Origin: Mytilus californianus
Taxonomy: Eukaryota
DNA: 64,000 bases
Reading direction: 5' to 3'
Assembly: GCF_021869535.1 (NCBI RefSeq)
Contig: NW_026262582.1
Span: forward strand, 32,860,001 to 32,924,000
Positions 1-64,000 of this stretch are shown here, piece by piece. The translations under genes were made by a program, and so were the position numbers. The notes below the pieces were generated by a model, which was not told the DNA's origin, searched no databases, and worked only from the letters and a program-made list of their open reading frames with translations. Position 1 is the first letter of the stretch. Each line of letters opens with the position of its first letter.

Positions 1-899
1 ATGTATGTAATACTTGGTGTCTGGTGTAAAATCATTGATGTTTTGAATAAGTCATTATAACATCAACAAAGATTTACAGAAAATGAACATAACAATAATA
101 AGTCAACCGTAAATAGCAAATAAGCTGCATCATTGAATAATAAGAACTAACTTTTTTTGTTTGCTTTTTAGGTGGTATATGTCTCGTTTTGGAATTTTCA
201 AACTGAAACTATTTACTGAGTATGTATCATCGATTGTAAATGTTAATTACTGCGGTTAATTGTGTCCTGCTTTAAATTTTGTTTGCAGTCTTTTTAGATC
301 CACTTAGTTATGAACATATTATTCGGTAGTTGATATTTACCTGTACAGCTCAACAATAAACTAGATTGGCTTTTACAGCTACTGTACAGTACTTAATTTA
401 CTGCAGTCGATAACTATCAGTAAAAAAAACAATTATTTTTCTTGATATAGACCACAAGTTGTTTTCTTTTCATTTTTTGTCAAACAGTTTTAGCTTTTGG
501 CATTAGATCGGTTTCAAACGATCTTCAGAAACTGGAAGTTACTAATTTGTTCTTGAAATGTGAATTTAAATATGGAAAGAATGATTCTCTGTACAAAAAG
601 AAATAAGTTCTTATTGTATTTCCACAATGCAATATTAATTTTAGAACAGTATTTTTAAATTCATTTGAACCTTTTGATTTGAACTTTTAGAACTTTTCCC
701 AATGACTCTAATTGAAAAATAATACCAACAATCTTTATCTATGTACACATTTGTGTAAATACATGATTATACTACTTTTTATTTTTTAAACTATCCAACA
801 AGTAATTGTTTAGATCGAACTAATCATTCACTTTCTTCAGAAAACTCAGTACAGAAAAACAAGTGCATTACGCAGTTATTTTCGTACATTAGTTCAGGT

Positions 900-1419
900 T
901 TATTGCATCATCTTGTATATAACAATCTAGGACTTTGTGTGATTATCAATTGCTGTATTAATGTACTCTGCAGATGTTGTTACTGCGCTTGTCGGTAATG
1001 TAATTGTATTCTGATAAATATTTGGGATGATGTCACTGTATTGGTGCATTTTGATAACTGAAAGAGTTAAAGTCTGATAGGCATTTTCATAACTGTCACC
1101 AGGTCGTCCTATAAAAGAGCTTGCATTAGAGCTTTCTCCATCAACTCTTGACAAAACACCATTGCTTTCGTCGTCATTTGATACATTGTCATTGTTCTCT
1201 TGGTTACTTATTGGATCAACAATCACATTATTATTATTTATTGTACCAATGTCATCATATTGATCTTCTGAAGTGATTTCCACCATCGCATTGGAGCTGC
1301 TTTGTCGACCAAACAGCAATACATACGTGAGACAATACAGCATATAAGCATTCCTCCGATAATGGTTCCAATAACCACCGTGCAACCATTGTATGCAGTA
1401 GGCGTAATAAGTTCATACT
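900..1419 (-). pseudogene. Locus A terminal exon (TM + cytoplasmic tail), frameshifted
   Basis: Acceptor tttcag|AG TAT GAA. TM reads VVIGTIIGGMLICCIVSRMYCCL, then is 1 nt shorter than B, giving a stop at 1238-1240. Tail frame (ORF 927-1385) has QYDDIG, YENAYQTL, YSDI, YQNTI. TAG at 927-929 replaces the W of WLVxY. Ancestral TAA at 900-902, with 3'UTR similar to B. Confidence 0.9.
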
Positions 1420-1964
1420 CTGAAAAAAAGAAAAATTTCTTTTTAATTCTTGCACGTTTGATTGTCAGTTTACTGAACTTTTGAAAAAGTTTAATGTTAC
1501 TACTACTTATTCTACTTGTAAGACGAGATTATCAAGCGAGTTTACTACAATTGATTTTCTGGCAAGGATAATGCTTTTACATGTTGTATAACAAAATATT
1601 GATTTTCAATTGTATTTTTTAGGAGACTATCATTTGGTAACCAGAGTGTAGTAGGAGGACAGCTTTCCTCGGATTGGCTATTCATTTTAATTTGTTGCAT
1701 TGTTTTGATCAAGTAATATTCATATACATCATAGTTTATGCAAGATTATTTTGTTTTCATTTGTTCAAAACAGGACAGAATATTCATTTAGCAGCCCGCC
1801 CAAAAAATAAAATAGTCGTCCCGTTATGGAATATGTGTTAAAGGCTATTTTTCATTGTTACAAGAGCCCATGTCAGCATACGTTTTAATAAAATAATAAA
1901 AAAGAAACTGCAATTATATAAACATATTATAGTGAGTTTTTCTTGCAACCTTTGATTATATATC

Positions 1965-2950
1965 AAAATGAAGATGTGGTTTGATTTCCCATCAGATTAC
2001 TCTCCACAAGAGACCAAAATACACAGAAACTAACAGTTATGGATCATCGTACGGCCTTTAACAATGAAAAAGGTCCAAACCGCATAGGCCCAGAAATCAC
2101 AAATGTAAAACGATCCAAACGAGAAAACTAACAGTCTAATTAATTTAAAATAAACGAAAAACTAATATGTAAAACAGCAAAAAACGATAACCACTTAATT
2201 ACAGGCTCCTAACTTAAGCAGGCTGATTCACACAGAATGTGACGGGAGTACACGTGTGAGCAGAATCCAAACACTCCTCCAAACCTGGGACAATGGCGAA
2301 ACAATACAACATAACAACAAAATATCAGTTGAAAAGGCTTAACTCATCAGATGGCTAAGAATAGAAAAACATATAACAAAAACATGAATGGATTTGGCCA
2401 GGTTCGGGTGAATCTCACAAGCAAACAGACACTTATTACATATCTGAGAGTACTTGCAATTACTGACAGCTAGTTCAAAGCCAATGACAACTTATAGAAG
2501 CAAAAATATATCTAAGATTAAATTATCAATCAGTACACATTCAACATACAATTTATTTAGTGTAAACATGTCATAAACAGTCAGAGAAAAACATGACCGT
2601 GTACAATGCCAAGATACAGCAATCGACAGATTGAAGATCACTGAAAGTGCATATGTATATAACAATAATATTTAGTTTCATTTAAATCTACTCATAACAA
2701 AATCAATATTTATTAATGATATAGAAATACTTTATTTTATTTTTTTCTTAGAAAAAAACAATGTTCAAAGATCCAATGACAGTCTTGAATTGGTAATCTT
2801 TTAGAATACTGTTTGTTTCAAGGATCGTTTCTAAATTACCGGGGTCAGTAAACCACATCTCCGTAATAATGAGGATGTGCTATCCCGTTTGAGGTAAATT
2901 TTTGACGGGAACAACCAAACTTCTAAACTAAATGTTTATATCTATGGAAG
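1965..2950 (-). mobile_element. 5'-truncated Penelope-like element copy (family 1; RT C-terminus + 3'UTR)
   Basis: Reverse-complement match to 9370-10278 (gggatagcacatcctcat...gagaccaaaa...gaagatgtgg). Confidence 0.8.
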
Positions 2951-3359
2951 AATTTAGTAAAAGTTTTAAGTAATTGGTGGTAACGAAATCCCTGATTTAA
3001 TAATTAACGACTAATACAAAGATTATGTTAAAATCTTAAACGTCACAACAGACAACATCACCATAAAAAAGGGAAAATTAACAATAGGCAACTATGGTAT
3101 CTAGCAGTTGTGTCAAAGTCATTACGAATACAGTTATGAGTCTCATCATGTGATCTCAAAATGTTTTACAAATTTGATTGTTTAACTTTCATTTTAGGGG
3201 TTGTTGCAATATTGAGTTTATATGATCACGCTATAATAAACTAATAAATTAAATCTGATATTTTAAGCAAGTAATTACACTTAAGTCAGATACGCATTTA
3301 CACAGAATCATAATAGTCGATCACTTAGCCAACCAGAATCTTCCCGATTATGTACTTAC

Positions 3360-3648
3360 CAACAATTCTAGCTTCTGTAACATTTGTATATTCACTATCT
3401 CCAATTACATTTCTAGAAAAAATGCGCACAACATATTGTTTATTTGATAACAGTTCATATATAGTGTATTTTATTTCATTTTCCAATATATCTTTTATTG
3501 AACCTGTGGTTGTCCACCATTTTCTGTCAATATTTCGATACTGTATGAAGAATAATTGATTGAATCCGCCATTAAAACCTGGAATCCATGACAGTATTAT
3601 ATGGTTTTCGTATTGAACCACTGTTATAATGTTGAGGTTCTGGTATAC
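3360..3648 (-). pseudogene. Locus A FN3 exon
   Basis: W..GFNGGFNQ.F.IQY...Y...I.SRN.IG.S FN3 pattern, donor G|GTAAGT. Length is 289 nt versus 291 nt in B, a 2-nt deficit just after the acceptor. Confidence 0.85.
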
Positions 3649-4708
3649 CTTAATAGTAAGAATAATTTTAAACTTAACACATTAACATAATGTATACTGT
3701 ATTATAACATGTATAAAAATCAAGCAAATTTAAAAATCAGAATAACAAACAAGACATGCATAAGTTAATCGCAGAATAGAATTTTGAGAAAAAAAACGTG
3801 ACCAAAATATTAGATTATTTTACTAAAATAATATTTTTATATATCAAATTAGCAAAGTCTTAAATAGACGGTAATGTAACAATTATGACACTATTACAAT
3901 AGTCATTAACTGTCAAATTCAAGTTCACCGCTTTGACCCAAATTCAAGAATTAATTATAATATAATCAAACGTAAATCCTAACAATATAAATTATAAAAT
4001 AGACAATTAACGACGCATGTACTCGATCATAGATACCACATTTGTGTATATTTAAGTCTAGACGCCGTCTTATTAAACATGCCGGTGACCTTCGAAGACT
4101 GCCGACGATGATATGACCTGATCAGGCGATATAAACATAAAAATAGATATAAATAGAAAGTAAAAAGCTTGCAAATATATTTTTCTAGGTCTTTTGGATT
4201 CTTGGTCTATCTTAATAGTAAGAACAATTTACAACTTAACACAACAACAAAATGTACACTGTATTATATAGATATAGGAAGATGTTGTATGAGTGCCAAT
4301 GAGACAACTTTCCATCAAAGTCACAATTTATAAAAGTAAACCGTTATATACATATATATGAATCGAACGTCAGTATTGTCATTCATTAATGATACAAACA
4401 TGTTTAGTTGCGCCTTTTGGTAATTCATGTATCAGGCCATACATTTATAGATCATTAACATACTACAATAGTGGCAGAGCTGGTCAAATTATAAAGGACC
4501 TACATTTAAGTTAGAAAACTGCTACTGATAAATGAACTGACATTTAGATTTAAATGCAATTATTATATTTTACAATAAAACACAGATTTTAGGGATATCC
4601 TTGTCTATCTTTATAATCATAAGTTAGTATTGTTCTTATATTCCATTATCATATTACAAGTTGCAAGTTGAACATGTACAGTCAAAGATTAAAATAAAAG
4701 ATACGTAC

Positions 4709-5030
4709 TGGCTGATCTTAGGTAAACAGTATATGAATTACACCCTTTTATGTTACAAGCCTCTATTGTATAATTTACAAAGACTTCCTCAGTCGCTACG
4801 CCAAGATGTACAACAACTGTTTATCTCAGGTACAATAATTTTGAAACCATGAAATATACTTGAAATATGCGCCTTTCTCGTCGTAATACTTGGATGTAGA
4901 ACCTTGTTATGATTTGATATATTAAGTCTTATAATATCAAGTGCACTGTGCAAAATGAAAGTAATATTCAGTTCACATCTATATATCCCAAACTGCACTC
5001 TTTTGTTTGTTGAAATGAAGATGGGCGGTG
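4709..5030 (-). pseudogene. Locus A Ig5 exon, frameshifted
   Basis: ttag|CA CCG CCC ... A|GTACGT. Length 322 nt versus 321 in B. Frame switches near ataaacagtt and continues as VVVHLGVATEEVFVNYTIEACNIKGCNSY. Confidence 0.88.
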
Positions 5031-6399
5031 CTAATAAAATAACAACAATGCAATTCATATGATAGTAAAATTATTTCTAGTGTGTCTTCATTAAATTGTC
5101 TTGACTAAACAATAATCATATTCCTCATTTCTCATTAAAAAATAATGTGTACGTTTATCTAAACTACAAGAAAAAAAATCTTTATAAGATATAGTTAGAG
5201 CTTTTCATTAAATAGAATAAAAATGAGAAAAGAAATAGGACACGGTCAAAGAGACAATAACCCGACTAAAGGAAAAACAATGAACTAAGGCCACCAATGG
5301 GTCTTCAACAATGAGAAACCCAACACCCAGAGTAGAAATACCACAAACTCATTGTATGTCACATCCGGTTGCATAGTAAAAAAGGTCGACAATAATATTC
5401 CCTTGAATTCATTGCAGTAGAAAGAAGTATGTGTCATAACCATGATAACATTTATCGTTGGTGTTTCAAAGCACCACTTTTTCTTAATTGGGTGTTTCTA
5501 TTTAATATTTTGGAAACTGACGGTCACATGTTTGTTAAAGCATGTACACAAGACGAAAAAGGTTGAAATCCGATTGGTTAACTTCTAGTTATGTTTTTTC
5601 TTATAGGCAATGAAACATAATATGAAATGTTGTCTATAGTACTTGATCAGATAAAACTTTACTCATTACTATTACAAATATGAAATATTCTGAATGGAAT
5701 GAGTCTCAAAAACACATTTTATGAAAACATTACTTTGAAATAGGCTCTACCATGAATATTAATAGACATAGCAAGCCATACTCAGCATTTTGTGGAGCTT
5801 TTTCTGACTTTGTCTCCTTATTTCGTATATTTTTCCATTATAGAAAACTTGTTCTTTAGTAATAATTTAATAACAAATCATTTATATTTTAATGTAATTA
5901 CTTTTTTAACCAGATACAACTCATTATTAAATTAAAGGGAAGCTGTGTTTATCCCTCTCTGGAACGTGGCATAAATTTCAGTTTTACGTAAAGACTGATT
6001 TAAACCTTCTTGGAGTCCGTAAACTTGTATGTGGATGGTTCAGTCAGCTTGTATACTTAAATTACTCATTTATTATTTCATTTTTTTCAAAAAATGTGTT
6101 AAAGTTACCCTAAATAAATCGCTGTAGATGTCGTCTTTAAGTATACTAGATTTTTCTAAAACTATTGAACTGATTATGACAAAACTTAAGTAATGCTTGA
6201 CATACAAATGTAACTAGTTAAACAAGGGCCAAAATATCATTCAGGTTATTGATCACAGAAGTCTTCTATTGTATCACCGAATTACAGTACAATAGTTTCG
6301 AAAAGTGCAAATTTAACAAAGACGTTTGGTGAAAAATCAATGGTGGTGTTACACCATCCATAGGCAGGGTTGAGCTGGCCCTTAACACAATGTTTACTA

Positions 6400-6955
6400 G
6401 TTCAGTGATTTCCTTGATAGAGGGTTGCTGCTCACACGGACGCTATTAAACCAAGCAGCGCCTGCATACGATCTATATATCTCCCGATTAATACGATATT
6501 CCCGAACTTGTATTTCCTATCCTGATTTCCTTGATAGAGGATTGCTGCTCACAAGGAAGTTATAAAACCAAGAGTTCGAAATGGTGAAGTTCAAATCATC
6601 CCTTTACGGACGCCATCACGAGTAGATTGACCGTTATGGAATAACCGTTTCACATATGATATCGGATATGTTTCTTACGTCGTAACTACAATCCCCATCT
6701 CTTTTCATGAATGTGACCTACCTAATTAGACTATTTACTGGGTGTGTAATAACATGACCAACACAAAAGGTGTTACATGTGGAGCAGGATCGGCTTACCC
6801 TTCCGGAGTACCTGAGATCACCCCCAGTTTTTGGTGGGGTTCGTGTTGTTTACTATTGTTTGTCTGTTTGTCTTTTTTCATTTTTAGCCATGGCGTTGTC
6901 AGTTTATTTTTGATTTATGAGTTTGACTGTTCCTCTAGTATCTTTCTTTTCTCTT
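6400..6955 (+). mobile_element. Penelope-like family 2, 3' fragment with a ~116-nt internal duplication
   Basis: Encodes degenerate AYG.YISRLIRY / RGLLLTRKL RT C-terminus, followed by the ggagcaggatc.gcttacccttccggag 3' motif. gatttccttgatagagg occurs twice (~6408, ~6524). Confidence 0.8.
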
Positions 6956-6959
6956 TCGG

Positions 6960-9900
6960 TGATAATGCATGTTAGGTATGTTCGATTTCTAAAACACATT
7001 AACCAAAGAAAAAATATTTATATGAAAACAAAAGGAAATGAAGTTAAAAATAGATATACGTCTGTAACATCAGACGTGAATGTAGAAAATAATACTCTCT
7101 TAACGTGAAACTGTGAATCGTCGAAGTTTAGATATGTTCCATATGGCCATGTTATTACAGGGGACCTCAATATCGTCCAGGACAGAGAGGTTAACACTTT
7201 TAAAAAAAAAAGAACAACATATCGTCCTCCATCTAAAATAGATTGGAAAGAGTGTCGTTAAGTCACCAAAGATGATATCTCCTCTTTTTGTAATAAGTGG
7301 TGTAAACGGGAAAAATCTGATAAAAAATCTCTTGATTCTTCTTTAAATAAATGTATGAATGTGGTAGATAATAGAATATTACATTTTGAAAATAATTTAG
7401 AAGTAAATAATAGAGTACATAGTACGTCTATTTCCAGAATAAGAAATCAACTTCAAGAACTTTCAAAGCGGTTTGTGTTTGTACCGACCGACAAAGCAGC
7501 CAACAATGTGGTGGTGGTATGTACTACACTGACGTTCTTAAGAATGAAATTTTAAAGTCATCTACTTTCAAGTCCATGCGCTCCACAGAGAGTCATATAG
7601 TAAACAAACATATCATAACCACATCAAAGCTTAAGGCTTCTTCTGAACATTTGAAGGTCCCTTATATATATTGCTTACCTAAACTACACAAAAAAACATT
7701 TAAATATCGTTTCATCTCGGCCTCTAGTCAGTGTTCTACAACTAATCTTTCAGTGCTTTTAACAAGTTCCTTAACTACTATCAGGGGTCGCATTTAAGCA
7801 TTTTTGTGTACTGGACAGTCGGACCATTGGACTGAAAAAATCTACTGGTCCGGCTCCAAATCTACTGGTCCTTAATTGCTAATATAAATGGTAGATTTTT
7901 TGTGCTGTTTTGATTGTTCATGAGCATGTACAGAATCTACCTTGAAAATTGAAGATCCCGTTACAAAAATACATTTTTTATCTATATCTGTCACTGCAAA
8001 TTTTTCACATGTAATACAATTTATTACATCGCGATCTACTATATGATTTAACCATTCACGATCTTTTTCCCAGGATTTTTTATATTTACGTTTCCTCCTT
8101 TATTCCGATCTTCCTTTGAATGTCACTTATTTTATTTTTTTTATCCGGCGGTTTAACTCCTTCCAAAAATTTCAACATTTTGTGTTGTTGTGAAGGAAGC
8201 TCACCTGAGATATTAATTAAGTTAATCAATTGTTATACTTAGTACACCCCCATTACCTTGTAATTGATTTTGCAGGTTAAATTTGGTAAACAAAACGAGA
8301 TTGCGATGCCTTCAGTGATTTTTATCATCAAATTTCTACTGGTCCGCCGGACAACCAGCTGACAAAATCTCCTGGTCCGACGCATACTCTACTGATCTCG
8401 GACCACTGGACCAGCGCTAATTTCGACCCCTGACTACTATTAAAGAGCTTATCATAAACTATTGTAATAACATATATGAACATAACGGAATTAACTATTT
8501 TTGGATTGAAAAAATGTCTTTGGATGTTTTAGATAAATGACGTGCTTTTGATTGTCTTTTTGATTCTGTTGACAGTTTTGAGTTTTCTACTCTTTACACT
8601 ACACTTCCACACTATCTTATTTAATAAAAGTTTTCCTATTTAATTAAATGGTCGTTTTGAAAATCTGAATGCAAATATATTTGCTGCAACTCATTTAAAG
8701 CCTTCTTCTCTAATGACAAAGGTAAATATGCTAGATATACTTACTGGAGGTGTGTTGAGATGATTAAAGCTGTTAATTTTTTCCTTGATAATATTTATGT
8801 ACGTTTCGGCAACAAAGTTTATCGACAGGTTGTAGATATCCCTATGGGCACTAACTGCGCCCCTTTAATAGCAGACTTGTTTTTGTATTATTATGAATTA
8901 CGGTTAATGACTAAACTCAGTAAAGACGCGTCGAAATTGCATTTAATTGATAAATTCAACAACTCTAACCGTTATCTTGATGATATGTTTTCGTTAAATA
9001 ATCAAGAATTTTCTCAATATACTGCTGACATTTACCCCAAGGAACTTACTTTAAATAAATCAAATTTAAACGGTAATAACTTTCCTTTCCTAGATTTAGA
9101 TATTTCGGTTTTAAACAGGAAACTCCACACTAAAATTTACGACAAAAGGGACGATTTTTCGTTCCCTATTGTTAATTTTCCATTTTTAGATGGTGATGTT
9201 CCTTTGGCACCATCTTACGGTGTTTATATATCACAGCTCGTTCGCTATGACCGTGTGTGTTGTGACGTTTTTGATTTTAACGAACGTAATCTATGTATTA
9301 CTGGTAAATTATTAAGCCTGGGATTTCGTTACCATAAATCACTTAAACCCTTTACTAAATTTTTCCATAGATATAAAGATTTGGTTTTGAAGTTTGGTTG
9401 TACCTTTAGAAAATGTATATCAAACGGGATAGCACATCCTCATTTTTACGGAAATATTGTTAACCGTGCCCGGAAATTTAGAAATGATCCTTGTAAACTT
9501 ATCGCTCCTTTAAATAAATTTATTCTAAAAGGTTACCAATTCAACACTGTAATAAGATCATTGAATACTGTTTTGTTTTGGTAAAAATATTGATTTTGTT
9601 ATCAGTAAATTAAAAGCAAACTAAATATTACTAGTATGCTATATACATATGTGCATTCATGGATCTACAATCTGTTGATACCTTTATCTTGGCATTGCAC
9701 AAGGTCATGTTTTTATCTGACTGTTTATGACGTCTTTACACTAAATCCATTTGATGTTGGATGTGTACGGATTGATAATTTAGTCTAAGATGCATGATTT
9801 TTTTATTAGTTGTTAATGGCTTTCAACTAGCTGTCAGTTAACTGCGAGTACTCTCAGATCTGTACCTAGTGTCTTTTTATTGTTGGGATGTACAAGTACC

Positions 9901-10278
9901 CGGCCACGTCCACTTGTATTTTTGTCCATCTGATGAGTTAAGCCTTTTTTTAACTGATTTTTATAGTTCGTTCTTATGCTGTAGTGTTATACCACTGTCC
10001 CAGGTTAGGGGAGGGTTGGGATCGTTGGGTTGTCGTTTTTTTTTATGTGTTACATATTTGTTTTTCGTTAATTTTTTTGTACATAAATAAGGCCGTTAGT
10101 TTTCTCGTTTGAATTGTTTTACATTGTCATTTCGGGGCTTTTTATAACTGACTATGCGGTATGGACTTTGCTCATTGTCGACGGCCGTACGATATACTAT
10201 AGTTGTTAATTGCTGTGTCATTTTGGTCTCTTGTGGAGAGTTGTCTCATTGGCAATCATACCACATCTTCTTTTTTAT
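6960..10278 (+). mobile_element. Decayed Penelope-like retroelement (Naiad-type RT, family 1), 5'-truncated and interrupted by a MITE
   Basis: Translation gives GHVITGDL, YRPP..IDW, FVPTDKAANNV, FSTLYTTLPH, IPMGTNCAP, YLDD (ORF 8760-9584), FPIVNFPFL, YGVYISQLVRY. Several stops and one frameshift. No endonuclease after RT. ~700-nt 3'UTR is shared with other copies in the window. Confidence 0.88.
7782..8432. mobile_element. hAT-like MITE (651 bp)
   Basis: TIRs start CAGGGGTCG at both ends. 8-bp TSD ACTACTAT at 7774-7781 and 8433-8440. Subterminal ctactggtcc repeats. Removal restores the RT frame (LTTIKELIINYC). Confidence 0.92.
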
Positions 10279-10282
10279 ATAC

Positions 10283-10582
10283 CTTCATATTGAACAGATA
10301 CTGCTCCTTCCTGAAACAAATTTCCATTTCTAGCTTTTATACCATTCGATACTCTACATACATGTACGTAAATGCCAAAATGTTCAAGAAGTGTCTTATT
10401 GCTTTGTGCTATTATCGTAAGGCTTCCGGTTTGAGTTCCTTCGATTTTACGAATTGTTTTATTGAATTCCGATAGGTAGTACCATTTTGCAAAGGTGTAA
10501 TTGTTAGGTTCACCCTTCGGATGACAATTTATATTGATAGTTTGACCAATAATGCTGTTCGACACACTCACTAATGGATGGT
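10283..10582 (-). CDS. Locus A Ig4 exon (open; 6-nt in-frame insertion)
   Basis: ttacag|AC CAT CCA ... G|GTATAT. Reads INCHPKGEP...W...GIYVHVCRVSNG. 300 nt. Confidence 0.85.
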
Positions 10583-11034
10583 CTGTAAAATATTAATAAT
10601 TTGATATTATTTAAATCATGATTATATTTCTAGGTTAACATATTAAGTCTTAATGTTCAAATTACTGCAATGTCAGTAACAAATAATGTACATTCATAAA
10701 TATAGTAAGTTACAAATAATGTACATTCAGAAATATGTTTATTGCTGCTACAACTACAACGGGATAGATTTTAAAAAAAATAACTCCTGGTTTAGATTTG
10801 ATACTTTTATTTCGTTTGCGTACACTTCTGCATATATTGACATTAATAAAATCTTGCATTTGGGTTTCAACATTTCTAAAACACTAAGATTGTCATGTCA
10901 GTCATGCATAAGATTTGCGAAATCTTTTGTTTTGTTTAAAAGTGGGATTATATGATAGTAGATCGCATATAGTACACTTATGTAGACAATCCTATATATT
11001 TTGTCATAGTATACCTCTTAATAATAAAACTTAC

Positions 11035-11180
11035 ACAGAACCTTGATATGTATATACGATTCCGATGTTCCAATTTCATTTGAAGCTGAACATGTATATA
11101 TTCGTGTGTTAGTACGATGGATTGGGCTGAATGTCAAACATGATGTGGTATCTGCAGTTTTTTGGAAAGACATATTTTTT
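11035..11180 (-). pseudogene. Locus A Ig3 exon remnant (3' half)
   Basis: TTSCLTFSPIHRTNTRIYTCSASNEIGTSESYIHIKVL T|GTAAGT matches B exon 40582-40842. Upstream part has in-frame stops and no recognisable homology. Start coordinate is approximate. Confidence 0.8.
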
Positions 11181-12009
11181 TTTGTCTTCATTTAGCTTGA
11201 CTTTGATCAATTTACATTTGCTCCTCATTTTCAAATAAGGTCATACCAATATAAAAATAACACATAGCTGAGAGAGTGATAGAGCAGATATTTACTACGC
11301 GGAAACATTGTCAACTGAGGCATGACCAAGGTGGACAATGCTTTTTCGAATGGTGCCAATCAGCTCTCACAGCTATGTCTTATAGAATTCAATATACTAT
11401 ACTGAATGTTTTATTATTATTGGCTTCATGTGTTAAATTTAATATAAAAAACTGTTTAACTTTGACGTCTTGCACATAACAAAGAACCAGTTATTAAAAG
11501 AAAAAAAAACAGAATGAAGGCAAGATATTTTTGTTTTCATTATGACATTTTAAGAACAAGTTCGTTCGATGCCTAAACGTAAACCTTGATCTGTTTAATT
11601 GTCTGTAATTCATACGTGTTAATCCAATTCATTGTCCTTTAAATTTTCGATTTTCTATTGGTCTGCACGAGAGGGTGACATTCAAAACATTGTCTCCCGC
11701 TGAGCCATATGGTATGATAAATCATCACTCTCGTATTATCCAATCAAAATCCGGCATTGTGACGTGAAGCAAAATAAATTGAAACCCAAATTATGAATAT
11801 GAATTCTTTCCTGTCCTAGTTACCTGTAATTGTACGTTCACATATTTGTTTCTTTGTTCTATAGATCGTTGACTCATTTCCAATGATGCCCCATTTCAAA
11901 GTTACATACTCATAGTGAATAAATGTAAAAATTGTTTTAGTTTGTTTCACCATTTCTCACACAATAGCGGCACTACACCTATTTTGTCTTAGGTGATGCG
12001 TGGAAACAT

Positions 12010-12230
12010 ACACTATTTCACCTTATAAAACAAAAGCGAGATATATATGTGCAGTATTCAAACTCATAAGTAGAAAATAAACTGAGAACATCACGGCTAA
12101 AAAACAAGACCAACGGACAAAAAATAGTACACAAAATACAACATAGAAAACTTTTGATTAAGCAACACAAATCCCACCAATCACTCGGGATGATCTCAGG
12201 TTCACCGGAAGGGTAAGCAGATCTATGTTC
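12010..12230 (-). mobile_element. PLE family 2, 3'-end fragment
   Basis: ccggaagggtaagcagatct and aactgagaacatcacggctaaaa match 6780-6955 in reverse. Confidence 0.7.
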
Positions 12231-12854
12231 GTAAATGGTCGCATAAACTAATTTGAAAAAACAGTAAAAGGAGACACATCGAAACAGCACCAGATTAGCT
12301 AGGAAATTAGCTTCATAGATTTAAGCAATATCTTTACGAAAGGAACGACAGCGTCAATATGGTCAACTTCAATTTAAATTAAAGAAGTAAATAGATATTC
12401 ATAACTATATCGACAATTTAAGGGATCAAACAAAACAAAACGTGCATCGAATGAACTTGAAAAAAAGAATATTCGGATGCATCGACAGGGTAACCTTCTC
12501 CGACATTCAAGCATCGCAGTGCAAATATTACTCAATAAAAATTTCACAATCGAAAATCAGAGAATTGACACTTAAAACATAATATGATGTTGTAAAATTA
12601 ATCTTTTACTATTTTAATCACGGGTTTTTCCTAAATTGAAAAGAAAATTAGAATAAGAAAAGCTTTGCTATTAAATTTTTGCAAAATAGACAACTTCAAC
12701 ATTCTTGAATTTTACTGTACATTTTCAATGTGACAATATTTATGTTATTACTCTTCAGTAAGTCAACCAGAATTATCAATGACACAATTTACTCTAATTG
12801 AACCCCAGGTCAACCAGGGAAGCTCAAAATTCTCCGAAATTGTTCTATACTTAC

Positions 12855-13251
12855 ATCGAATATCCAGTATAACTGTATCTGTCAATGGCCTTTCTAACAT
12901 GGTACTGACGGCAGAACATTGAAATGATTTCAAAATGTCCTTTTTACTTGGAACAAACGAATGTGCTATATTACTACTCGCATCGCTCTGAATGGTTGAA
13001 CCGTTTTCAGTTAAAGAGAGAGTTTCTGTTGGTTTACCGCTGTTTACAGAACAAACTATATCTAGTTTATGTCCTGCGATTCCTCGAATACGTTTCTGGT
13101 GTCTCCTTCCAAACGTATTCAGGAAAGTCAAGTTGTTTGGTTATATTTGATGCGTTTCACTCAGTTTTAGTTTGTAACCCGGATTTGTTTTTATCTTTAT
13201 CGATTTATGAGTTTCGAACAGCGGTATACTACTTGCCTTTTTTTGATGAAC
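12855..13251 (-). pseudogene. Locus A Ig2 (C2-like) exon interrupted by a ~103-nt repeat insertion
   Basis: Acceptor gttag|GT TCA TCA, insertion 13141-13243 (in-frame TAG), then PNNLTFLN...LDIVCSVNSGKP...FQCSA...T|GTAAGT. Confidence 0.85.
13141..13243 (-). mobile_element. Short fragment of interspersed repeat family 3
   Basis: ggcaagtagtataccgctgttcgaaa...aaatccgggttacaaact matches the start of the copy at ~16625. Confidence 0.8.
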
Positions 13252-13730
13252 CTAACTATATACATTATAAAATAATTTATAACACATTCGTGTAAACACG
13301 AATTGCTGTAAATACATGTAAATACATGTAATATGCTAATTACAAATATGTTTTTCTTTACAAATAAGACAAATCAAGTCTGAATACCATTTGAAAAATA
13401 AAATAGTGTTTAGATGGTGTAGAGACCAATTTAAAATGTCGATTTTTAGGCATCATTGTCATCCAGACTTATATGATAGAAAAAAAAACAAAGTTTATTC
13501 ATGTGTAGTTATTTGGTGACTTCCCAAAAAGTCGTTTCGTTTATGAAAACAGAAAAATGTCTTCTATCCAATTGATTATTACAATGTGAATGTAAAATTG
13601 TGTAATTTAATAATGTTACTAGTATCCGATAGTGCAACTATCTTGTTGAGTTCGATCAGATAAGTTTTCTATGAACCAGACCAAAGAGGTAGTATAACTA
13701 ATAAACCTTTAAAGAAATATTGACACTTAC

Positions 13731-14072
13731 TCTTTAGATCAACGGTGAATACAAGTATGTAAACTATTCCAGATTTCCAATGCTCGCAATTGTAATTCCC
13801 CACACCTAAGTCCGAGAAATTTCTGACAACCAAACTGCATTCATCGTTTTCATTATATCCAATAATATTAATGTTCAAGTCGTTAAGTTTCGGATTGTGA
13901 ATTAAGCCAGCCGTATAAGGTTCTTCCTCATATTTATCCATTTTTGTAATTGAAGATATTTTTGGACCTGACCATGAACTTTCATTATGCAGACTGCATG
14001 TAAAATTGAGGACAACATTTTCACCCTTTTCTACAAAAATCTGTGTGTGTGTTCTTCTAAAATTAGCATAAC
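13731..14072 (-). CDS. Locus A IgV exon (open)
   Basis: atgcag|GT TAT ... A|GTAAGT, 342 nt. Reads VVLNFTCS..SWSGP..PYTAG..CSLVVRNFSDLGVGNYNC. Confidence 0.88.
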
Positions 14073-14299
14073 CTGCATAATAAAACAGTCAAATAATGTT
14101 TAAATTAATTTCAACAAATATATAACCTTACCTTTTCTTCAATATTTTTTAATATAACAGTGTTTGAATAGAACTTGGCAGACAAAGTCAATAACATGAT
14201 AAGTTAAAACCATTTTCACCTTGTTTATTAGAGAACAGATGTGTAATATCTTGGTTTGTAAATTTTCTATGATAAAACGAGTGTTATTAAAAGACATAT

Positions 14300-14700
14300 A
14301 CAAAAAAATATACGAAACAATATTAAGACAAACAGACAAATAATAGTACAAGAGACACGACATAGTTAACTAAAGACTAAGCAACACGAACCCCATCAAA
14401 AACTGGGAGTGATCTCAGGTGCTCCAAAATGGTAAGCAGATCTTGCTCCACATGTGGCATCCATCGTGTTGCTCATGTTTTTACAAGCCCGGTAAATAGT
14501 TTAATTCGGTAGGTCACATTCGTGGTGAAAAGGGAAGTGGATTGTTGTTACATGTACGACATAAGTTACTTATCCGATATCGTCTGTGAAAAGGTTATTC
14601 GATAACGATCAACCAATGGCGTCCGTAAAATCTACGAAGTGATGATTTCAACTTCACCATTTTGACCTCTTGGTTTGTTACGCTTACAAAGATGAAGAGG
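14300..14700 (-). mobile_element. PLE family 2, 3' fragment
   Basis: Same motifs as 6560-6955 in reverse (gtaagcagatcttgctccacatgtggca, ggcgtccgtaaa). Confidence 0.78.
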
Positions 14701-15160
14701 AAATTGATTGATACTTTTTTTAATGCTATTAAATAGGTTACAAATGTTAACGTTGACAATCATCTTTATTGTTTTAAGAAAAGTATTGTAAACCTTAAAT
14801 ATCCATAAAAGTTCAAACAAGAAGCACGAGAGGATTACTGATGGATATTCATTTTCATAAACCATTCAGGTTACATATGTTATAACTTACTCGGTGTGAG
14901 TCAAGGCCCCGTGTTAAAGGCCGTAATTTCATCCTATAGTTGTTTACATTTTACAAATTGTGATTGGATGGGAAGTTGTCTCATTAACACTCATACTACA
15001 TCTTCTTATTCATGATTTTCAAACATGTAGTTTCGTTTGCCAATATTTGCAAGGTCTTTATTATTGAGATGGTAAGTATGACATCCTTTTTAAAAGATTT
15101 GATAATTAAAAAACATCGGTATTTATTTATTCATTAGAATCTAATATTGTTATATACTAC

Positions 15161-15224
15161 CTGAAGAATAACAATCAAGCAGAAATAACAGAAATATCTT
15201 CAAAATACAGCAACTGACGAGCAT
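15161..15224 (-). CDS. Locus A signal-peptide exon
   Basis: ATG at 15224: MLVSCCILKIFLLFLLDCYSS G|GTAGTA, phase-1 donor, preceded by a ttttcag acceptor. Confidence 0.75.
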
Positions 15225-16080
15225 TATCACATCTTTTTTAATTAACTGAAAATTAAAAGAATATAAATATTATTAGTACTCATAACTGTTTTAACGTGTC
15301 ATTTGCAAATAATTTAAATAGATAGGTAAGTAGTTGTAATCTGACATCTAAGTTGAAATTTTTCTACATTGCTCTATATATTTGTTATTTGCATAAACTG
15401 CAGACATGAACGTAAATAAATACCATCGACATTAAGACATGTTAATCCTTTTTATAGAAAAGGGCTACATATAGACAAATAGAGAAACTAAAATTGGTTA
15501 GTATGGTCTCAAAAGTAGATGAGTAAGTAATGGGTAACACACACAATGAAGCAGAGTATACATGTGAAAAGAAGAGATTCGATACTTAAAATAGTTCGTA
15601 ATTCCTAATAGTTCTATGTCTGTTAATGTAAACTTAAACTTAACCATGGCGTTGTCATTGTTTTTGACGTATGAGTATGAATGTCCCTTTGGTATTATTT
15701 GCCTCTCTCAAATTGTTTAGGTTAAACCTATATACGAACGAGGCAGTTCAAAGATAAATTCCCCTTCTGTTCAGATATCCTGGTATGCAGACAAGATGAA
15801 GTTGCTTGTCTGTATTAAATCGTACAAAATAATTAACTGATCAAATTTAAAAGCTAGACGTATAATACAACATATGTTACGAAAACATATTCAATTACAT
15901 TTTCTCTCAAATATTATTATTGGCATTATGTAACTTTTCACCTTTCCTAAGCCTTGTATATTTTACGGTTACTATATCTTATGAATACGATTCTGAAATA
16001 AACTAATCTGATATATTAAACGGTTTCTTTTCATTAGTTTGGTACATGTTATAGTATAACATTTGCAAGATATGAATGTT

Positions 16081-16575
16081 GTTGTATACCTGGAAACATA
16101 AAGGTAGTCTAACGAGTTGAGTTAGGGAAAATCTTCTTTGGCTCTTTTGGTTACAGCGCTGCCTTTAGATCCAGAGATTGAGGGTTTGATTCCCGCTGGA
16201 ACCATCCATGAGTTTTGCGAGCAATTACTACTTGTACATACAAGTGTGTATACGTGCTTGGCAGTTTGGTATGGTCACGAGTGTCAACCAGGACATAGGT
16301 GACCGGTACATGTCTATGTGACATGCAGGGAACTGGCCAGAGGATTACCAAGAAGAGGTCTCGGGGTTGTACAGTAGTGGACCTGTGAGTTGCTCGGATG
16401 GATGGTATGCAGCCCGAAAAAAGAATAGGGGGAAGAGTGTTGTACACCTGGGAATATAAAGGTAGTCTAACTAGTTGAGTTAGGGAAGATCTTATTTTAC
16501 TCAAGCGGTTAGAGCGCTGCTTTAAGATCCCGAGATTGATAGTTCGAATCCCGCTTGTACCATCCATGGATTTTT
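16081..16575 (+). repeat. ~358-nt period tandem unit (about 1.4 copies), each with a degenerate tRNA-like A/B-box segment
   Basis: ~135-nt direct repeat at 16081 and 16439. The second copy has actcaagcggttagagcgctg ... gttcgaatccc ... cca. Confidence 0.7.
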
Positions 16576-16624
16576 ACAACAATGATTAGGAATAGATTAA
16601 AGACAAATTTGTGATAGGACATGC

Positions 16625-16960
16625 TAAATAAAGGCAACAGTAGTATACCGCTGTTCGAAATTCATAAATCAATTGAAAAAAAAAAAAAACAAATCCGGGT
16701 TACAAACTACAACTAAGGGAAATACATCAAATAAAAGAGGAGAACTACGACACATCAGAAACACAACACTAAAATTTAACACACACAAAAACGAACTATA
16801 ATATAACAATGGCCATTTTCCTGACTTGGTACAGGACATTTTGAGAAAAAAACAAATGGTGGGTTAAACCTGGTTTTGTGACTAGCCAAACCTCCCGCTG
16901 TTATGGCAATGTTAAATATAACATTAAAATGACAACATTACATGACAGGACTACACTACA
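16625..16960 (+). mobile_element. Interspersed repeat family 3 (probable retroelement end)
   Basis: Shares ~100 nt with the 13141-13243 insertion. Confidence 0.6.
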
Positions 16961-17033
16961 AATAAATGGGAGAACATATAGGACAGAGAAACACACAAAT
17001 AATAGCTATCAAAAAGTATATATGTTTATGTAA

Positions 17034-18219
17034 CAGTAAATTTGTAAAATCAGGGATTATGTAGAATCCCTTTAAATTTCAGGGATTATGTAAAATCACT
17101 GGTTAGTTTAGGGATTATATATAATCGCTCCAATTTTCAGGGATTATTTATAATCACTAGAAAAAACGTCATGGACTATATAGATTAACTGAAATATATA
17201 ACATAAAGTAAAGAAAAAAAAGAAAAACATGGCATACATAATATTCTTTTTGTCGGACTTTTTTTTAACATTGTTTTTCACTGAGAATATAGAATAAAAT
17301 GAAAAAAATGAAATCGTCAATAAAGCTAGTTTACACGTACAATCGTAGTGATAGTCGTTCGGTTGTATGACGGAAACCAAGTGTTAAGCACAATATTTTA
17401 AAAACAATCATTTATTTTAACAAATTTGGATGGCATCGAATATTACACATTTGCCCTACCTTTGTACAGTCACATATATTCAATTCACATCTGTTTTTAC
17501 CACAATATCAACATTCTAAAAAACATTGTTCATTATATATCGAATAAGATTTTACGGCACGTCTAAGACAAACAGAGTTTAAAGCAACATCTGAAGGTAC
17601 CGTTTAAGGGAAATCAGCCTTGAATTGATATCATGTATGAGATCTGACCAGGATTCAATGCGTTATGGCAAGGCGTTAATCTTTTTCAGTCCTTTCGTGA
17701 ATAATGGCCAAGATGTTTTTGCGATCTCTTTTTCCTCGAAACACTTGTGGAATTGTAATGAGATATGCATATCTTGCATTTTGTTTTTCCTCTGCAATTT
17801 GAATTAACATTCAACCCAAGCAATATCTGTGCCTGTACCATGCTTATTTGTTCGTGACATAATGAGGTTTAACAGATGAGTAAAATATAAATGAAAAAAA
17901 ACTGATCACTTAAGATTCACATAGTAGATCAGGAATGCAAACTGTTCACTTTAACTTTCAAGGAGTAAGAAAAACAAAAAATGATAATATGTCTATATTT
18001 ATTTATTCTTTTCATGAAACAAAGAATCATTGAATAATTGATAATACCTGAAATCATATTTGTGAATTTGTAGAATAATTATTAAAATGTTCAGTGTTTA
18101 TGTAAAATCACCGGTCATTTTCAGGGAATCTATATAATCACTAAAATGGTTTAAGTGATTCTACATAATCCCTGATAAAACAGGAATTATACATAATCCC
18201 TGATTATACAAATTCACTG
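17034..18219. mobile_element. Non-autonomous TIR element (~1.19 kb) with subterminal cagggattat(g/a)ta(a)aatc repeats
   Basis: Left cagtaaatttgtaaaatcagggattatgt versus right (rc) cagtgaatttgtataatcagggattatgt. TAA flanks both ends. Confidence 0.75.
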
Positions 18220-19379
18220 TAACATATACATTACAAGATTATTGCATCGTATTTACTTGCGTTTGTTTAAATTACATCCATTAAGTGGCTAAGAAATAAT
18301 GGATATATTAATTGAAAAGTTTTCAACGAATGGAATTCTTCAAACCACACTGACTTAACAAGAACAGCCGATATTAATCAACTTCGACTGAGGCTTTCGC
18401 TAAATTATGTTTTAGTACTTGTTTTTTTTATATCATTATAACTTAACAGACTAAACAAATTTTTGTTGAACTCCCTACAAGATTCTGGTAAACTGAATCC
18501 CCCTATCCAATATAACTCTACATTCGAGTTGTAGACCTTATTACCTGATCGTCATCCCGGTCTTCCCACTTTGCAGAATCTATTGCTGTATTAATATATA
18601 TCAATGTTTGAGCCAGTTCTAAATATGCATAAAGTAAACATCATTTGACTTTAAGCAAGCAACATAAATTAATCATTAGTCCAAGGATTGTCATCAAACG
18701 TTGAACTTTCTTTCAATTATAGGTGGCAATCAAGGACTGTTACCAAACTGCTTTTATTTCTAATTTATTTCACGCAACGTAATAAGTTGAATTTATATAT
18801 GTTGCCTCAAAGAAAGAAACTATGTATAAAGAAACAACTAAATGACTCAAAGAATTACCTTATAACTGAAGTATAACAAACACATTGGACATCACGTACG
18901 AGATAATTCATACTTCTACTAATAAGAAACGTAGCGCCTTTGCCTATTGTCTTTGTGAATGTTAATTTTACTGCTTGGTCTGTTTTTGGTAATGTCCGTT
19001 TGACGTGACTCTGTTCTATGACATTTTTTGTATTTTTGTCTTGCATTTTTGCTAGTGTGCTTTGTCTGTATTCCCTTTTGTGATTCTTTGATACATATGA
19101 CATGGTTCTGCACTTATACACACCGTCATTGCGTTATTATGCTATTGTATTTTTTTGTATTTTTGTCTTTCATTTTTGCTACTGTGATCTGTCTTTATGC
19201 CTTTTGTGGGCTTCTTTGTTACATATGTGTTTGTTTTTATAGTGATTTAAACATGTTAAATTGTGACACAATGTTGACTGCTGAACCCCTATTTTTGGAC
19301 ATTTTTACTTTTTGTGTCTGTGTGTTTTGTTCACACATTATTTTCAATATATTAGCATTTGATACTACTATCATACAAT

Positions 19380-19560
19380 TGAGAGGTTTAGCTAGCAGCT
19401 GTAAAACCAGGTTTAATCAGCTATTTTGTACATAAAAAAATGCCGGTACCTATTCAAGAATATGACAGTTGTTATCCATTCGTTTGATGTGTTTGAGATT
19501 TTGATTTTGCCATTTGGTTAGGGACTTTCGTTTTTTTTAATTTTCCTCGGAGTTCACTAC
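19380..19560 (+). repeat. Interspersed repeat family 4 (second copy ~44515-44640)
   Basis: attcgtttgatgtgtttg..ttttgattt..ccattt..ttagggacttt..aattttcct..gagttc is shared between the two sites. Confidence 0.65.
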
Positions 19561-20199
19561 TTTTTAATTGTGACTTATCTTTGGTTACCTCCTTAACTGT
19601 GCCATTAATAAGTCGATTGTAAGTTCACTTCATAACATTATAGCAAGATTAAAGGCATTCGGTGAAACTATATATTTACGTATTAGTATTTCTATTGACA
19701 TTAAAATTTAGATAGTATACATTCTGCGAAGTAACAAAATTCTTTTTAAATGAAAATATTAATCGTTAGTAATTAAACAAATCTAACCTTGTTATGGATA
19801 TATGTGCAGTTAAACGTTTTCTCTGCATTCCATTCAAACTAATATACTCCTTGAAGATTCTTGAAAAGGTTCTCTATCGTATTTTATTCGGTAGAGCAAA
19901 AAACGTATAAGGAAAATGAACCCACAACAAATTGATGACAGACATTTGTAGAATTTAATAAGGTTGGTGTGTTTTCTGTGACAGTGCTGATAACATCAAC
20001 ATGATCAATGTAAACAAATCATTAATTCTTAATTTTTCCTCTTTTCGAATGTTCTTTTCCGTTATCATTTATTGAAAACAAAATGAAGAGGAAATAAATA
20101 CAAATAAAGTACAATGGACAACTTTTACTTCGAATCATTATAACAATTTAATAATTCATATAGTTTCATTTCTTTCCATTTTTTATTTATTTAGCTTTT

Positions 20200-21705
20200 A
20201 AGTGGCTTTGTTGAACTAACTGTCATTAACTGAAGTACTGAGTCTCTCAAATCTGTACTGTCTGTCTTTGTGTGCTTTGTATCGATATTAAGAGTTTGGC
20301 ACTTTTCAACTGATATAGATTTGTATCAGTTTTTCCTAGGTAATGTTGTTACACATCCGTCTAAGGAGAAGTCGGAAGGAGCAAGGAGGGTTGATGTGGA
20401 GCACCTGCAAACAGGTTTATCCCTGCCACATTAGGTATGTACATTTCTTAGGTCAAGACCTGTTATTCGGTGGTTGTATTATTCGTTCAAAGTTGCTATA
20501 TAACTTAGGACGTTAGTTTTCCTGTTATCAGGCCTTTAAAAGCTGCCTTTATGGCTTATTGAGTTTTCTCATTGTTGAAGGCCTAACATTTTTGGTTTTA
20601 TTTTCGTCGTTTGAAATCTGGTGGATACTTGACTGATTAGCTCTCATTCAAAATCATTTTATTTTTTTCTTTACGAAATGAATACAGAATGTGGCGGGGT
20701 TAAACTAATTTGATGCGTCACCCCTCGCCTATCATGGGACATTGATTTCACAGTACAACATAATAACAAATTATAAAAATCAGTACGAAAAACACACAAT
20801 GCAAACATTTACTTTACTACTTGAACAAAATAGAAACATAGCAACATAAGCAAATAGTTTGAAAGCCTATTATTTTTAATATTTTGATGACGGTTTCTGT
20901 TGCTTGCTTTTGATTGTTTTTTGTTAGTTTATAGTATTTTTTTCTTTTAATTTGAATTTGTTTTTTTGCTGTCGAGATATTATGCACATTTTAATTATTA
21001 GTTGACTACGATCCAAACGCTTAAAAGCACTATAAATCACACTCAAGAAAATTAACTCAAATTCTTTAAATAAAAAGAAGATGCGGTGTGCATATATGAT
21101 TGCAAATGAAACAACTCTTGATATTTGACAAAATGACATATCATTAACAATTATAATGACCATACTGCCTTGACCAATTAGCAAAGCCCATACCACATAG
21201 TCAGTTATAAAAGGTCCCAAAATGACAAATGTAACACAATTCAAACGAGACAACTAACTTCTGTTCATAATAATGAAATTATAACAAATATGTAATAACA
21301 CAGCTATTAACGACAACTACTGAATTACATGTTTTCTGACCTTAAACAAGGACATACAAAATGTGGCGGGGTTAAACCATTTTGAATGCGTCAACCCTCC
21401 CCTAACATGGGACATTAATTTAACAGTACAACATAATAACAAACAATACAAACCTGTTGAATAAGGCTTAACTCATCAGACGGATACGAAGAGAAATACA
21501 TCTAATAAAAAGCACAAAGTGTACGTGGATCGGTACTTGTACACCCCAACAACAAAAAGAACTGTACAACATAATACCAAATTATAAAAATCAGTACGAA
21601 AGACAAACAATGCAAAGATTACTTTACTACTTGCACAAAAAAGAAACATAGCAAATAATTCGACAGCCTATTATTTAAAATATTTTGATGACGGTTTATG
21701 TTGTA
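20200..21705. repeat. Cluster of decayed PLE family 1 3' fragments in both orientations, plus a local direct duplication
   Basis: 20200-20660 (+) and 21071-21560 (-) resemble the family 1 3'UTR. ~150-nt block acagtacaacataat...gatgacggttt occurs at ~20753 and ~21562. Confidence 0.6.
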
Positions 21706-21931
21706 TATGACGTATTCAGACATATGTACCAACTGCTCATGTTTGTAAACTAGTCATCATGATTGACGTAAAATCAAGAAATCATGAATGGTTGATGATT
21801 CATTAACGCAAAGATACAAATAAAGATAGTTATATAAATTTGAAACTTATGGAATAAGTTATTATACATGCTATTCCAATCAAAATTTGTCTCCTGTGAT
21901 AGCATGTCTTTTGTAATTTTCTTGAATCAGC

Positions 21932-22467
21932 TCATTGTTTTCTTTTGTATATTACAAGCCAGTGATTTATGAGACTATCCATTGAAATATTTAAGTATTT
22001 GGAAGTATTTTTCGACAAGCTAGGTGGAAATATAATCGTGTTTTGATAATGGCTTGAGACGATGTTACTATAATGATGCATATCGATATCACAAAGATTT
22101 ATCGCTTGATACGGATTTTCATAACCGTCACCAGATTGTTTTATAGAAGAGCTGTCATCAGAGCTAACAACATGAACAACATCGGCTCTTAATATATTAT
22201 CGTTACTTTCGATACTGCTTGAGGCATTATCATTATTCAATCCTGCATTGTTGGCTGTATGATCAAAAATAGCATTGTTGTAATTCAAAGTTCCTATTTC
22301 ATCATAGTTATTATCTGGATTCATGTTAACAATCTCGCTCATGTTTTTTCCACGCTCACTGTAGCAGAAAATATGTAAGCATCCACATAATAAAGCTATT
22401 CCTGCAGCTATACTGCCCATTAATATCCAACAATACCCATATACATATGTAGATTTAAAGTCGTCGT
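21932..22467 (-). CDS. Locus C terminal exon (TM + Tyr-motif tail), open
   Basis: tttcag|AC GAC GAC. TM CWILMGSIAAGIALLCGCLHIFC, then YDEIG, YNNA, YENPYQAI, YSNI, YQNTI, WLVIYKRKQ*. Confidence 0.9.
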
Positions 22468-23277
22468 CTGAAAATGAAATGAAATACAAATGATGAAATC
22501 AATTATTTATTCGTATTTAGACAATAATTAAGTATTTTTGTTATCAAATGACATTATGCTGCAATTTTGTTTGAATCAGGCTAAAATGCTTCAAGATTTT
22601 TGTTCGCAATAACACAAATCATAATGTGTGCCTTTATTCACATTGCAAACTCTTACTTTATAGAACACGTTGCATAACTATGCTTATAACATAATAATAT
22701 GATTTAGATTCGGGTGATTGTAAGTAGAGGACGACACCAAAGTCTATTTTCCAGTCTTGGAATAGCCTACCGCAGGTTACAACAATATGCATTATGGTGG
22801 TATTAATATTTTTCGTTAGTTTTAATTTGAATGTAAGATGTTTTATAAAAAAAATCAACTACTTATCAAAACAAAAGGATACATATATCAAGAAGAAATT
22901 GAAAACACATCAATAGAGACAAACATGAAAACTAGGTTGAAAAAAGTAACAAATGTGACGAAAATTGAAAAAAGTTCTCAAAACCTTTCCTCAAAAACTA
23001 CATGAATTAATAACTGATATTTTAAATGGAAACACGTCTGATTGGTCAATTTGAAGTTGATATGGTCATAATCACAAATAACTACATTACATGTATAATT
23101 CATTATAATACGTTATAATGATTGACCAACAGAATCTCCCGTCATTTTGAAATAAGATTAATTCCAAAATGAATTGTAACATTCATGATGACTGGAAATT
23201 TGTGCACAGGTAAATAAAAGAAAAAGACTCGAAAGAAATCGTGTTTTCATGATCCTAGCAAATAAGAAATGTAACTA

Positions 23278-23437
23278 TAAGTATTGAATGATTCTTTTAG
23301 TAATTTTATAGGGTTGTAAAAGTGTTGACCGTGCGTACATTTTTAGAATGAAGTGCTTCCGCGATTCATACAAAATGTTCTTCGGTCAACGCTTTTACAC
23401 CCCAAATAAATTTACAAAAAGAAGCATTCAATTCTTA
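23278..23437. mobile_element. 160-bp fold-back (palindromic) MITE
   Basis: Left arm taagtattgaatgattctttt...gtaaaagtgttgaccg pairs with right arm cggtcaacgcttttac...aaaagaagcattcaattctta. Confidence 0.8.
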
Positions 23438-23917
23438 AAATAACTGCGAACACCATTTTTTTTTTAATTTTAAGGTTTATTTATCCCATAAATAGATTGC
23501 TTTATTATGTTTATCAATATATGGCAGAACCTTTCGAATTTTGGGGTCGAAATGCTCAACAACTTCGTATTTCACTTGGCGTTTCTAACCTTTTTAAATT
23601 GCGCGTCACTTATAATCTTTGAAAGACGAAACGGATGTCTGGTATTCAACATGTTAATCCTCGTTTTTAAGATTATTTTGCTTATTACTTCTTGTAACAT
23701 TTATATTTTATTTTACCTTGTATTTGCATTGTTATTTCCTTTAACATATTATTTGTTTTGAAATCTGATTTTATTCTTAACGTTTATCTAATCTATTAAA
23801 GATAGCAAAGCGCACAAATTTGAAAAAAATGAGAAAAAGTAATAAAGAAACTGTATCTTAGTGCGATAAAAGGATGTCTGTCTTTTTTTTTTGCTAAATT
23901 TACGCCATGAAACTCAC

Positions 23918-23956
23918 CTGATACATTGTCAATTAAATTGGTTGTCGTGTTGTTCA
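23918..23956 (-). CDS. Locus C stalk micro-exon 3 (39 nt)
   Basis: tcttatttcag|TG AAC AAC ACG ACA ACC AAT TTA ATT GAC AAT GTA TCA G|GTGAGT. Confidence 0.75.
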
Positions 23957-24178
23957 CTGAAATAAGATTTCAAGAATATATTAGAGTAAAATAACGAAAA
24001 ATGATCGAATACTATTTAAAACAAAAATTTCCGTTATATCATATGTATCATATGTATATAGATAATAATGTACATTTGATTGCAATAAAGAAAATATATT
24101 GGAAGGATATAAGTATATTATTTAATTATTATCAATGTTATTAAGTGTGAGAATGTTACATGTACCCTTAAAACTTAC

Positions 24179-24217
24179 CTAAAGAAGTGACAACTAGTGT
24201 GATTGTTGAAGGTGTAT
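24179..24217 (-). CDS. Locus C stalk micro-exon 2 (39 nt)
   Basis: tcttattacag|AT ACA CCT TCA ACA ATC ACA CTA GTT GTC ACT TCT TTA G|GTAAGT. Confidence 0.78.
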
Positions 24218-24400
24218 CTGTAATAAGATTTAAAACAAATAAGAAAGCATAGTAACGAGAAACGATAAGAACGCAGACAGAACAATGGACGAACACGAGT
24301 CAACATAACAAAGATGCCAGTTAATTAAGATATATGTATGGCATTTTATTATTATTATCATTGATATAGCTATCTTTGATATTTTAGATTGAAAACTCAC

Positions 24401-24439
24401 CCAAAGAAGAGTCAACTGATGGGCTGGTTGTTCTGCTAT
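24401..24439 (-). CDS. Locus C stalk micro-exon 1 (39 nt)
   Basis: ttgttttacag|AT AGC AGA ACA ACC AGC CCA TCA GTT GAC TCT TCT TTG G|GTGAGT. Confidence 0.75.
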
Positions 24440-25656
24440 CTGTAAAACAATTTCAAAAATTAGAAAAGCAACATAACGAGTATCAATACCATGAGACATT
24501 GATTCATTATGCACGTTGTAGTTCGTCTCATTTTGATAGCACTTTAATAAATGGTATCCTACATAAGAGATATTTTCAAATGTTGTGTCAAATGTTTCTG
24601 CAAAAGCGCCTACAATTATCTTATTTGAGATGTTGTTATTCATATGTAGAAAGGTGCAACAGCATCTGTATCAAATATTAATACACAAAAAACATGATCC
24701 CAGGTGATCCTGTCTTTCTAATAATAAAATCAAACATTTTAATTCTATCGAGCCTGCGACATATTTGTGGAATCGAAAAATAACGACGCAAAAGGTAAAC
24801 ACATGTGTTTCATTCATGTTCCCTATTCATCTGATAACTGCACTTTAGTCTTTTTTTTTTTTTTGCAGTTGGAATTTAGATACAGTCGGGATTACATTTT
24901 TGTCACCATTACAATTTTGTTAAATCTATTCAGATATTTTTAAAACCTTTGAACATTTTTTTTTATGGTTTTTAAAACAAAATCATTCTTCTTTTACTGC
25001 TAAATGGTGTAGGTTTTAACACTCAATATTACATACACTTATTGATACCGAGTCGCATGGTTCAGGAAAACCTTTTACGATATGATTAAAATTTATTTTT
25101 TTGAATAGTCATCATCATTTTTTTCTAAAGTAAGACTGCTATTAACAAGTGCATTTTCCCAAACAAATTGAAAACAATAGTGATCTCATAAGTTAAGTAT
25201 GTTAATTTCAACCACAGTACACACGAATGAATTTATACATGTGCAGGTATCATTGTACTAGCCAGACATGCATGATTTAGGAAGAACCATCTAAGGTATA
25301 TCAATAATCTGTAATAAACTAAACCTATAACATGCAATTGTGCCACATGAGCTTAAACCTAGTCCTTTAAAACAAATAGTTCAGGACATATCATAAAGCT
25401 TTTAATTCATTTACAAAAAACCTTTAACACTGAAAAAGTGTCCTTTGATTTGGAAACTGCAAAGTTTTCCTTGATTTACAAGACATGTTTCGCTTACAAT
25501 CATGAAAATGATAGACCTCTTTCTCTTACATGCATATGTTGGAAAATTATGAACATGTGGGAACTTATGCCGTCGTGACACATGCAGACAACAATCACAC
25601 GAAATAAACACGCATTAAAAACCATACATGACATCCGAAGTAATCTGTATACTCAC

Positions 25657-25986
25657 TTGTAAGAAGAAGTTTGTAAACATGATTGTTTGTAATATGATTT
25701 TCAACGTATTGACATTTGTATGTTCCTTCATCATCAAAAATAAATTCTTTTATCATCAAATTACATGTTCTGTTTTTGTAACTTCCCACAACATTTATGT
25801 TTGATATGTTCAACTTTCTATTAACACGAAATCCTTATGTATATGGAATTAATTTTTCTTCATTAAATATGTTTGTCTTTGACGATGACCTATTTGGTCC
25901 AACCCAGTTTCCGTTTATTTGACTTATGCATGTACAGTTTAGACTAATTATATCACCACTCCTGACAAATACTTCTTGTTTGTTAG
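25657..25986 (-). pseudogene. Locus C IgV2 exon with in-frame TAA
   Basis: atacag|CT AAC ... A|GTGAGT, 330 nt. Reads ISLNCTC..NWVGP..IPYT*GFR..CNLMIKEF..DEGTYKC. Confidence 0.88.
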
Positions 25987-28223
25987 CTGTATAATATAAA
26001 AAAAATCCTTTCATTTATACAAAATTCCGACAATGGTTTGTGTACATATGACCGTATCAAGTTAGGAGCTTAGACACTGCTCACACACTTATGCTATAGA
26101 CTGTTATGTGGGCCTCAGTTATCGATTTGGGTTTTTTGTTACAGCCTTTTATATTTTAACTACCCCCTTTTTTTATTTAGTAATGGTTTACGATAAAATT
26201 GAAATGCAAAAAAACGAATAAGAGACAATACAAAATCAAAGAGAAAAGAGAAACTGACAACTGTATGGCAAAGAACGAAAAGCAACAAACAGAGTTTGAT
26301 TTACAATTATCTATCGATATAAATATCATTCCAGAATCAGAATGATGCCGAGCTCTTATGTTTAAAGAATTATTTTTCAATAGTATTTGACTTCCAATCA
26401 TACCGTCATTTAAGTCAAAATGAGGAAAAAATAAAAACTAGAGAATAATTGAGTGTTTACTATATAGAATAGAAAAAATGGACAAAATATATTTATAGGA
26501 AAAAAAGTGTCTGAATTATTAAAACAAATACTCATGTTTAAGAAATGAACAACACCCCACCATTTGAATCAAGGTCATTTTCATATGGCTACATTTCTAG
26601 ACAATTTTTAAGATAGTAAGAATTCGTTTTCACAATAGTTATATAGCTAAACATTCTCAACCAACATAATGCATTAATCAATATGCATTCGGTCCGATAT
26701 TATCTAATGTACATGTATAAATTATTATAAGAAAATTTCCTGCTCATGGATATTTACTATCTGATATGATTTTAACATAACAACAGCTACTAATTTTACA
26801 TATAACCACTAAAAATCTATTACCTATTACTTTCAAAGCTTCAATGAATACAATGATAAATTTCCTTCTGTCCCACATCTTTTTAACAAACAAAAATCAG
26901 TGTACATTTATTTCGTTAGAGTTCAAATAAATGGTACATATTGTATTTGAAGTCTTTCTTAAATCATCAGGTTTGAACTAGCTAAAAAATTATGAATATT
27001 AAAAGTTTCAATTTAAAATATTCTCGGGTTTTAAATTTTGTATGTATCGAAAGCATTTCTATTTCCCTTTTCCGTTATTCATCTCGGAAACAATAGAAAA
27101 AGGAAATGCGAAATGTTTTCCTAGGGTCATTAACTAATTGTATAATATTTTTAAATTGTATAGCTCTTATCGATTTCTCTTTGACTGTTTGATTAAACAA
27201 CAACTTCCTGAGTTCTCCATAATGACAATTTTAAATTGAAATTGATTTATTTTAACATACCAAGTTTATCTTTACAAAAATGCTATACTGAACATAACAC
27301 TAACTGTCACATTTCAGCATATCGCGTAATTTTGGTGCACTGTATGGGCTAAACAAACGATCCGAACAGCGTCAATTACTTGTACAGATCATGAACGTCG
27401 AACTGCGACCTTGTTTATATGAAAATTTAAAAACCGATACTTGAAATTTACAATGCATATTTCAACTTCAAACGTGATTCAACGGTACACTACGGATTTT
27501 TTTTAATACAACTGACCATTTATTGTTAGATAAGGATTTTCGATATCTTCAAAAGCTCGTTATCTATAATCAGTCTGCAAAATACGAACCTTTGATCGGA
27601 ACTCTCGGTTTCAACACCTAGATGTCATTCATTTTGACAAATAAAGTGTAAAAGTATAGTTATCAGTGCTCGTTATTTATATAATATGTATAAGTTTATT
27701 TCTAACTACAGTGTTGATTCATATCAGATATACTAGACATCTACGCATGTTGAAAAAAACCACAAGACGTGTTTGGATAAATTTGTGTTCAAGGTAGATC
27801 TACAATATAATTAAAATTTTATTTACACTCGGTACAATGAAGAATTGAAATTTAAAAGAGATATGTTAATTTTTTCAAGAGTAATATAGACTCCCAAAAG
27901 ACAACACAACATGCAGGAGGATACCATGTCTAAATTGGACCGGCTTTGTACTAGACCTTTATTTTCTAACGTGCTCGTTTAAAAGTGGTTGTCACCCTGA
28001 AAGGTAACAATCCCCTGATCTTTCCACAACCTTTCAGCATGATACAAAAAATGCGAGCTTAGCGGAAAAGCAACAAATACAAAGTGTTGCCATATCAGTT
28101 TTAAATGACTAGGATCAAGCTCATGCCATTCCGTACTCAAGACAGGCACACCACGTTTAGAACTTTGAAAATTGTGTCATTCTTCAGTTACAACAGTTAT
28201 TATATTTATTTTAAGATGCTCAC

Positions 28224-28541
28224 CTGTTATCTTAAGTGTAACGTAGGACTCCAATATCCCCTGTTCATTGCTTCTTTGGGAACATATGTAAATCCCGTCG
28301 TCGTTCAATGATACATTTTGTATTTGGAGATTATAGTCACCTTCGTTTATATTACCAACAATTGCAAGGTTTTGCTTATTAGGTAAATCTGGATTGATCT
28401 CATTACCATCTGCATACAAAATGACTGTATTTTTTTCATTGGACTTTACTTTGTCCCATGTCGACTTGCTGTTTGGAAACAGTTTGCATTTAATGGTTAC
28501 ATTAGCACCTTCTGATGCATATACATTTTGAGTGTATACAG
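28224..28541 (-). CDS. Locus C IgV1 exon (open)
   Basis: ttatag|CT GTA ... G|GTGAGC, 318 nt. Reads NVTIKC..STW..LYADG..YNLQIQNVSLNDDGIYIC. Confidence 0.9.
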
Positions 28542-29033
28542 CTATAAAAAATAAAAAGAATTGAGTTTAAAATAAGTGTTTCACTTCCATTATCATTTTT
28601 TTTTTAATTAACATAGTGGATAAAAAGTTGTATTTTTATGTTTTTTCAAATAAGACGTTATCCTCGAGGATAAATATTGGAAATTTACAATTAAGTAATA
28701 ATTTCATTAAGATCAATACTTTGTAAAAGTACAATCAACTGATTTTATCGGTGGGGGGGGGGGGGGGGGGGGGGCAAACGGCAAACTAGGAATGAAATCA
28801 TTTTATTTCATTTTATTTTCAAACGGCTACTACTGTATCAGTAAATACTAATAGGGTATATCTATATTTTCGTTGTAAAAAAACAATTAATCCGTGGCCA
28901 ACTGAGAACCAAATATTTTTCAACCACTTTTCTTTTACATGTAGTATATTATTGAGAATTGTTTTTGTTCATATCAAAAACAGAAAATTCTCTTGAAATC
29001 GCAAATCTTTATTAATTGTGATCGATAATTTGC

Positions 29034-29070
29034 CTTTGTTATAGCACAACAATGCAAAACTGAATAACAT
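29034..29070 (-). CDS. Candidate leader exon of locus C
   Basis: Hydrophobic MLFSFALLCYNK ends in phase 1, but the donor is non-canonical (G|GCAAAT). Confidence 0.3.
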
Positions 29071-30479
29071 AAATAGTAGTAATTTTGAAGTACCAGGTGC
29101 GAGTTTTGACAAATAATGTCTCCACAGTGATGCTCGAGGCAACAATGTTTCGAAATACTCAAATATTAATACTGAATGATAATCATGATAATGCATGTTA
29201 TTTTACTAAAATCAAATGTTTGTTTTATATTACCATTCATTTCATTGGATACATGGCATTTGTTAATTTTCACTAAACCTTCCATACTCCCCGCACCATA
29301 GCAAGTTACATGTGATAACATTAGCAACAGGTGCCAATGCAAAACGCTGAGCCCGACGCTTGCCGATCAGGAACAAAAATACCCAATGCAGACGATGTTT
29401 AACAATTCTTATTTCTACATCATCTCCGTCGTTTTGTTGTTATTAGTTATCTTTTAGTTATGACTTAATTTTCTGTTTACAATTTTCTTTCGTATTACAT
29501 AGTGAACATTTGAAACATGAAGTATTCACGACTTCGTCTTGGGTGATAACTTTCCCCCTGTTTGTATATACCTTAACACCACAAACCAATTCAAGGGCTG
29601 TATGTTTATAATATGGATATGTAAAAAAGTAATTAATAATTTTTGCAATGCTAATACGAACACAACCATTCAACCACCCTACATGCAGTTATAATACGTC
29701 TGAATTACTATTCAGAATTCCCAAATTGGAAGTGTGGTCAACATATGTAGCAGAGTTCACCGTGACCATTTTTCTACAAATAAGATAAGTTGATAACCTT
29801 TAAAAGACTTTTGTTTAGTGTTGACATGATAACATCGATGCTCTCTGTGAAATGTCATTAACGACGCTACAGAAAGCAGACTGTATTATCTTTTTTATTT
29901 AATTTAACAAATAACGTAGTTATGTAGGATTTAAGAATCCAAATATTGATGCACTGATAATTGCGATTAAACATTCAGCTCTTGTAAATATTGATCTTAA
30001 ATACATATCTAGTTGTCAATTTAATTTGACGTTAATGCATGTTTATGTTATAGCGAAATAGTTTTCACTCTACAGCTCGATTTTGTTCTGAATAAATATT
30101 CATGCGTAACACCATCATAACCATGTCACAGTGTCTATATGTTGTGGATTTTAGAGACGCATTATTTTCAATTCATTTAATTATTAAATGAATACTTTTT
30201 TACAAAATCCAAGAAAAACAAATAAGATTTTTGATAATGCATTTTATCTCAGTTACTAAAACTTTTTTTTTAACTCTTATCCAACTTATTATTAAACGTA
30301 GTTTTTGTTTCATTTTGATCAATATTCAGAGCATATAGTTTCTCGCTAAACGATGAACAAATGATCAATATAAACATGAAATGCGTGTGCATTAGCTAAC
30401 TCGAACTTGGTGCCAAGGATATAGCAGATACATGTACAGTTAAGTCTGCTTCATAGTTTGACTTATATCTAGAGAAACT

Positions 30480-31085
30480 GAAAATGAAGATCGGTTTAAA
30501 AACGAAACTTTACAACAAAAAATAGATGATTGTAGCTTCCAAATTGCAAAATTTCTCTTTCTATGTAGCACTATTCAAGTAGTGCCTTCATACAGAGTTT
30601 ATATCTCCAGATTAATACGATATTTCAGGGCTTGTAATTCATGTCGTGTTTTCCTTGAGTTGCGGCTAACAAAAAAGCTATTAATGACGTCGAAATCATC
30701 AATTCTTAAATTTTACGAACACAATCAAGATTTAGTTGACCGTTTTGAAATATTTGTTTTATTCCACAGATATCGGATATGTTTCAAATGTCTTTTGTAA
30801 ATTCCGTTCCATTATCCTCGAAAATTACCTACCAAATAAGACGTATAACCGGGTTTTTACTGACATGAGCAACACGACGGGTTCCACATGTGAAACAGGG
30901 ACTATTTTAGATCATCCCCAACTTTTGGTGTTATTCGTGTTGATCAGCCTGCAGTTTTTAGTTTTCGATGTTGTGTTTTGTGGAATAATCTTCTTCTGTT
31001 GAACTTTTATTTTAGCCATTGCGTTGTTAGTTTATTGTGGGCTTCTGAGTTTGAATGCCCCCTTGCTTTATTTTGCCTTTCTTTA
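30480..31085 (+). mobile_element. Decayed PLE family 2, 3' fragment
   Basis: PSYRVYISRLIRYFRAC remnant plus degenerate 3'UTR motifs. Confidence 0.7.
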
Positions 31086-32510
31086 ACACAAAAATATAAC
31101 TTTTTCTCTTACTGTTGTTTATATTTGTTTACATCTAAATAAAATGTATTATTTGCACAACCTACCGTATAAATGAATAAATAAAACTTCTGTCAAATTT
31201 TAAAAGAAGAATCAAGGCAAAACAAGAAGAAGGCGTCAGTTACTATATTCCTTACAAGCACGATCTATCCTCATATATTGCATTGTTTCGCAATCTGTGA
31301 CGGAAGCAATTAAGAAAGTAAGTATTTCTTGACTTTTGATTTCAAGTAATTACAGATTGTTTTCATTACTAGACAAGACAAACAACACAACATGACGATA
31401 TACTTTTTAAAAGTGTCTTTGTTGGTCTTCCTTTCAATGTATTTGTAATTCACCTTATTGTAACATCAACACATACTTGAATGTGTAATCATGTACTTAA
31501 ATTAAATAATGCATCTACTTACATAGAAAATGCCATAAAGGAATTAAAAATATACACATGCATAATATATGCATTTTTCTTATCTACAATGAAAAACAAA
31601 TAGTCATTTGTGTATGATCTAACAAACAGTTACACTAAATATTAGATGCATCGTGAATATCTTTGTAATATTATCTTTCAAAATGTAGGTTTATTGATGA
31701 ACATGATGAATGAGGGACGCATTAATGATAATGACAGTAAAATTTTATGACAATTTATCGAAAAAGAGATATTCATAAAGAAATACTACGTACCTTTTCA
31801 TGAAATGTATTGACGGACTCATTTAATAACTTCCTGTCATTTCATTTTTTTTTTCAAGTAAAAGGAAGGTTTTAAGATCATAAAACGGATATAGCAATAC
31901 AACTTTGATAGGGAAATCATAATATCATACGAAACAATGGTAGATAATTATGATAAAATGTAACCTGTGACCTTGTTTCTTTACAATGTAGTTTGAATTT
32001 CATTATTTAAAAGGAGTCAATTTTAGCGAATAACTTCTTTTGAGGGTCAGCACTGTAATCTTTCTTAAGTTTAAACAAGTTACAAATGTACCATACTTTT
32101 CTTATTCATATTTCTGTCAATAGTTTTTGCCCATTATTTTTCTAAAATTCCTGGACTGCATATAGTTAATTGTTATATGTATCTTGTAACGAATTAAAAT
32201 GCATCCCACTTATCAGTATTTCGAAAAATCAGTCGAACACATACGACTACATATTCCTTCACTTTGTCATAGCAGCACATCCGTTTATCATATAAAGTCT
32301 ATGTCATCGTCATATCCGAACAAACATATAAAACTGTAAGCTTATCATGAAGTGATGTCGGCGGAAGGAGATGGGTATCACACGTAGGCATGCATTTATA
32401 AATGTATTCATGACGGTGCAGGTGAACTTTGCTTTGCTGATTTGCAAACATTTGTTGAAAAACAGGTCCATAGAACATGATAAATAAGTTGTAAGACCTA
32501 TTGCTTTAAA

Positions 32511-32958
32511 AAAAAAAGAAGATGTGGTATGATTGCAAATGAGACAACTCTCCACAAGAGACCAAAATGACACACAAATTAACAACTATAGGTCTCCGTA
32601 CGGCCTTCAACAATGAGCAAAGCCCATACCGCATAGTCAACTATAAAAGGCCCCGAAATGACAATTGCAATGTAAAACAATTCAAACGAGAAAACTAACG
32701 GCCTTATTTATGTACAAAAAAGAACGAAAAACAAAAAGGTAACACATAAACAAACGACAACCACTGAATTACAGGCTCCTGACTTGGGACAGGCACATAC
32801 ATACATAATGTGGCGGGTTAAACATGTTAGCGGGATTCTAACCCTCCCCCTAACCTGGGACAGTGGTATAACAGTACAACATAAGAACGAACTATAAAAA
32901 TCAGTTGAGAATGGCTTAACTCATCAGATGGACAAAAATACAAGTGGACGTGACCGGG
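32511..32958 (-). mobile_element. PLE family 1, 3'-end copy (~450 nt)
   Basis: aaaaaagaagatgtggtatgattgc...ggacgtgaccgggt, a close match to 9890-10278 in reverse. Confidence 0.85.
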
Positions 32959-33719
32959 TTAGTTATAAGTATAAGTTTAATTTGAAGATAACTTAAAATA
33001 ACGTCATGTAGGCGGTAAATGCATCTCAAATTCGAAAGTCGAAATATCTTAATATTATAAAGTTAAAAACAACATAACGAGCCATGCTTATTACAAGTAA
33101 ATTAGGCTGAATGGTTTCTAATGACATATCTCTTGTTCATTGAGATATAATAAACTCTCAAAAAGCATGTCTAACAGAAAATGACTGTACAGTATCTTTA
33201 GAATTGTTCCAAAATTGTTATTCCACGTTATATTTACATAAGTAATCTTTTGGATCACATTCTCATCATTCCGGAATGCAGAAACTAAGATATTAACGCT
33301 ATCTTCAAATTGAACAAGATATCAACTGATGTGTACAATTTAGTACCACAAATGTAAGCCTTAAATGTATGAGTGAATACATATGCAATATTCGAAATTA
33401 ATGAGTCGAAAACAAATGACCAAATAGGGCCAAAGGTTGCATTTCTGTAAATATATACCGTACAATTTCCAACAGGAACTCTCATTACAGCTAAAACTGT
33501 ATCACTTTTATTTATAAGATTCGTGAAAAATTATATCCTTGAATGGATAGTAGAAATACACTTTTAATTTATTCCAAAGTCAAAACATACGGCTGTGCGG
33601 CATATTTTCAACATATATGCCCGGACGTTCTAAGAGTCTTAACTTATAATTAAATATGTACCTAGCTTCACCTCGGGTGACTCACAGAATTCAGAATTCC
33701 CTGCAACCATGTTTATATA

Positions 33720-34000
33720 TACATTCCTAAATTATATTTCTATGAGATGAAACATATAGATTTGACTGGGAACCAGTACGTAAACAAAATTATATATCTC
33801 CCTAAAAGAGGTTTGGTTTGTGCAACAGCTGTATTTACAAAGTGCAACCAAAAGTTCTTCTGTAAAAACATTGTCATTGTAATTGAAGTGGTCGTAAAGT
33901 CTTCTCGAAGCATCGATCAGTTACTGCAGCGAATGATAATGCCCTGTAGAAATTATTTCCTGAAAGACATATATTTATTAACCATATTCCTAAACGGTCC
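33720..34000 (-). other. Decayed coding-like repeat with possible OTU/vertnin-like motifs; partial inverted copy at ~41330-41470
   Basis: Broken frames give GNNFYRALSF and FTEELLVALC...SFREIYNFVYVL. ggttgcactttgtaaatac and gtactggttcccag...tatgtttcatctcataga recur on + at 41335-41468. Confidence 0.35.
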
Positions 34001-34698
34001 TTAGACATTTTAAATCAAGAATCAACATCAGTCAAGAACGATAACTTGCAAATACTGTTCGATTTATTGTTCTTAATTATGACCTTTGCTTAAAATGACA
34101 TCTTCAATGAAACTGTGCAATAAAAGTATGAAAGGATGGCTTTGGAATATTGATATGAAGATATGATGCATTTGGTACACAGAAATTATAAAAAACGGCA
34201 TTTCGTAGCCGTAGAACTACGACCGATAATGTTATTACTACCATGGGTCAATATTTCTGTCGAAAGACTATACGTCTGGCCACCAGCATCCCCTAAAGAG
34301 ACATTAAAATGCGGGTCTGGAGCATTGACATTTGTACTGTTAACCAATGTGATATGAAAGGAGTTATAGGCCTTGGCAAGTTTAAATAAAAGCGTTATTG
34401 ACCTGAACTTCATAATGGCTCACGGTATGCATGTCCTTAGTTTGATGTTTATATGTGGTCTTGATACAAATAAATGGAAGTGCTTTGGGAAAACCAGGAT
34501 TAGTTGTTAATGGATATTTTGGCAGGACATTTAAGTTACCGAAGGAGCTATTTTCTAGAAATTTTTATTGTTACACCCAATGTACATGTTAAGGTGGATT
34601 GACCTGCACTTGTAATATAAACATTTTTTTTTTTTTTATTGCATATTTCATTTCTCTCATTCATAAAATTGAACAAAATACCGTCTTATAACTTAGAA

Positions 34699-34938
34699 GC
34701 CTCAGTAGCCTGGTGGTTTAAGTAGTTCAACAAATGTATCACTAGTCTGCTAACCTGAATTTGTTACTTCGAACCCCTACTAGGTAGATGCACTCCAATC
34801 TTAATTAATAAAGATTGTCAGTTTTTATCCCGAAGGTTGGTGGTTCTCTCCAGAAGTTACGGCTCCTTCCATTAACAAAAACTAACCGCCACGAAATAGC
34901 CACTAATGTTCAAAGTGGCGTTAACCATTAATCAATCA
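34699..34938 (+). mobile_element. tRNA-derived SINE
   Basis: A-box-like gtagcctggtggtttaag, B-box-like cttcgaaccc, central ggtggttctctccag..ggctccttcc domain, aatcaatca tail. Confidence 0.65.
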
Positions 34939-35164
34939 CTTTAACTTTTGATTATATTACTTAATTGAAATGGGATTACAAAATCTTGTAATACATTAAC
35001 ATTTTTGAATTTAAAACATTATTCATGTTATATTTATTATGATAAGTTATTTCAACACTTTCTTGTTCAGACACAAGATATACATCAAATCAAATGTTTT
35101 CTACAGTAAACTCAGTACAGATAAAAGATTTAAGTCCATGATGCTATTACTGTCTTAGTTCAGG

Positions 35165-35691
35165 TTACTGCATCTTCTTGTATACAACAAGCCATGGCTT
35201 TGTGTAACTATCGATTGCAAAAGTAATGTGTTTTGAGGATGTTGTCGCTGCGCTTGTCGGTGATATAATTGTGTTCTGATAAATAGTTGGGATGATGCTA
35301 CTGTATTGATGCATTTCGATAACCGAAGGAAGTACCGCCTGATACTCATTTTCATAACCATCACCAGGTCGTCCTATAAAAGAGCTTTCATTAGAGCTTT
35401 CTCCATCAACACTTGACGACACAGTATTGCTCTCGTGATCATGAGAGATATTGTCATTGTTCTCTTGCTCAAAGTCAGTTATTGGATCAACAATCACATT
35501 ATTATAATTTATTGTTCCTATTTCATCATATTGACCTTCTAGAGAGATTTCAAATGTCGCAGTAGATTTTCTTGTTCGTCTTAGACAACAGCAAATATGT
35601 GAGCAAATACAGCATATAAGCATTCCGCCGACAGTGCTTCCAATGATAACTGAGCAATAATCATATGCAACAAGCGTTTTTTGTTGACACT
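35165..35691 (-). CDS. Locus B terminal exon (TM + ITIM/ITAM-like tail)
   Basis: tttgcag|AG TGT. TM CSVIIGSTVGGMLICCICSHICCCL, then YDEIG, INYNNV, YENEYQAV, YSSI, YQNTI, WLVVYKKMQ*. Confidence 0.92.
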
Positions 35692-38600
35692 CTGCAAAAA
35701 AAGTTAAAGCTTTCAATAACATCATGTCTGATTCACCAGTATACTGAACTGTTGTTTATCAAGTTTTTATATTGGTTTAATTACTAGCGATTTTGCGGGT
35801 CTAACATTTCCTCAAAATACATTAGTTTTATTTGTATTACTGATTGAAGGAAGGTTATTTGTTGAAAGTTATTTACATTTTTGCAACAACAAAAATGTTA
35901 ACCTGAATGAGACCATGGACAAATTGAAGCACAAGCTATACGCGATTAATAGAAATACAATGAAAAGGCACAATCCGCAGTTTAAATTCAAGTTTAAACA
36001 TTTGAATACACAGTTTTGATTAGTATTGTAATAGTGGGATATATATTGGAATGTCTGATATCTGAAAAAGGTATCTACCACATTTATTTCATGAACATAT
36101 TATCCTGAATAAAAGTTATCAAACTAATCTAAAACGAACCACTGTAAAATAAACAAAGTAATGAAATTACCAGTAATGAAACATTAATGTCAAACTTGTC
36201 AGTCATATGAACAATAAGAGATAACAATTGATATAGTCTTCAATACATGAATTTATGATGAATAAACGCATTTTATATAAACAGTCAACTTTTAAATAGA
36301 TGTTTCTTAAAACAACAAATAGGAAAAAAGAACTAAATTGACACATTTGCATATGTCTATAGATCAAGCGCGTTTACCCCAAACGAATTTCGTATACAAT
36401 GATAATTGTGTCGACCATATTTTAGTAAATCATTGCAATTGAGATCCCCAATGCTTGTTCTAAAATTTGATACCTCATATCTCTTATTTATATAATTACA
36501 AAAAAACCTAATATTATATACCAGTCAAATTTGATAAGTCGACGATAAGTAATCAAGTTATTGGCTACAAGACGAAAATGACGTTCGACAAACAAATCCA
36601 CAAAACATAGACAATTAAATATGCAGCAGCATAGTACCAACAATAACCTCTTCAAATCCATATTAATGTTACTCCCTCGTATCTTGTGATCTCGAATTTT
36701 CCATGGAATTACATATAATCCCGTTCTTAACCTGACAATGAACTTGAACATCTTAAGAGTTTTCTACTATCGTCATCAGGAATCAGTTGATATGATTAAT
36801 GAAAAAGCTTGGGATATTTTAAACTAATTGTCTAATATATGACATGTTTGATAAATAAATATATATATGTAAAAATGGTGTACATTTATAATACTATTAT
36901 AAGGTTAAACTGCGTTCAAACAGACAAGCAGTATATTTCCGAATGTGTACTTACCAAATGTTCTTGATACTGTTATATTAGTTATATTGCTATCTCCAAT
37001 TTTGTTTCTAGAAAACATGCGCACAAAATATTGTTTTGTTGATACAAGTTCATAGAAAGAGTAATGCATTTTATTTTCCGATCCATCTTCTACTGCATCT
37101 GTGGTTGTCCATATTTCTGTGTCATCAGCTCTATATTGTATGAAAAATTTCTGATTAAATCCGCCATTGAACTCAGACATCCATGATACTATCATGTGGT
37201 GTTCGTATTGAATCACTGTAAGATTGGTAGGGGTTTGTGGTAAATCTAGAAAACATAGTATAAAAAGGTGACGACATCAATCTAAACATCAAATATGTTA
37301 TACTAATTAACTGTGTATGAGAAAACAAGTGTATTGCAGCCGAGGGCAAAGTTGTATCCGAGGGGACAATCATCTTACTATTCCACGAATATCTAGTCAG
37401 TAACTGTTTTGTTATACTGAAAAAGCCAACATAAACAATGATAAATAATCATGTTGGGATAAATCAACTATCGTAATATAAAAGAAGAAACACAACGGTA
37501 CCATACTTTTTAACGTTTACTTTATATTCTGAATGCTTTGTCTACGTCATGCACTAACGTCAACCCTAGATACAATAGGTAAAACGCGACGTCGCCACTC
37601 CCGCGGTATAATCAACATCCTCCAATCCCGTAGCTGGATTTGAAATTCCACGAAATATAATTACGCTTGCGATCACATATTTTCATTTCGCTTTGGGATA
37701 CGTTACAGGTGCATATTTAACATGTTTATGCAAACCTCGTCGGAACATTTTATGCCACATTTAGTAAATGCTAAAATTCTTCTTTAAGTTATTTGTTTAT
37801 GCACGCAGTTTATATCACACTAAAGTATTACTATTTGTTAGTGAAAGTTAGATTCACGGTATACATATAAATAATCACTAACTTAAAGCCAAGAAAGGCT
37901 TACCTCCCGATCTTATGTTAACAATATATCTATTACAACCTTCAAAGTTGCAAGCCACTACTGTATAATTTCCAAAGTGCTCCCTTGTCGCCAAACCCAT
38001 GTAAAAAACAACTTTAACTGTTGATACAGTTACATTGACGCCATGCAAAATATCATGAGTATCAACTCTTTCCTGTGTAATCTTTGGTTGTAAATACTTT
38101 TTATGATTTGATATATTCAGTGATATATTAGCAGATCTAGTGAACAAAAAGACTGTTATGTTAAGTCCACGTTCACATTGTCCATATTGTACCCTTTGGT
38201 TGGTTGAAACGAATATTGGTGGTACTAAATTATAATAAAATAAGAACATGATTATATATTTGGATAAGTTTATACGTATTACTGTAATATTGTGCTGTTA
38301 AAGGAAAATAATGGGTTTCACACTTTGTGGCGTTTATATTCAATGCATGTGACGTGCAGTTTAAACTTTGATGGTGGTGTCCTGATGTACCGTCGTTAGT
38401 TCATGGGAGATGTCCGCTGCTATTCTGTGGTTACATGTTGTAATGTAATATTATGTTTTATTGATGTTTGTCTCTTTTCTTAGTGTCCTTGTGTTTAAAT
38501 TGTAACAGCTCGTTAAAAATACTGATTTGTTTAACCCATTTTTCTCAAGTTAACTGAATATTTCTGTGATTAGAAAATACTGCAGACGTTGTTTATATTT

Positions 38601-40936
38601 TGAGCAATGTATGTGTATTATAAAAGTCATTACAAGATATGGCAACGGAATTAAAAAAGATTTGGTGAGACTTCGGCAATTGATAATTTGCCTAACGAAT
38701 TTATAATGAAAAAAATCGCTGTTTCGTACCAGATTGAAGAGTAGTATTACTATAAATTGGCTATACTTTCGTTTTTCTTTCTCATATCACATCCCATTTA
38801 ATAACATTCGGGGAATATCTTTTCATGCGAAAAATCTTATATAGACAACATCAATAAGACCCTGTTCACACTATGACACTAAGATCGATTTTAACTAGAT
38901 CGGTTCACTTGAAATCAATTTAAGCCCAATATGAACGTTTTGAATCGATCTTTAATCGGTATAAACTAAGACACGAAAATAAGTAGTTTAGTTTTAATCG
39001 AGTTAAAATTAACCGATCATTCTTTAAATGCTAAAGGCTGAAATTAACGAAATCTTTACAAACAGCAGTGAACGTGTTATTAAGTGACACAAATACTTAT
39101 CCTTTGTTTTGTACTTGTAAACGTGTGTATCAACAAATTAGATTGATTAAATAACTATATTTATACACAGTGTTTACATGGGTAATTATGTTAGATGGAT
39201 TTTTTTTACTTGAGGTGTGAATTCAGTGGATAAGATTAGACACAAGGAGATCGTTAGTACTAAAAACAAGATTGACACTTACTGGTTTTATTTCGGTCGA
39301 TTCAAATTGAGATCGAGTGAAAGAATGCTACTTGGAAAGGGTCTTAGCAAACAGTATACAATTGTCTTGTTTTTTTAACTATAGAGATTAAGTCTTCTGG
39401 TCTATTCATAATTTTTCTTGGAAATCAATTTTTATTTCCTCAAATAAAAAGAAAAAACATATAGACATATTTAACAGATATTCATAGTTTATTGTGAGAC
39501 ATAATCCTATCTTACCGAAAGAGACTTTAAGATCGATGCTTTACCATATCATGTTGTTTTTTGTTTTTTTTTATTTTTTATTTTTGCCATAATATTCATA
39601 TTTAACGTTAACGATACCGTTTTACATGTTTGCATAATTATTATACCTGAGGATTGAATTAAAACTGCTCCTTCTTTGTATACATTTCTATAAGTATCAA
39701 CTATACCATTTGACACTCTACATATATAAAAGCCGTCATTTTCATGAGATCGGGTTTTGTTTGGTGCACCAATAATGAGATTTCCTTCTGGGCCCCGGGG
39801 TTCCTTTAAGTTTTCGAATTGTTTCATTGTATTCCGATCGATGATACCATTTTTCAAATATATAAAGTTTCGGATTACCCTTTGGATTACAGTGCAGAAT
39901 TATATTTGTCCCTGAAAATTGTTGCGATACGATGACGGATGGAGGATCTGGAAAAAAACATCTGTTAGATATGCTAAAGTTGTTACAGTTCATTTAAAGC
40001 TCCACCAAAATTCAATTCATATGAATAAGGAGATGTTGATATAGGTATTCAATAGACAACTCGCCATCCAAATCACAATGTGTAAAAAGTATAGTATTAT
40101 TAACCAAAGTGCTTCTTTCAATGCGCAGCTTTTTTTTGGTGGGGTTTGTGTTGCTTAGTCTTTAATTTTTTATGGTGTGTCTTCTGTACTATATTTGTCT
40201 GTTTGTCTTTTAATTTTTAGCCATTGCGTTGTCAGTTTATTTTCAATCTATGAGTTTGACTGTCCCTCCGGTATCTTTCGTCTCTCTTTTTATTCATATC
40301 TAACAACGATTTCATTGTAATAGGCAAACAACCCATAATATAAAAATATAAAGGCATACACCACCAGTACGTGCACACATTCTACTACATTCAATCAGCA
40401 CGGGCAAAAACCCTGCATTCAATATAGATAATAAGATGTGATATGAGTGTCAATGAGATGACTTTGAATGTATTTTTATTTCATACATTTATGATACTAG
40501 TACATAAAAGTTAGAAGATAACAAAGATAAAAGTTTTCGAAAAATAAAATACACAAAATGCTCTATCATTATAATACTTACAGAGGACGTTTATTTCTAT
40601 GGACGTATTTGATGTTCCTATTGAATTTGAAGCAAAACATGTGTATCTTCCTGTGTTGGTACGGTGAATCAGCTTGAATTTCAAACACGATTCAGTATTA
40701 TTAACAACTATAGGTGTAACATTTCCAGTCCAGTATAAATGAGATATAGGTGGGTTGCTGTGTCCGTGACAACAAACTTCTAACGAAGTATTTTCGATAA
40801 CTTCTTGGTGTGCAAGATAATCATCAAACAGTATTGGTTTGTCTGCAAAACATATTATTTCATTTCAGTACTATAACGATTATGTGCCTTTCCCAGTCAC
40901 AGAAATGTTGATTATTTCCATTAAATTTATAAGCAT

Positions 40937-40980
<44 letters not shown>

Positions 40981-43900
40981 CTGTTTATAGAAAATATGTA
41001 TCGAAACAACATGACAAATAGGTCAAATTGATATGGCGTTGGTACTTATTTAAATGATTAAAAAATCGAAAACTCTACGTTTCTTTGTATTTCTAAGTTA
41101 TTCAAACTGAAAGACTCGCATACATCAAATACATATTATTTCAAAACAATTTCGAAAAAGAACATTCACGTCATCGCTGACAATGGTGTACGATTGAACT
41201 GTAAACTATTTTATACGGAACAGCAAGGAAGAAGTTACAAAAATAAATACCTACGATTAAAGATGCGTACTTAACATGATATGAAAAAAATTGCGTATAT
41301 TTCGAGAACTGCTACAACACTTTGATCTTTTTAGGTTGCACTTTGTAAATACGGATGTCCCGCAAACCAAGCCTCATTTGGGGTGATATATTATATTCAT
41401 AAATCATTTGTTTTGTTGACGTACTGGTTCCCAGATGAATGTATAATCTCTATGTTTCATCTCATAGAGACACAACCATGATAACTTGTGAATGTTACCA
41501 ATATAAATACACATGAAAAGCGGTAAATTTAAAATCTGAGGAAAACCCAAAATGAAGAAAGGAGTATTGCAGACGTTAAATATAATTTTAAAATCCTAGA
41601 AGTTCAGGGAATATAAATTTTGAAAATATGCAACACAGGCTTATGTTTGACCTTATTTTGTTACAAGGCTTCATTTGTTCATTCGTAAAGTTTCTGTTTG
41701 CGTTTAGCAACGGTTAAGCAGTTGTGTTATATTAAGCATGTTTCTCCGAGTAGATACGACATGCAAGGATTTTAATGTTTTATTACGATCTCCTGAAAGT
41801 AAGTTACATATATATTCAACACAATAACTTAATTCTTGCTTCTCACAAAAATTATAAACATAGAAATATTCTTAATATCCTTTTTACTATATATATAGCA
41901 TGTTTAACTCAACTTCGTTCTTTCATCTTTGAATTTCCACAAAAGTGTGTTAACAATGTAATTTACAGAAATGACACTCGAACGACAAACATAAGTTGAT
42001 ATATGATAGATAACCTACATGTTAATACATTAAAAAAAAGTACGCAAACATATTTTTGTACTTACACTGGATATCTAATGTTACTTCATCCGTCAAAGGC
42101 ATTTCTATCATCTCACGGAAGGCAAAACATTTAAATAATTTCATGTTGTCTCTTTTGGTTGGGGTAAACGAGTATACCAGTGTACTACTTCCACCCATTG
42201 CTACATCTGAACCATTTAGGGTCAAAAGAAGAGTTCCCTCAGGTCTACCGCTTTTAACAGTGCAAACTATGTCAAGTGGTTGTCCATCTGTTCCGCTTAT
42301 TATTTTTTTGTCCTTTGTTTCCAATGTATTCAGAAATGTCAGGTTGGTTGGAGGACCTTTAAAATTATGTTTTGACACGTAAATAAACAAATAAATTTAA
42401 AAAACATGAAAAGCTGTTTCTCTATCCATTGTTTCTGGAAATGTTAGCAGTCACTGGGAAAGTTTCCTATCTTTAGTAGTCTTTAAAACAATACTATTCT
42501 CCGTTTATTTGACTGACAATAATATATTGTTGTTGACGCACATTCAAACTTTCAAAACAAATAATGTGATGTTTTTTTAATATGTCGTTACAATCAAGGG
42601 GCTTTGTTAATAGCCATTATCAACCTTGTTGATTCATGCTGTGCTGGAAATCGTATCATAACTATGGTTGTTACATTTGAAGAAAGAGTGTGTGCTCTCT
42701 TTGTATCAGTTCTTGATTTTGTACATTTATAAATACCTTACACTTTATTGCTAGAGAAATGAAAGAAAATATTTTTGTCTGAATGGTTCATTTACAAAAA
42801 AAATATAAATCCTTTTCATCGGAAAAATGTCATGAAACAAGAGAAAAAACATAAACTATCCGTTCATGTAATTACACTAACAATTGGAACGTTTTATACA
42901 ATTGCATTTAGATTACATTGTGCATCTTCATCAATTAAAAAATATACCATGGGCTGTGGTTATATTTTTACGTATATATAATGAATATACCACGTTATTG
43001 TCTTTAATACAATAGGATACAAATCTTGCAAATCTTTGCTGATATTATTTTTGTTGACGGTATATAGAAATGTGTCACAAATTAAATTAACTTGACACCC
43101 CTAAGTGTGTTTGACGCCAAAAAAACTTAATATATATATTTGAATAGCATAATAGTAAATTAATGATGTCAGATCAAGTATAAAATATTTTTGGCAAGGC
43201 AATTAGTTAAAAAATGTCTCGACTGTACGGTCATATATATTTTAATAATAGTTTCTTTCACATTCAACCAAAATCATTAAGTGTCAAATAATTGACCTCT
43301 TTATCTTTGATTTGTTATATTATAACTTATGATATAATGAGTTGAGACTTATCAATAGTAAGTTGAGGGATATTTATACATATATGAAACAGTGGGTGTA
43401 TTTCAGATATTTTTTCGAGACTTTAGTGTGTAATATTTTCATTTGAAGTTCGCCCAGACAGTCCATCATCATGATTATATCATACATTTTGTTTCGTTTC
43501 ATGAAACACTTATACTTTAACTTACTTTTTAAATATAGTGTGAATTTATTTAAATACAACACTCCTGATTTCCATAACTCGCATGTGTAGTTTCCAGTAT
43601 CTACATCTGAGACATTTCTTATAACCAAGTTGCATACACTTTTACTATAATCTCCAATGATATCAATATTCAAGTCTTTAAGATTTTTGGTGAGTATCAG
43701 GCCTTGTGCGTAAAGATCTGTTCCTTGATCCTTTCTCGTTCTTCTAATTGTCGATCTTTGTGGACCGTACCATGAAGTTACGGTTTGACGGGAGCAAGTG
43801 CAATTGAGAATAACGGTTGCATCTAATTCAACAAATATGCTAGTGTGGGTCTTTACGTAAGGTGATTTACCTTGATAAGAATACAATTATGATGATTAAT

Positions 43901-44331
43901 GTATTCAAAATATATTTCCACGTTTTCCCTTTATATTTGAAAAATAAATGTTTTTATAGCTTAAAATAGATTACATTTTTGAAATAATAAATAACAGGCC
44001 GTGAATTCGTGTGTTAAAGAAGGGTCAGTTGCATAATATGAATATATTTTTTCCATTGATCTTGCTAACATTCAAACGGTTATATCATATGAATATAGAC
44101 TTTTTGCGCTGATGCTGCGTGAAGAAATCGTCAATCAATCAAGCATTCAATAAAAAGGTTATACAGATTCTAATAATTGCTTCACGTTTCTAAAAGACTT
44201 ATCAACTGTAATATTTATGTTGTTTCACATTGCTATTTCAAATATGTCTGCTAACTGAATGCTAGTATATTACCTGAGGAAAAACAATAAGACAGAATTG
44301 TCACTAAAATCGTCAGCGAAATGACTAACAT
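35165..44331 (-). CDS. Locus B: IgSF receptor (signal-IgV-4Ig-FN3-TM-Tyr tail); seven exons open, Ig4 exon frameshifted by a 7-nt insertion
   Basis: Eight exons with canonical AG/GT and phase-1 joins (see exon entries). Confidence 0.85.
36955..37245 (-). CDS. Locus B FN3 exon
   Basis: ttctag|AT TTA CCA CAA ACC CCT (LPQTPTNLTV...W..FNGG..Y..YFVRMFSRNKIGDS) G|GTAAGT, 291 nt. Confidence 0.92.
37904..38224 (-). CDS. Locus B Ig5 exon
   Basis: tttag|TA CCA CCA ... G|GTAAGC, 321 nt. Contains HFGNYTVVACNFEG. Confidence 0.9.
38857..39344. mobile_element. Probable MITE (~490 bp)
   Basis: TA-agaccctgttc ... ggaaagggtct-TA short inverted termini, with internal atcga repeats. Confidence 0.5.
39647..39947 (-). 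pseudogene. Locus B Ig4 exon with 7-nt frameshifting insertion
   Basis: ttccag|AT CCT CCA ... G|GTATAA, 301 nt = 294+7. ORFs 39742-39993 and 39549-39857 hold the two halves of the domain. Confidence 0.9.
40582..40842 (-). CDS. Locus B Ig3 (I-set-like) exon; absent from the ORF track
   Basis: ttgcag|AC AAA CCA: KPILFDDYLAHQEVIENTSLEVCCHGHSNPPISHLYWTG...GRYTCFASNSIGTSNTSIEINVL T|GTAAGT, 261 nt. Confidence 0.92.
40941..40978. repeat. (AT)19 microsatellite
   Basis: Read directly. Confidence 0.95.
42066..42356 (-). CDS. Locus B Ig2 (C2-like) exon
   Basis: ttaaag|GT CCT CCA (PPTNLTF..LDIVCTVKSGRP..FKCFA) T|GTAAGT, 291 nt. Confidence 0.92.
43526..43870 (-). CDS. Locus B IgV exon
   Basis: atcaag|GT AAA ... 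A|GTAAGT, 345 nt. Reads VILNCTC..SWYGP..CNLVIRNVSDVDTGNYTC. Confidence 0.92.
44274..44331 (-). CDS. Locus B signal-peptide exon
   Basis: MLVISLTILVTILSYCFSS G|GTAATA, preceded by an atatag acceptor. Confidence 0.85.
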
Positions 44332-44754
44332 TTTTTTACCTATATATAAAATAAACATAATTAATTGAATTTAACATGAAGTTACAGTATCTGTTTCAAA
44401 GTTTGTTGTCTATTGAGCGACAAAGATAATAAATTAACATACTGTTAATTCAAACATTATTGCAAGGTTTCATAAATACGAATAATTTGACTTGTTTGGT
44501 TCTGCATAAGAAAACGTCTGTATCAAGTCAGGAATATTATTAGTACAGTTATTATTCATTCGTTTGATGTGTTTGTGCTATTGATTTTTCCATTTGATTA
44601 GGGACTTTCCTTTTTGAATTTTCCTTAGAGTTCGGTATGTTAGATATGTTAGTGTTTGCAATAGTGCTACCACGTGTTCTGACACCTGAAACATATATTT
44701 GTATCCAGATTTTTATAAATTCGCATTTATTAATATAGCATGTTTGTCTATTCT

Positions 44755-45715
44755 TAAGAGCTGAGGCGGAAGATACCAAATTCATAAGTGGAAAATAAAC
44801 TGACAACGCCAAGACAAAACAAAATAAAGTAGTGACAAAAGACAAGCAACAGTATTCAAAACACAACATACTTATAACAAATTAGGCAACACGAAAGCCA
44901 CCACTAACTAGGGACAATCTCATGTGCTTCGGAAGGGTAAGCAGATCCTGCTTCATGGAAGAGGGACGAAAGATACCAGAGGGACAGTCAAATCCATAAA
45001 TCGAAAATAAACTAACAACGCCATGGCTAAAAATGAAAAAAGACAAACAGACAAACTATAGTACACATGACACAACATAGAAAACTAAAGAATAAGCAAC
45101 ACGAACCCTACCAAAAACTAGGGGTGATCTCAGGTGCTCCGGAAGGGTAAGCAGATCCTGCTCATCGTGTGGCACCCGTCATGTAACAAATCCGGTTAAT
45201 AATCTAATTCGGTAGGTCACATTCATGAAAGGGAAGGGGATTGTAGTTACGACATAAGGGACATATCCGATATAATCTGTGAAACGGTTATTCCAAAATG
45301 GCCAACCAACTCGTGATGGCGTCCGTAAAATTTACGAAGGAATGATTTCAACTTCACCATTTGTAACTCTTGGTTTAATAGCTTCCTTGTGAGCAGCAAC
45401 CCTCTACCAAGACATTGATGATAGAAAATACATGCACAGGAATATCGTATCAATTGTGAGATATATACCCCGTATGCAGGTGCTGCTGGAATGTTGCTAC
45501 TTAGAAATGGAAAGTTCACAATTTGAAAGCTGGAACTTGTCGTGTTGCTCAAGTTGATACAAATCCGGTGACAATTCTAACTAGTAAGGTCATATTCGGG
45601 GAAAAAAGAGATAATACCGGTTCTAATAATTGAAACATATCCATCGTCATTTGTAAACATATTTTTCGTAACGGTTTTCCAACCCGTAATGGCGTCCGCT
45701 AATTACAAAAATAAA
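44755..45715 (-). mobile_element. Partial-tandem stack of PLE family 2 3' fragments
   Basis: Well-preserved copy 44960-45545 (FPFLSSNIPAAPAYGVYISQLIRY) flanked by diverged partial copies at 44755-44950 and 45545-45715. Confidence 0.8.
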
Positions 45716-48509
45716 CGTACGTTATAATTTTAGAATTAAGATTAGTACATTAATTATCTGAACTGTACAATGATTTTCTTGTTAGAGGTTAGTTAGTTCT
45801 AAAATATAAATAGAATGTTGAAATTAATTTATATAAACTGTTTACGACGTCATCCAGTGTTGATAACTGCTAGGTAGACCGTTAAGTTACTTTTCGATTT
45901 TCGGTTTATCATAATACGAAGTGAGCAAAACGTGCTAGGTGTACACTTTCAAAAATATAAATGACCATTGAAAATCTGAGTTACAGTTGTGAAGATGGTA
46001 ACAAGATAAAGCCTTAATGATCTACCACTAGTACTGGTCGGAGAATAGCTAAAAATCTTTCATACACTTTAAATATATGCAGACGACAGAAATAAGTAAT
46101 TCCGTTTACCTTCTTTTGTTTAAATTACTGTATTTTATAACAAAAGAAAAATAAGTAAACCTAACCTTCTATTGAGTTTTATTCATAACATGAATTTTTT
46201 TGACATGAACAAGTCAAAAGTATGGTCCGAGTTTTGTAATAATTTGTAACAGTCTTTTCGAACACAACTTTTGTTTTTCTTCGGTTTTCTTCGGGTCTAC
46301 TTTTTTAATATATTTAAAGGATAGCATGAATTTTATCAGATTGTGTATGTAAATACTTACAGAACTCAACATTAGAATGTTCAGTAATATTGACAACACA
46401 TAAGCTGTATTTGTCAAAACTTTTAGGAATTGATGGTTCTCAATGCTCTTCATATTCATATTTTATTTGTTGTTTTAACCTTTTTTTGTAGACGAAAAGC
46501 GTTTCTGGCACAATTACAAAATTACAATCCTGTTATGTACATGATGTATGTTGAGTTAATTGTACTTCCTTAGTGGTAATTTTAGTGATCGGCTTTTAAT
46601 GGATTTAATGTCCCTCGATCGGCGGATTTCTGTTTACGGTTGTGTTATTCTTTTGAATTGTGCGTCTTCTTTTCGTTTTTTTATGTTTGGTCTTGACGTA
46701 GTCAGTTTTTTTATTGGCATGATTTTCTTGTTGGCCAGGCTGTATTTTCTCTCCTTTTTATTGGCTAATGAATAGACTGATAATATCTACTTACCAAAAT
46801 GAACAGCCATTATTGTAGTTGTGTCCGTGATGATGTCAAAACATACCGAAACAGACACAACATGGACAATGAACATGAAGTTTTATTTAAAAAACATTTT
46901 ACCAGCACCCTAGCCGAAAACAAAAACAATAAGCATGATAACAAAACTGTATTCGAGATAGCCGGCACTTGTATTTGATAATTTATGACCCCCTTTATGT
47001 ATTGGAGGATTCAATATTAAAAGTAAGCCATTATTTTACCATTATTTTATTGTTAACACACAATAACTGCTATTTGATAGTTTAAAACATATTTTGATTA
47101 ATCTAAAATCAAATGGACAAACATGTATCAAAGCAGACAGTTTCCTCATGTGCGGTAGTGTTGGGAAACATTACTATATATGAATTCAATCTCATGTCAT
47201 GCATCGTCGTTCAGGGCTTGTCCTTTTTCTCCTTTGTGTTCCTTTATTTGTATACATATTTTGGTGGGTTAGTGTTCATCCTATAAAATGTTTGGTAATA
47301 CTTGATCATGATGCTAATTTCGTATTGTTTTGCTTCATTGCCATGAGACAATTTGTTTTCTTTTGTTTCAACTATCATATCAATTGACGATCAGTTCATA
47401 GCATTTGAATTTTATTTTAACCTCTCGCATCTCTTACGGGATATTCCTCAAACTATTACAACTTAGAAATACATGTATATTTTTATATCTACAAATAATC
47501 CATTTGTTTCCAACTCGATTGAAAAAGAGAAATTTCCATTACCAACTAGATGAGAAGTTGCAATTTTAAGATAAGTTGAATAATGATTATATGTAAATTC
47601 CAGTATAAAGAAATCTAAAACGTTCTTACCTAAATTAATACCCAAACGTTATAATTTATGTCGCAATATAGTATCCTTGACTTATTTTCAACATTTCCTT
47701 GTTTTATTGTCAATTGGTCAACATATTTTGCATAATGTTCCGAAGCAACACCTGCTATGATTATAATGCGTAATAGTATTCGATTGTAGTTAATTTTACA
47801 TAATGTATCCATGACATAGATTTTGAAATATAAACAATAGAAGGAAGTTGATTTGCAACAGAAATCCCATTATTAATATACAACCGTATTCAAATTAACA
47901 TAGAATGTTAGTGAACAAATTATTCATTACATGTATCTGGGATTGTTCTTGTGTTTTTTTATAATACATGCATATCTTAAATATATTCTATCAGTTAAAA
48001 TGTTAACAGATATATATAAAAAGGGGGAAAAAACACCAAAATACTGAATTCCAAAGCAAATTCAAGAAGGGGAAATCCATAAAAACTACTAAAATCATAC
48101 GCTATCAATTAACGAAACAAGTGTAAAACAACTCCAATATATCTTGGTGTAAGACATTTTCTTATGGACATTATGGTTTAGACTTGGATTTATAGCTACA
48201 CATGATGTAGCTAAAATCCAACTTGTTCGACAGTTATTTTATCTACAACACTTTTTTTCTAGTCCAACTTCTTATTTTGCATTTAGTATTTTAATACTTT
48301 ATAGTATTCAAATAGATATATGTTAAAACATGTGTTCCCACAGGAACTGGAGTTTTATTCATCACCCAATGGTCATGTTCAAATAAAATTTTACCTTTTG
48401 AAGAGTTTTAACCTGCACGAAAATGTATGGCTACTCTAGCATTTAAAACATGAACCAAGAACAAGACATGTATTTGTTTTCTTCCAAAATTGGCATCATT
48501 AACTTCAGT

Positions 48510-48892
48510 TCATTGTTTTGTCGTGTATATAACAAGCCAAGGTTGCCTGAGGCTATTCATAGCAATGCTAAAGTGTTTTGGGGTGTTTGTCACCAATTCG
48601 AATGATAATATCATCGTGTTCTGATAATTGTCATTGATGATACTACGATAATGATGCATTTCGATATCGCAATGGTTTATACAGTAACTTGATAAGAGTT
48701 TTCATAACTGTCACCAAACTGTTTTGTTGATGAGCTATCATCGGAGCTAACGATATCGGCTCTTGGTATTATATCGTTTGATTCGATAATACTCGATACG
48801 CTTTTAATATTCACTTCCGCAGCATTGGATATCCAATCAAATATATCAGTGTTATAATTCAAAGTTCTTATTTCATTTTCGTAGTTGTGTTT
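48510..48892 (-). pseudogene. Locus D: orphan C-type cytoplasmic tail fragment
   Basis: TLNYNTD..RADIVSSDD..GDSYENSYQ, frameshift, then CDIEMHHY..YQNTM..PWLVIYTTKQ*. No TM or acceptor upstream. Confidence 0.85.
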
Positions 48893-51223
48893 TTTTGAGG
48901 TTTGAAGCACTGCGTTTAATCATTAATTTAGTAGTTGTATTGGTGTTTTTGATAACAAACAATGTTAAGACGTTTTGATAAGTATGTTGTCAACATAAAG
49001 GGTATGACTTTTTAAAAGGACATAGATTTGTGACGTATATGACGCAATACATAATAGGACAAATATGTGAGGATGAACAAATGTGTAACTATTCAAACTA
49101 TATTAATAGCTACATCAGTTGGAAAGCAAGTCCTTGGAAACATCTGTTGTCGTCAAGCTCTATCAGCAACAATAGCAGGGGGAATTGATTATGTGGCGCT
49201 TCAGTCGTCCGTGACGTCAAAAAGTCCAGCTAATCAATCGGCTAAAAGATTGACGTTTAGAGTATTTTTTCAACTTGTCATGCTTTTATCATAATTGAAC
49301 TTTAAAATTTGTTGGTTTTGCGACCAATATAGTTTCAATACGACATATAAACATTATCAAAAATAGCTTGTTATTACTATTTTTTTTATCTTGTCCGTTC
49401 TAAAAAAAATTCAGCCATCTGTTTGTTTGCCAAAAGCATCGATTTTTCATAACTTGACGTTTGCGTATCCAAATACGGAAATGAACGGTAATAACCTTAA
49501 ATAAAACCGGGTAATCTATTTCAAGTTTCTGCATAATTTGAAGCCATCATTTTTTACTATTATACATCAATTTTAGTGACCACCAGTCATGTCAATTTGT
49601 ACTTGGTTTTGGCTGCGTTTCTACTTCAAAACAGTAAAGTTCAACTTCTTTTCATTGTATCTGTTACCAAAGTACTATAACATACTGATTTTATTATATA
49701 TATGAATGAAATTGTAATTAAAAATTGTTGTTTTTTACAATTCCATACGATACCTCCATTTTAAAGTAATTAAATTTCTTTTTGATCCCCTACACAAATT
49801 GACGCTGACATTGTTTTCTTTTTCAACATACGTCATATAACTTTAATAAAATATGTGTCAGGGTCATGTGCATAGTGAATATTTGGAAAAGTGAAACAAC
49901 AAACAAAGTTCTTTTTTATAGCGTTTGAGACTATGCGTCTTAGAAAAATTCATTTATACTGGAAACAAATTAATGATAGCTTATGGTTGGACAAAAGCAC
50001 AAAAAATAGCAATAGAAAATGCATTGCAAAAAAAAATTTTGGAGGAAAACACATATGAAAAAAGGAAAAGAGGGTCAGTTAATTATATTTATATTTATAA
50101 GTTAAAACCCTTGCTTATTTAATTATCTCTTTACTAGGTAAGCTACATTAATCAGAGCAAAAACTAGCTTATCAAGTAAAACAAGAAGTTAGATAGAGAT
50201 GTGTTTTAACAAAATTGAATTTATTCAAATGGCAAATTCTTGTCAAATTTAATCATTATTGATCATTATCAAAGTAAAATGCACAAGATTTGTCCCACCA
50301 ACTTTCATTTCATTTCTGAGATTGATATCCAATTAATCGGGTAAAATATACAATACTTTGTTTTGAAATATGTTAAGCAGCTGATACAGCAGCCTGAAGA
50401 GAAGAAGCACCATTTTTTTTCTCAAAAAGTTTACTTTAATAATCTTTGAAATACCCTGAGAAATTAGACAAGGCTGCCGTTTCATAAAACAATCGCTAAT
50501 AACGATTACCGTTAATTTTAGCGTGTAACTAACGACTACATAACGATGACGTTTACGTGCGTTTCATGAAGCATACGTAGACGAATCGTTAGAATTTTCG
50601 ATCGCTAGACAATCGCTATTTATTTATAGCACGGGAATCCCCGGATATCGCACTCTTTGTCGTTGGAGAAAAATCTGCTAGCAAACGATTGAAAGTAAAA
50701 AAGACTCCAAGTACAAGAAATCTCAATTTTAAATGTTTCCTCCAACGAGGTAGACTTAATAAAATTGTTTCTTATTTATTAAAGAATAATTCATGCAAGT
50801 CCTAGATTAGTTGGAAATTTTCACATGACACACGATTTATTTTTGCGTAGCCAAATTGGCCTTCGTAGGCTATGCGTACCCGCAACCGATTTTATAATAA
50901 ACTGTCATATGATCGGGAATGAAACGTGAAAGATACACGAAAAATATCGGCTATTTCCTGACTTTGTGAATTCAGTGAAGATAATGGCAAAAAATATTTT
51001 TTTAATTTGTATTATTAGTTATAATACCGAAATTAAATGTAAATGCACATTAAAAGAATAAAATTATACAGAATATGAATAAATATATGTAAAAAAAACT
51101 CGAGTGAAATATTATTGGTTATATTTGTTTCGCGATCATTACAAGTAATATCTAAAAAAGTCATATTGTGTTCCTGTAATATAAATCTATACTACTCAAG
51201 GAAGAGAACGATTTCATTGAGCA

Positions 51224-51261
<38 letters not shown>

Positions 51262-52054
51262 TGATATGACGTATACATGTAGTGTTTTGTAGTACGTATT
51301 TTTCTTTGAAACAATCTTTTTTCTACAGAAAACGACAATTTTATTTAGTAAATATCAAAATTCGAAGACCTTTATCAATCCGTGTCTTATACGCTTTCGT
51401 GTATGCTCAGTCGGCGTACTACCCGCGAAAATTGATTTTTGTTTTGTTTAAACTCTTGCCTAATTGTACTGCGATTTCGCGGGCATCTTTAGTATATAGA
51501 ATGCTGTCAGGATCAGTAAACTATGTTTTTATAAAAATTTAATACTTAACTGAACAGTACGTCAATTAGTCTTCGGTGAAAATTTTAGGATGGTCTATCT
51601 GCCAACCTCGCGATGCAGCGATTTACTTCCGGAATCAATCGTACGGCGGTTATACCCCGTGGGCATGATAGAACTATTTACATATGTAACAATAAAATGT
51701 ATTTAATATGGCCATATATTCTTGCAATCACGTATTTGCTAATTTGTAACAACAATTTGTAAAGAATTCAAACATAATTTAAGGTGACTCGAATGTTGCT
51801 GATACTGGAATTTTGACTCGAACTCGAAGTTTAACTTGGAAAATAACTCAAAATATAACTTGAAGATCATCTCGAACTTGAACTCGAACTATAATTGATT
51901 GTAATTAAGCCACATGCAATTTACCACCTCGCAACTCCTAGAATGTGTGTTCCAGATATAATACACGCAAAGAATTTTGAATATCACAAAAGGAACTGAT
52001 AGGATTCAGTTTTATTCATGTTTGATAAAAAATGAGGTGTGCATGTTAAGGTTA

Positions 52055-52500
52055 GAACCTATAATTATGAGATATCAATCTTGACCCCGAAATTTACTAG
52101 GCCGACATAAATGGACCTACCAATCTTTACTAATACCCCCACATGCTGCATACTAATAGGAAAAACAGCAAATACCAACTTTCTTCTTTGGTTTCAACTT
52201 GCTGAGAATCGAATCCACGTCGATTCAAATATGAGTAAATATTTTATTTATTTCATGGCAGTGCTTAGGTTTCGAGATATAAGCAAAAAACCGCCCCATT
52301 TATGTTTAAGTTTTTGCAATGGTGGCAATTTTTTTATGTATGAAATCCCCGGATAGAATTTATAAACTAGACACAACTATAAAAATCATCCAGTTAAAGT
52401 TGGATGTATTTGGAACAGTAATTTCAGAGGAGAAGAATTTTAAAATAATTTACGACGACGGACGTCAAGTGATGACAAAGGCTAACATCGCCCTATTTTA
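52055..52500. mobile_element. Helentron/HINE-like non-autonomous repeat remnant (related piece ~54640-54830)
   Basis: Ends in gacgacggacgtcaagtgatgacaaaggctaacatcgccc, resembling from memory the termini of bivalve Helentron-associated repeats. Confidence 0.4.
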
Positions 52501-53534
52501 GACTGTATGTGAAATGTTAAAGCTGCAAAAAAACAAGTACTAAATATCTTTTCGATCTAGACTATTTTTGACATATCAATTTTCAGAATAATTTGATGAT
52601 TTCTGAGTGATATTAAAGTCTAGGGACACGTGAGTTTTATAAGTTATAATTGGTGTAAGACTAGGTTCAGTAACTGTCAATCGGTACTTTATCTTTTTGA
52701 TCGTTGGTTTTTTTATGCCTTGTTGAGTTGAACCATTTTCAATATATCTTTATAATTCATTCTTATGTTGTACTGTTTTGTAACTTTTTTTTCATGCATA
52801 CTCTAGCCAAAATCATGACTCTGCACCCAAGCGACATTACATATCCAAGTGATAATACAGTCGAAAGTTGTTTACCGACAAGTGACCGTACAGTGAAAAA
52901 TATATAGTGACATGTGTTTTTAAAGATTTAGAACTATTTGTGAGTGTAAACATATTGAAGTTAAATTTGAGGAAAAACTATATATTAATTCTTTTTAAAC
53001 ATCTTTAAAATTTTGAAAACAATTCTTTTATTAAAAGTCAAAACTTCAGCTGAACGAACACAACTATTTCCATAATTTGGGTCGGAGCTCTTAGTTTTAT
53101 TTCAATTTCCCCCCTGTTTTTCTTGCTTTAAGAATTGGTTCGGCACCCCTTAATGTTTGAATATTAATGACAGATACAAAAGTTTTCTCATATACATTAC
53201 AAGTAAGCCCCAGAGATAATAATGAAAAAAAAAAACACGTATCCGAAAATTATTTCGAATATCGGAGAACCGCTTGTTGACAGTCTCCCGAATGACCACA
53301 ATATCTAAAAAAAACATACAGTTGCGTTCCCACATTGTGTTTATTAAATAGAGAACATAAACATTTATAGCTCTTTTTTAAAAATTTTTATACCTTTTTA
53401 ATCACATCGATGGCTTTAATGAGGGTAGCGATGCACTTTACCGTCAGGCGCCAAACGGTCATTTTCGGCTTACGTCGCGTTAGCGACAAAATGGTTAAAG
53501 TTTTATCGTGATTCGTCCAAATATCCTTATCGTA

Positions 53535-54092
53535 CGGTGGCAGAATGCTGCCATGTAAGAAAAAAATACTGTTCCCTCAAGATACTTTGTCGTTCCCTCA
53601 AGATGCTATGCCGTTCCCACAAGAAAGTGTTATCGTTCTCTCAAGATATTATGTCGTTACCACAAGATAGTTATCTCGTTCCCTTAAGATGCTATGTCGC
53701 TCCCTCAATATGCTATGCCGTTCCCACAAGAAAGTTATATCGTTCTCTCAAGATATTATGTCGTTACCACAAGATAGTTATGTCGTTCCCTTAAGATGTT
53801 ATGTCGTTCCCTCAAGATGCTATGCCGTTCCTACAAGAAAGTTTTATCGTTCTCTCAAGATATTATATCGTTTCCACAAGATAGTTATCTCGTTCCCTCA
53901 AGATGTTTTGTCGTTTCCATGAGATAGATATCTCGTTCCCTCATGATGATATGTCGTTCCCTCAAGATATTATGTCGTTCCTTCAAGATATTATGTCGTT
54001 CTCACAAGATAGTTATCTCGTTCCCTCAAGATGCTATATGCCGTGTCCACAAGATAGTTATCTCGTTCTCTCATAGCCGCATATTACCACCG
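53535..54092. mobile_element. TA-flanked MITE carrying an internal minisatellite
   Basis: TA-cggtggcagaatgctgccatg versus (rc) TA-cggtggtaatatgcggctatg. Confidence 0.7.
53571..54070 (+). repeat. 21-22-bp minisatellite (~23 units) with a 5-mer, 107-bp higher-order repeat
   Basis: Unit ~gttccctcaagata/gttatgtc. The variant ending gatgctatgcc recurs at 53592, 53699, 53806. Confidence 0.92.
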
Positions 54093-55393
54093 TATTCTCG
54101 AGATTCAGAGATCTCAAATAATTATTTGTTACCGTTATTTGTGGAGAAAAAAAATTGTCAAAAGCAGTCGATTTTTTTTATCGTCATTAACAAAATGGTC
54201 ATGCATCGAAAATTACAGTTAATGTCATTTGACAACAATTTTTTTACCGTTGTTCGTAATGAAGGTTTCCCAATTACGACCCTCTTTTACATGGCTTTTG
54301 CCGACTGAATAATGTTTTCACAATATTTTAGTTCCATCTTCACAAAGAAGCGAGAGAAATTTTATTAATTAGAAAGATGCACAAATGTATACTATATCAT
54401 TTGAGCTTTACTTGGCTGTTGATGGAGACCTTACATTTCAGCAAAATAAATATAAGAAGATGTGGTATGAGTGCCAATGAGACAACTCTCTCTTGTAAAT
54501 ATGTATACATTTTTGATTCTCTACAATCTTATGTCAGAATTACACATCGATTCAAAACATGCAATTGAAATGATCAATTCTTAATTTCTCTCATTCCAAT
54601 CCAGACCAGTCTTATCATTTTACATGTACATATTTCCACCCTTTTTGTCAAGCCTGCGAAATCTATTTATAAAGCGGGACATACCGATAATAGATTACGT
54701 CGTCGGCGTCGGGGTCAACATTTCGGTACAGTCTGTGGACCCTCTGTGGTTACATTTTGTTTGAGATATCAATAACTTTGTCAACCCTTCGTATAATTTC
54801 ATGAAATTGGACAGAAGGTTGTTTATGACCAAAAGACAGTATCAATCTAAGATTTTTTTTTTTTAATTCTGTAAGTCACTGATAAATGGACTAATTTTTA
54901 AGTTAACATTACACTTTTACGCTGACAGCAGCATAAAACCGCGTGACAAAGGGTTCCGAATTTTTTGATAACATGTATTCCTTTTCGGTTATCGTCATTA
55001 TAAAATATTTTTTCTTTGTTCATATTTATAACCATTTTGCTACTTTTGCAGATAAGATATGTTTAAACTAAATGGCTTTCTTTAAATTATTTATATCGTT
55101 CCTTTCTCATTGTTTTAAAACTTTAAGGCACTAGTATTAAGGTTCTTTGGCTATCGTAGTACTACCATTTCATTTTCATAGTAATAATAACATTTGCAAA
55201 AGCTATTTTCTATTATATATAACTATTGAAACCATTTTAAGGGGAGCTAGTACCGTTCTGTATTGTTGCACACCCGAAATTTTATTGTTCAAGTTCCAAT
55301 TTTATGTATATTTTTCGTCTGTTGTGTAGGTAAGGAACAAATATATCCGTGTACATCACAGGCACTTGTTTCTGTCATTTGGAAGGTCAACTA

Positions 55394-55601
55394 CTGTGGA
55401 TTAATTTATTTTCGTGGCTATCAATGTTCGTGGATTAAGGAAAAAATGCATTTTATTGATATTTATTTCGTGGTTTTGCCAATTTATGCATACAAAGCCT
55501 ATAGAAAAAAAAATAATTCGTTGACTTAAATTATTGGTCCACCTGTACCCACAAAAGCCATGAAAATTGGTATCCAACGAATAATGTTGAAACCCGCACA
55601 G
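55394..55601. mobile_element. ~208-bp Tc1/mariner-type MITE
   Basis: TA-ctgtgg...cacag-TA termini, with internal ttcgtgg repeats. Confidence 0.65.
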
Positions 55602-57052
55602 TATCAAAATATCTGACGTCACAAGTTTTTTTTTATAAATATACCCTCATACCCTTCCCATATCTTTTTGAAAGAGTGCTGCTTTTTTTTTTCTAACAGC
55701 TACAGATTTAGATAATTTCAAATGCACTCGTGGAATAAAAATTAAAAACAAAATATTATTAATATTTCAACCGGAGTTATTATAATTGGACAAACAAGCA
55801 CTCCCTGCCAAAACGCGGACGTGACAGAAGACACCTGTTAGTAGCGTCAACAGTAAACATTTGGTATAAAATTTAATTTGTCCATGTTTTTATTCATATA
55901 TCACCAACAAATGGTTTGGTCCAGATATTTCTGATTGTTTTGTTGAAATAATTTGTTATACATATAAATTGTAAGTACATAGCACGCACATTCTCTTTTA
56001 CTTTACCCAAAAGTCTGTGTGAAAGGAGGTTTTGAGAAATTTATCAAAGTCGTCCTTTCAAGGCGTGGTAAAAGTGTATCTGAAAACTCAAATATGCCCT
56101 ATCTACCAAGACGGTAGCGAAATATGATATATGTGTCATTTAAATTGTCCATGATTGCAATCCTTCCCTGAAAACCCTGTGTCGTCTAAAGATTCGGTGT
56201 CGGTTGTGCCTCAAAGTATGCAAGGCGACGGCCATCTTTTATGTAAAGATCGCTTTGCGACAGGTTTAACCACACGTAAATAGCGTTCGCGATTCACACG
56301 CAATGTACGACCATCGCAAAGTACGATTGTTTTATGAAACGGAATTTTAGCGTTACGTTTGGTTAACGTTTAAACGTATGCTAACGATTGTTTTATGAAA
56401 CAACAGCAAGGGCTACTGTGCTAGCTAATCTAATAGTTGAATTTTACAATAATAATGATTTTAAAATTCAAAATTATGTCACTTTCACTAATAATTTGAA
56501 GCATTATTTTTTTTCAGAATTTCTGTCAATATTTTTAGTAAACTTATCCTTTTTCTGTAGGATATTTTCTAGGCAGTATTGTACTGTTCAACTAAGAAAC
56601 AGGCTTGAGTTTAAAGGCTCTTTTACTTTGAAGAAACCTATTGTGACTCTTGGTCCCACTTTATAGAATATAGAATATAAATGATTAGTACTATTTATTA
56701 TTTTACTTTCCAGAAAGATTATTCAAATTGTATAAAATATGTTTTATTGCATTAAAAATAATAAGAAGTGTTTAAAAAAATTCTACTAGGAGTGATCCCA
56801 TATACCATTATAAAAAAATACAAAGTATATTTCATCAGCCAGAGCTAATTTGTATCAATATAGCTAGGTTTCTACATGTAGGTGCCATTATCCACATTTC
56901 TTAATCATTTTTTTTACTAATTTTTTGTCTTTTAATTTTTACATCTAATCCTTCTCTGAAAAGTAGGGAAGTATCATTCTTTTCTTTATATTTTTTTAAC
57001 ATAGTTGTTAATCGAATTTCGTTTATTTTCTTTCTGATTTTTGTAAAGTATA

Positions 57053-57925
57053 AAAAAAGAAGATGTGGTATGATTGCCATTGAGACAACTCTCCACAAGA
57101 GACCAAAATAACACAGAAATTAACAACTATAGGTCACCGTACGGCCTTCAATAATGAGCAAAGCCCATACCGCATAGTCAGCTATAAAAGGCCCCGAAAT
57201 GACAATGTAAATCAATTCAAACGAGAAAACAAACGGCCTAATTTATGTACAAAAATTGAACGAAAAACAAATATGTAACACATAAACAAACGACAACCAC
57301 TGAATTACAGGCTCCTGACTTGGGACAGGCACATACATACAGAATGTGGCGGGGTTAAACATGTTAGCGGGATCCCAACCCTCCCCCTAACCTGGGACAG
57401 TGGTATAACAGTACAACATAAGAACGAACTATAAAAATCAGTTGAGAAAGCTTTACTCATCAGATGGACAAAAATACAAGTGAACGTGGACAGGTACTTG
57501 TACATCCCAACAACAAAAAGACACTAGGTACAGATCTGAGAGAACTCGCAGTTAACTGACAACTAATAAAAAAATTCATGCATCTAAGACTAAATTATCA
57601 ATCCGTACACATCCAACATCCAATGGATTTCGTGTAAAGTCGTCATAAACAGTCAGAGAAAAACATGACCTTGTGCAATGCCAAGATACAGGTTTCGACG
57701 GATTGTAGATCCATGAATGTGTATATGTATATAACATACAAGTAATATTTAGTTTGCTTTTAATTTACTGATAACAAAATCAATATTTATACCAATAAAA
57801 ACAATATTCAATGATCTTATTACAGTGTTGAATTGGTAACCTTTTAGAATAAGTGTATTTAACGGATCGACAAGTTTACCAGGATCGTTTCTAAATTTTC
57901 GGGCACGGTTAACAACATTTCCGTA
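57053..57925 (-). mobile_element. 5'-truncated PLE family 1 copy (RT C-terminus + 3'UTR)
   Basis: Close reverse match to 9450-10278. Confidence 0.88.
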
Positions 57926-59869
57926 AAAATAGTATACGCCTTTTTATGCATTTTGCTGGGTTTTTATTTTTGACTGGTGATATTAAGGGGAAATACTCAC
58001 TTGCACAAATCGTCCATAAAAAACACCGCTTCGTATTAAAAATAACTTGACGTTTGCGTATCCAAGATTCTATTGCCTAGATATTCATAATGAGTGTTTG
58101 TCTTTATGAGATGCTTTATTAGATTTAAATTCAGCTCATCATTTTTAGTTTCCTCGACAATATTTAGATTTTTCGATCAGGAGACTTGACAATATTCAAG
58201 ATTATTTGGCTCAATAAGTTTTTATAACGAGAGTGGTATTTAGTGAGTAAAATTGAAGTTTGTCTCATCCGTAGTTTTACTGAAATTTCACGGTCACGTG
58301 ACTCTATTGTTGCTGATAGACTTGGGGTCAGACCGTGACCTGCTTTCCAACTGCATCTCAATTAGGAAGAATATATTTGCCACTTTTGTCAGAATTGGTT
58401 CTATAGTTCAAAAAAGATGCCTTTAATTAGAATTAAGACTTTAAACTTAGCTGATGAATATTTGCAAAACAACTTGTTCGAAATGCTGATGATCATGCTA
58501 GTTCTGCAGACTTGGCAATATATGTAATGATAATGTTTGGATAGAACAGTTAATTCATTCTTGTTGTTGGAAAGTATAGTGCAACTTCAAAGTATCCCTT
58601 TACTCAGAATAGTATTAACCAATAGACATGCGTATAACACAGTGTCTTAATAATTCTAATCTGTTGATAAATGCCTGTTAATTGTTGATACTTTTATAAA
58701 TCTATGTGGCAATTCAATGAGAAAAAAATGACTATGTCATTGTGTTAGTGTTTTACTCTTCATTATTATGCCTTGCTACTTTGCGCATTTGAAATGAGTT
58801 TAACATAATGTTTTTGGTATATAAAAATTAGACAGTTAACATCTGGATGAGGTAAACAGTGATAGGTGGTCATCCTAAACTTTGATGTACTTTTAGTCAA
58901 TGGTAAACGACTCGCTGTGACTTTTGATTGAAAAACAGCAACAAAAGACCTATTCGTGAGTCGGAATTGTGTCATGTTAATTTACAAATTGTTTATCAAG
59001 AATATATACAACATTAATTCTTGTAGTAATTGTTCTGTTGATACTCTGTCTCATATGCATTTTTAAGTTCGATAAAATTATCCACGATAGTGAACAAATC
59101 ATAACCCGCCAGTGTTCTTTCTGTTAAATCAAAGCATCATGGATATTGTGATGCAGCCAATTTTGTAGCTCGTCTGACAATTTTTTTTACCATTTTTTCA
59201 ATAATTATCTTGTTGATCTTTATTTCTATTATTTTACTGTAAAACGTTTGCTCTATTGCCAAAATACTGATGCAATTTTTTTGGTATTTCAATTGAAAAC
59301 ACTGTAAGGGGCATTTTTTTTTTTTGAAACATTTGAAATTCAATGATTTTGACAAAAATCCTCAAATGTGTAGCATATACTGTATATGCCACTAATAATA
59401 ATTGCCTTCATAATTTCTAGAAAAAGGCATGAAAATGCACTTTCTCATCAAAAAAAACTTTTATCTAAATTGTTGTTCATTATTTCATTTAGGAAAATAT
59501 ACATGTCCTGTATTTATAGGTACACGTACAAAAACCTAATCATTAGATAATTCCATTTACTGTTAAATAGCAATATCAAGCTTTTCCCGTAGTATAATCC
59601 ACTATTATTAAATGTCATCGAAAAATGAGATCTAACTTAAACATCAACGAAAGTTTGTTAACTTTGCAAACAGTTGTTTTACTCTAAACGTTTATCGTTT
59701 ATTTAGCTCAATATACAATTACATGTTTACTGCATTTCCTTTCACTTTCTCAAAGTTCTTACATTGACTTCAATGCATTTGTTCTCTAAAGATGGTCAAG
59801 CCAAGGTCTATACAGGGAGTCACTACGCCAATTTTGTCTATTAGGCTGATGAATGTGAAAACATTTTTT

Positions 59870-60150
59870 TTACAAGTTGAAAGTAATATTGTTAGCTTTT
59901 GAGTCATATTTTTTTTTTACATTAAATGTCTTACATGTTACATTTTTGTAACAAAGAATAGTTTGTTGAGTGTTTTTTACTTGATCCATTTGCTTTCTCG
60001 TTTGAATTGTTTCACATTTTTTTTTTATGTTTTGGCTTTTTATAGCTTTCTGTGCGATATGGGTTGTGCATTTGATCAAAGGCAGCATGCTTCAATCTAT
60101 TTTATTTGACCTCTTGTGGATTATGTGTCATTGACAATCAGATTATTTGT
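59870..60150 (+). mobile_element. Decayed PLE family 1 3' end
   Basis: ttctcgtttgaattgttt..ctttt(a)tagct..ctcttgtgga..gtgtcattgacaatca. Confidence 0.55.
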
Positions 60151-60170
60151 TTTTACTTTTTTGGATTCGA

Positions 60171-60214
60171 GCGTCACTGATGAGTCTTTTGTAGACGAAA
60201 CGCGCGTCTGGCGT
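60171..60214 (+). ncRNA. Minimal type-I hammerhead ribozyme
   Basis: Stem I gcgtca/tggcgt (2 G-U pairs), core CTGATGA, stem II gtct-tttgt-agac, GAAA, palindromic stem III acgcgcgt, GUC cleavage triplet (cut after 60208). Confidence 0.85.
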
Positions 60215-61795
60215 ATATACAAAATTTAATCCTGGTATCTATGATGAGTTTTTTTATACTTATTGTAGCTGTACAAACTTTAGCATCCTTTAATTTAAAA
60301 AAATATCGACGAAAAGGAAACACAAAAAAAAAGAAAATACTACAAAGACAAATAGAGATTTAGCGACGGAGAGACACAATCCCCACCAAAATATAAAGGT
60401 GTCATTGTGTGCTCCCGAAGGGAATGCTGCTTTTTCTTAACTAATGTCATCTGTTTAGTTGCAAATGACAAGCAATAAATCGTTGTTCAGTCTCATTCGT
60501 TCACTTTTTTACTTATAAAATTGAAAAGTTTAATGTTAAGAACGACTGTCTATTGAAACACAGATATATCAAACGATAACTATACATCGTAGATAAAAAA
60601 AAATAAAATAAGCATCAAGCACATTTGCTATGTTAATAACAACATAATGTCGATACGTTAGGCGCGTTTTGGGTACAAAAATTCAACATGTTTAGCCTTG
60701 CATCTGTAGTTTTTATACAAAAACGCATATCTTTTCAATCTTATTTCTGATAAAAAAAAATGTGTATAGATAAAAACACTGTTGTTATCAGTGAAACCAT
60801 GCTCCAAATGGTGAGTCTCGATCACAAAACTTGAAATTTGAAATCAAAATCATACAATATACGTTATTATTCATTCCTTATACATTTCTATTTAAACAAA
60901 AATGTAAAAATGATATTAATACGATAAACTCATCATAGATACCATGATTGAAATTATGTTCGCAAGACATGAGTTTCATAAATAACAGGCTCGAATAAAC
61001 AAGTTGAAAAAGCCAGATAAAGTTGAAGACTATTGAGAACCCCAAATTTCGAAAGTTTTCGAAATATTGAGGACTGTTTAGGATGCAATGGGGTGTCAAC
61101 ATTGTTCACCAAAGGGGATGATCATTCTTTTCCTACCTTTATTCGATAATACTGAATCGTTTGTGTTTCACATTCACCCCTTCATCAAATTTCACAGAAC
61201 GATTTCAAGTCAGAGGTACTGCCTATCTCGATCTCGATGAAATATTTGAATTTGTGAGAAATTGGAAGTTTGCAGCATGACACTTTACAGACACTGTCTA
61301 TATAAAATAATCAGAAATATAACATCCTGTACTTTGATATGCAGTATATTTTAGAGTTTTAACTCAAATTAAGACATATCTATTTTTTCTTACGATGGCT
61401 ATATATATACATGTAGTTAAAGAATTATTAGTTGATTCAGATGTATAAGCATATTCATAGCAACGTCCTTATCTTAATCATTATACTAAACACATGTTGT
61501 GCTCAATATACCAAATACTATCAAGATAACACGATCATATACTAATAAGAACAATTCAAAGATGTATTCAGCTATAAATGATTTGAAACAATGATAAATA
61601 CTTACAGCAAGAAATTTCACGAGCAAGTGCCTAATCACAAATATGAACAATTTGAATGTATTGTAAAGAATGTAATATGCACTTTAGGTATTTTTTTTTC
61701 AATTATCCTAAGTTATGCATGATAAGACAAAACATATTTTAGACACCAAGTATAAAAAATATATATAAGACATATAATTATTTTTTTGTATTCAT

Positions 61796-62301
61796 CTAAT
61801 ACTTTCTCTTGTATATAACAAGCCAGTGATTTATTTTGCTATCCATTGCGAAGTATTTTAACGTATTTTGCAGCACGCTTGACGGGAATATTATTGTGTT
61901 TTGATAATTTTCATTGGTGATACTACTATATTGATGCATATCGATATCACAACGATTAATCGTCTGATAAGGATTTTCATAACCGTCACCATATTGTTTT
62001 AGTGAAGATCTTTCATTGAAACATACGACATCATCCCTTAAAACCATATCTGAGATACTGTTATTATTCAGTCCTGCAACGTTTGTTATTTGTTCAAAAC
62101 TATCATTGTTATAATTCAAAATTTATATTTCACGATCATTAACCTGTGCAGAGAAGTTAAGCGTCCAATTGAATTTTCTTGAACGCTTTACTGAGCAGTA
62201 TATATGTAAGGCAATGCAGAATATTATAATTCCTCCAACTATACTGCCCATGATTGCCCAACAATCACCATACTTATGTGTAGGATTATATTCTTCGTAG
62301 T
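61796..62301 (-). pseudogene. Locus E terminal exon (TM + C-type tail) with in-frame TAA; ectodomain not seen, presumably beyond the window
   Basis: tttcag|AC TAC GAA. TM CWAIMGSIVGGIIIFCIALHIYC, then ...DREI*ILNYNN... (TAA 62123-62125); the same frame continues to YENPYQTI, YSSI, YQNTI, WLVIYKRKY*. Confidence 0.88.
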
Positions 62302-63384
62302 CTGAAAATGATAAAAAAACAATAAACTGAAAAATTTGTTTCAATTTCATAATACGATAATGTTGCAAGTTTCCTCTATATTATGCTGCTTTAATTTCAA
62401 TAAGATGTGAAAAAAGGTTTTCAAAGCTCTATCCAAAATTGACATTATTCTTAACTAATTGAAATACTTTTTTACTATAGGACACATAACATATTAACGG
62501 TTTAAAATATCATGTTAAAATACATTTAGACGCAGTTAACTTTTCTTTTTTTCTGAACTTTATTTTCAAATAGCCTCATGAACACCAAATATATTTTGAA
62601 CCTTGCTGTTAACTTTATTTAAGAAAAAAAAACCGTTCGTTAGTCATATATATGATTAAAAAAAAAATGAAAAACTATTTGAATAATTTATATCGAGATG
62701 TTAGTTAAATATTTTTTAGGGTAATAGGCAGTTGATAATAGGTCAATTTTAAATGATAAAACAGGCAAATAATGATTTTTTTTGTGACGTCACAGTGACA
62801 CAATTTGGGGCATTTTTCAACTAGTGATACATGTGATAGCACTGTTTCAAATTCATTCACTCCTTTCACCACACTTAAATTGTTCATCGCTAAATAATGA
62901 GGATAAACAAATTATCCCTTTGTTTAGAGAGATACTGATGTATGCCGTTCACAACTGCTACACGAATTCATTATGAGGAGACATTTTAACTGCTTTCAAA
63001 ATTTACTAATATATATGGAAGCCTCAGCTGTCATATATTAGAGATTTACAAAACGTTATGCTGAAGCTTAAAATGTAAAGTTAAGACAGCGTGATGTTGA
63101 ATTGAGTCATCAAAATGCTAACTCTAAATTACAATATGCTAAGTTGAATTTGCGCAAAGTTGACTTGCAATGACAAGTGCTTTAGTCGTGATAGTATAAT
63201 GATAAGTCACGATGTTGTGATGATATGCCAAACACACGTAACGTTGGGTTTAAAGTACATGATGCGAAGTTGACGTTGCATGATGTTAGCTTGCAGATGG
63301 ATACTGCTCAGTCGTCCACTTCGATAGCTATGATAGCAAATAAAATGAATAGCTAAAATGTATGGTGCTGACTTGTTATTTATA

Positions 63385-64000
63385 AATGTTGAGCTGAGAT
63401 AGTACGATGTTATATCATTGTGATATTACGATAGGTCTATCATGCAATCTGTTGATTTAAAACACCATGATGCACAGTTGAAAGTACATGAAGTTAAGTT
63501 AAGATAACATGATGCTACACCACTATATTGAAACGAAAGGCTTACCATCAATTTGTTGACTTAAAACAACACGATACAACGTGTTAAGCTAAGATGCTCA
63601 CTTGAAACTACACGACGTACAGTTGAAATTTTGTAATGTTAAGCTACGATAGCACGATGTTATATCATTATAATGTCACAATAGGCTTATTATACAATTT
63701 GCTCATTTAAAATTACACCTCGTACAGCTGAAAGTACGTGATGTTAAGCTAAGATAGAACGTTGTTATATCATAAGAATTTCACGATAGGCTTACCACAC
63801 GATATGCTCATTTAAAACTACATGATTTTCAGCTGAAACTAAGTGATGTTAAGCTAAGATAGCATGTTGTTATATCATTAGAATGTCATGATAGGCTAAC
63901 CACACGATATGCTCGTTTAAAACTACACGACGTACAGTTGAAAGTACTTGATGTTGAGCTGTGATAGCAATATCTTATATCATAATAATATCTCGATAGG
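63385..64000 (+). repeat. 105-bp tandem satellite, running off the window end
   Basis: tgtt(a/g)agct at 63637, 63742, 63847, 63952, with more diverged units upstream. Internal ~21-bp gat/gac-started subunits. Confidence 0.9.

Follow-up and report, generated by a model that had tools for sequence, protein, structure and literature searches.

We found that a 64,000-nt stretch of the Mytilus californianus genome (contig NW_026262582.1, positions 32,860,001–32,924,000; hereafter the window) carries on its minus strand, between positions 903 and 62301, five copies (A to E) of one exon encoding a transmembrane (TM) segment and a tyrosine-rich tail. The 62 kb that they span are part of a multi-megabase expansion of type-I immunoglobulin superfamily (IgSF) receptor genes, so far seen only in Mytilus. 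In this family, exchangeable phase-1 ectodomain exons (V, C2-like, I-set-like and FN3) are spliced to a single shared last exon, and the cluster gains copies through duplication of multi-gene blocks and loses them through frameshifts, nonsense codons, exon loss and insertions. Within the window we count one transcribed gene (C), one possible short receptor (B) and three wrecks (A, D and E). We give a probability of about 0.6 to the full explanation, which combines a Mytilus receptor expansion, these locus states and a signalling function inferred for the tail.

The tail exons of A–E were recovered as DNA repeat families (D2, D4, D5 and D10) and by tblastn, with E values of 1e-13 to 1e-56, well above chance. 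The sequence-only reading of this DNA had described five paralogous loci on the same strand. The five minus-strand tail exons stand, but D has no ectodomain exon in the window, those of E lie beyond its end, and B is perhaps two genes. All features below are on the minus strand.

Loci A and C share a layout of five Ig domains and FN3, as the sequence-only reading had it. In C, a candidate signal-peptide exon (44274–44331; 58 nt, phase 1) is suggested by an ATG, a hydrophobic run and an in-phase GT donor, and its open reading frame and donor are kept in the paralog C′. The V exon (43526–43870; 345 nt; predicted splice sites) matched Pfam V-set (E = 2.6e-5; 24.8 bits, cut-off 26) and 'ig' (23.5 bits, above the cut-off of 21.8). 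The C2-like Ig2 exon (42066–42356; 291 nt; predicted splice sites) matched C2-set_2 weakly (E = 0.11) and shares 34–42% identity with P0002, P0003 and P0008 of the family in their C2-set_2/Ig_3 region. The Ig3 exon (40582–40842; 261 nt) matched Ig_2 (E = 1.1e-7) and I-set (24.1 bits). The Ig4 exon (39647–39947) has 301 nt in the reference, with a frameshift and an in-exon stop, and 294 nt in an alternative allele. The Ig5 exon (37904–38224; 321 nt) is Ig-like, with a conserved ACNxxGC motif and without the canonical disulfide. Although it has no match in Pfam, domain 5 is predicted to fold as an I-set Ig: its AF2 model, built from a 27-sequence alignment, reached a pLDDT of 79.5, and every top Foldseek match was an I-set Ig domain (TMq 0.6–0.69). 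The FN3 exon follows (36955–37245; 291 nt, phase 1-1; Pfam fn3 E = 1e-5, 26.1 bits, cut-off 25), and the last exon (35165–35691; stop codon 35165–35167) has an intact open reading frame for the juxtamembrane and TM segments and a 138-residue tyrosine-rich tail. The predicted product of the intact C allele is 795 amino acids long.

C is a live locus that is transcribed and correctly spliced. The GT..AG junctions in spliced contigs (36955 to 35691, 39647 to 38224 and 40582 to 39947) matched the predicted phase-1 borders exactly, confirming the last-exon acceptor, the FN3 donor and both borders of Ig4, as well as the Ig5 acceptor and the Ig3 donor, each in an RNA contig. These contigs differed from C by 0–2 mismatches, whereas the closest paralog differs by 6–15% in exons. 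We read X1 and X2 as RNA from their spliced contigs, their RNA label being a guess. Coverage was mostly exonic in X1 and X2, with some intron coverage in X2, and even across introns in the DNA sample X4. Expression of C is low (contig word depth 3–10; only 2 reads in the sampled 6% of RNA run X7).

Compared with A and C′, the one lesion of C is 7 nt inserted into the Ig4 exon. Both the reference and X2 carry this insertion, and the identical 7 nt occur in the paralog C″ and not in C′. We found it missing from RNA contig X1 (depth 10.2 of 10.2) and DNA contig X4 (27.4 of 27.4). Because these two contigs, from other samples, lack the 7 nt, the frameshift allele is probably segregating rather than fixed. 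The X2 allele carries additional frame-breaking indels, at a low depth of 3–4. Between C and C′, exons are 86–94% and introns 68–89% identical, and pN/pS is 0.50 in FN3 (P = 0.037) and 0.54 in the tail (P = 0.03). Positive selection was not demonstrable in the V exon by the same comparison (pN/pS 1.6, P = 0.59).

Locus B has an intact V1 exon (28224–28541; 318 nt; Pfam V-set E = 3.5e-14), which bears out, with the C V exon, the V domains reported previously. Its best matches are NEGR1, JAML and NCAM. The B last exon (21932–22467), encoding TM and tail, is also intact, with an open frame of 188 residues. Sequence comparison with the paralog B″ indicates purifying selection on both exons (pN/pS 0.28, P = 0.0017 for V1; 0.43, P = 0.0003 for the tail). 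A V2 exon (25657–25986; 330 nt; predicted splice sites), 79% identical to the N terminus of M. coruscus P0008, is split into separate open reading frames by an in-frame stop at 25835–25837. Between V1 and V2 lies a relic of an additional tail exon (27518–27621), detected as a tblastn match of tail fragment P0034, and its counterparts in B′ and B″ are larger and contain stops. Because of the position of this relic, B appears to be the remains of two genes; it may be a single-V receptor gene.

Loci A and D are pseudogene relics. All seven exons of A were found, with at least four disabling lesions: V (13731–14072; predicted splice sites; 48% identical to the C V exon), Ig2 (12855–13145, approximate borders), an Ig3 remnant (11036–11151) that by alignment to the paralog A′ lacks 142 nt at its 5′ end, an open 300-nt Ig4 (10283–10582), Ig5 (4710–5030) with a 1-nt frameshifting insertion near 4822, FN3 (3361–3648) with a 2-nt frameshifting deletion near 3633, and the tail exon (903–1416). 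The last has a 1-nt deletion near 1309 and a TAG (927–929) in place of an invariant Trp, a stop that A′ shares. D is a lone frameshifted tail-exon fragment (48513–48961) without the TM part, and a search of the window revealed no ectodomain exons for it. The E tail exon (61796–62301) has a nonsense TAA at 62123–62125, where the paralog E′ has Glu, and its V and Ig exons lie 19–26 kb past the window end. Of the many disabled copies claimed earlier, the lesions of A, D, E and B V2 hold, but the frameshift of C is probably allele-specific. The highly diverged ectodomains were likewise evident, with 48–64% amino-acid identity per exon between A and C and 26–28% between B V1 and other V exons.

Duplicates of the window's multi-gene blocks are found on scaffold C104 and at a distance of 0.55 Mb. 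Genome-wide there are 54 tail-exon matches, of which 9–13 (about a fifth) contain stops, and the tail profile matches a region a few Mb away weakly. A tail profile search retrieved 82 proteins among 1.84 billion; 30 of these were looked up, and the 25 that were named comprised 24 from Mytilus and one weak fish match. Their architectures range from a single V to five Ig domains, and family members have already been deposited under automatic names (such as titin-like, NEGR1 and NCAM). Together, the segmental multi-gene duplicates, the pseudogenes and relics, the absence elsewhere of the 7-nt lesion of C and a tail module detected in Mytilus alone support birth-and-death evolution, as the sequence-only reading had suggested.

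The TM segment encoded by the shared last exon is Cys-rich, and the tail has ~138 residues with 6–9 tyrosines, in agreement with the conserved tyrosine-motif tail noted before. Among 20 tails compared, YxN sites (YENP and YQNT) occur in all 20, the ITAM-like pair ExxYxx[I/V]-x9-Yxx[I/L/V] in 18 (in C, Val occupies the first +3 position) and a YDEI-like motif in 15. The invariant tyrosines fall in the ITAM-like and YxN contexts. A strict ITAM (x6-8 spacer) is found in none of the 20. The TM lacks Lys, Arg, Asp and Glu, and hence a charge hinting at paired activating and inhibitory forms.

The closest characterised analogues are the oyster receptors CgIgR and CgIgIT. CgIgR of Crassostrea gigas, also a bivalve type-I receptor, has five Ig domains, a TM segment and an ITAM tail; it binds bacteria, recruits Syk and signals through Syk and ERK (PMC6994640). 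The mussel ExxYxxI-x9-YxxI fits its ITAM definition, D/ExxYxxL/I-x(6-12)-YxxL/I (PMC6994640). By contrast, the mussel tail module is longer and distinct, with additional YxN, YDEI and C-terminal WL[IV]IYK motifs; A and C add an FN3 domain, and the family counts ~50 tail-exon matches in clusters. Bacterial binding and the recruitment of Syk are demonstrated properties of CgIgR. CgIgIT and CgIgIT2, as cited in PMC11999971, are inhibitory receptors with five Ig domains and an ITIM. On that description they resemble the mussel proteins in being five-Ig bivalve receptors with tyrosine-motif tails, but the tails in the window have no conserved ITIM. Vertebrate LILR, KIR, CEACAM and Siglec clusters likewise contain tandem IgSF receptors that have tyrosine-motif tails and are encoded by phase-1 domain exons; they too show segmental duplication, pseudogenes and polymorphism in gene content or null alleles. 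Their homology to the mussel family is only that of the Ig fold, and the mussel genes have FN3, one long tail in all copies and no short-tailed activating forms with a charged TM.

Several other readings of this family can be weighed. The proteins could mediate cell–cell contact, possibly homophilic, in adhesion or wiring, much like nectin, nephrin, Sidestep or IgLONs, with a tail that couples to the cytoskeleton or adaptors rather than to immune signalling. The layout fits: Drosophila Sidestep (5 Ig + FN3) and nephrin–Kirre (IRM) proteins have an N-terminal V-like Ig, C2-type Igs and a membrane-proximal FN3. Among solved structures, family member P0007 is best matched in sequence by MAG, titin, nectin-1, Robo, Dscam, contactin, SYG-2 and IgLONs, and the best matches of B V1 point the same way. 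However, these matches, including the non-specific ones in the PDB, reflect generic Ig similarity without orthology. The Drosophila genes are conserved, low-copy wiring genes, whereas the mussel tail is unrelated and confined to one genus, and its numerous copies, many pseudogenes and sample-variable frameshift are unlike such genes. We consider an adhesive role possible but unlikely. Somewhat less likely still is an inhibitory family whose phosphotyrosines recruit SHP-type phosphatases, like oyster CgIgIT and vertebrate LILRB and Siglecs. In 8 of the 20 tails the first conserved tyrosine does lie in an ITIM-type V-Q-Y-[DYFS]-[ED]-[IV], but the corresponding sites of B (N-N-Y-D-E-I) and C (G-Q-Y-D-E-I) are not ITIMs, other pattern matches in B and C are at non-conserved positions, an ITSM occurs in just 2 of the 20 tails, and the invariant tyrosines belong to the ITAM-like and YxN motifs.

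That all five loci are non-functional remnants, with transcription of C as noise, seems improbable to us. In its favour, A, D and E are clearly dead, the C allele of the reference carries a frameshift, the X2 transcript allele carries its extra indels and C expression is low; yet the open-Ig4 allele was found in both RNA and DNA, C exons are far better kept than introns relative to C′, and purifying selection is significant in C FN3 and tail and in B V1 and tail. We regard it as very improbable that the cluster serves histocompatibility or allorecognition, in the manner of Hydractinia ARC or Botryllus FuHC, with highly polymorphic ectodomains marking individuality, although if true this could bear on transmissible neoplasia in mussels. 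The Hydractinia Alr cluster looks similar by features: it is multi-megabase and includes expressed pseudogenes, and its proteins have V-set, I-set and membrane-proximal FN3-like domains, an Ig domain that lacks the canonical disulfide and, in some tails, an ITAM or ITIM (PMC9546547). Alr tails, however, diverge more than the ectodomains (PMC9546547), whereas in deep comparisons the mussel tail is conserved best. Of the words of the locus, two DNA-like runs contain just fractions of 0.84 and 0.67, which, like the absence of the 7-nt lesion in other samples, would fit a polymorphic complex. Against this, X4 differs from the reference at C by ~14 SNPs over roughly 5.5 kb of non-repeat sequence, a low density in one DNA sample that speaks against a hypervariable allodeterminant within the limits of the 95% mapping threshold, which alleles under 95% identity escape. 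The excess of dN over dS is not significant, mussels are solitary animals, and no phenotype of fusion or rejection has been linked to the region; we know of no allorecognition biology in mussels. The immune or allorecognition role proposed by the sequence-only reading was not borne out by the search for strict ITAMs, conserved ITIMs in the window tails or TM charge, or by SNP density at C.

We favour a Mytilus receptor expansion whose tails would signal through the ITAM-like pair, the two YxN sites and YDEI. In such a scheme, ligand binding by the ectodomain would cluster the receptors, and a Src-family kinase would then phosphorylate the tail, YDEI being akin to the Src SH2 optimum. The conserved ITAM-like pair could dock a tandem-SH2 kinase of the Syk/Shark type, and YENP and YQNT could dock Grb2-type adaptors, in parallel with the Syk and ERK signalling of oyster CgIgR. 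The family had been called possibly uncharacterised in bivalves, which is right for these genes but not for their kind of receptor, given CgIgR and CgIgIT (PMC6994640; PMC11999971). The mussel family is real and uncharacterised, but receptors of its type have been known from bivalves before.

The genome measures 1.65 Gb in 175 contigs, and the window, at 30–35% GC, contains no N runs. All features of the receptor cluster in it lie on the minus strand. A repeat search of the window recovered four to five copies of stretches of up to 300 nucleotides (families D2, D4, D5 and D10), spaced at 21.0, 13.2, 13.3 and 13.3 kb. Translation revealed that these copies are a single exon type, encoding a short juxtamembrane piece and a Gly/Ser- and Cys-rich transmembrane (TM) segment, then a basic stop-transfer and a ~138-residue tail containing six to nine tyrosines; the hydrophobic Gly/Ser-rich, Cys-rich segment followed by the basic stop-transfer was found in every aligned tail. 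We mapped the window homologues of each exon by tblastn with the exons of locus C as queries, and a tblastn search of the window with 90 family proteins found no further exons. The repeat families and tblastn together bear out the five same-strand paralogous loci with a shared Tyr-rich tail (A to E) that the sequence-only reading had described. The window tails form at least three old lineages with mutual identities of 40–55%, and a Pfam search of the tail exons returned zero matches. Searches and structural models were made exon by exon, and only exon lengths were summed.

Locus C has the most complete layout. Its exons, all on the minus strand, encode a V domain (43870–43526; 'ig' profile above cut-off), Ig2 (42356–42066), Ig3 (40842–40582; Pfam Ig_2 and I-set), Ig4 (39947–39647), Ig5 (38224–37904), FN3 (37245–36955; Pfam fn3, 26.1 bits against a cut-off of 25) and the TM segment plus tail (35691–35168; phase-1 acceptor). 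All have AG/GT borders in phase 1-1. The V, Ig3 and FN3 assignments have Pfam support; Ig2 and Ig4 gave only weak Pfam matches but can be aligned with Ig domains in family proteins. An exon at 44331–44274 (−), a candidate for the signal peptide, fits in phase and is conserved in the closest paralogue. Domain 5, for which Pfam found no match, lacks the canonical B-strand Cys and carries an invariant ACNxxGC. An AlphaFold model built from a 27-paralogue alignment reached a pLDDT of 79.5 (an AF2 model from seven sequences only was unusable, at pLDDT 58), and its top PDB matches in Foldseek were all I-set Ig domains (LRIG1, titin, Dscam, DIP and KIT; TMq 0.6–0.69). Domain 5 is thus modelled as an Ig fold, I-set-like. 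Consistent with these assignments, the Ig-fold ectodomains (the V-set exon V1 of locus B, E = 3.5e-14; V and Ig3 of C; domain 5) place the family in the immunoglobulin superfamily. We also observed at least 12 tandem exon copies at C2:3.13–3.56 Mb that are 36–42% identical to domain 5 and share its ACNxxGC Ig-like character. Tail searches gave zero matches in that interval, which appears to hold a second clustered family with the same odd Ig domain and a different tail. Within intron 3 of C, a very high-copy short repeat (40025–40418) matches family D12 (6854–6956 and 40187–40289), with word depths of 1e5–3e5 in a DNA-like run and of thousands in RNA contig runs.

We mapped four public sequencing runs over positions 35100–41000, at a likeness threshold of 95%. 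Contigs from two 2022 runs, X1 and X2, covered mainly exons; X2 also took in some intron sequence. Their junctions (36955 to 35691, 39647 to 38224 and 40582 to 39947) coincided exactly with the predicted exon borders, and each one reads GT..AG on the minus strand. Because these contigs are spliced, we take X1 and X2 to be RNA, for which the run label alone would be only a guess. Each contig differed from C by zero to two letters, whereas C', a paralogue outside the window, differs by 6–15% in exons, so the contigs derive from C.

The reference Ig4 exon of C, at 301 nucleotides, carries seven extra nucleotides (coding strand GGGGCCC) that A and C' lack, and it reads into a stop. The seven nucleotides were absent from the X1 transcript contig (depth 10.2/10.2) and from a contig of X4, a DNA-like run (27.4/27.4), which also crosses introns; they were present in X2. 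An exon lacking them measures 294 nucleotides and stays in frame, and the summed exon lengths then give 795 codons. As the insertion is missing in both X1 and X4, the frameshift is unfixed at C, and the insertion is probably a segregating allele. The X2 allele also showed +8 nucleotides in Ig3 and −1 in Ig5 at a depth of 3–4; these extra indels may be errors. The same seven nucleotides (window position ~39790) were found in the paralogue C'' at C2:32.34 Mb, 0.55 Mb away, and were absent in C', a pattern that suggests either a long-standing polymorphism or gene conversion between loci.

The state of the other loci differs. A retains all seven exon types, including an FN3 homologous to that of C, but is dead: the 5' 142 nucleotides of Ig3 are gone, Ig5 has a +1, FN3 a −2 and the tail a −1 shift, and a TAG (927–929) replaces the Trp that is invariant in the C-terminal motif WL[IV]IYK. 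This TAG, which also concerns C104:79588–80142 on a second scaffold, is shared by the paralogue A' and probably by A'', and the truncation of the A lineage predates the block duplications described below. In B, both V1 and the tail exon are intact; between them lie a relic of another tail exon (27518–27621) and a V2 interrupted by a stop in frame. Neither Pfam nor tblastn with C exons and family proteins detected C2, I-set or FN3 exons in the B region, and a V1–TM–tail product from B is plausible. D is a frameshifted tail fragment lacking the TM part, with zero ectodomain exons. The E tail exon has a TAA where its paralogue E' codes Glu, and the E Ig and V exons lie 19–26 kb past the window end, behind ~20 kb of inserted DNA absent from E'; a 105-nucleotide tandem repeat of at least 3.9 copies (63594–64000), which runs off the window end, marks the start of this insertion. 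A further family member, with exons for FN3, two Ig domains and V, lies at C2:32841866–32847757 (−), 12–18 kb ahead of the window start; its presumed tail exon must lie further left.

Several other elements occur among these loci. An intron of A hosts a hyper-abundant repeat with a 274-residue open reading frame (8760–9584, +), fragments of which lie at 30582–30800 (+) and 45247–45552 (−); genome-wide, we counted 81,136 first-look candidates and at least 141 scored copies of 75–89% identity. This frame had been considered as a reverse transcriptase, and the absence of a Pfam match and its hyper-abundance led us to reject that assignment. We also rejected a frame in B (24233–24670, −) as an exon, since Pfam did not match it and its copies in the paralogues B' and B'' were all repeat-like. 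A repeat pair of 93–95% identity (32511–32918 and 57052–57455; families D7, D9, D11 and D14) has older copies at 2146–2348 and 21367–21470, and resembles a mobile element that was active recently and is dispersed through the cluster. A tRNA search detected no tRNA and no SINE-like tRNA. A tandem array at 53571–54073, with nested periods of 21, 43, 64 and 107 nucleotides and 11.7 copies of the 43-mer, gives rise to spurious plus-strand frames rich in RSLKILCRS-type repeats.

Comparison with the rest of the genome revealed how the cluster grows. The A–B–C stretch matches C2:32.31–32.35 Mb colinearly, through introns and spacers as well, at 70–85% nucleotide identity; C–D is colinear with C104:261–280 kb, and A–B–E with C104:126–160 kb, with an extra A-like copy at C104:76–89 kb. 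These colinear duplicates indicate growth by duplication of multi-gene blocks. C104 could instead be an alternative haplotype of the window; this is unlikely, as the genes are ordered differently and the introns are 68–89% identical, compared with ~99.7% between X4 and C. A search with the C tail gave 54 matches in the genome (~24 loci at C2:31.6–39.5 Mb, ~19 on C104, with the remaining few at other sites), 9–13 of them with stops; the cluster, with ~50 tail exons, extends over about C2:31.5–39.5 Mb plus C104. The tandem segmental paralogues and the disabled state of A, D and E support birth-and-death evolution, as had been proposed from the window alone.

Beyond this genome, a profile of 20 tails searched exhaustively against 1.84 billion representative proteins returned 82 matches. 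Among the 30 looked up, 25 were named, 24 from Mytilus (M. coruscus, M. edulis, M. galloprovincialis and M. californianus) and one a weak fish match; the remaining five were Logan assemblies of public runs, which carry no organism names. Deposited names were automatic (titin-like, NEGR1, NCAM, DCC and Ig-like). Tail-bearing architectures ranged from a single V through V plus FN3 to up to five Ig domains, a range that fits phase-1 exon shuffling. An earlier comparison to Sidestep and nephrin holds for the layout with a membrane-proximal FN3, but not for orthology: the tail profile is restricted to Mytilus among the named looked-up matches bar the weak fish one, there are ~50 tail matches, and the solved structures matched by sequence are those of generic Ig cell-adhesion molecules.

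We numbered tail residues by the 196-residue open frame at 35168–35755 (first row of alignment A2). Y134, E135, Y138, Y151, Y159, N161, T162, W188 and Y192 were invariant or nearly so. The pattern ExxYxx[I/V]-x9-Yxx[I/L/V] occurred in 18 of 20 tails, YxN in all 20 and a YDEI-like site in 15. By established SH2 specificities, phosphorylated YxN is a Grb2 site, pYEEI-like sequences are recognised by SH2 domains of the Src family, and the tandem SH2 domains of Syk bind an ITAM phosphorylated on both tyrosines. A relaxed ITAM was present in 18/20 tails with Val allowed at +3 and in 11/20 with strict I/L (B conforms to strict I/L, and the first +3 residue of C is Val), but the strict Yxx[L/I]-x(6–8)-Yxx[L/I] was found in none of the 20, the spacer being 9. 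A spacer of 9 falls within the relaxed ITAM definitions given for Hydractinia (x6–9; PMC9546547) and for oyster ([D/E]xxYxx[L/I]-x6–12; PMC6994640), and a bivalve Syk exists (PMC6994640). In the B and C tails, the ITIM pattern [S/I/V/L]xYxx[I/V/L] occurred only at non-conserved sites; an ITIM-type VQY[DYFS][ED][IV] was found in 8/20 paralogues, never B or C, and an ITSM in 2/20. We found no paired activating and inhibitory forms among the 20 aligned copies, all of which share one long tail and a TM segment without Lys, Arg, Asp or Glu. Juxtamembrane cysteines suggest palmitoylation. By ESM Atlas features, the best scores of the C tail were 0.77–0.84, to poxvirus A36R, SCIMP and LIME1-type TM adaptors (lead threshold 0.9), a weak hint that it resembles a Tyr-docking adaptor tail. 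The function that we assign to the family is inferred.

The tail is under constraint. Between C and C', exons were 86–94% and introns 68–89% identical, and pN/pS was 0.54 in the tail (p = 0.03) and 0.50 in FN3 (p = 0.037). In the distal domains no value was significant: Ig2 0.87, Ig3 0.58, Ig4 0.3–0.5, Ig5 1.09 and V 1.6 (p = 0.59). Between B and B'', V1 gave 0.28 (p = 0.0017) and the tail 0.43 (p = 0.0003). These comparisons show constraint on the C tail and FN3, with the distal Ig domains near neutral; positive selection on the V exon of C, a sign that the sequence-only reading had named as potential support, is unsupported. Synonymous divergence between C and C' rose from 0.04 in V to 0.2–0.3 in FN3 and tail (V versus tail, p = 0.005), a gradient that hints at a mosaic or conversion history.

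Mussels survive infections that are lethal to other bivalves, and they host transmissible cancers. To our knowledge, their cell-surface recognition receptors are almost unstudied. Our literature search found no paper describing the Mytilus tail family, and a mussel pan-genome paper did not mention immunoglobulin. The family is real, partly alive and unstudied. The suggestion that it is uncharacterised in bivalves stands for the family itself but not for the receptor type, which is already known. Its closest characterised analogues are from oyster: CgIgR, with five Ig domains and an ITAM, binds bacteria and signals through Syk and ERK (PMC6994640), and CgIgIT, cited in PMC11999971, is an ITIM receptor. 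With such precedents the advance is incremental. LILR/KIR/CEACAM clusters behave similarly at the genomic level, but the mussel family lacks their charged-TM activating partners. The Hydractinia allorecognition complex (ARC) is also similar in genomic behaviour. Extreme allelic polymorphism of the ectodomain, an Alr trait, was not seen at C: in few samples and at the 95% likeness threshold, X4 differed from the reference by ~14 SNPs in ~5.5 kb, and the exons of C showed 1–7 SNPs in X1 and X2.

One possible reading is that the cluster is an individuality or non-self recognition system in which haplotypes differ in their intact receptors. It draws on three observations: other samples lack the C insertion, C'' carries it, and the word shares between individuals are incomplete. 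We consider this reading improbable, at roughly one chance in ten. What the family offers is one signalling tail across many ectodomain layouts, apparently restricted to the genus, with at least one member, C, of which open and frameshifted forms both occur among samples. With this concrete gene set and its defined tail peptide, ITAM-like signalling could be tested in molluscs, and one could ask whether differences in receptor content among individuals matter. If the individuality reading is true, the receptor content of a haplotype would shape resistance to pathogens or transmissible neoplasia.
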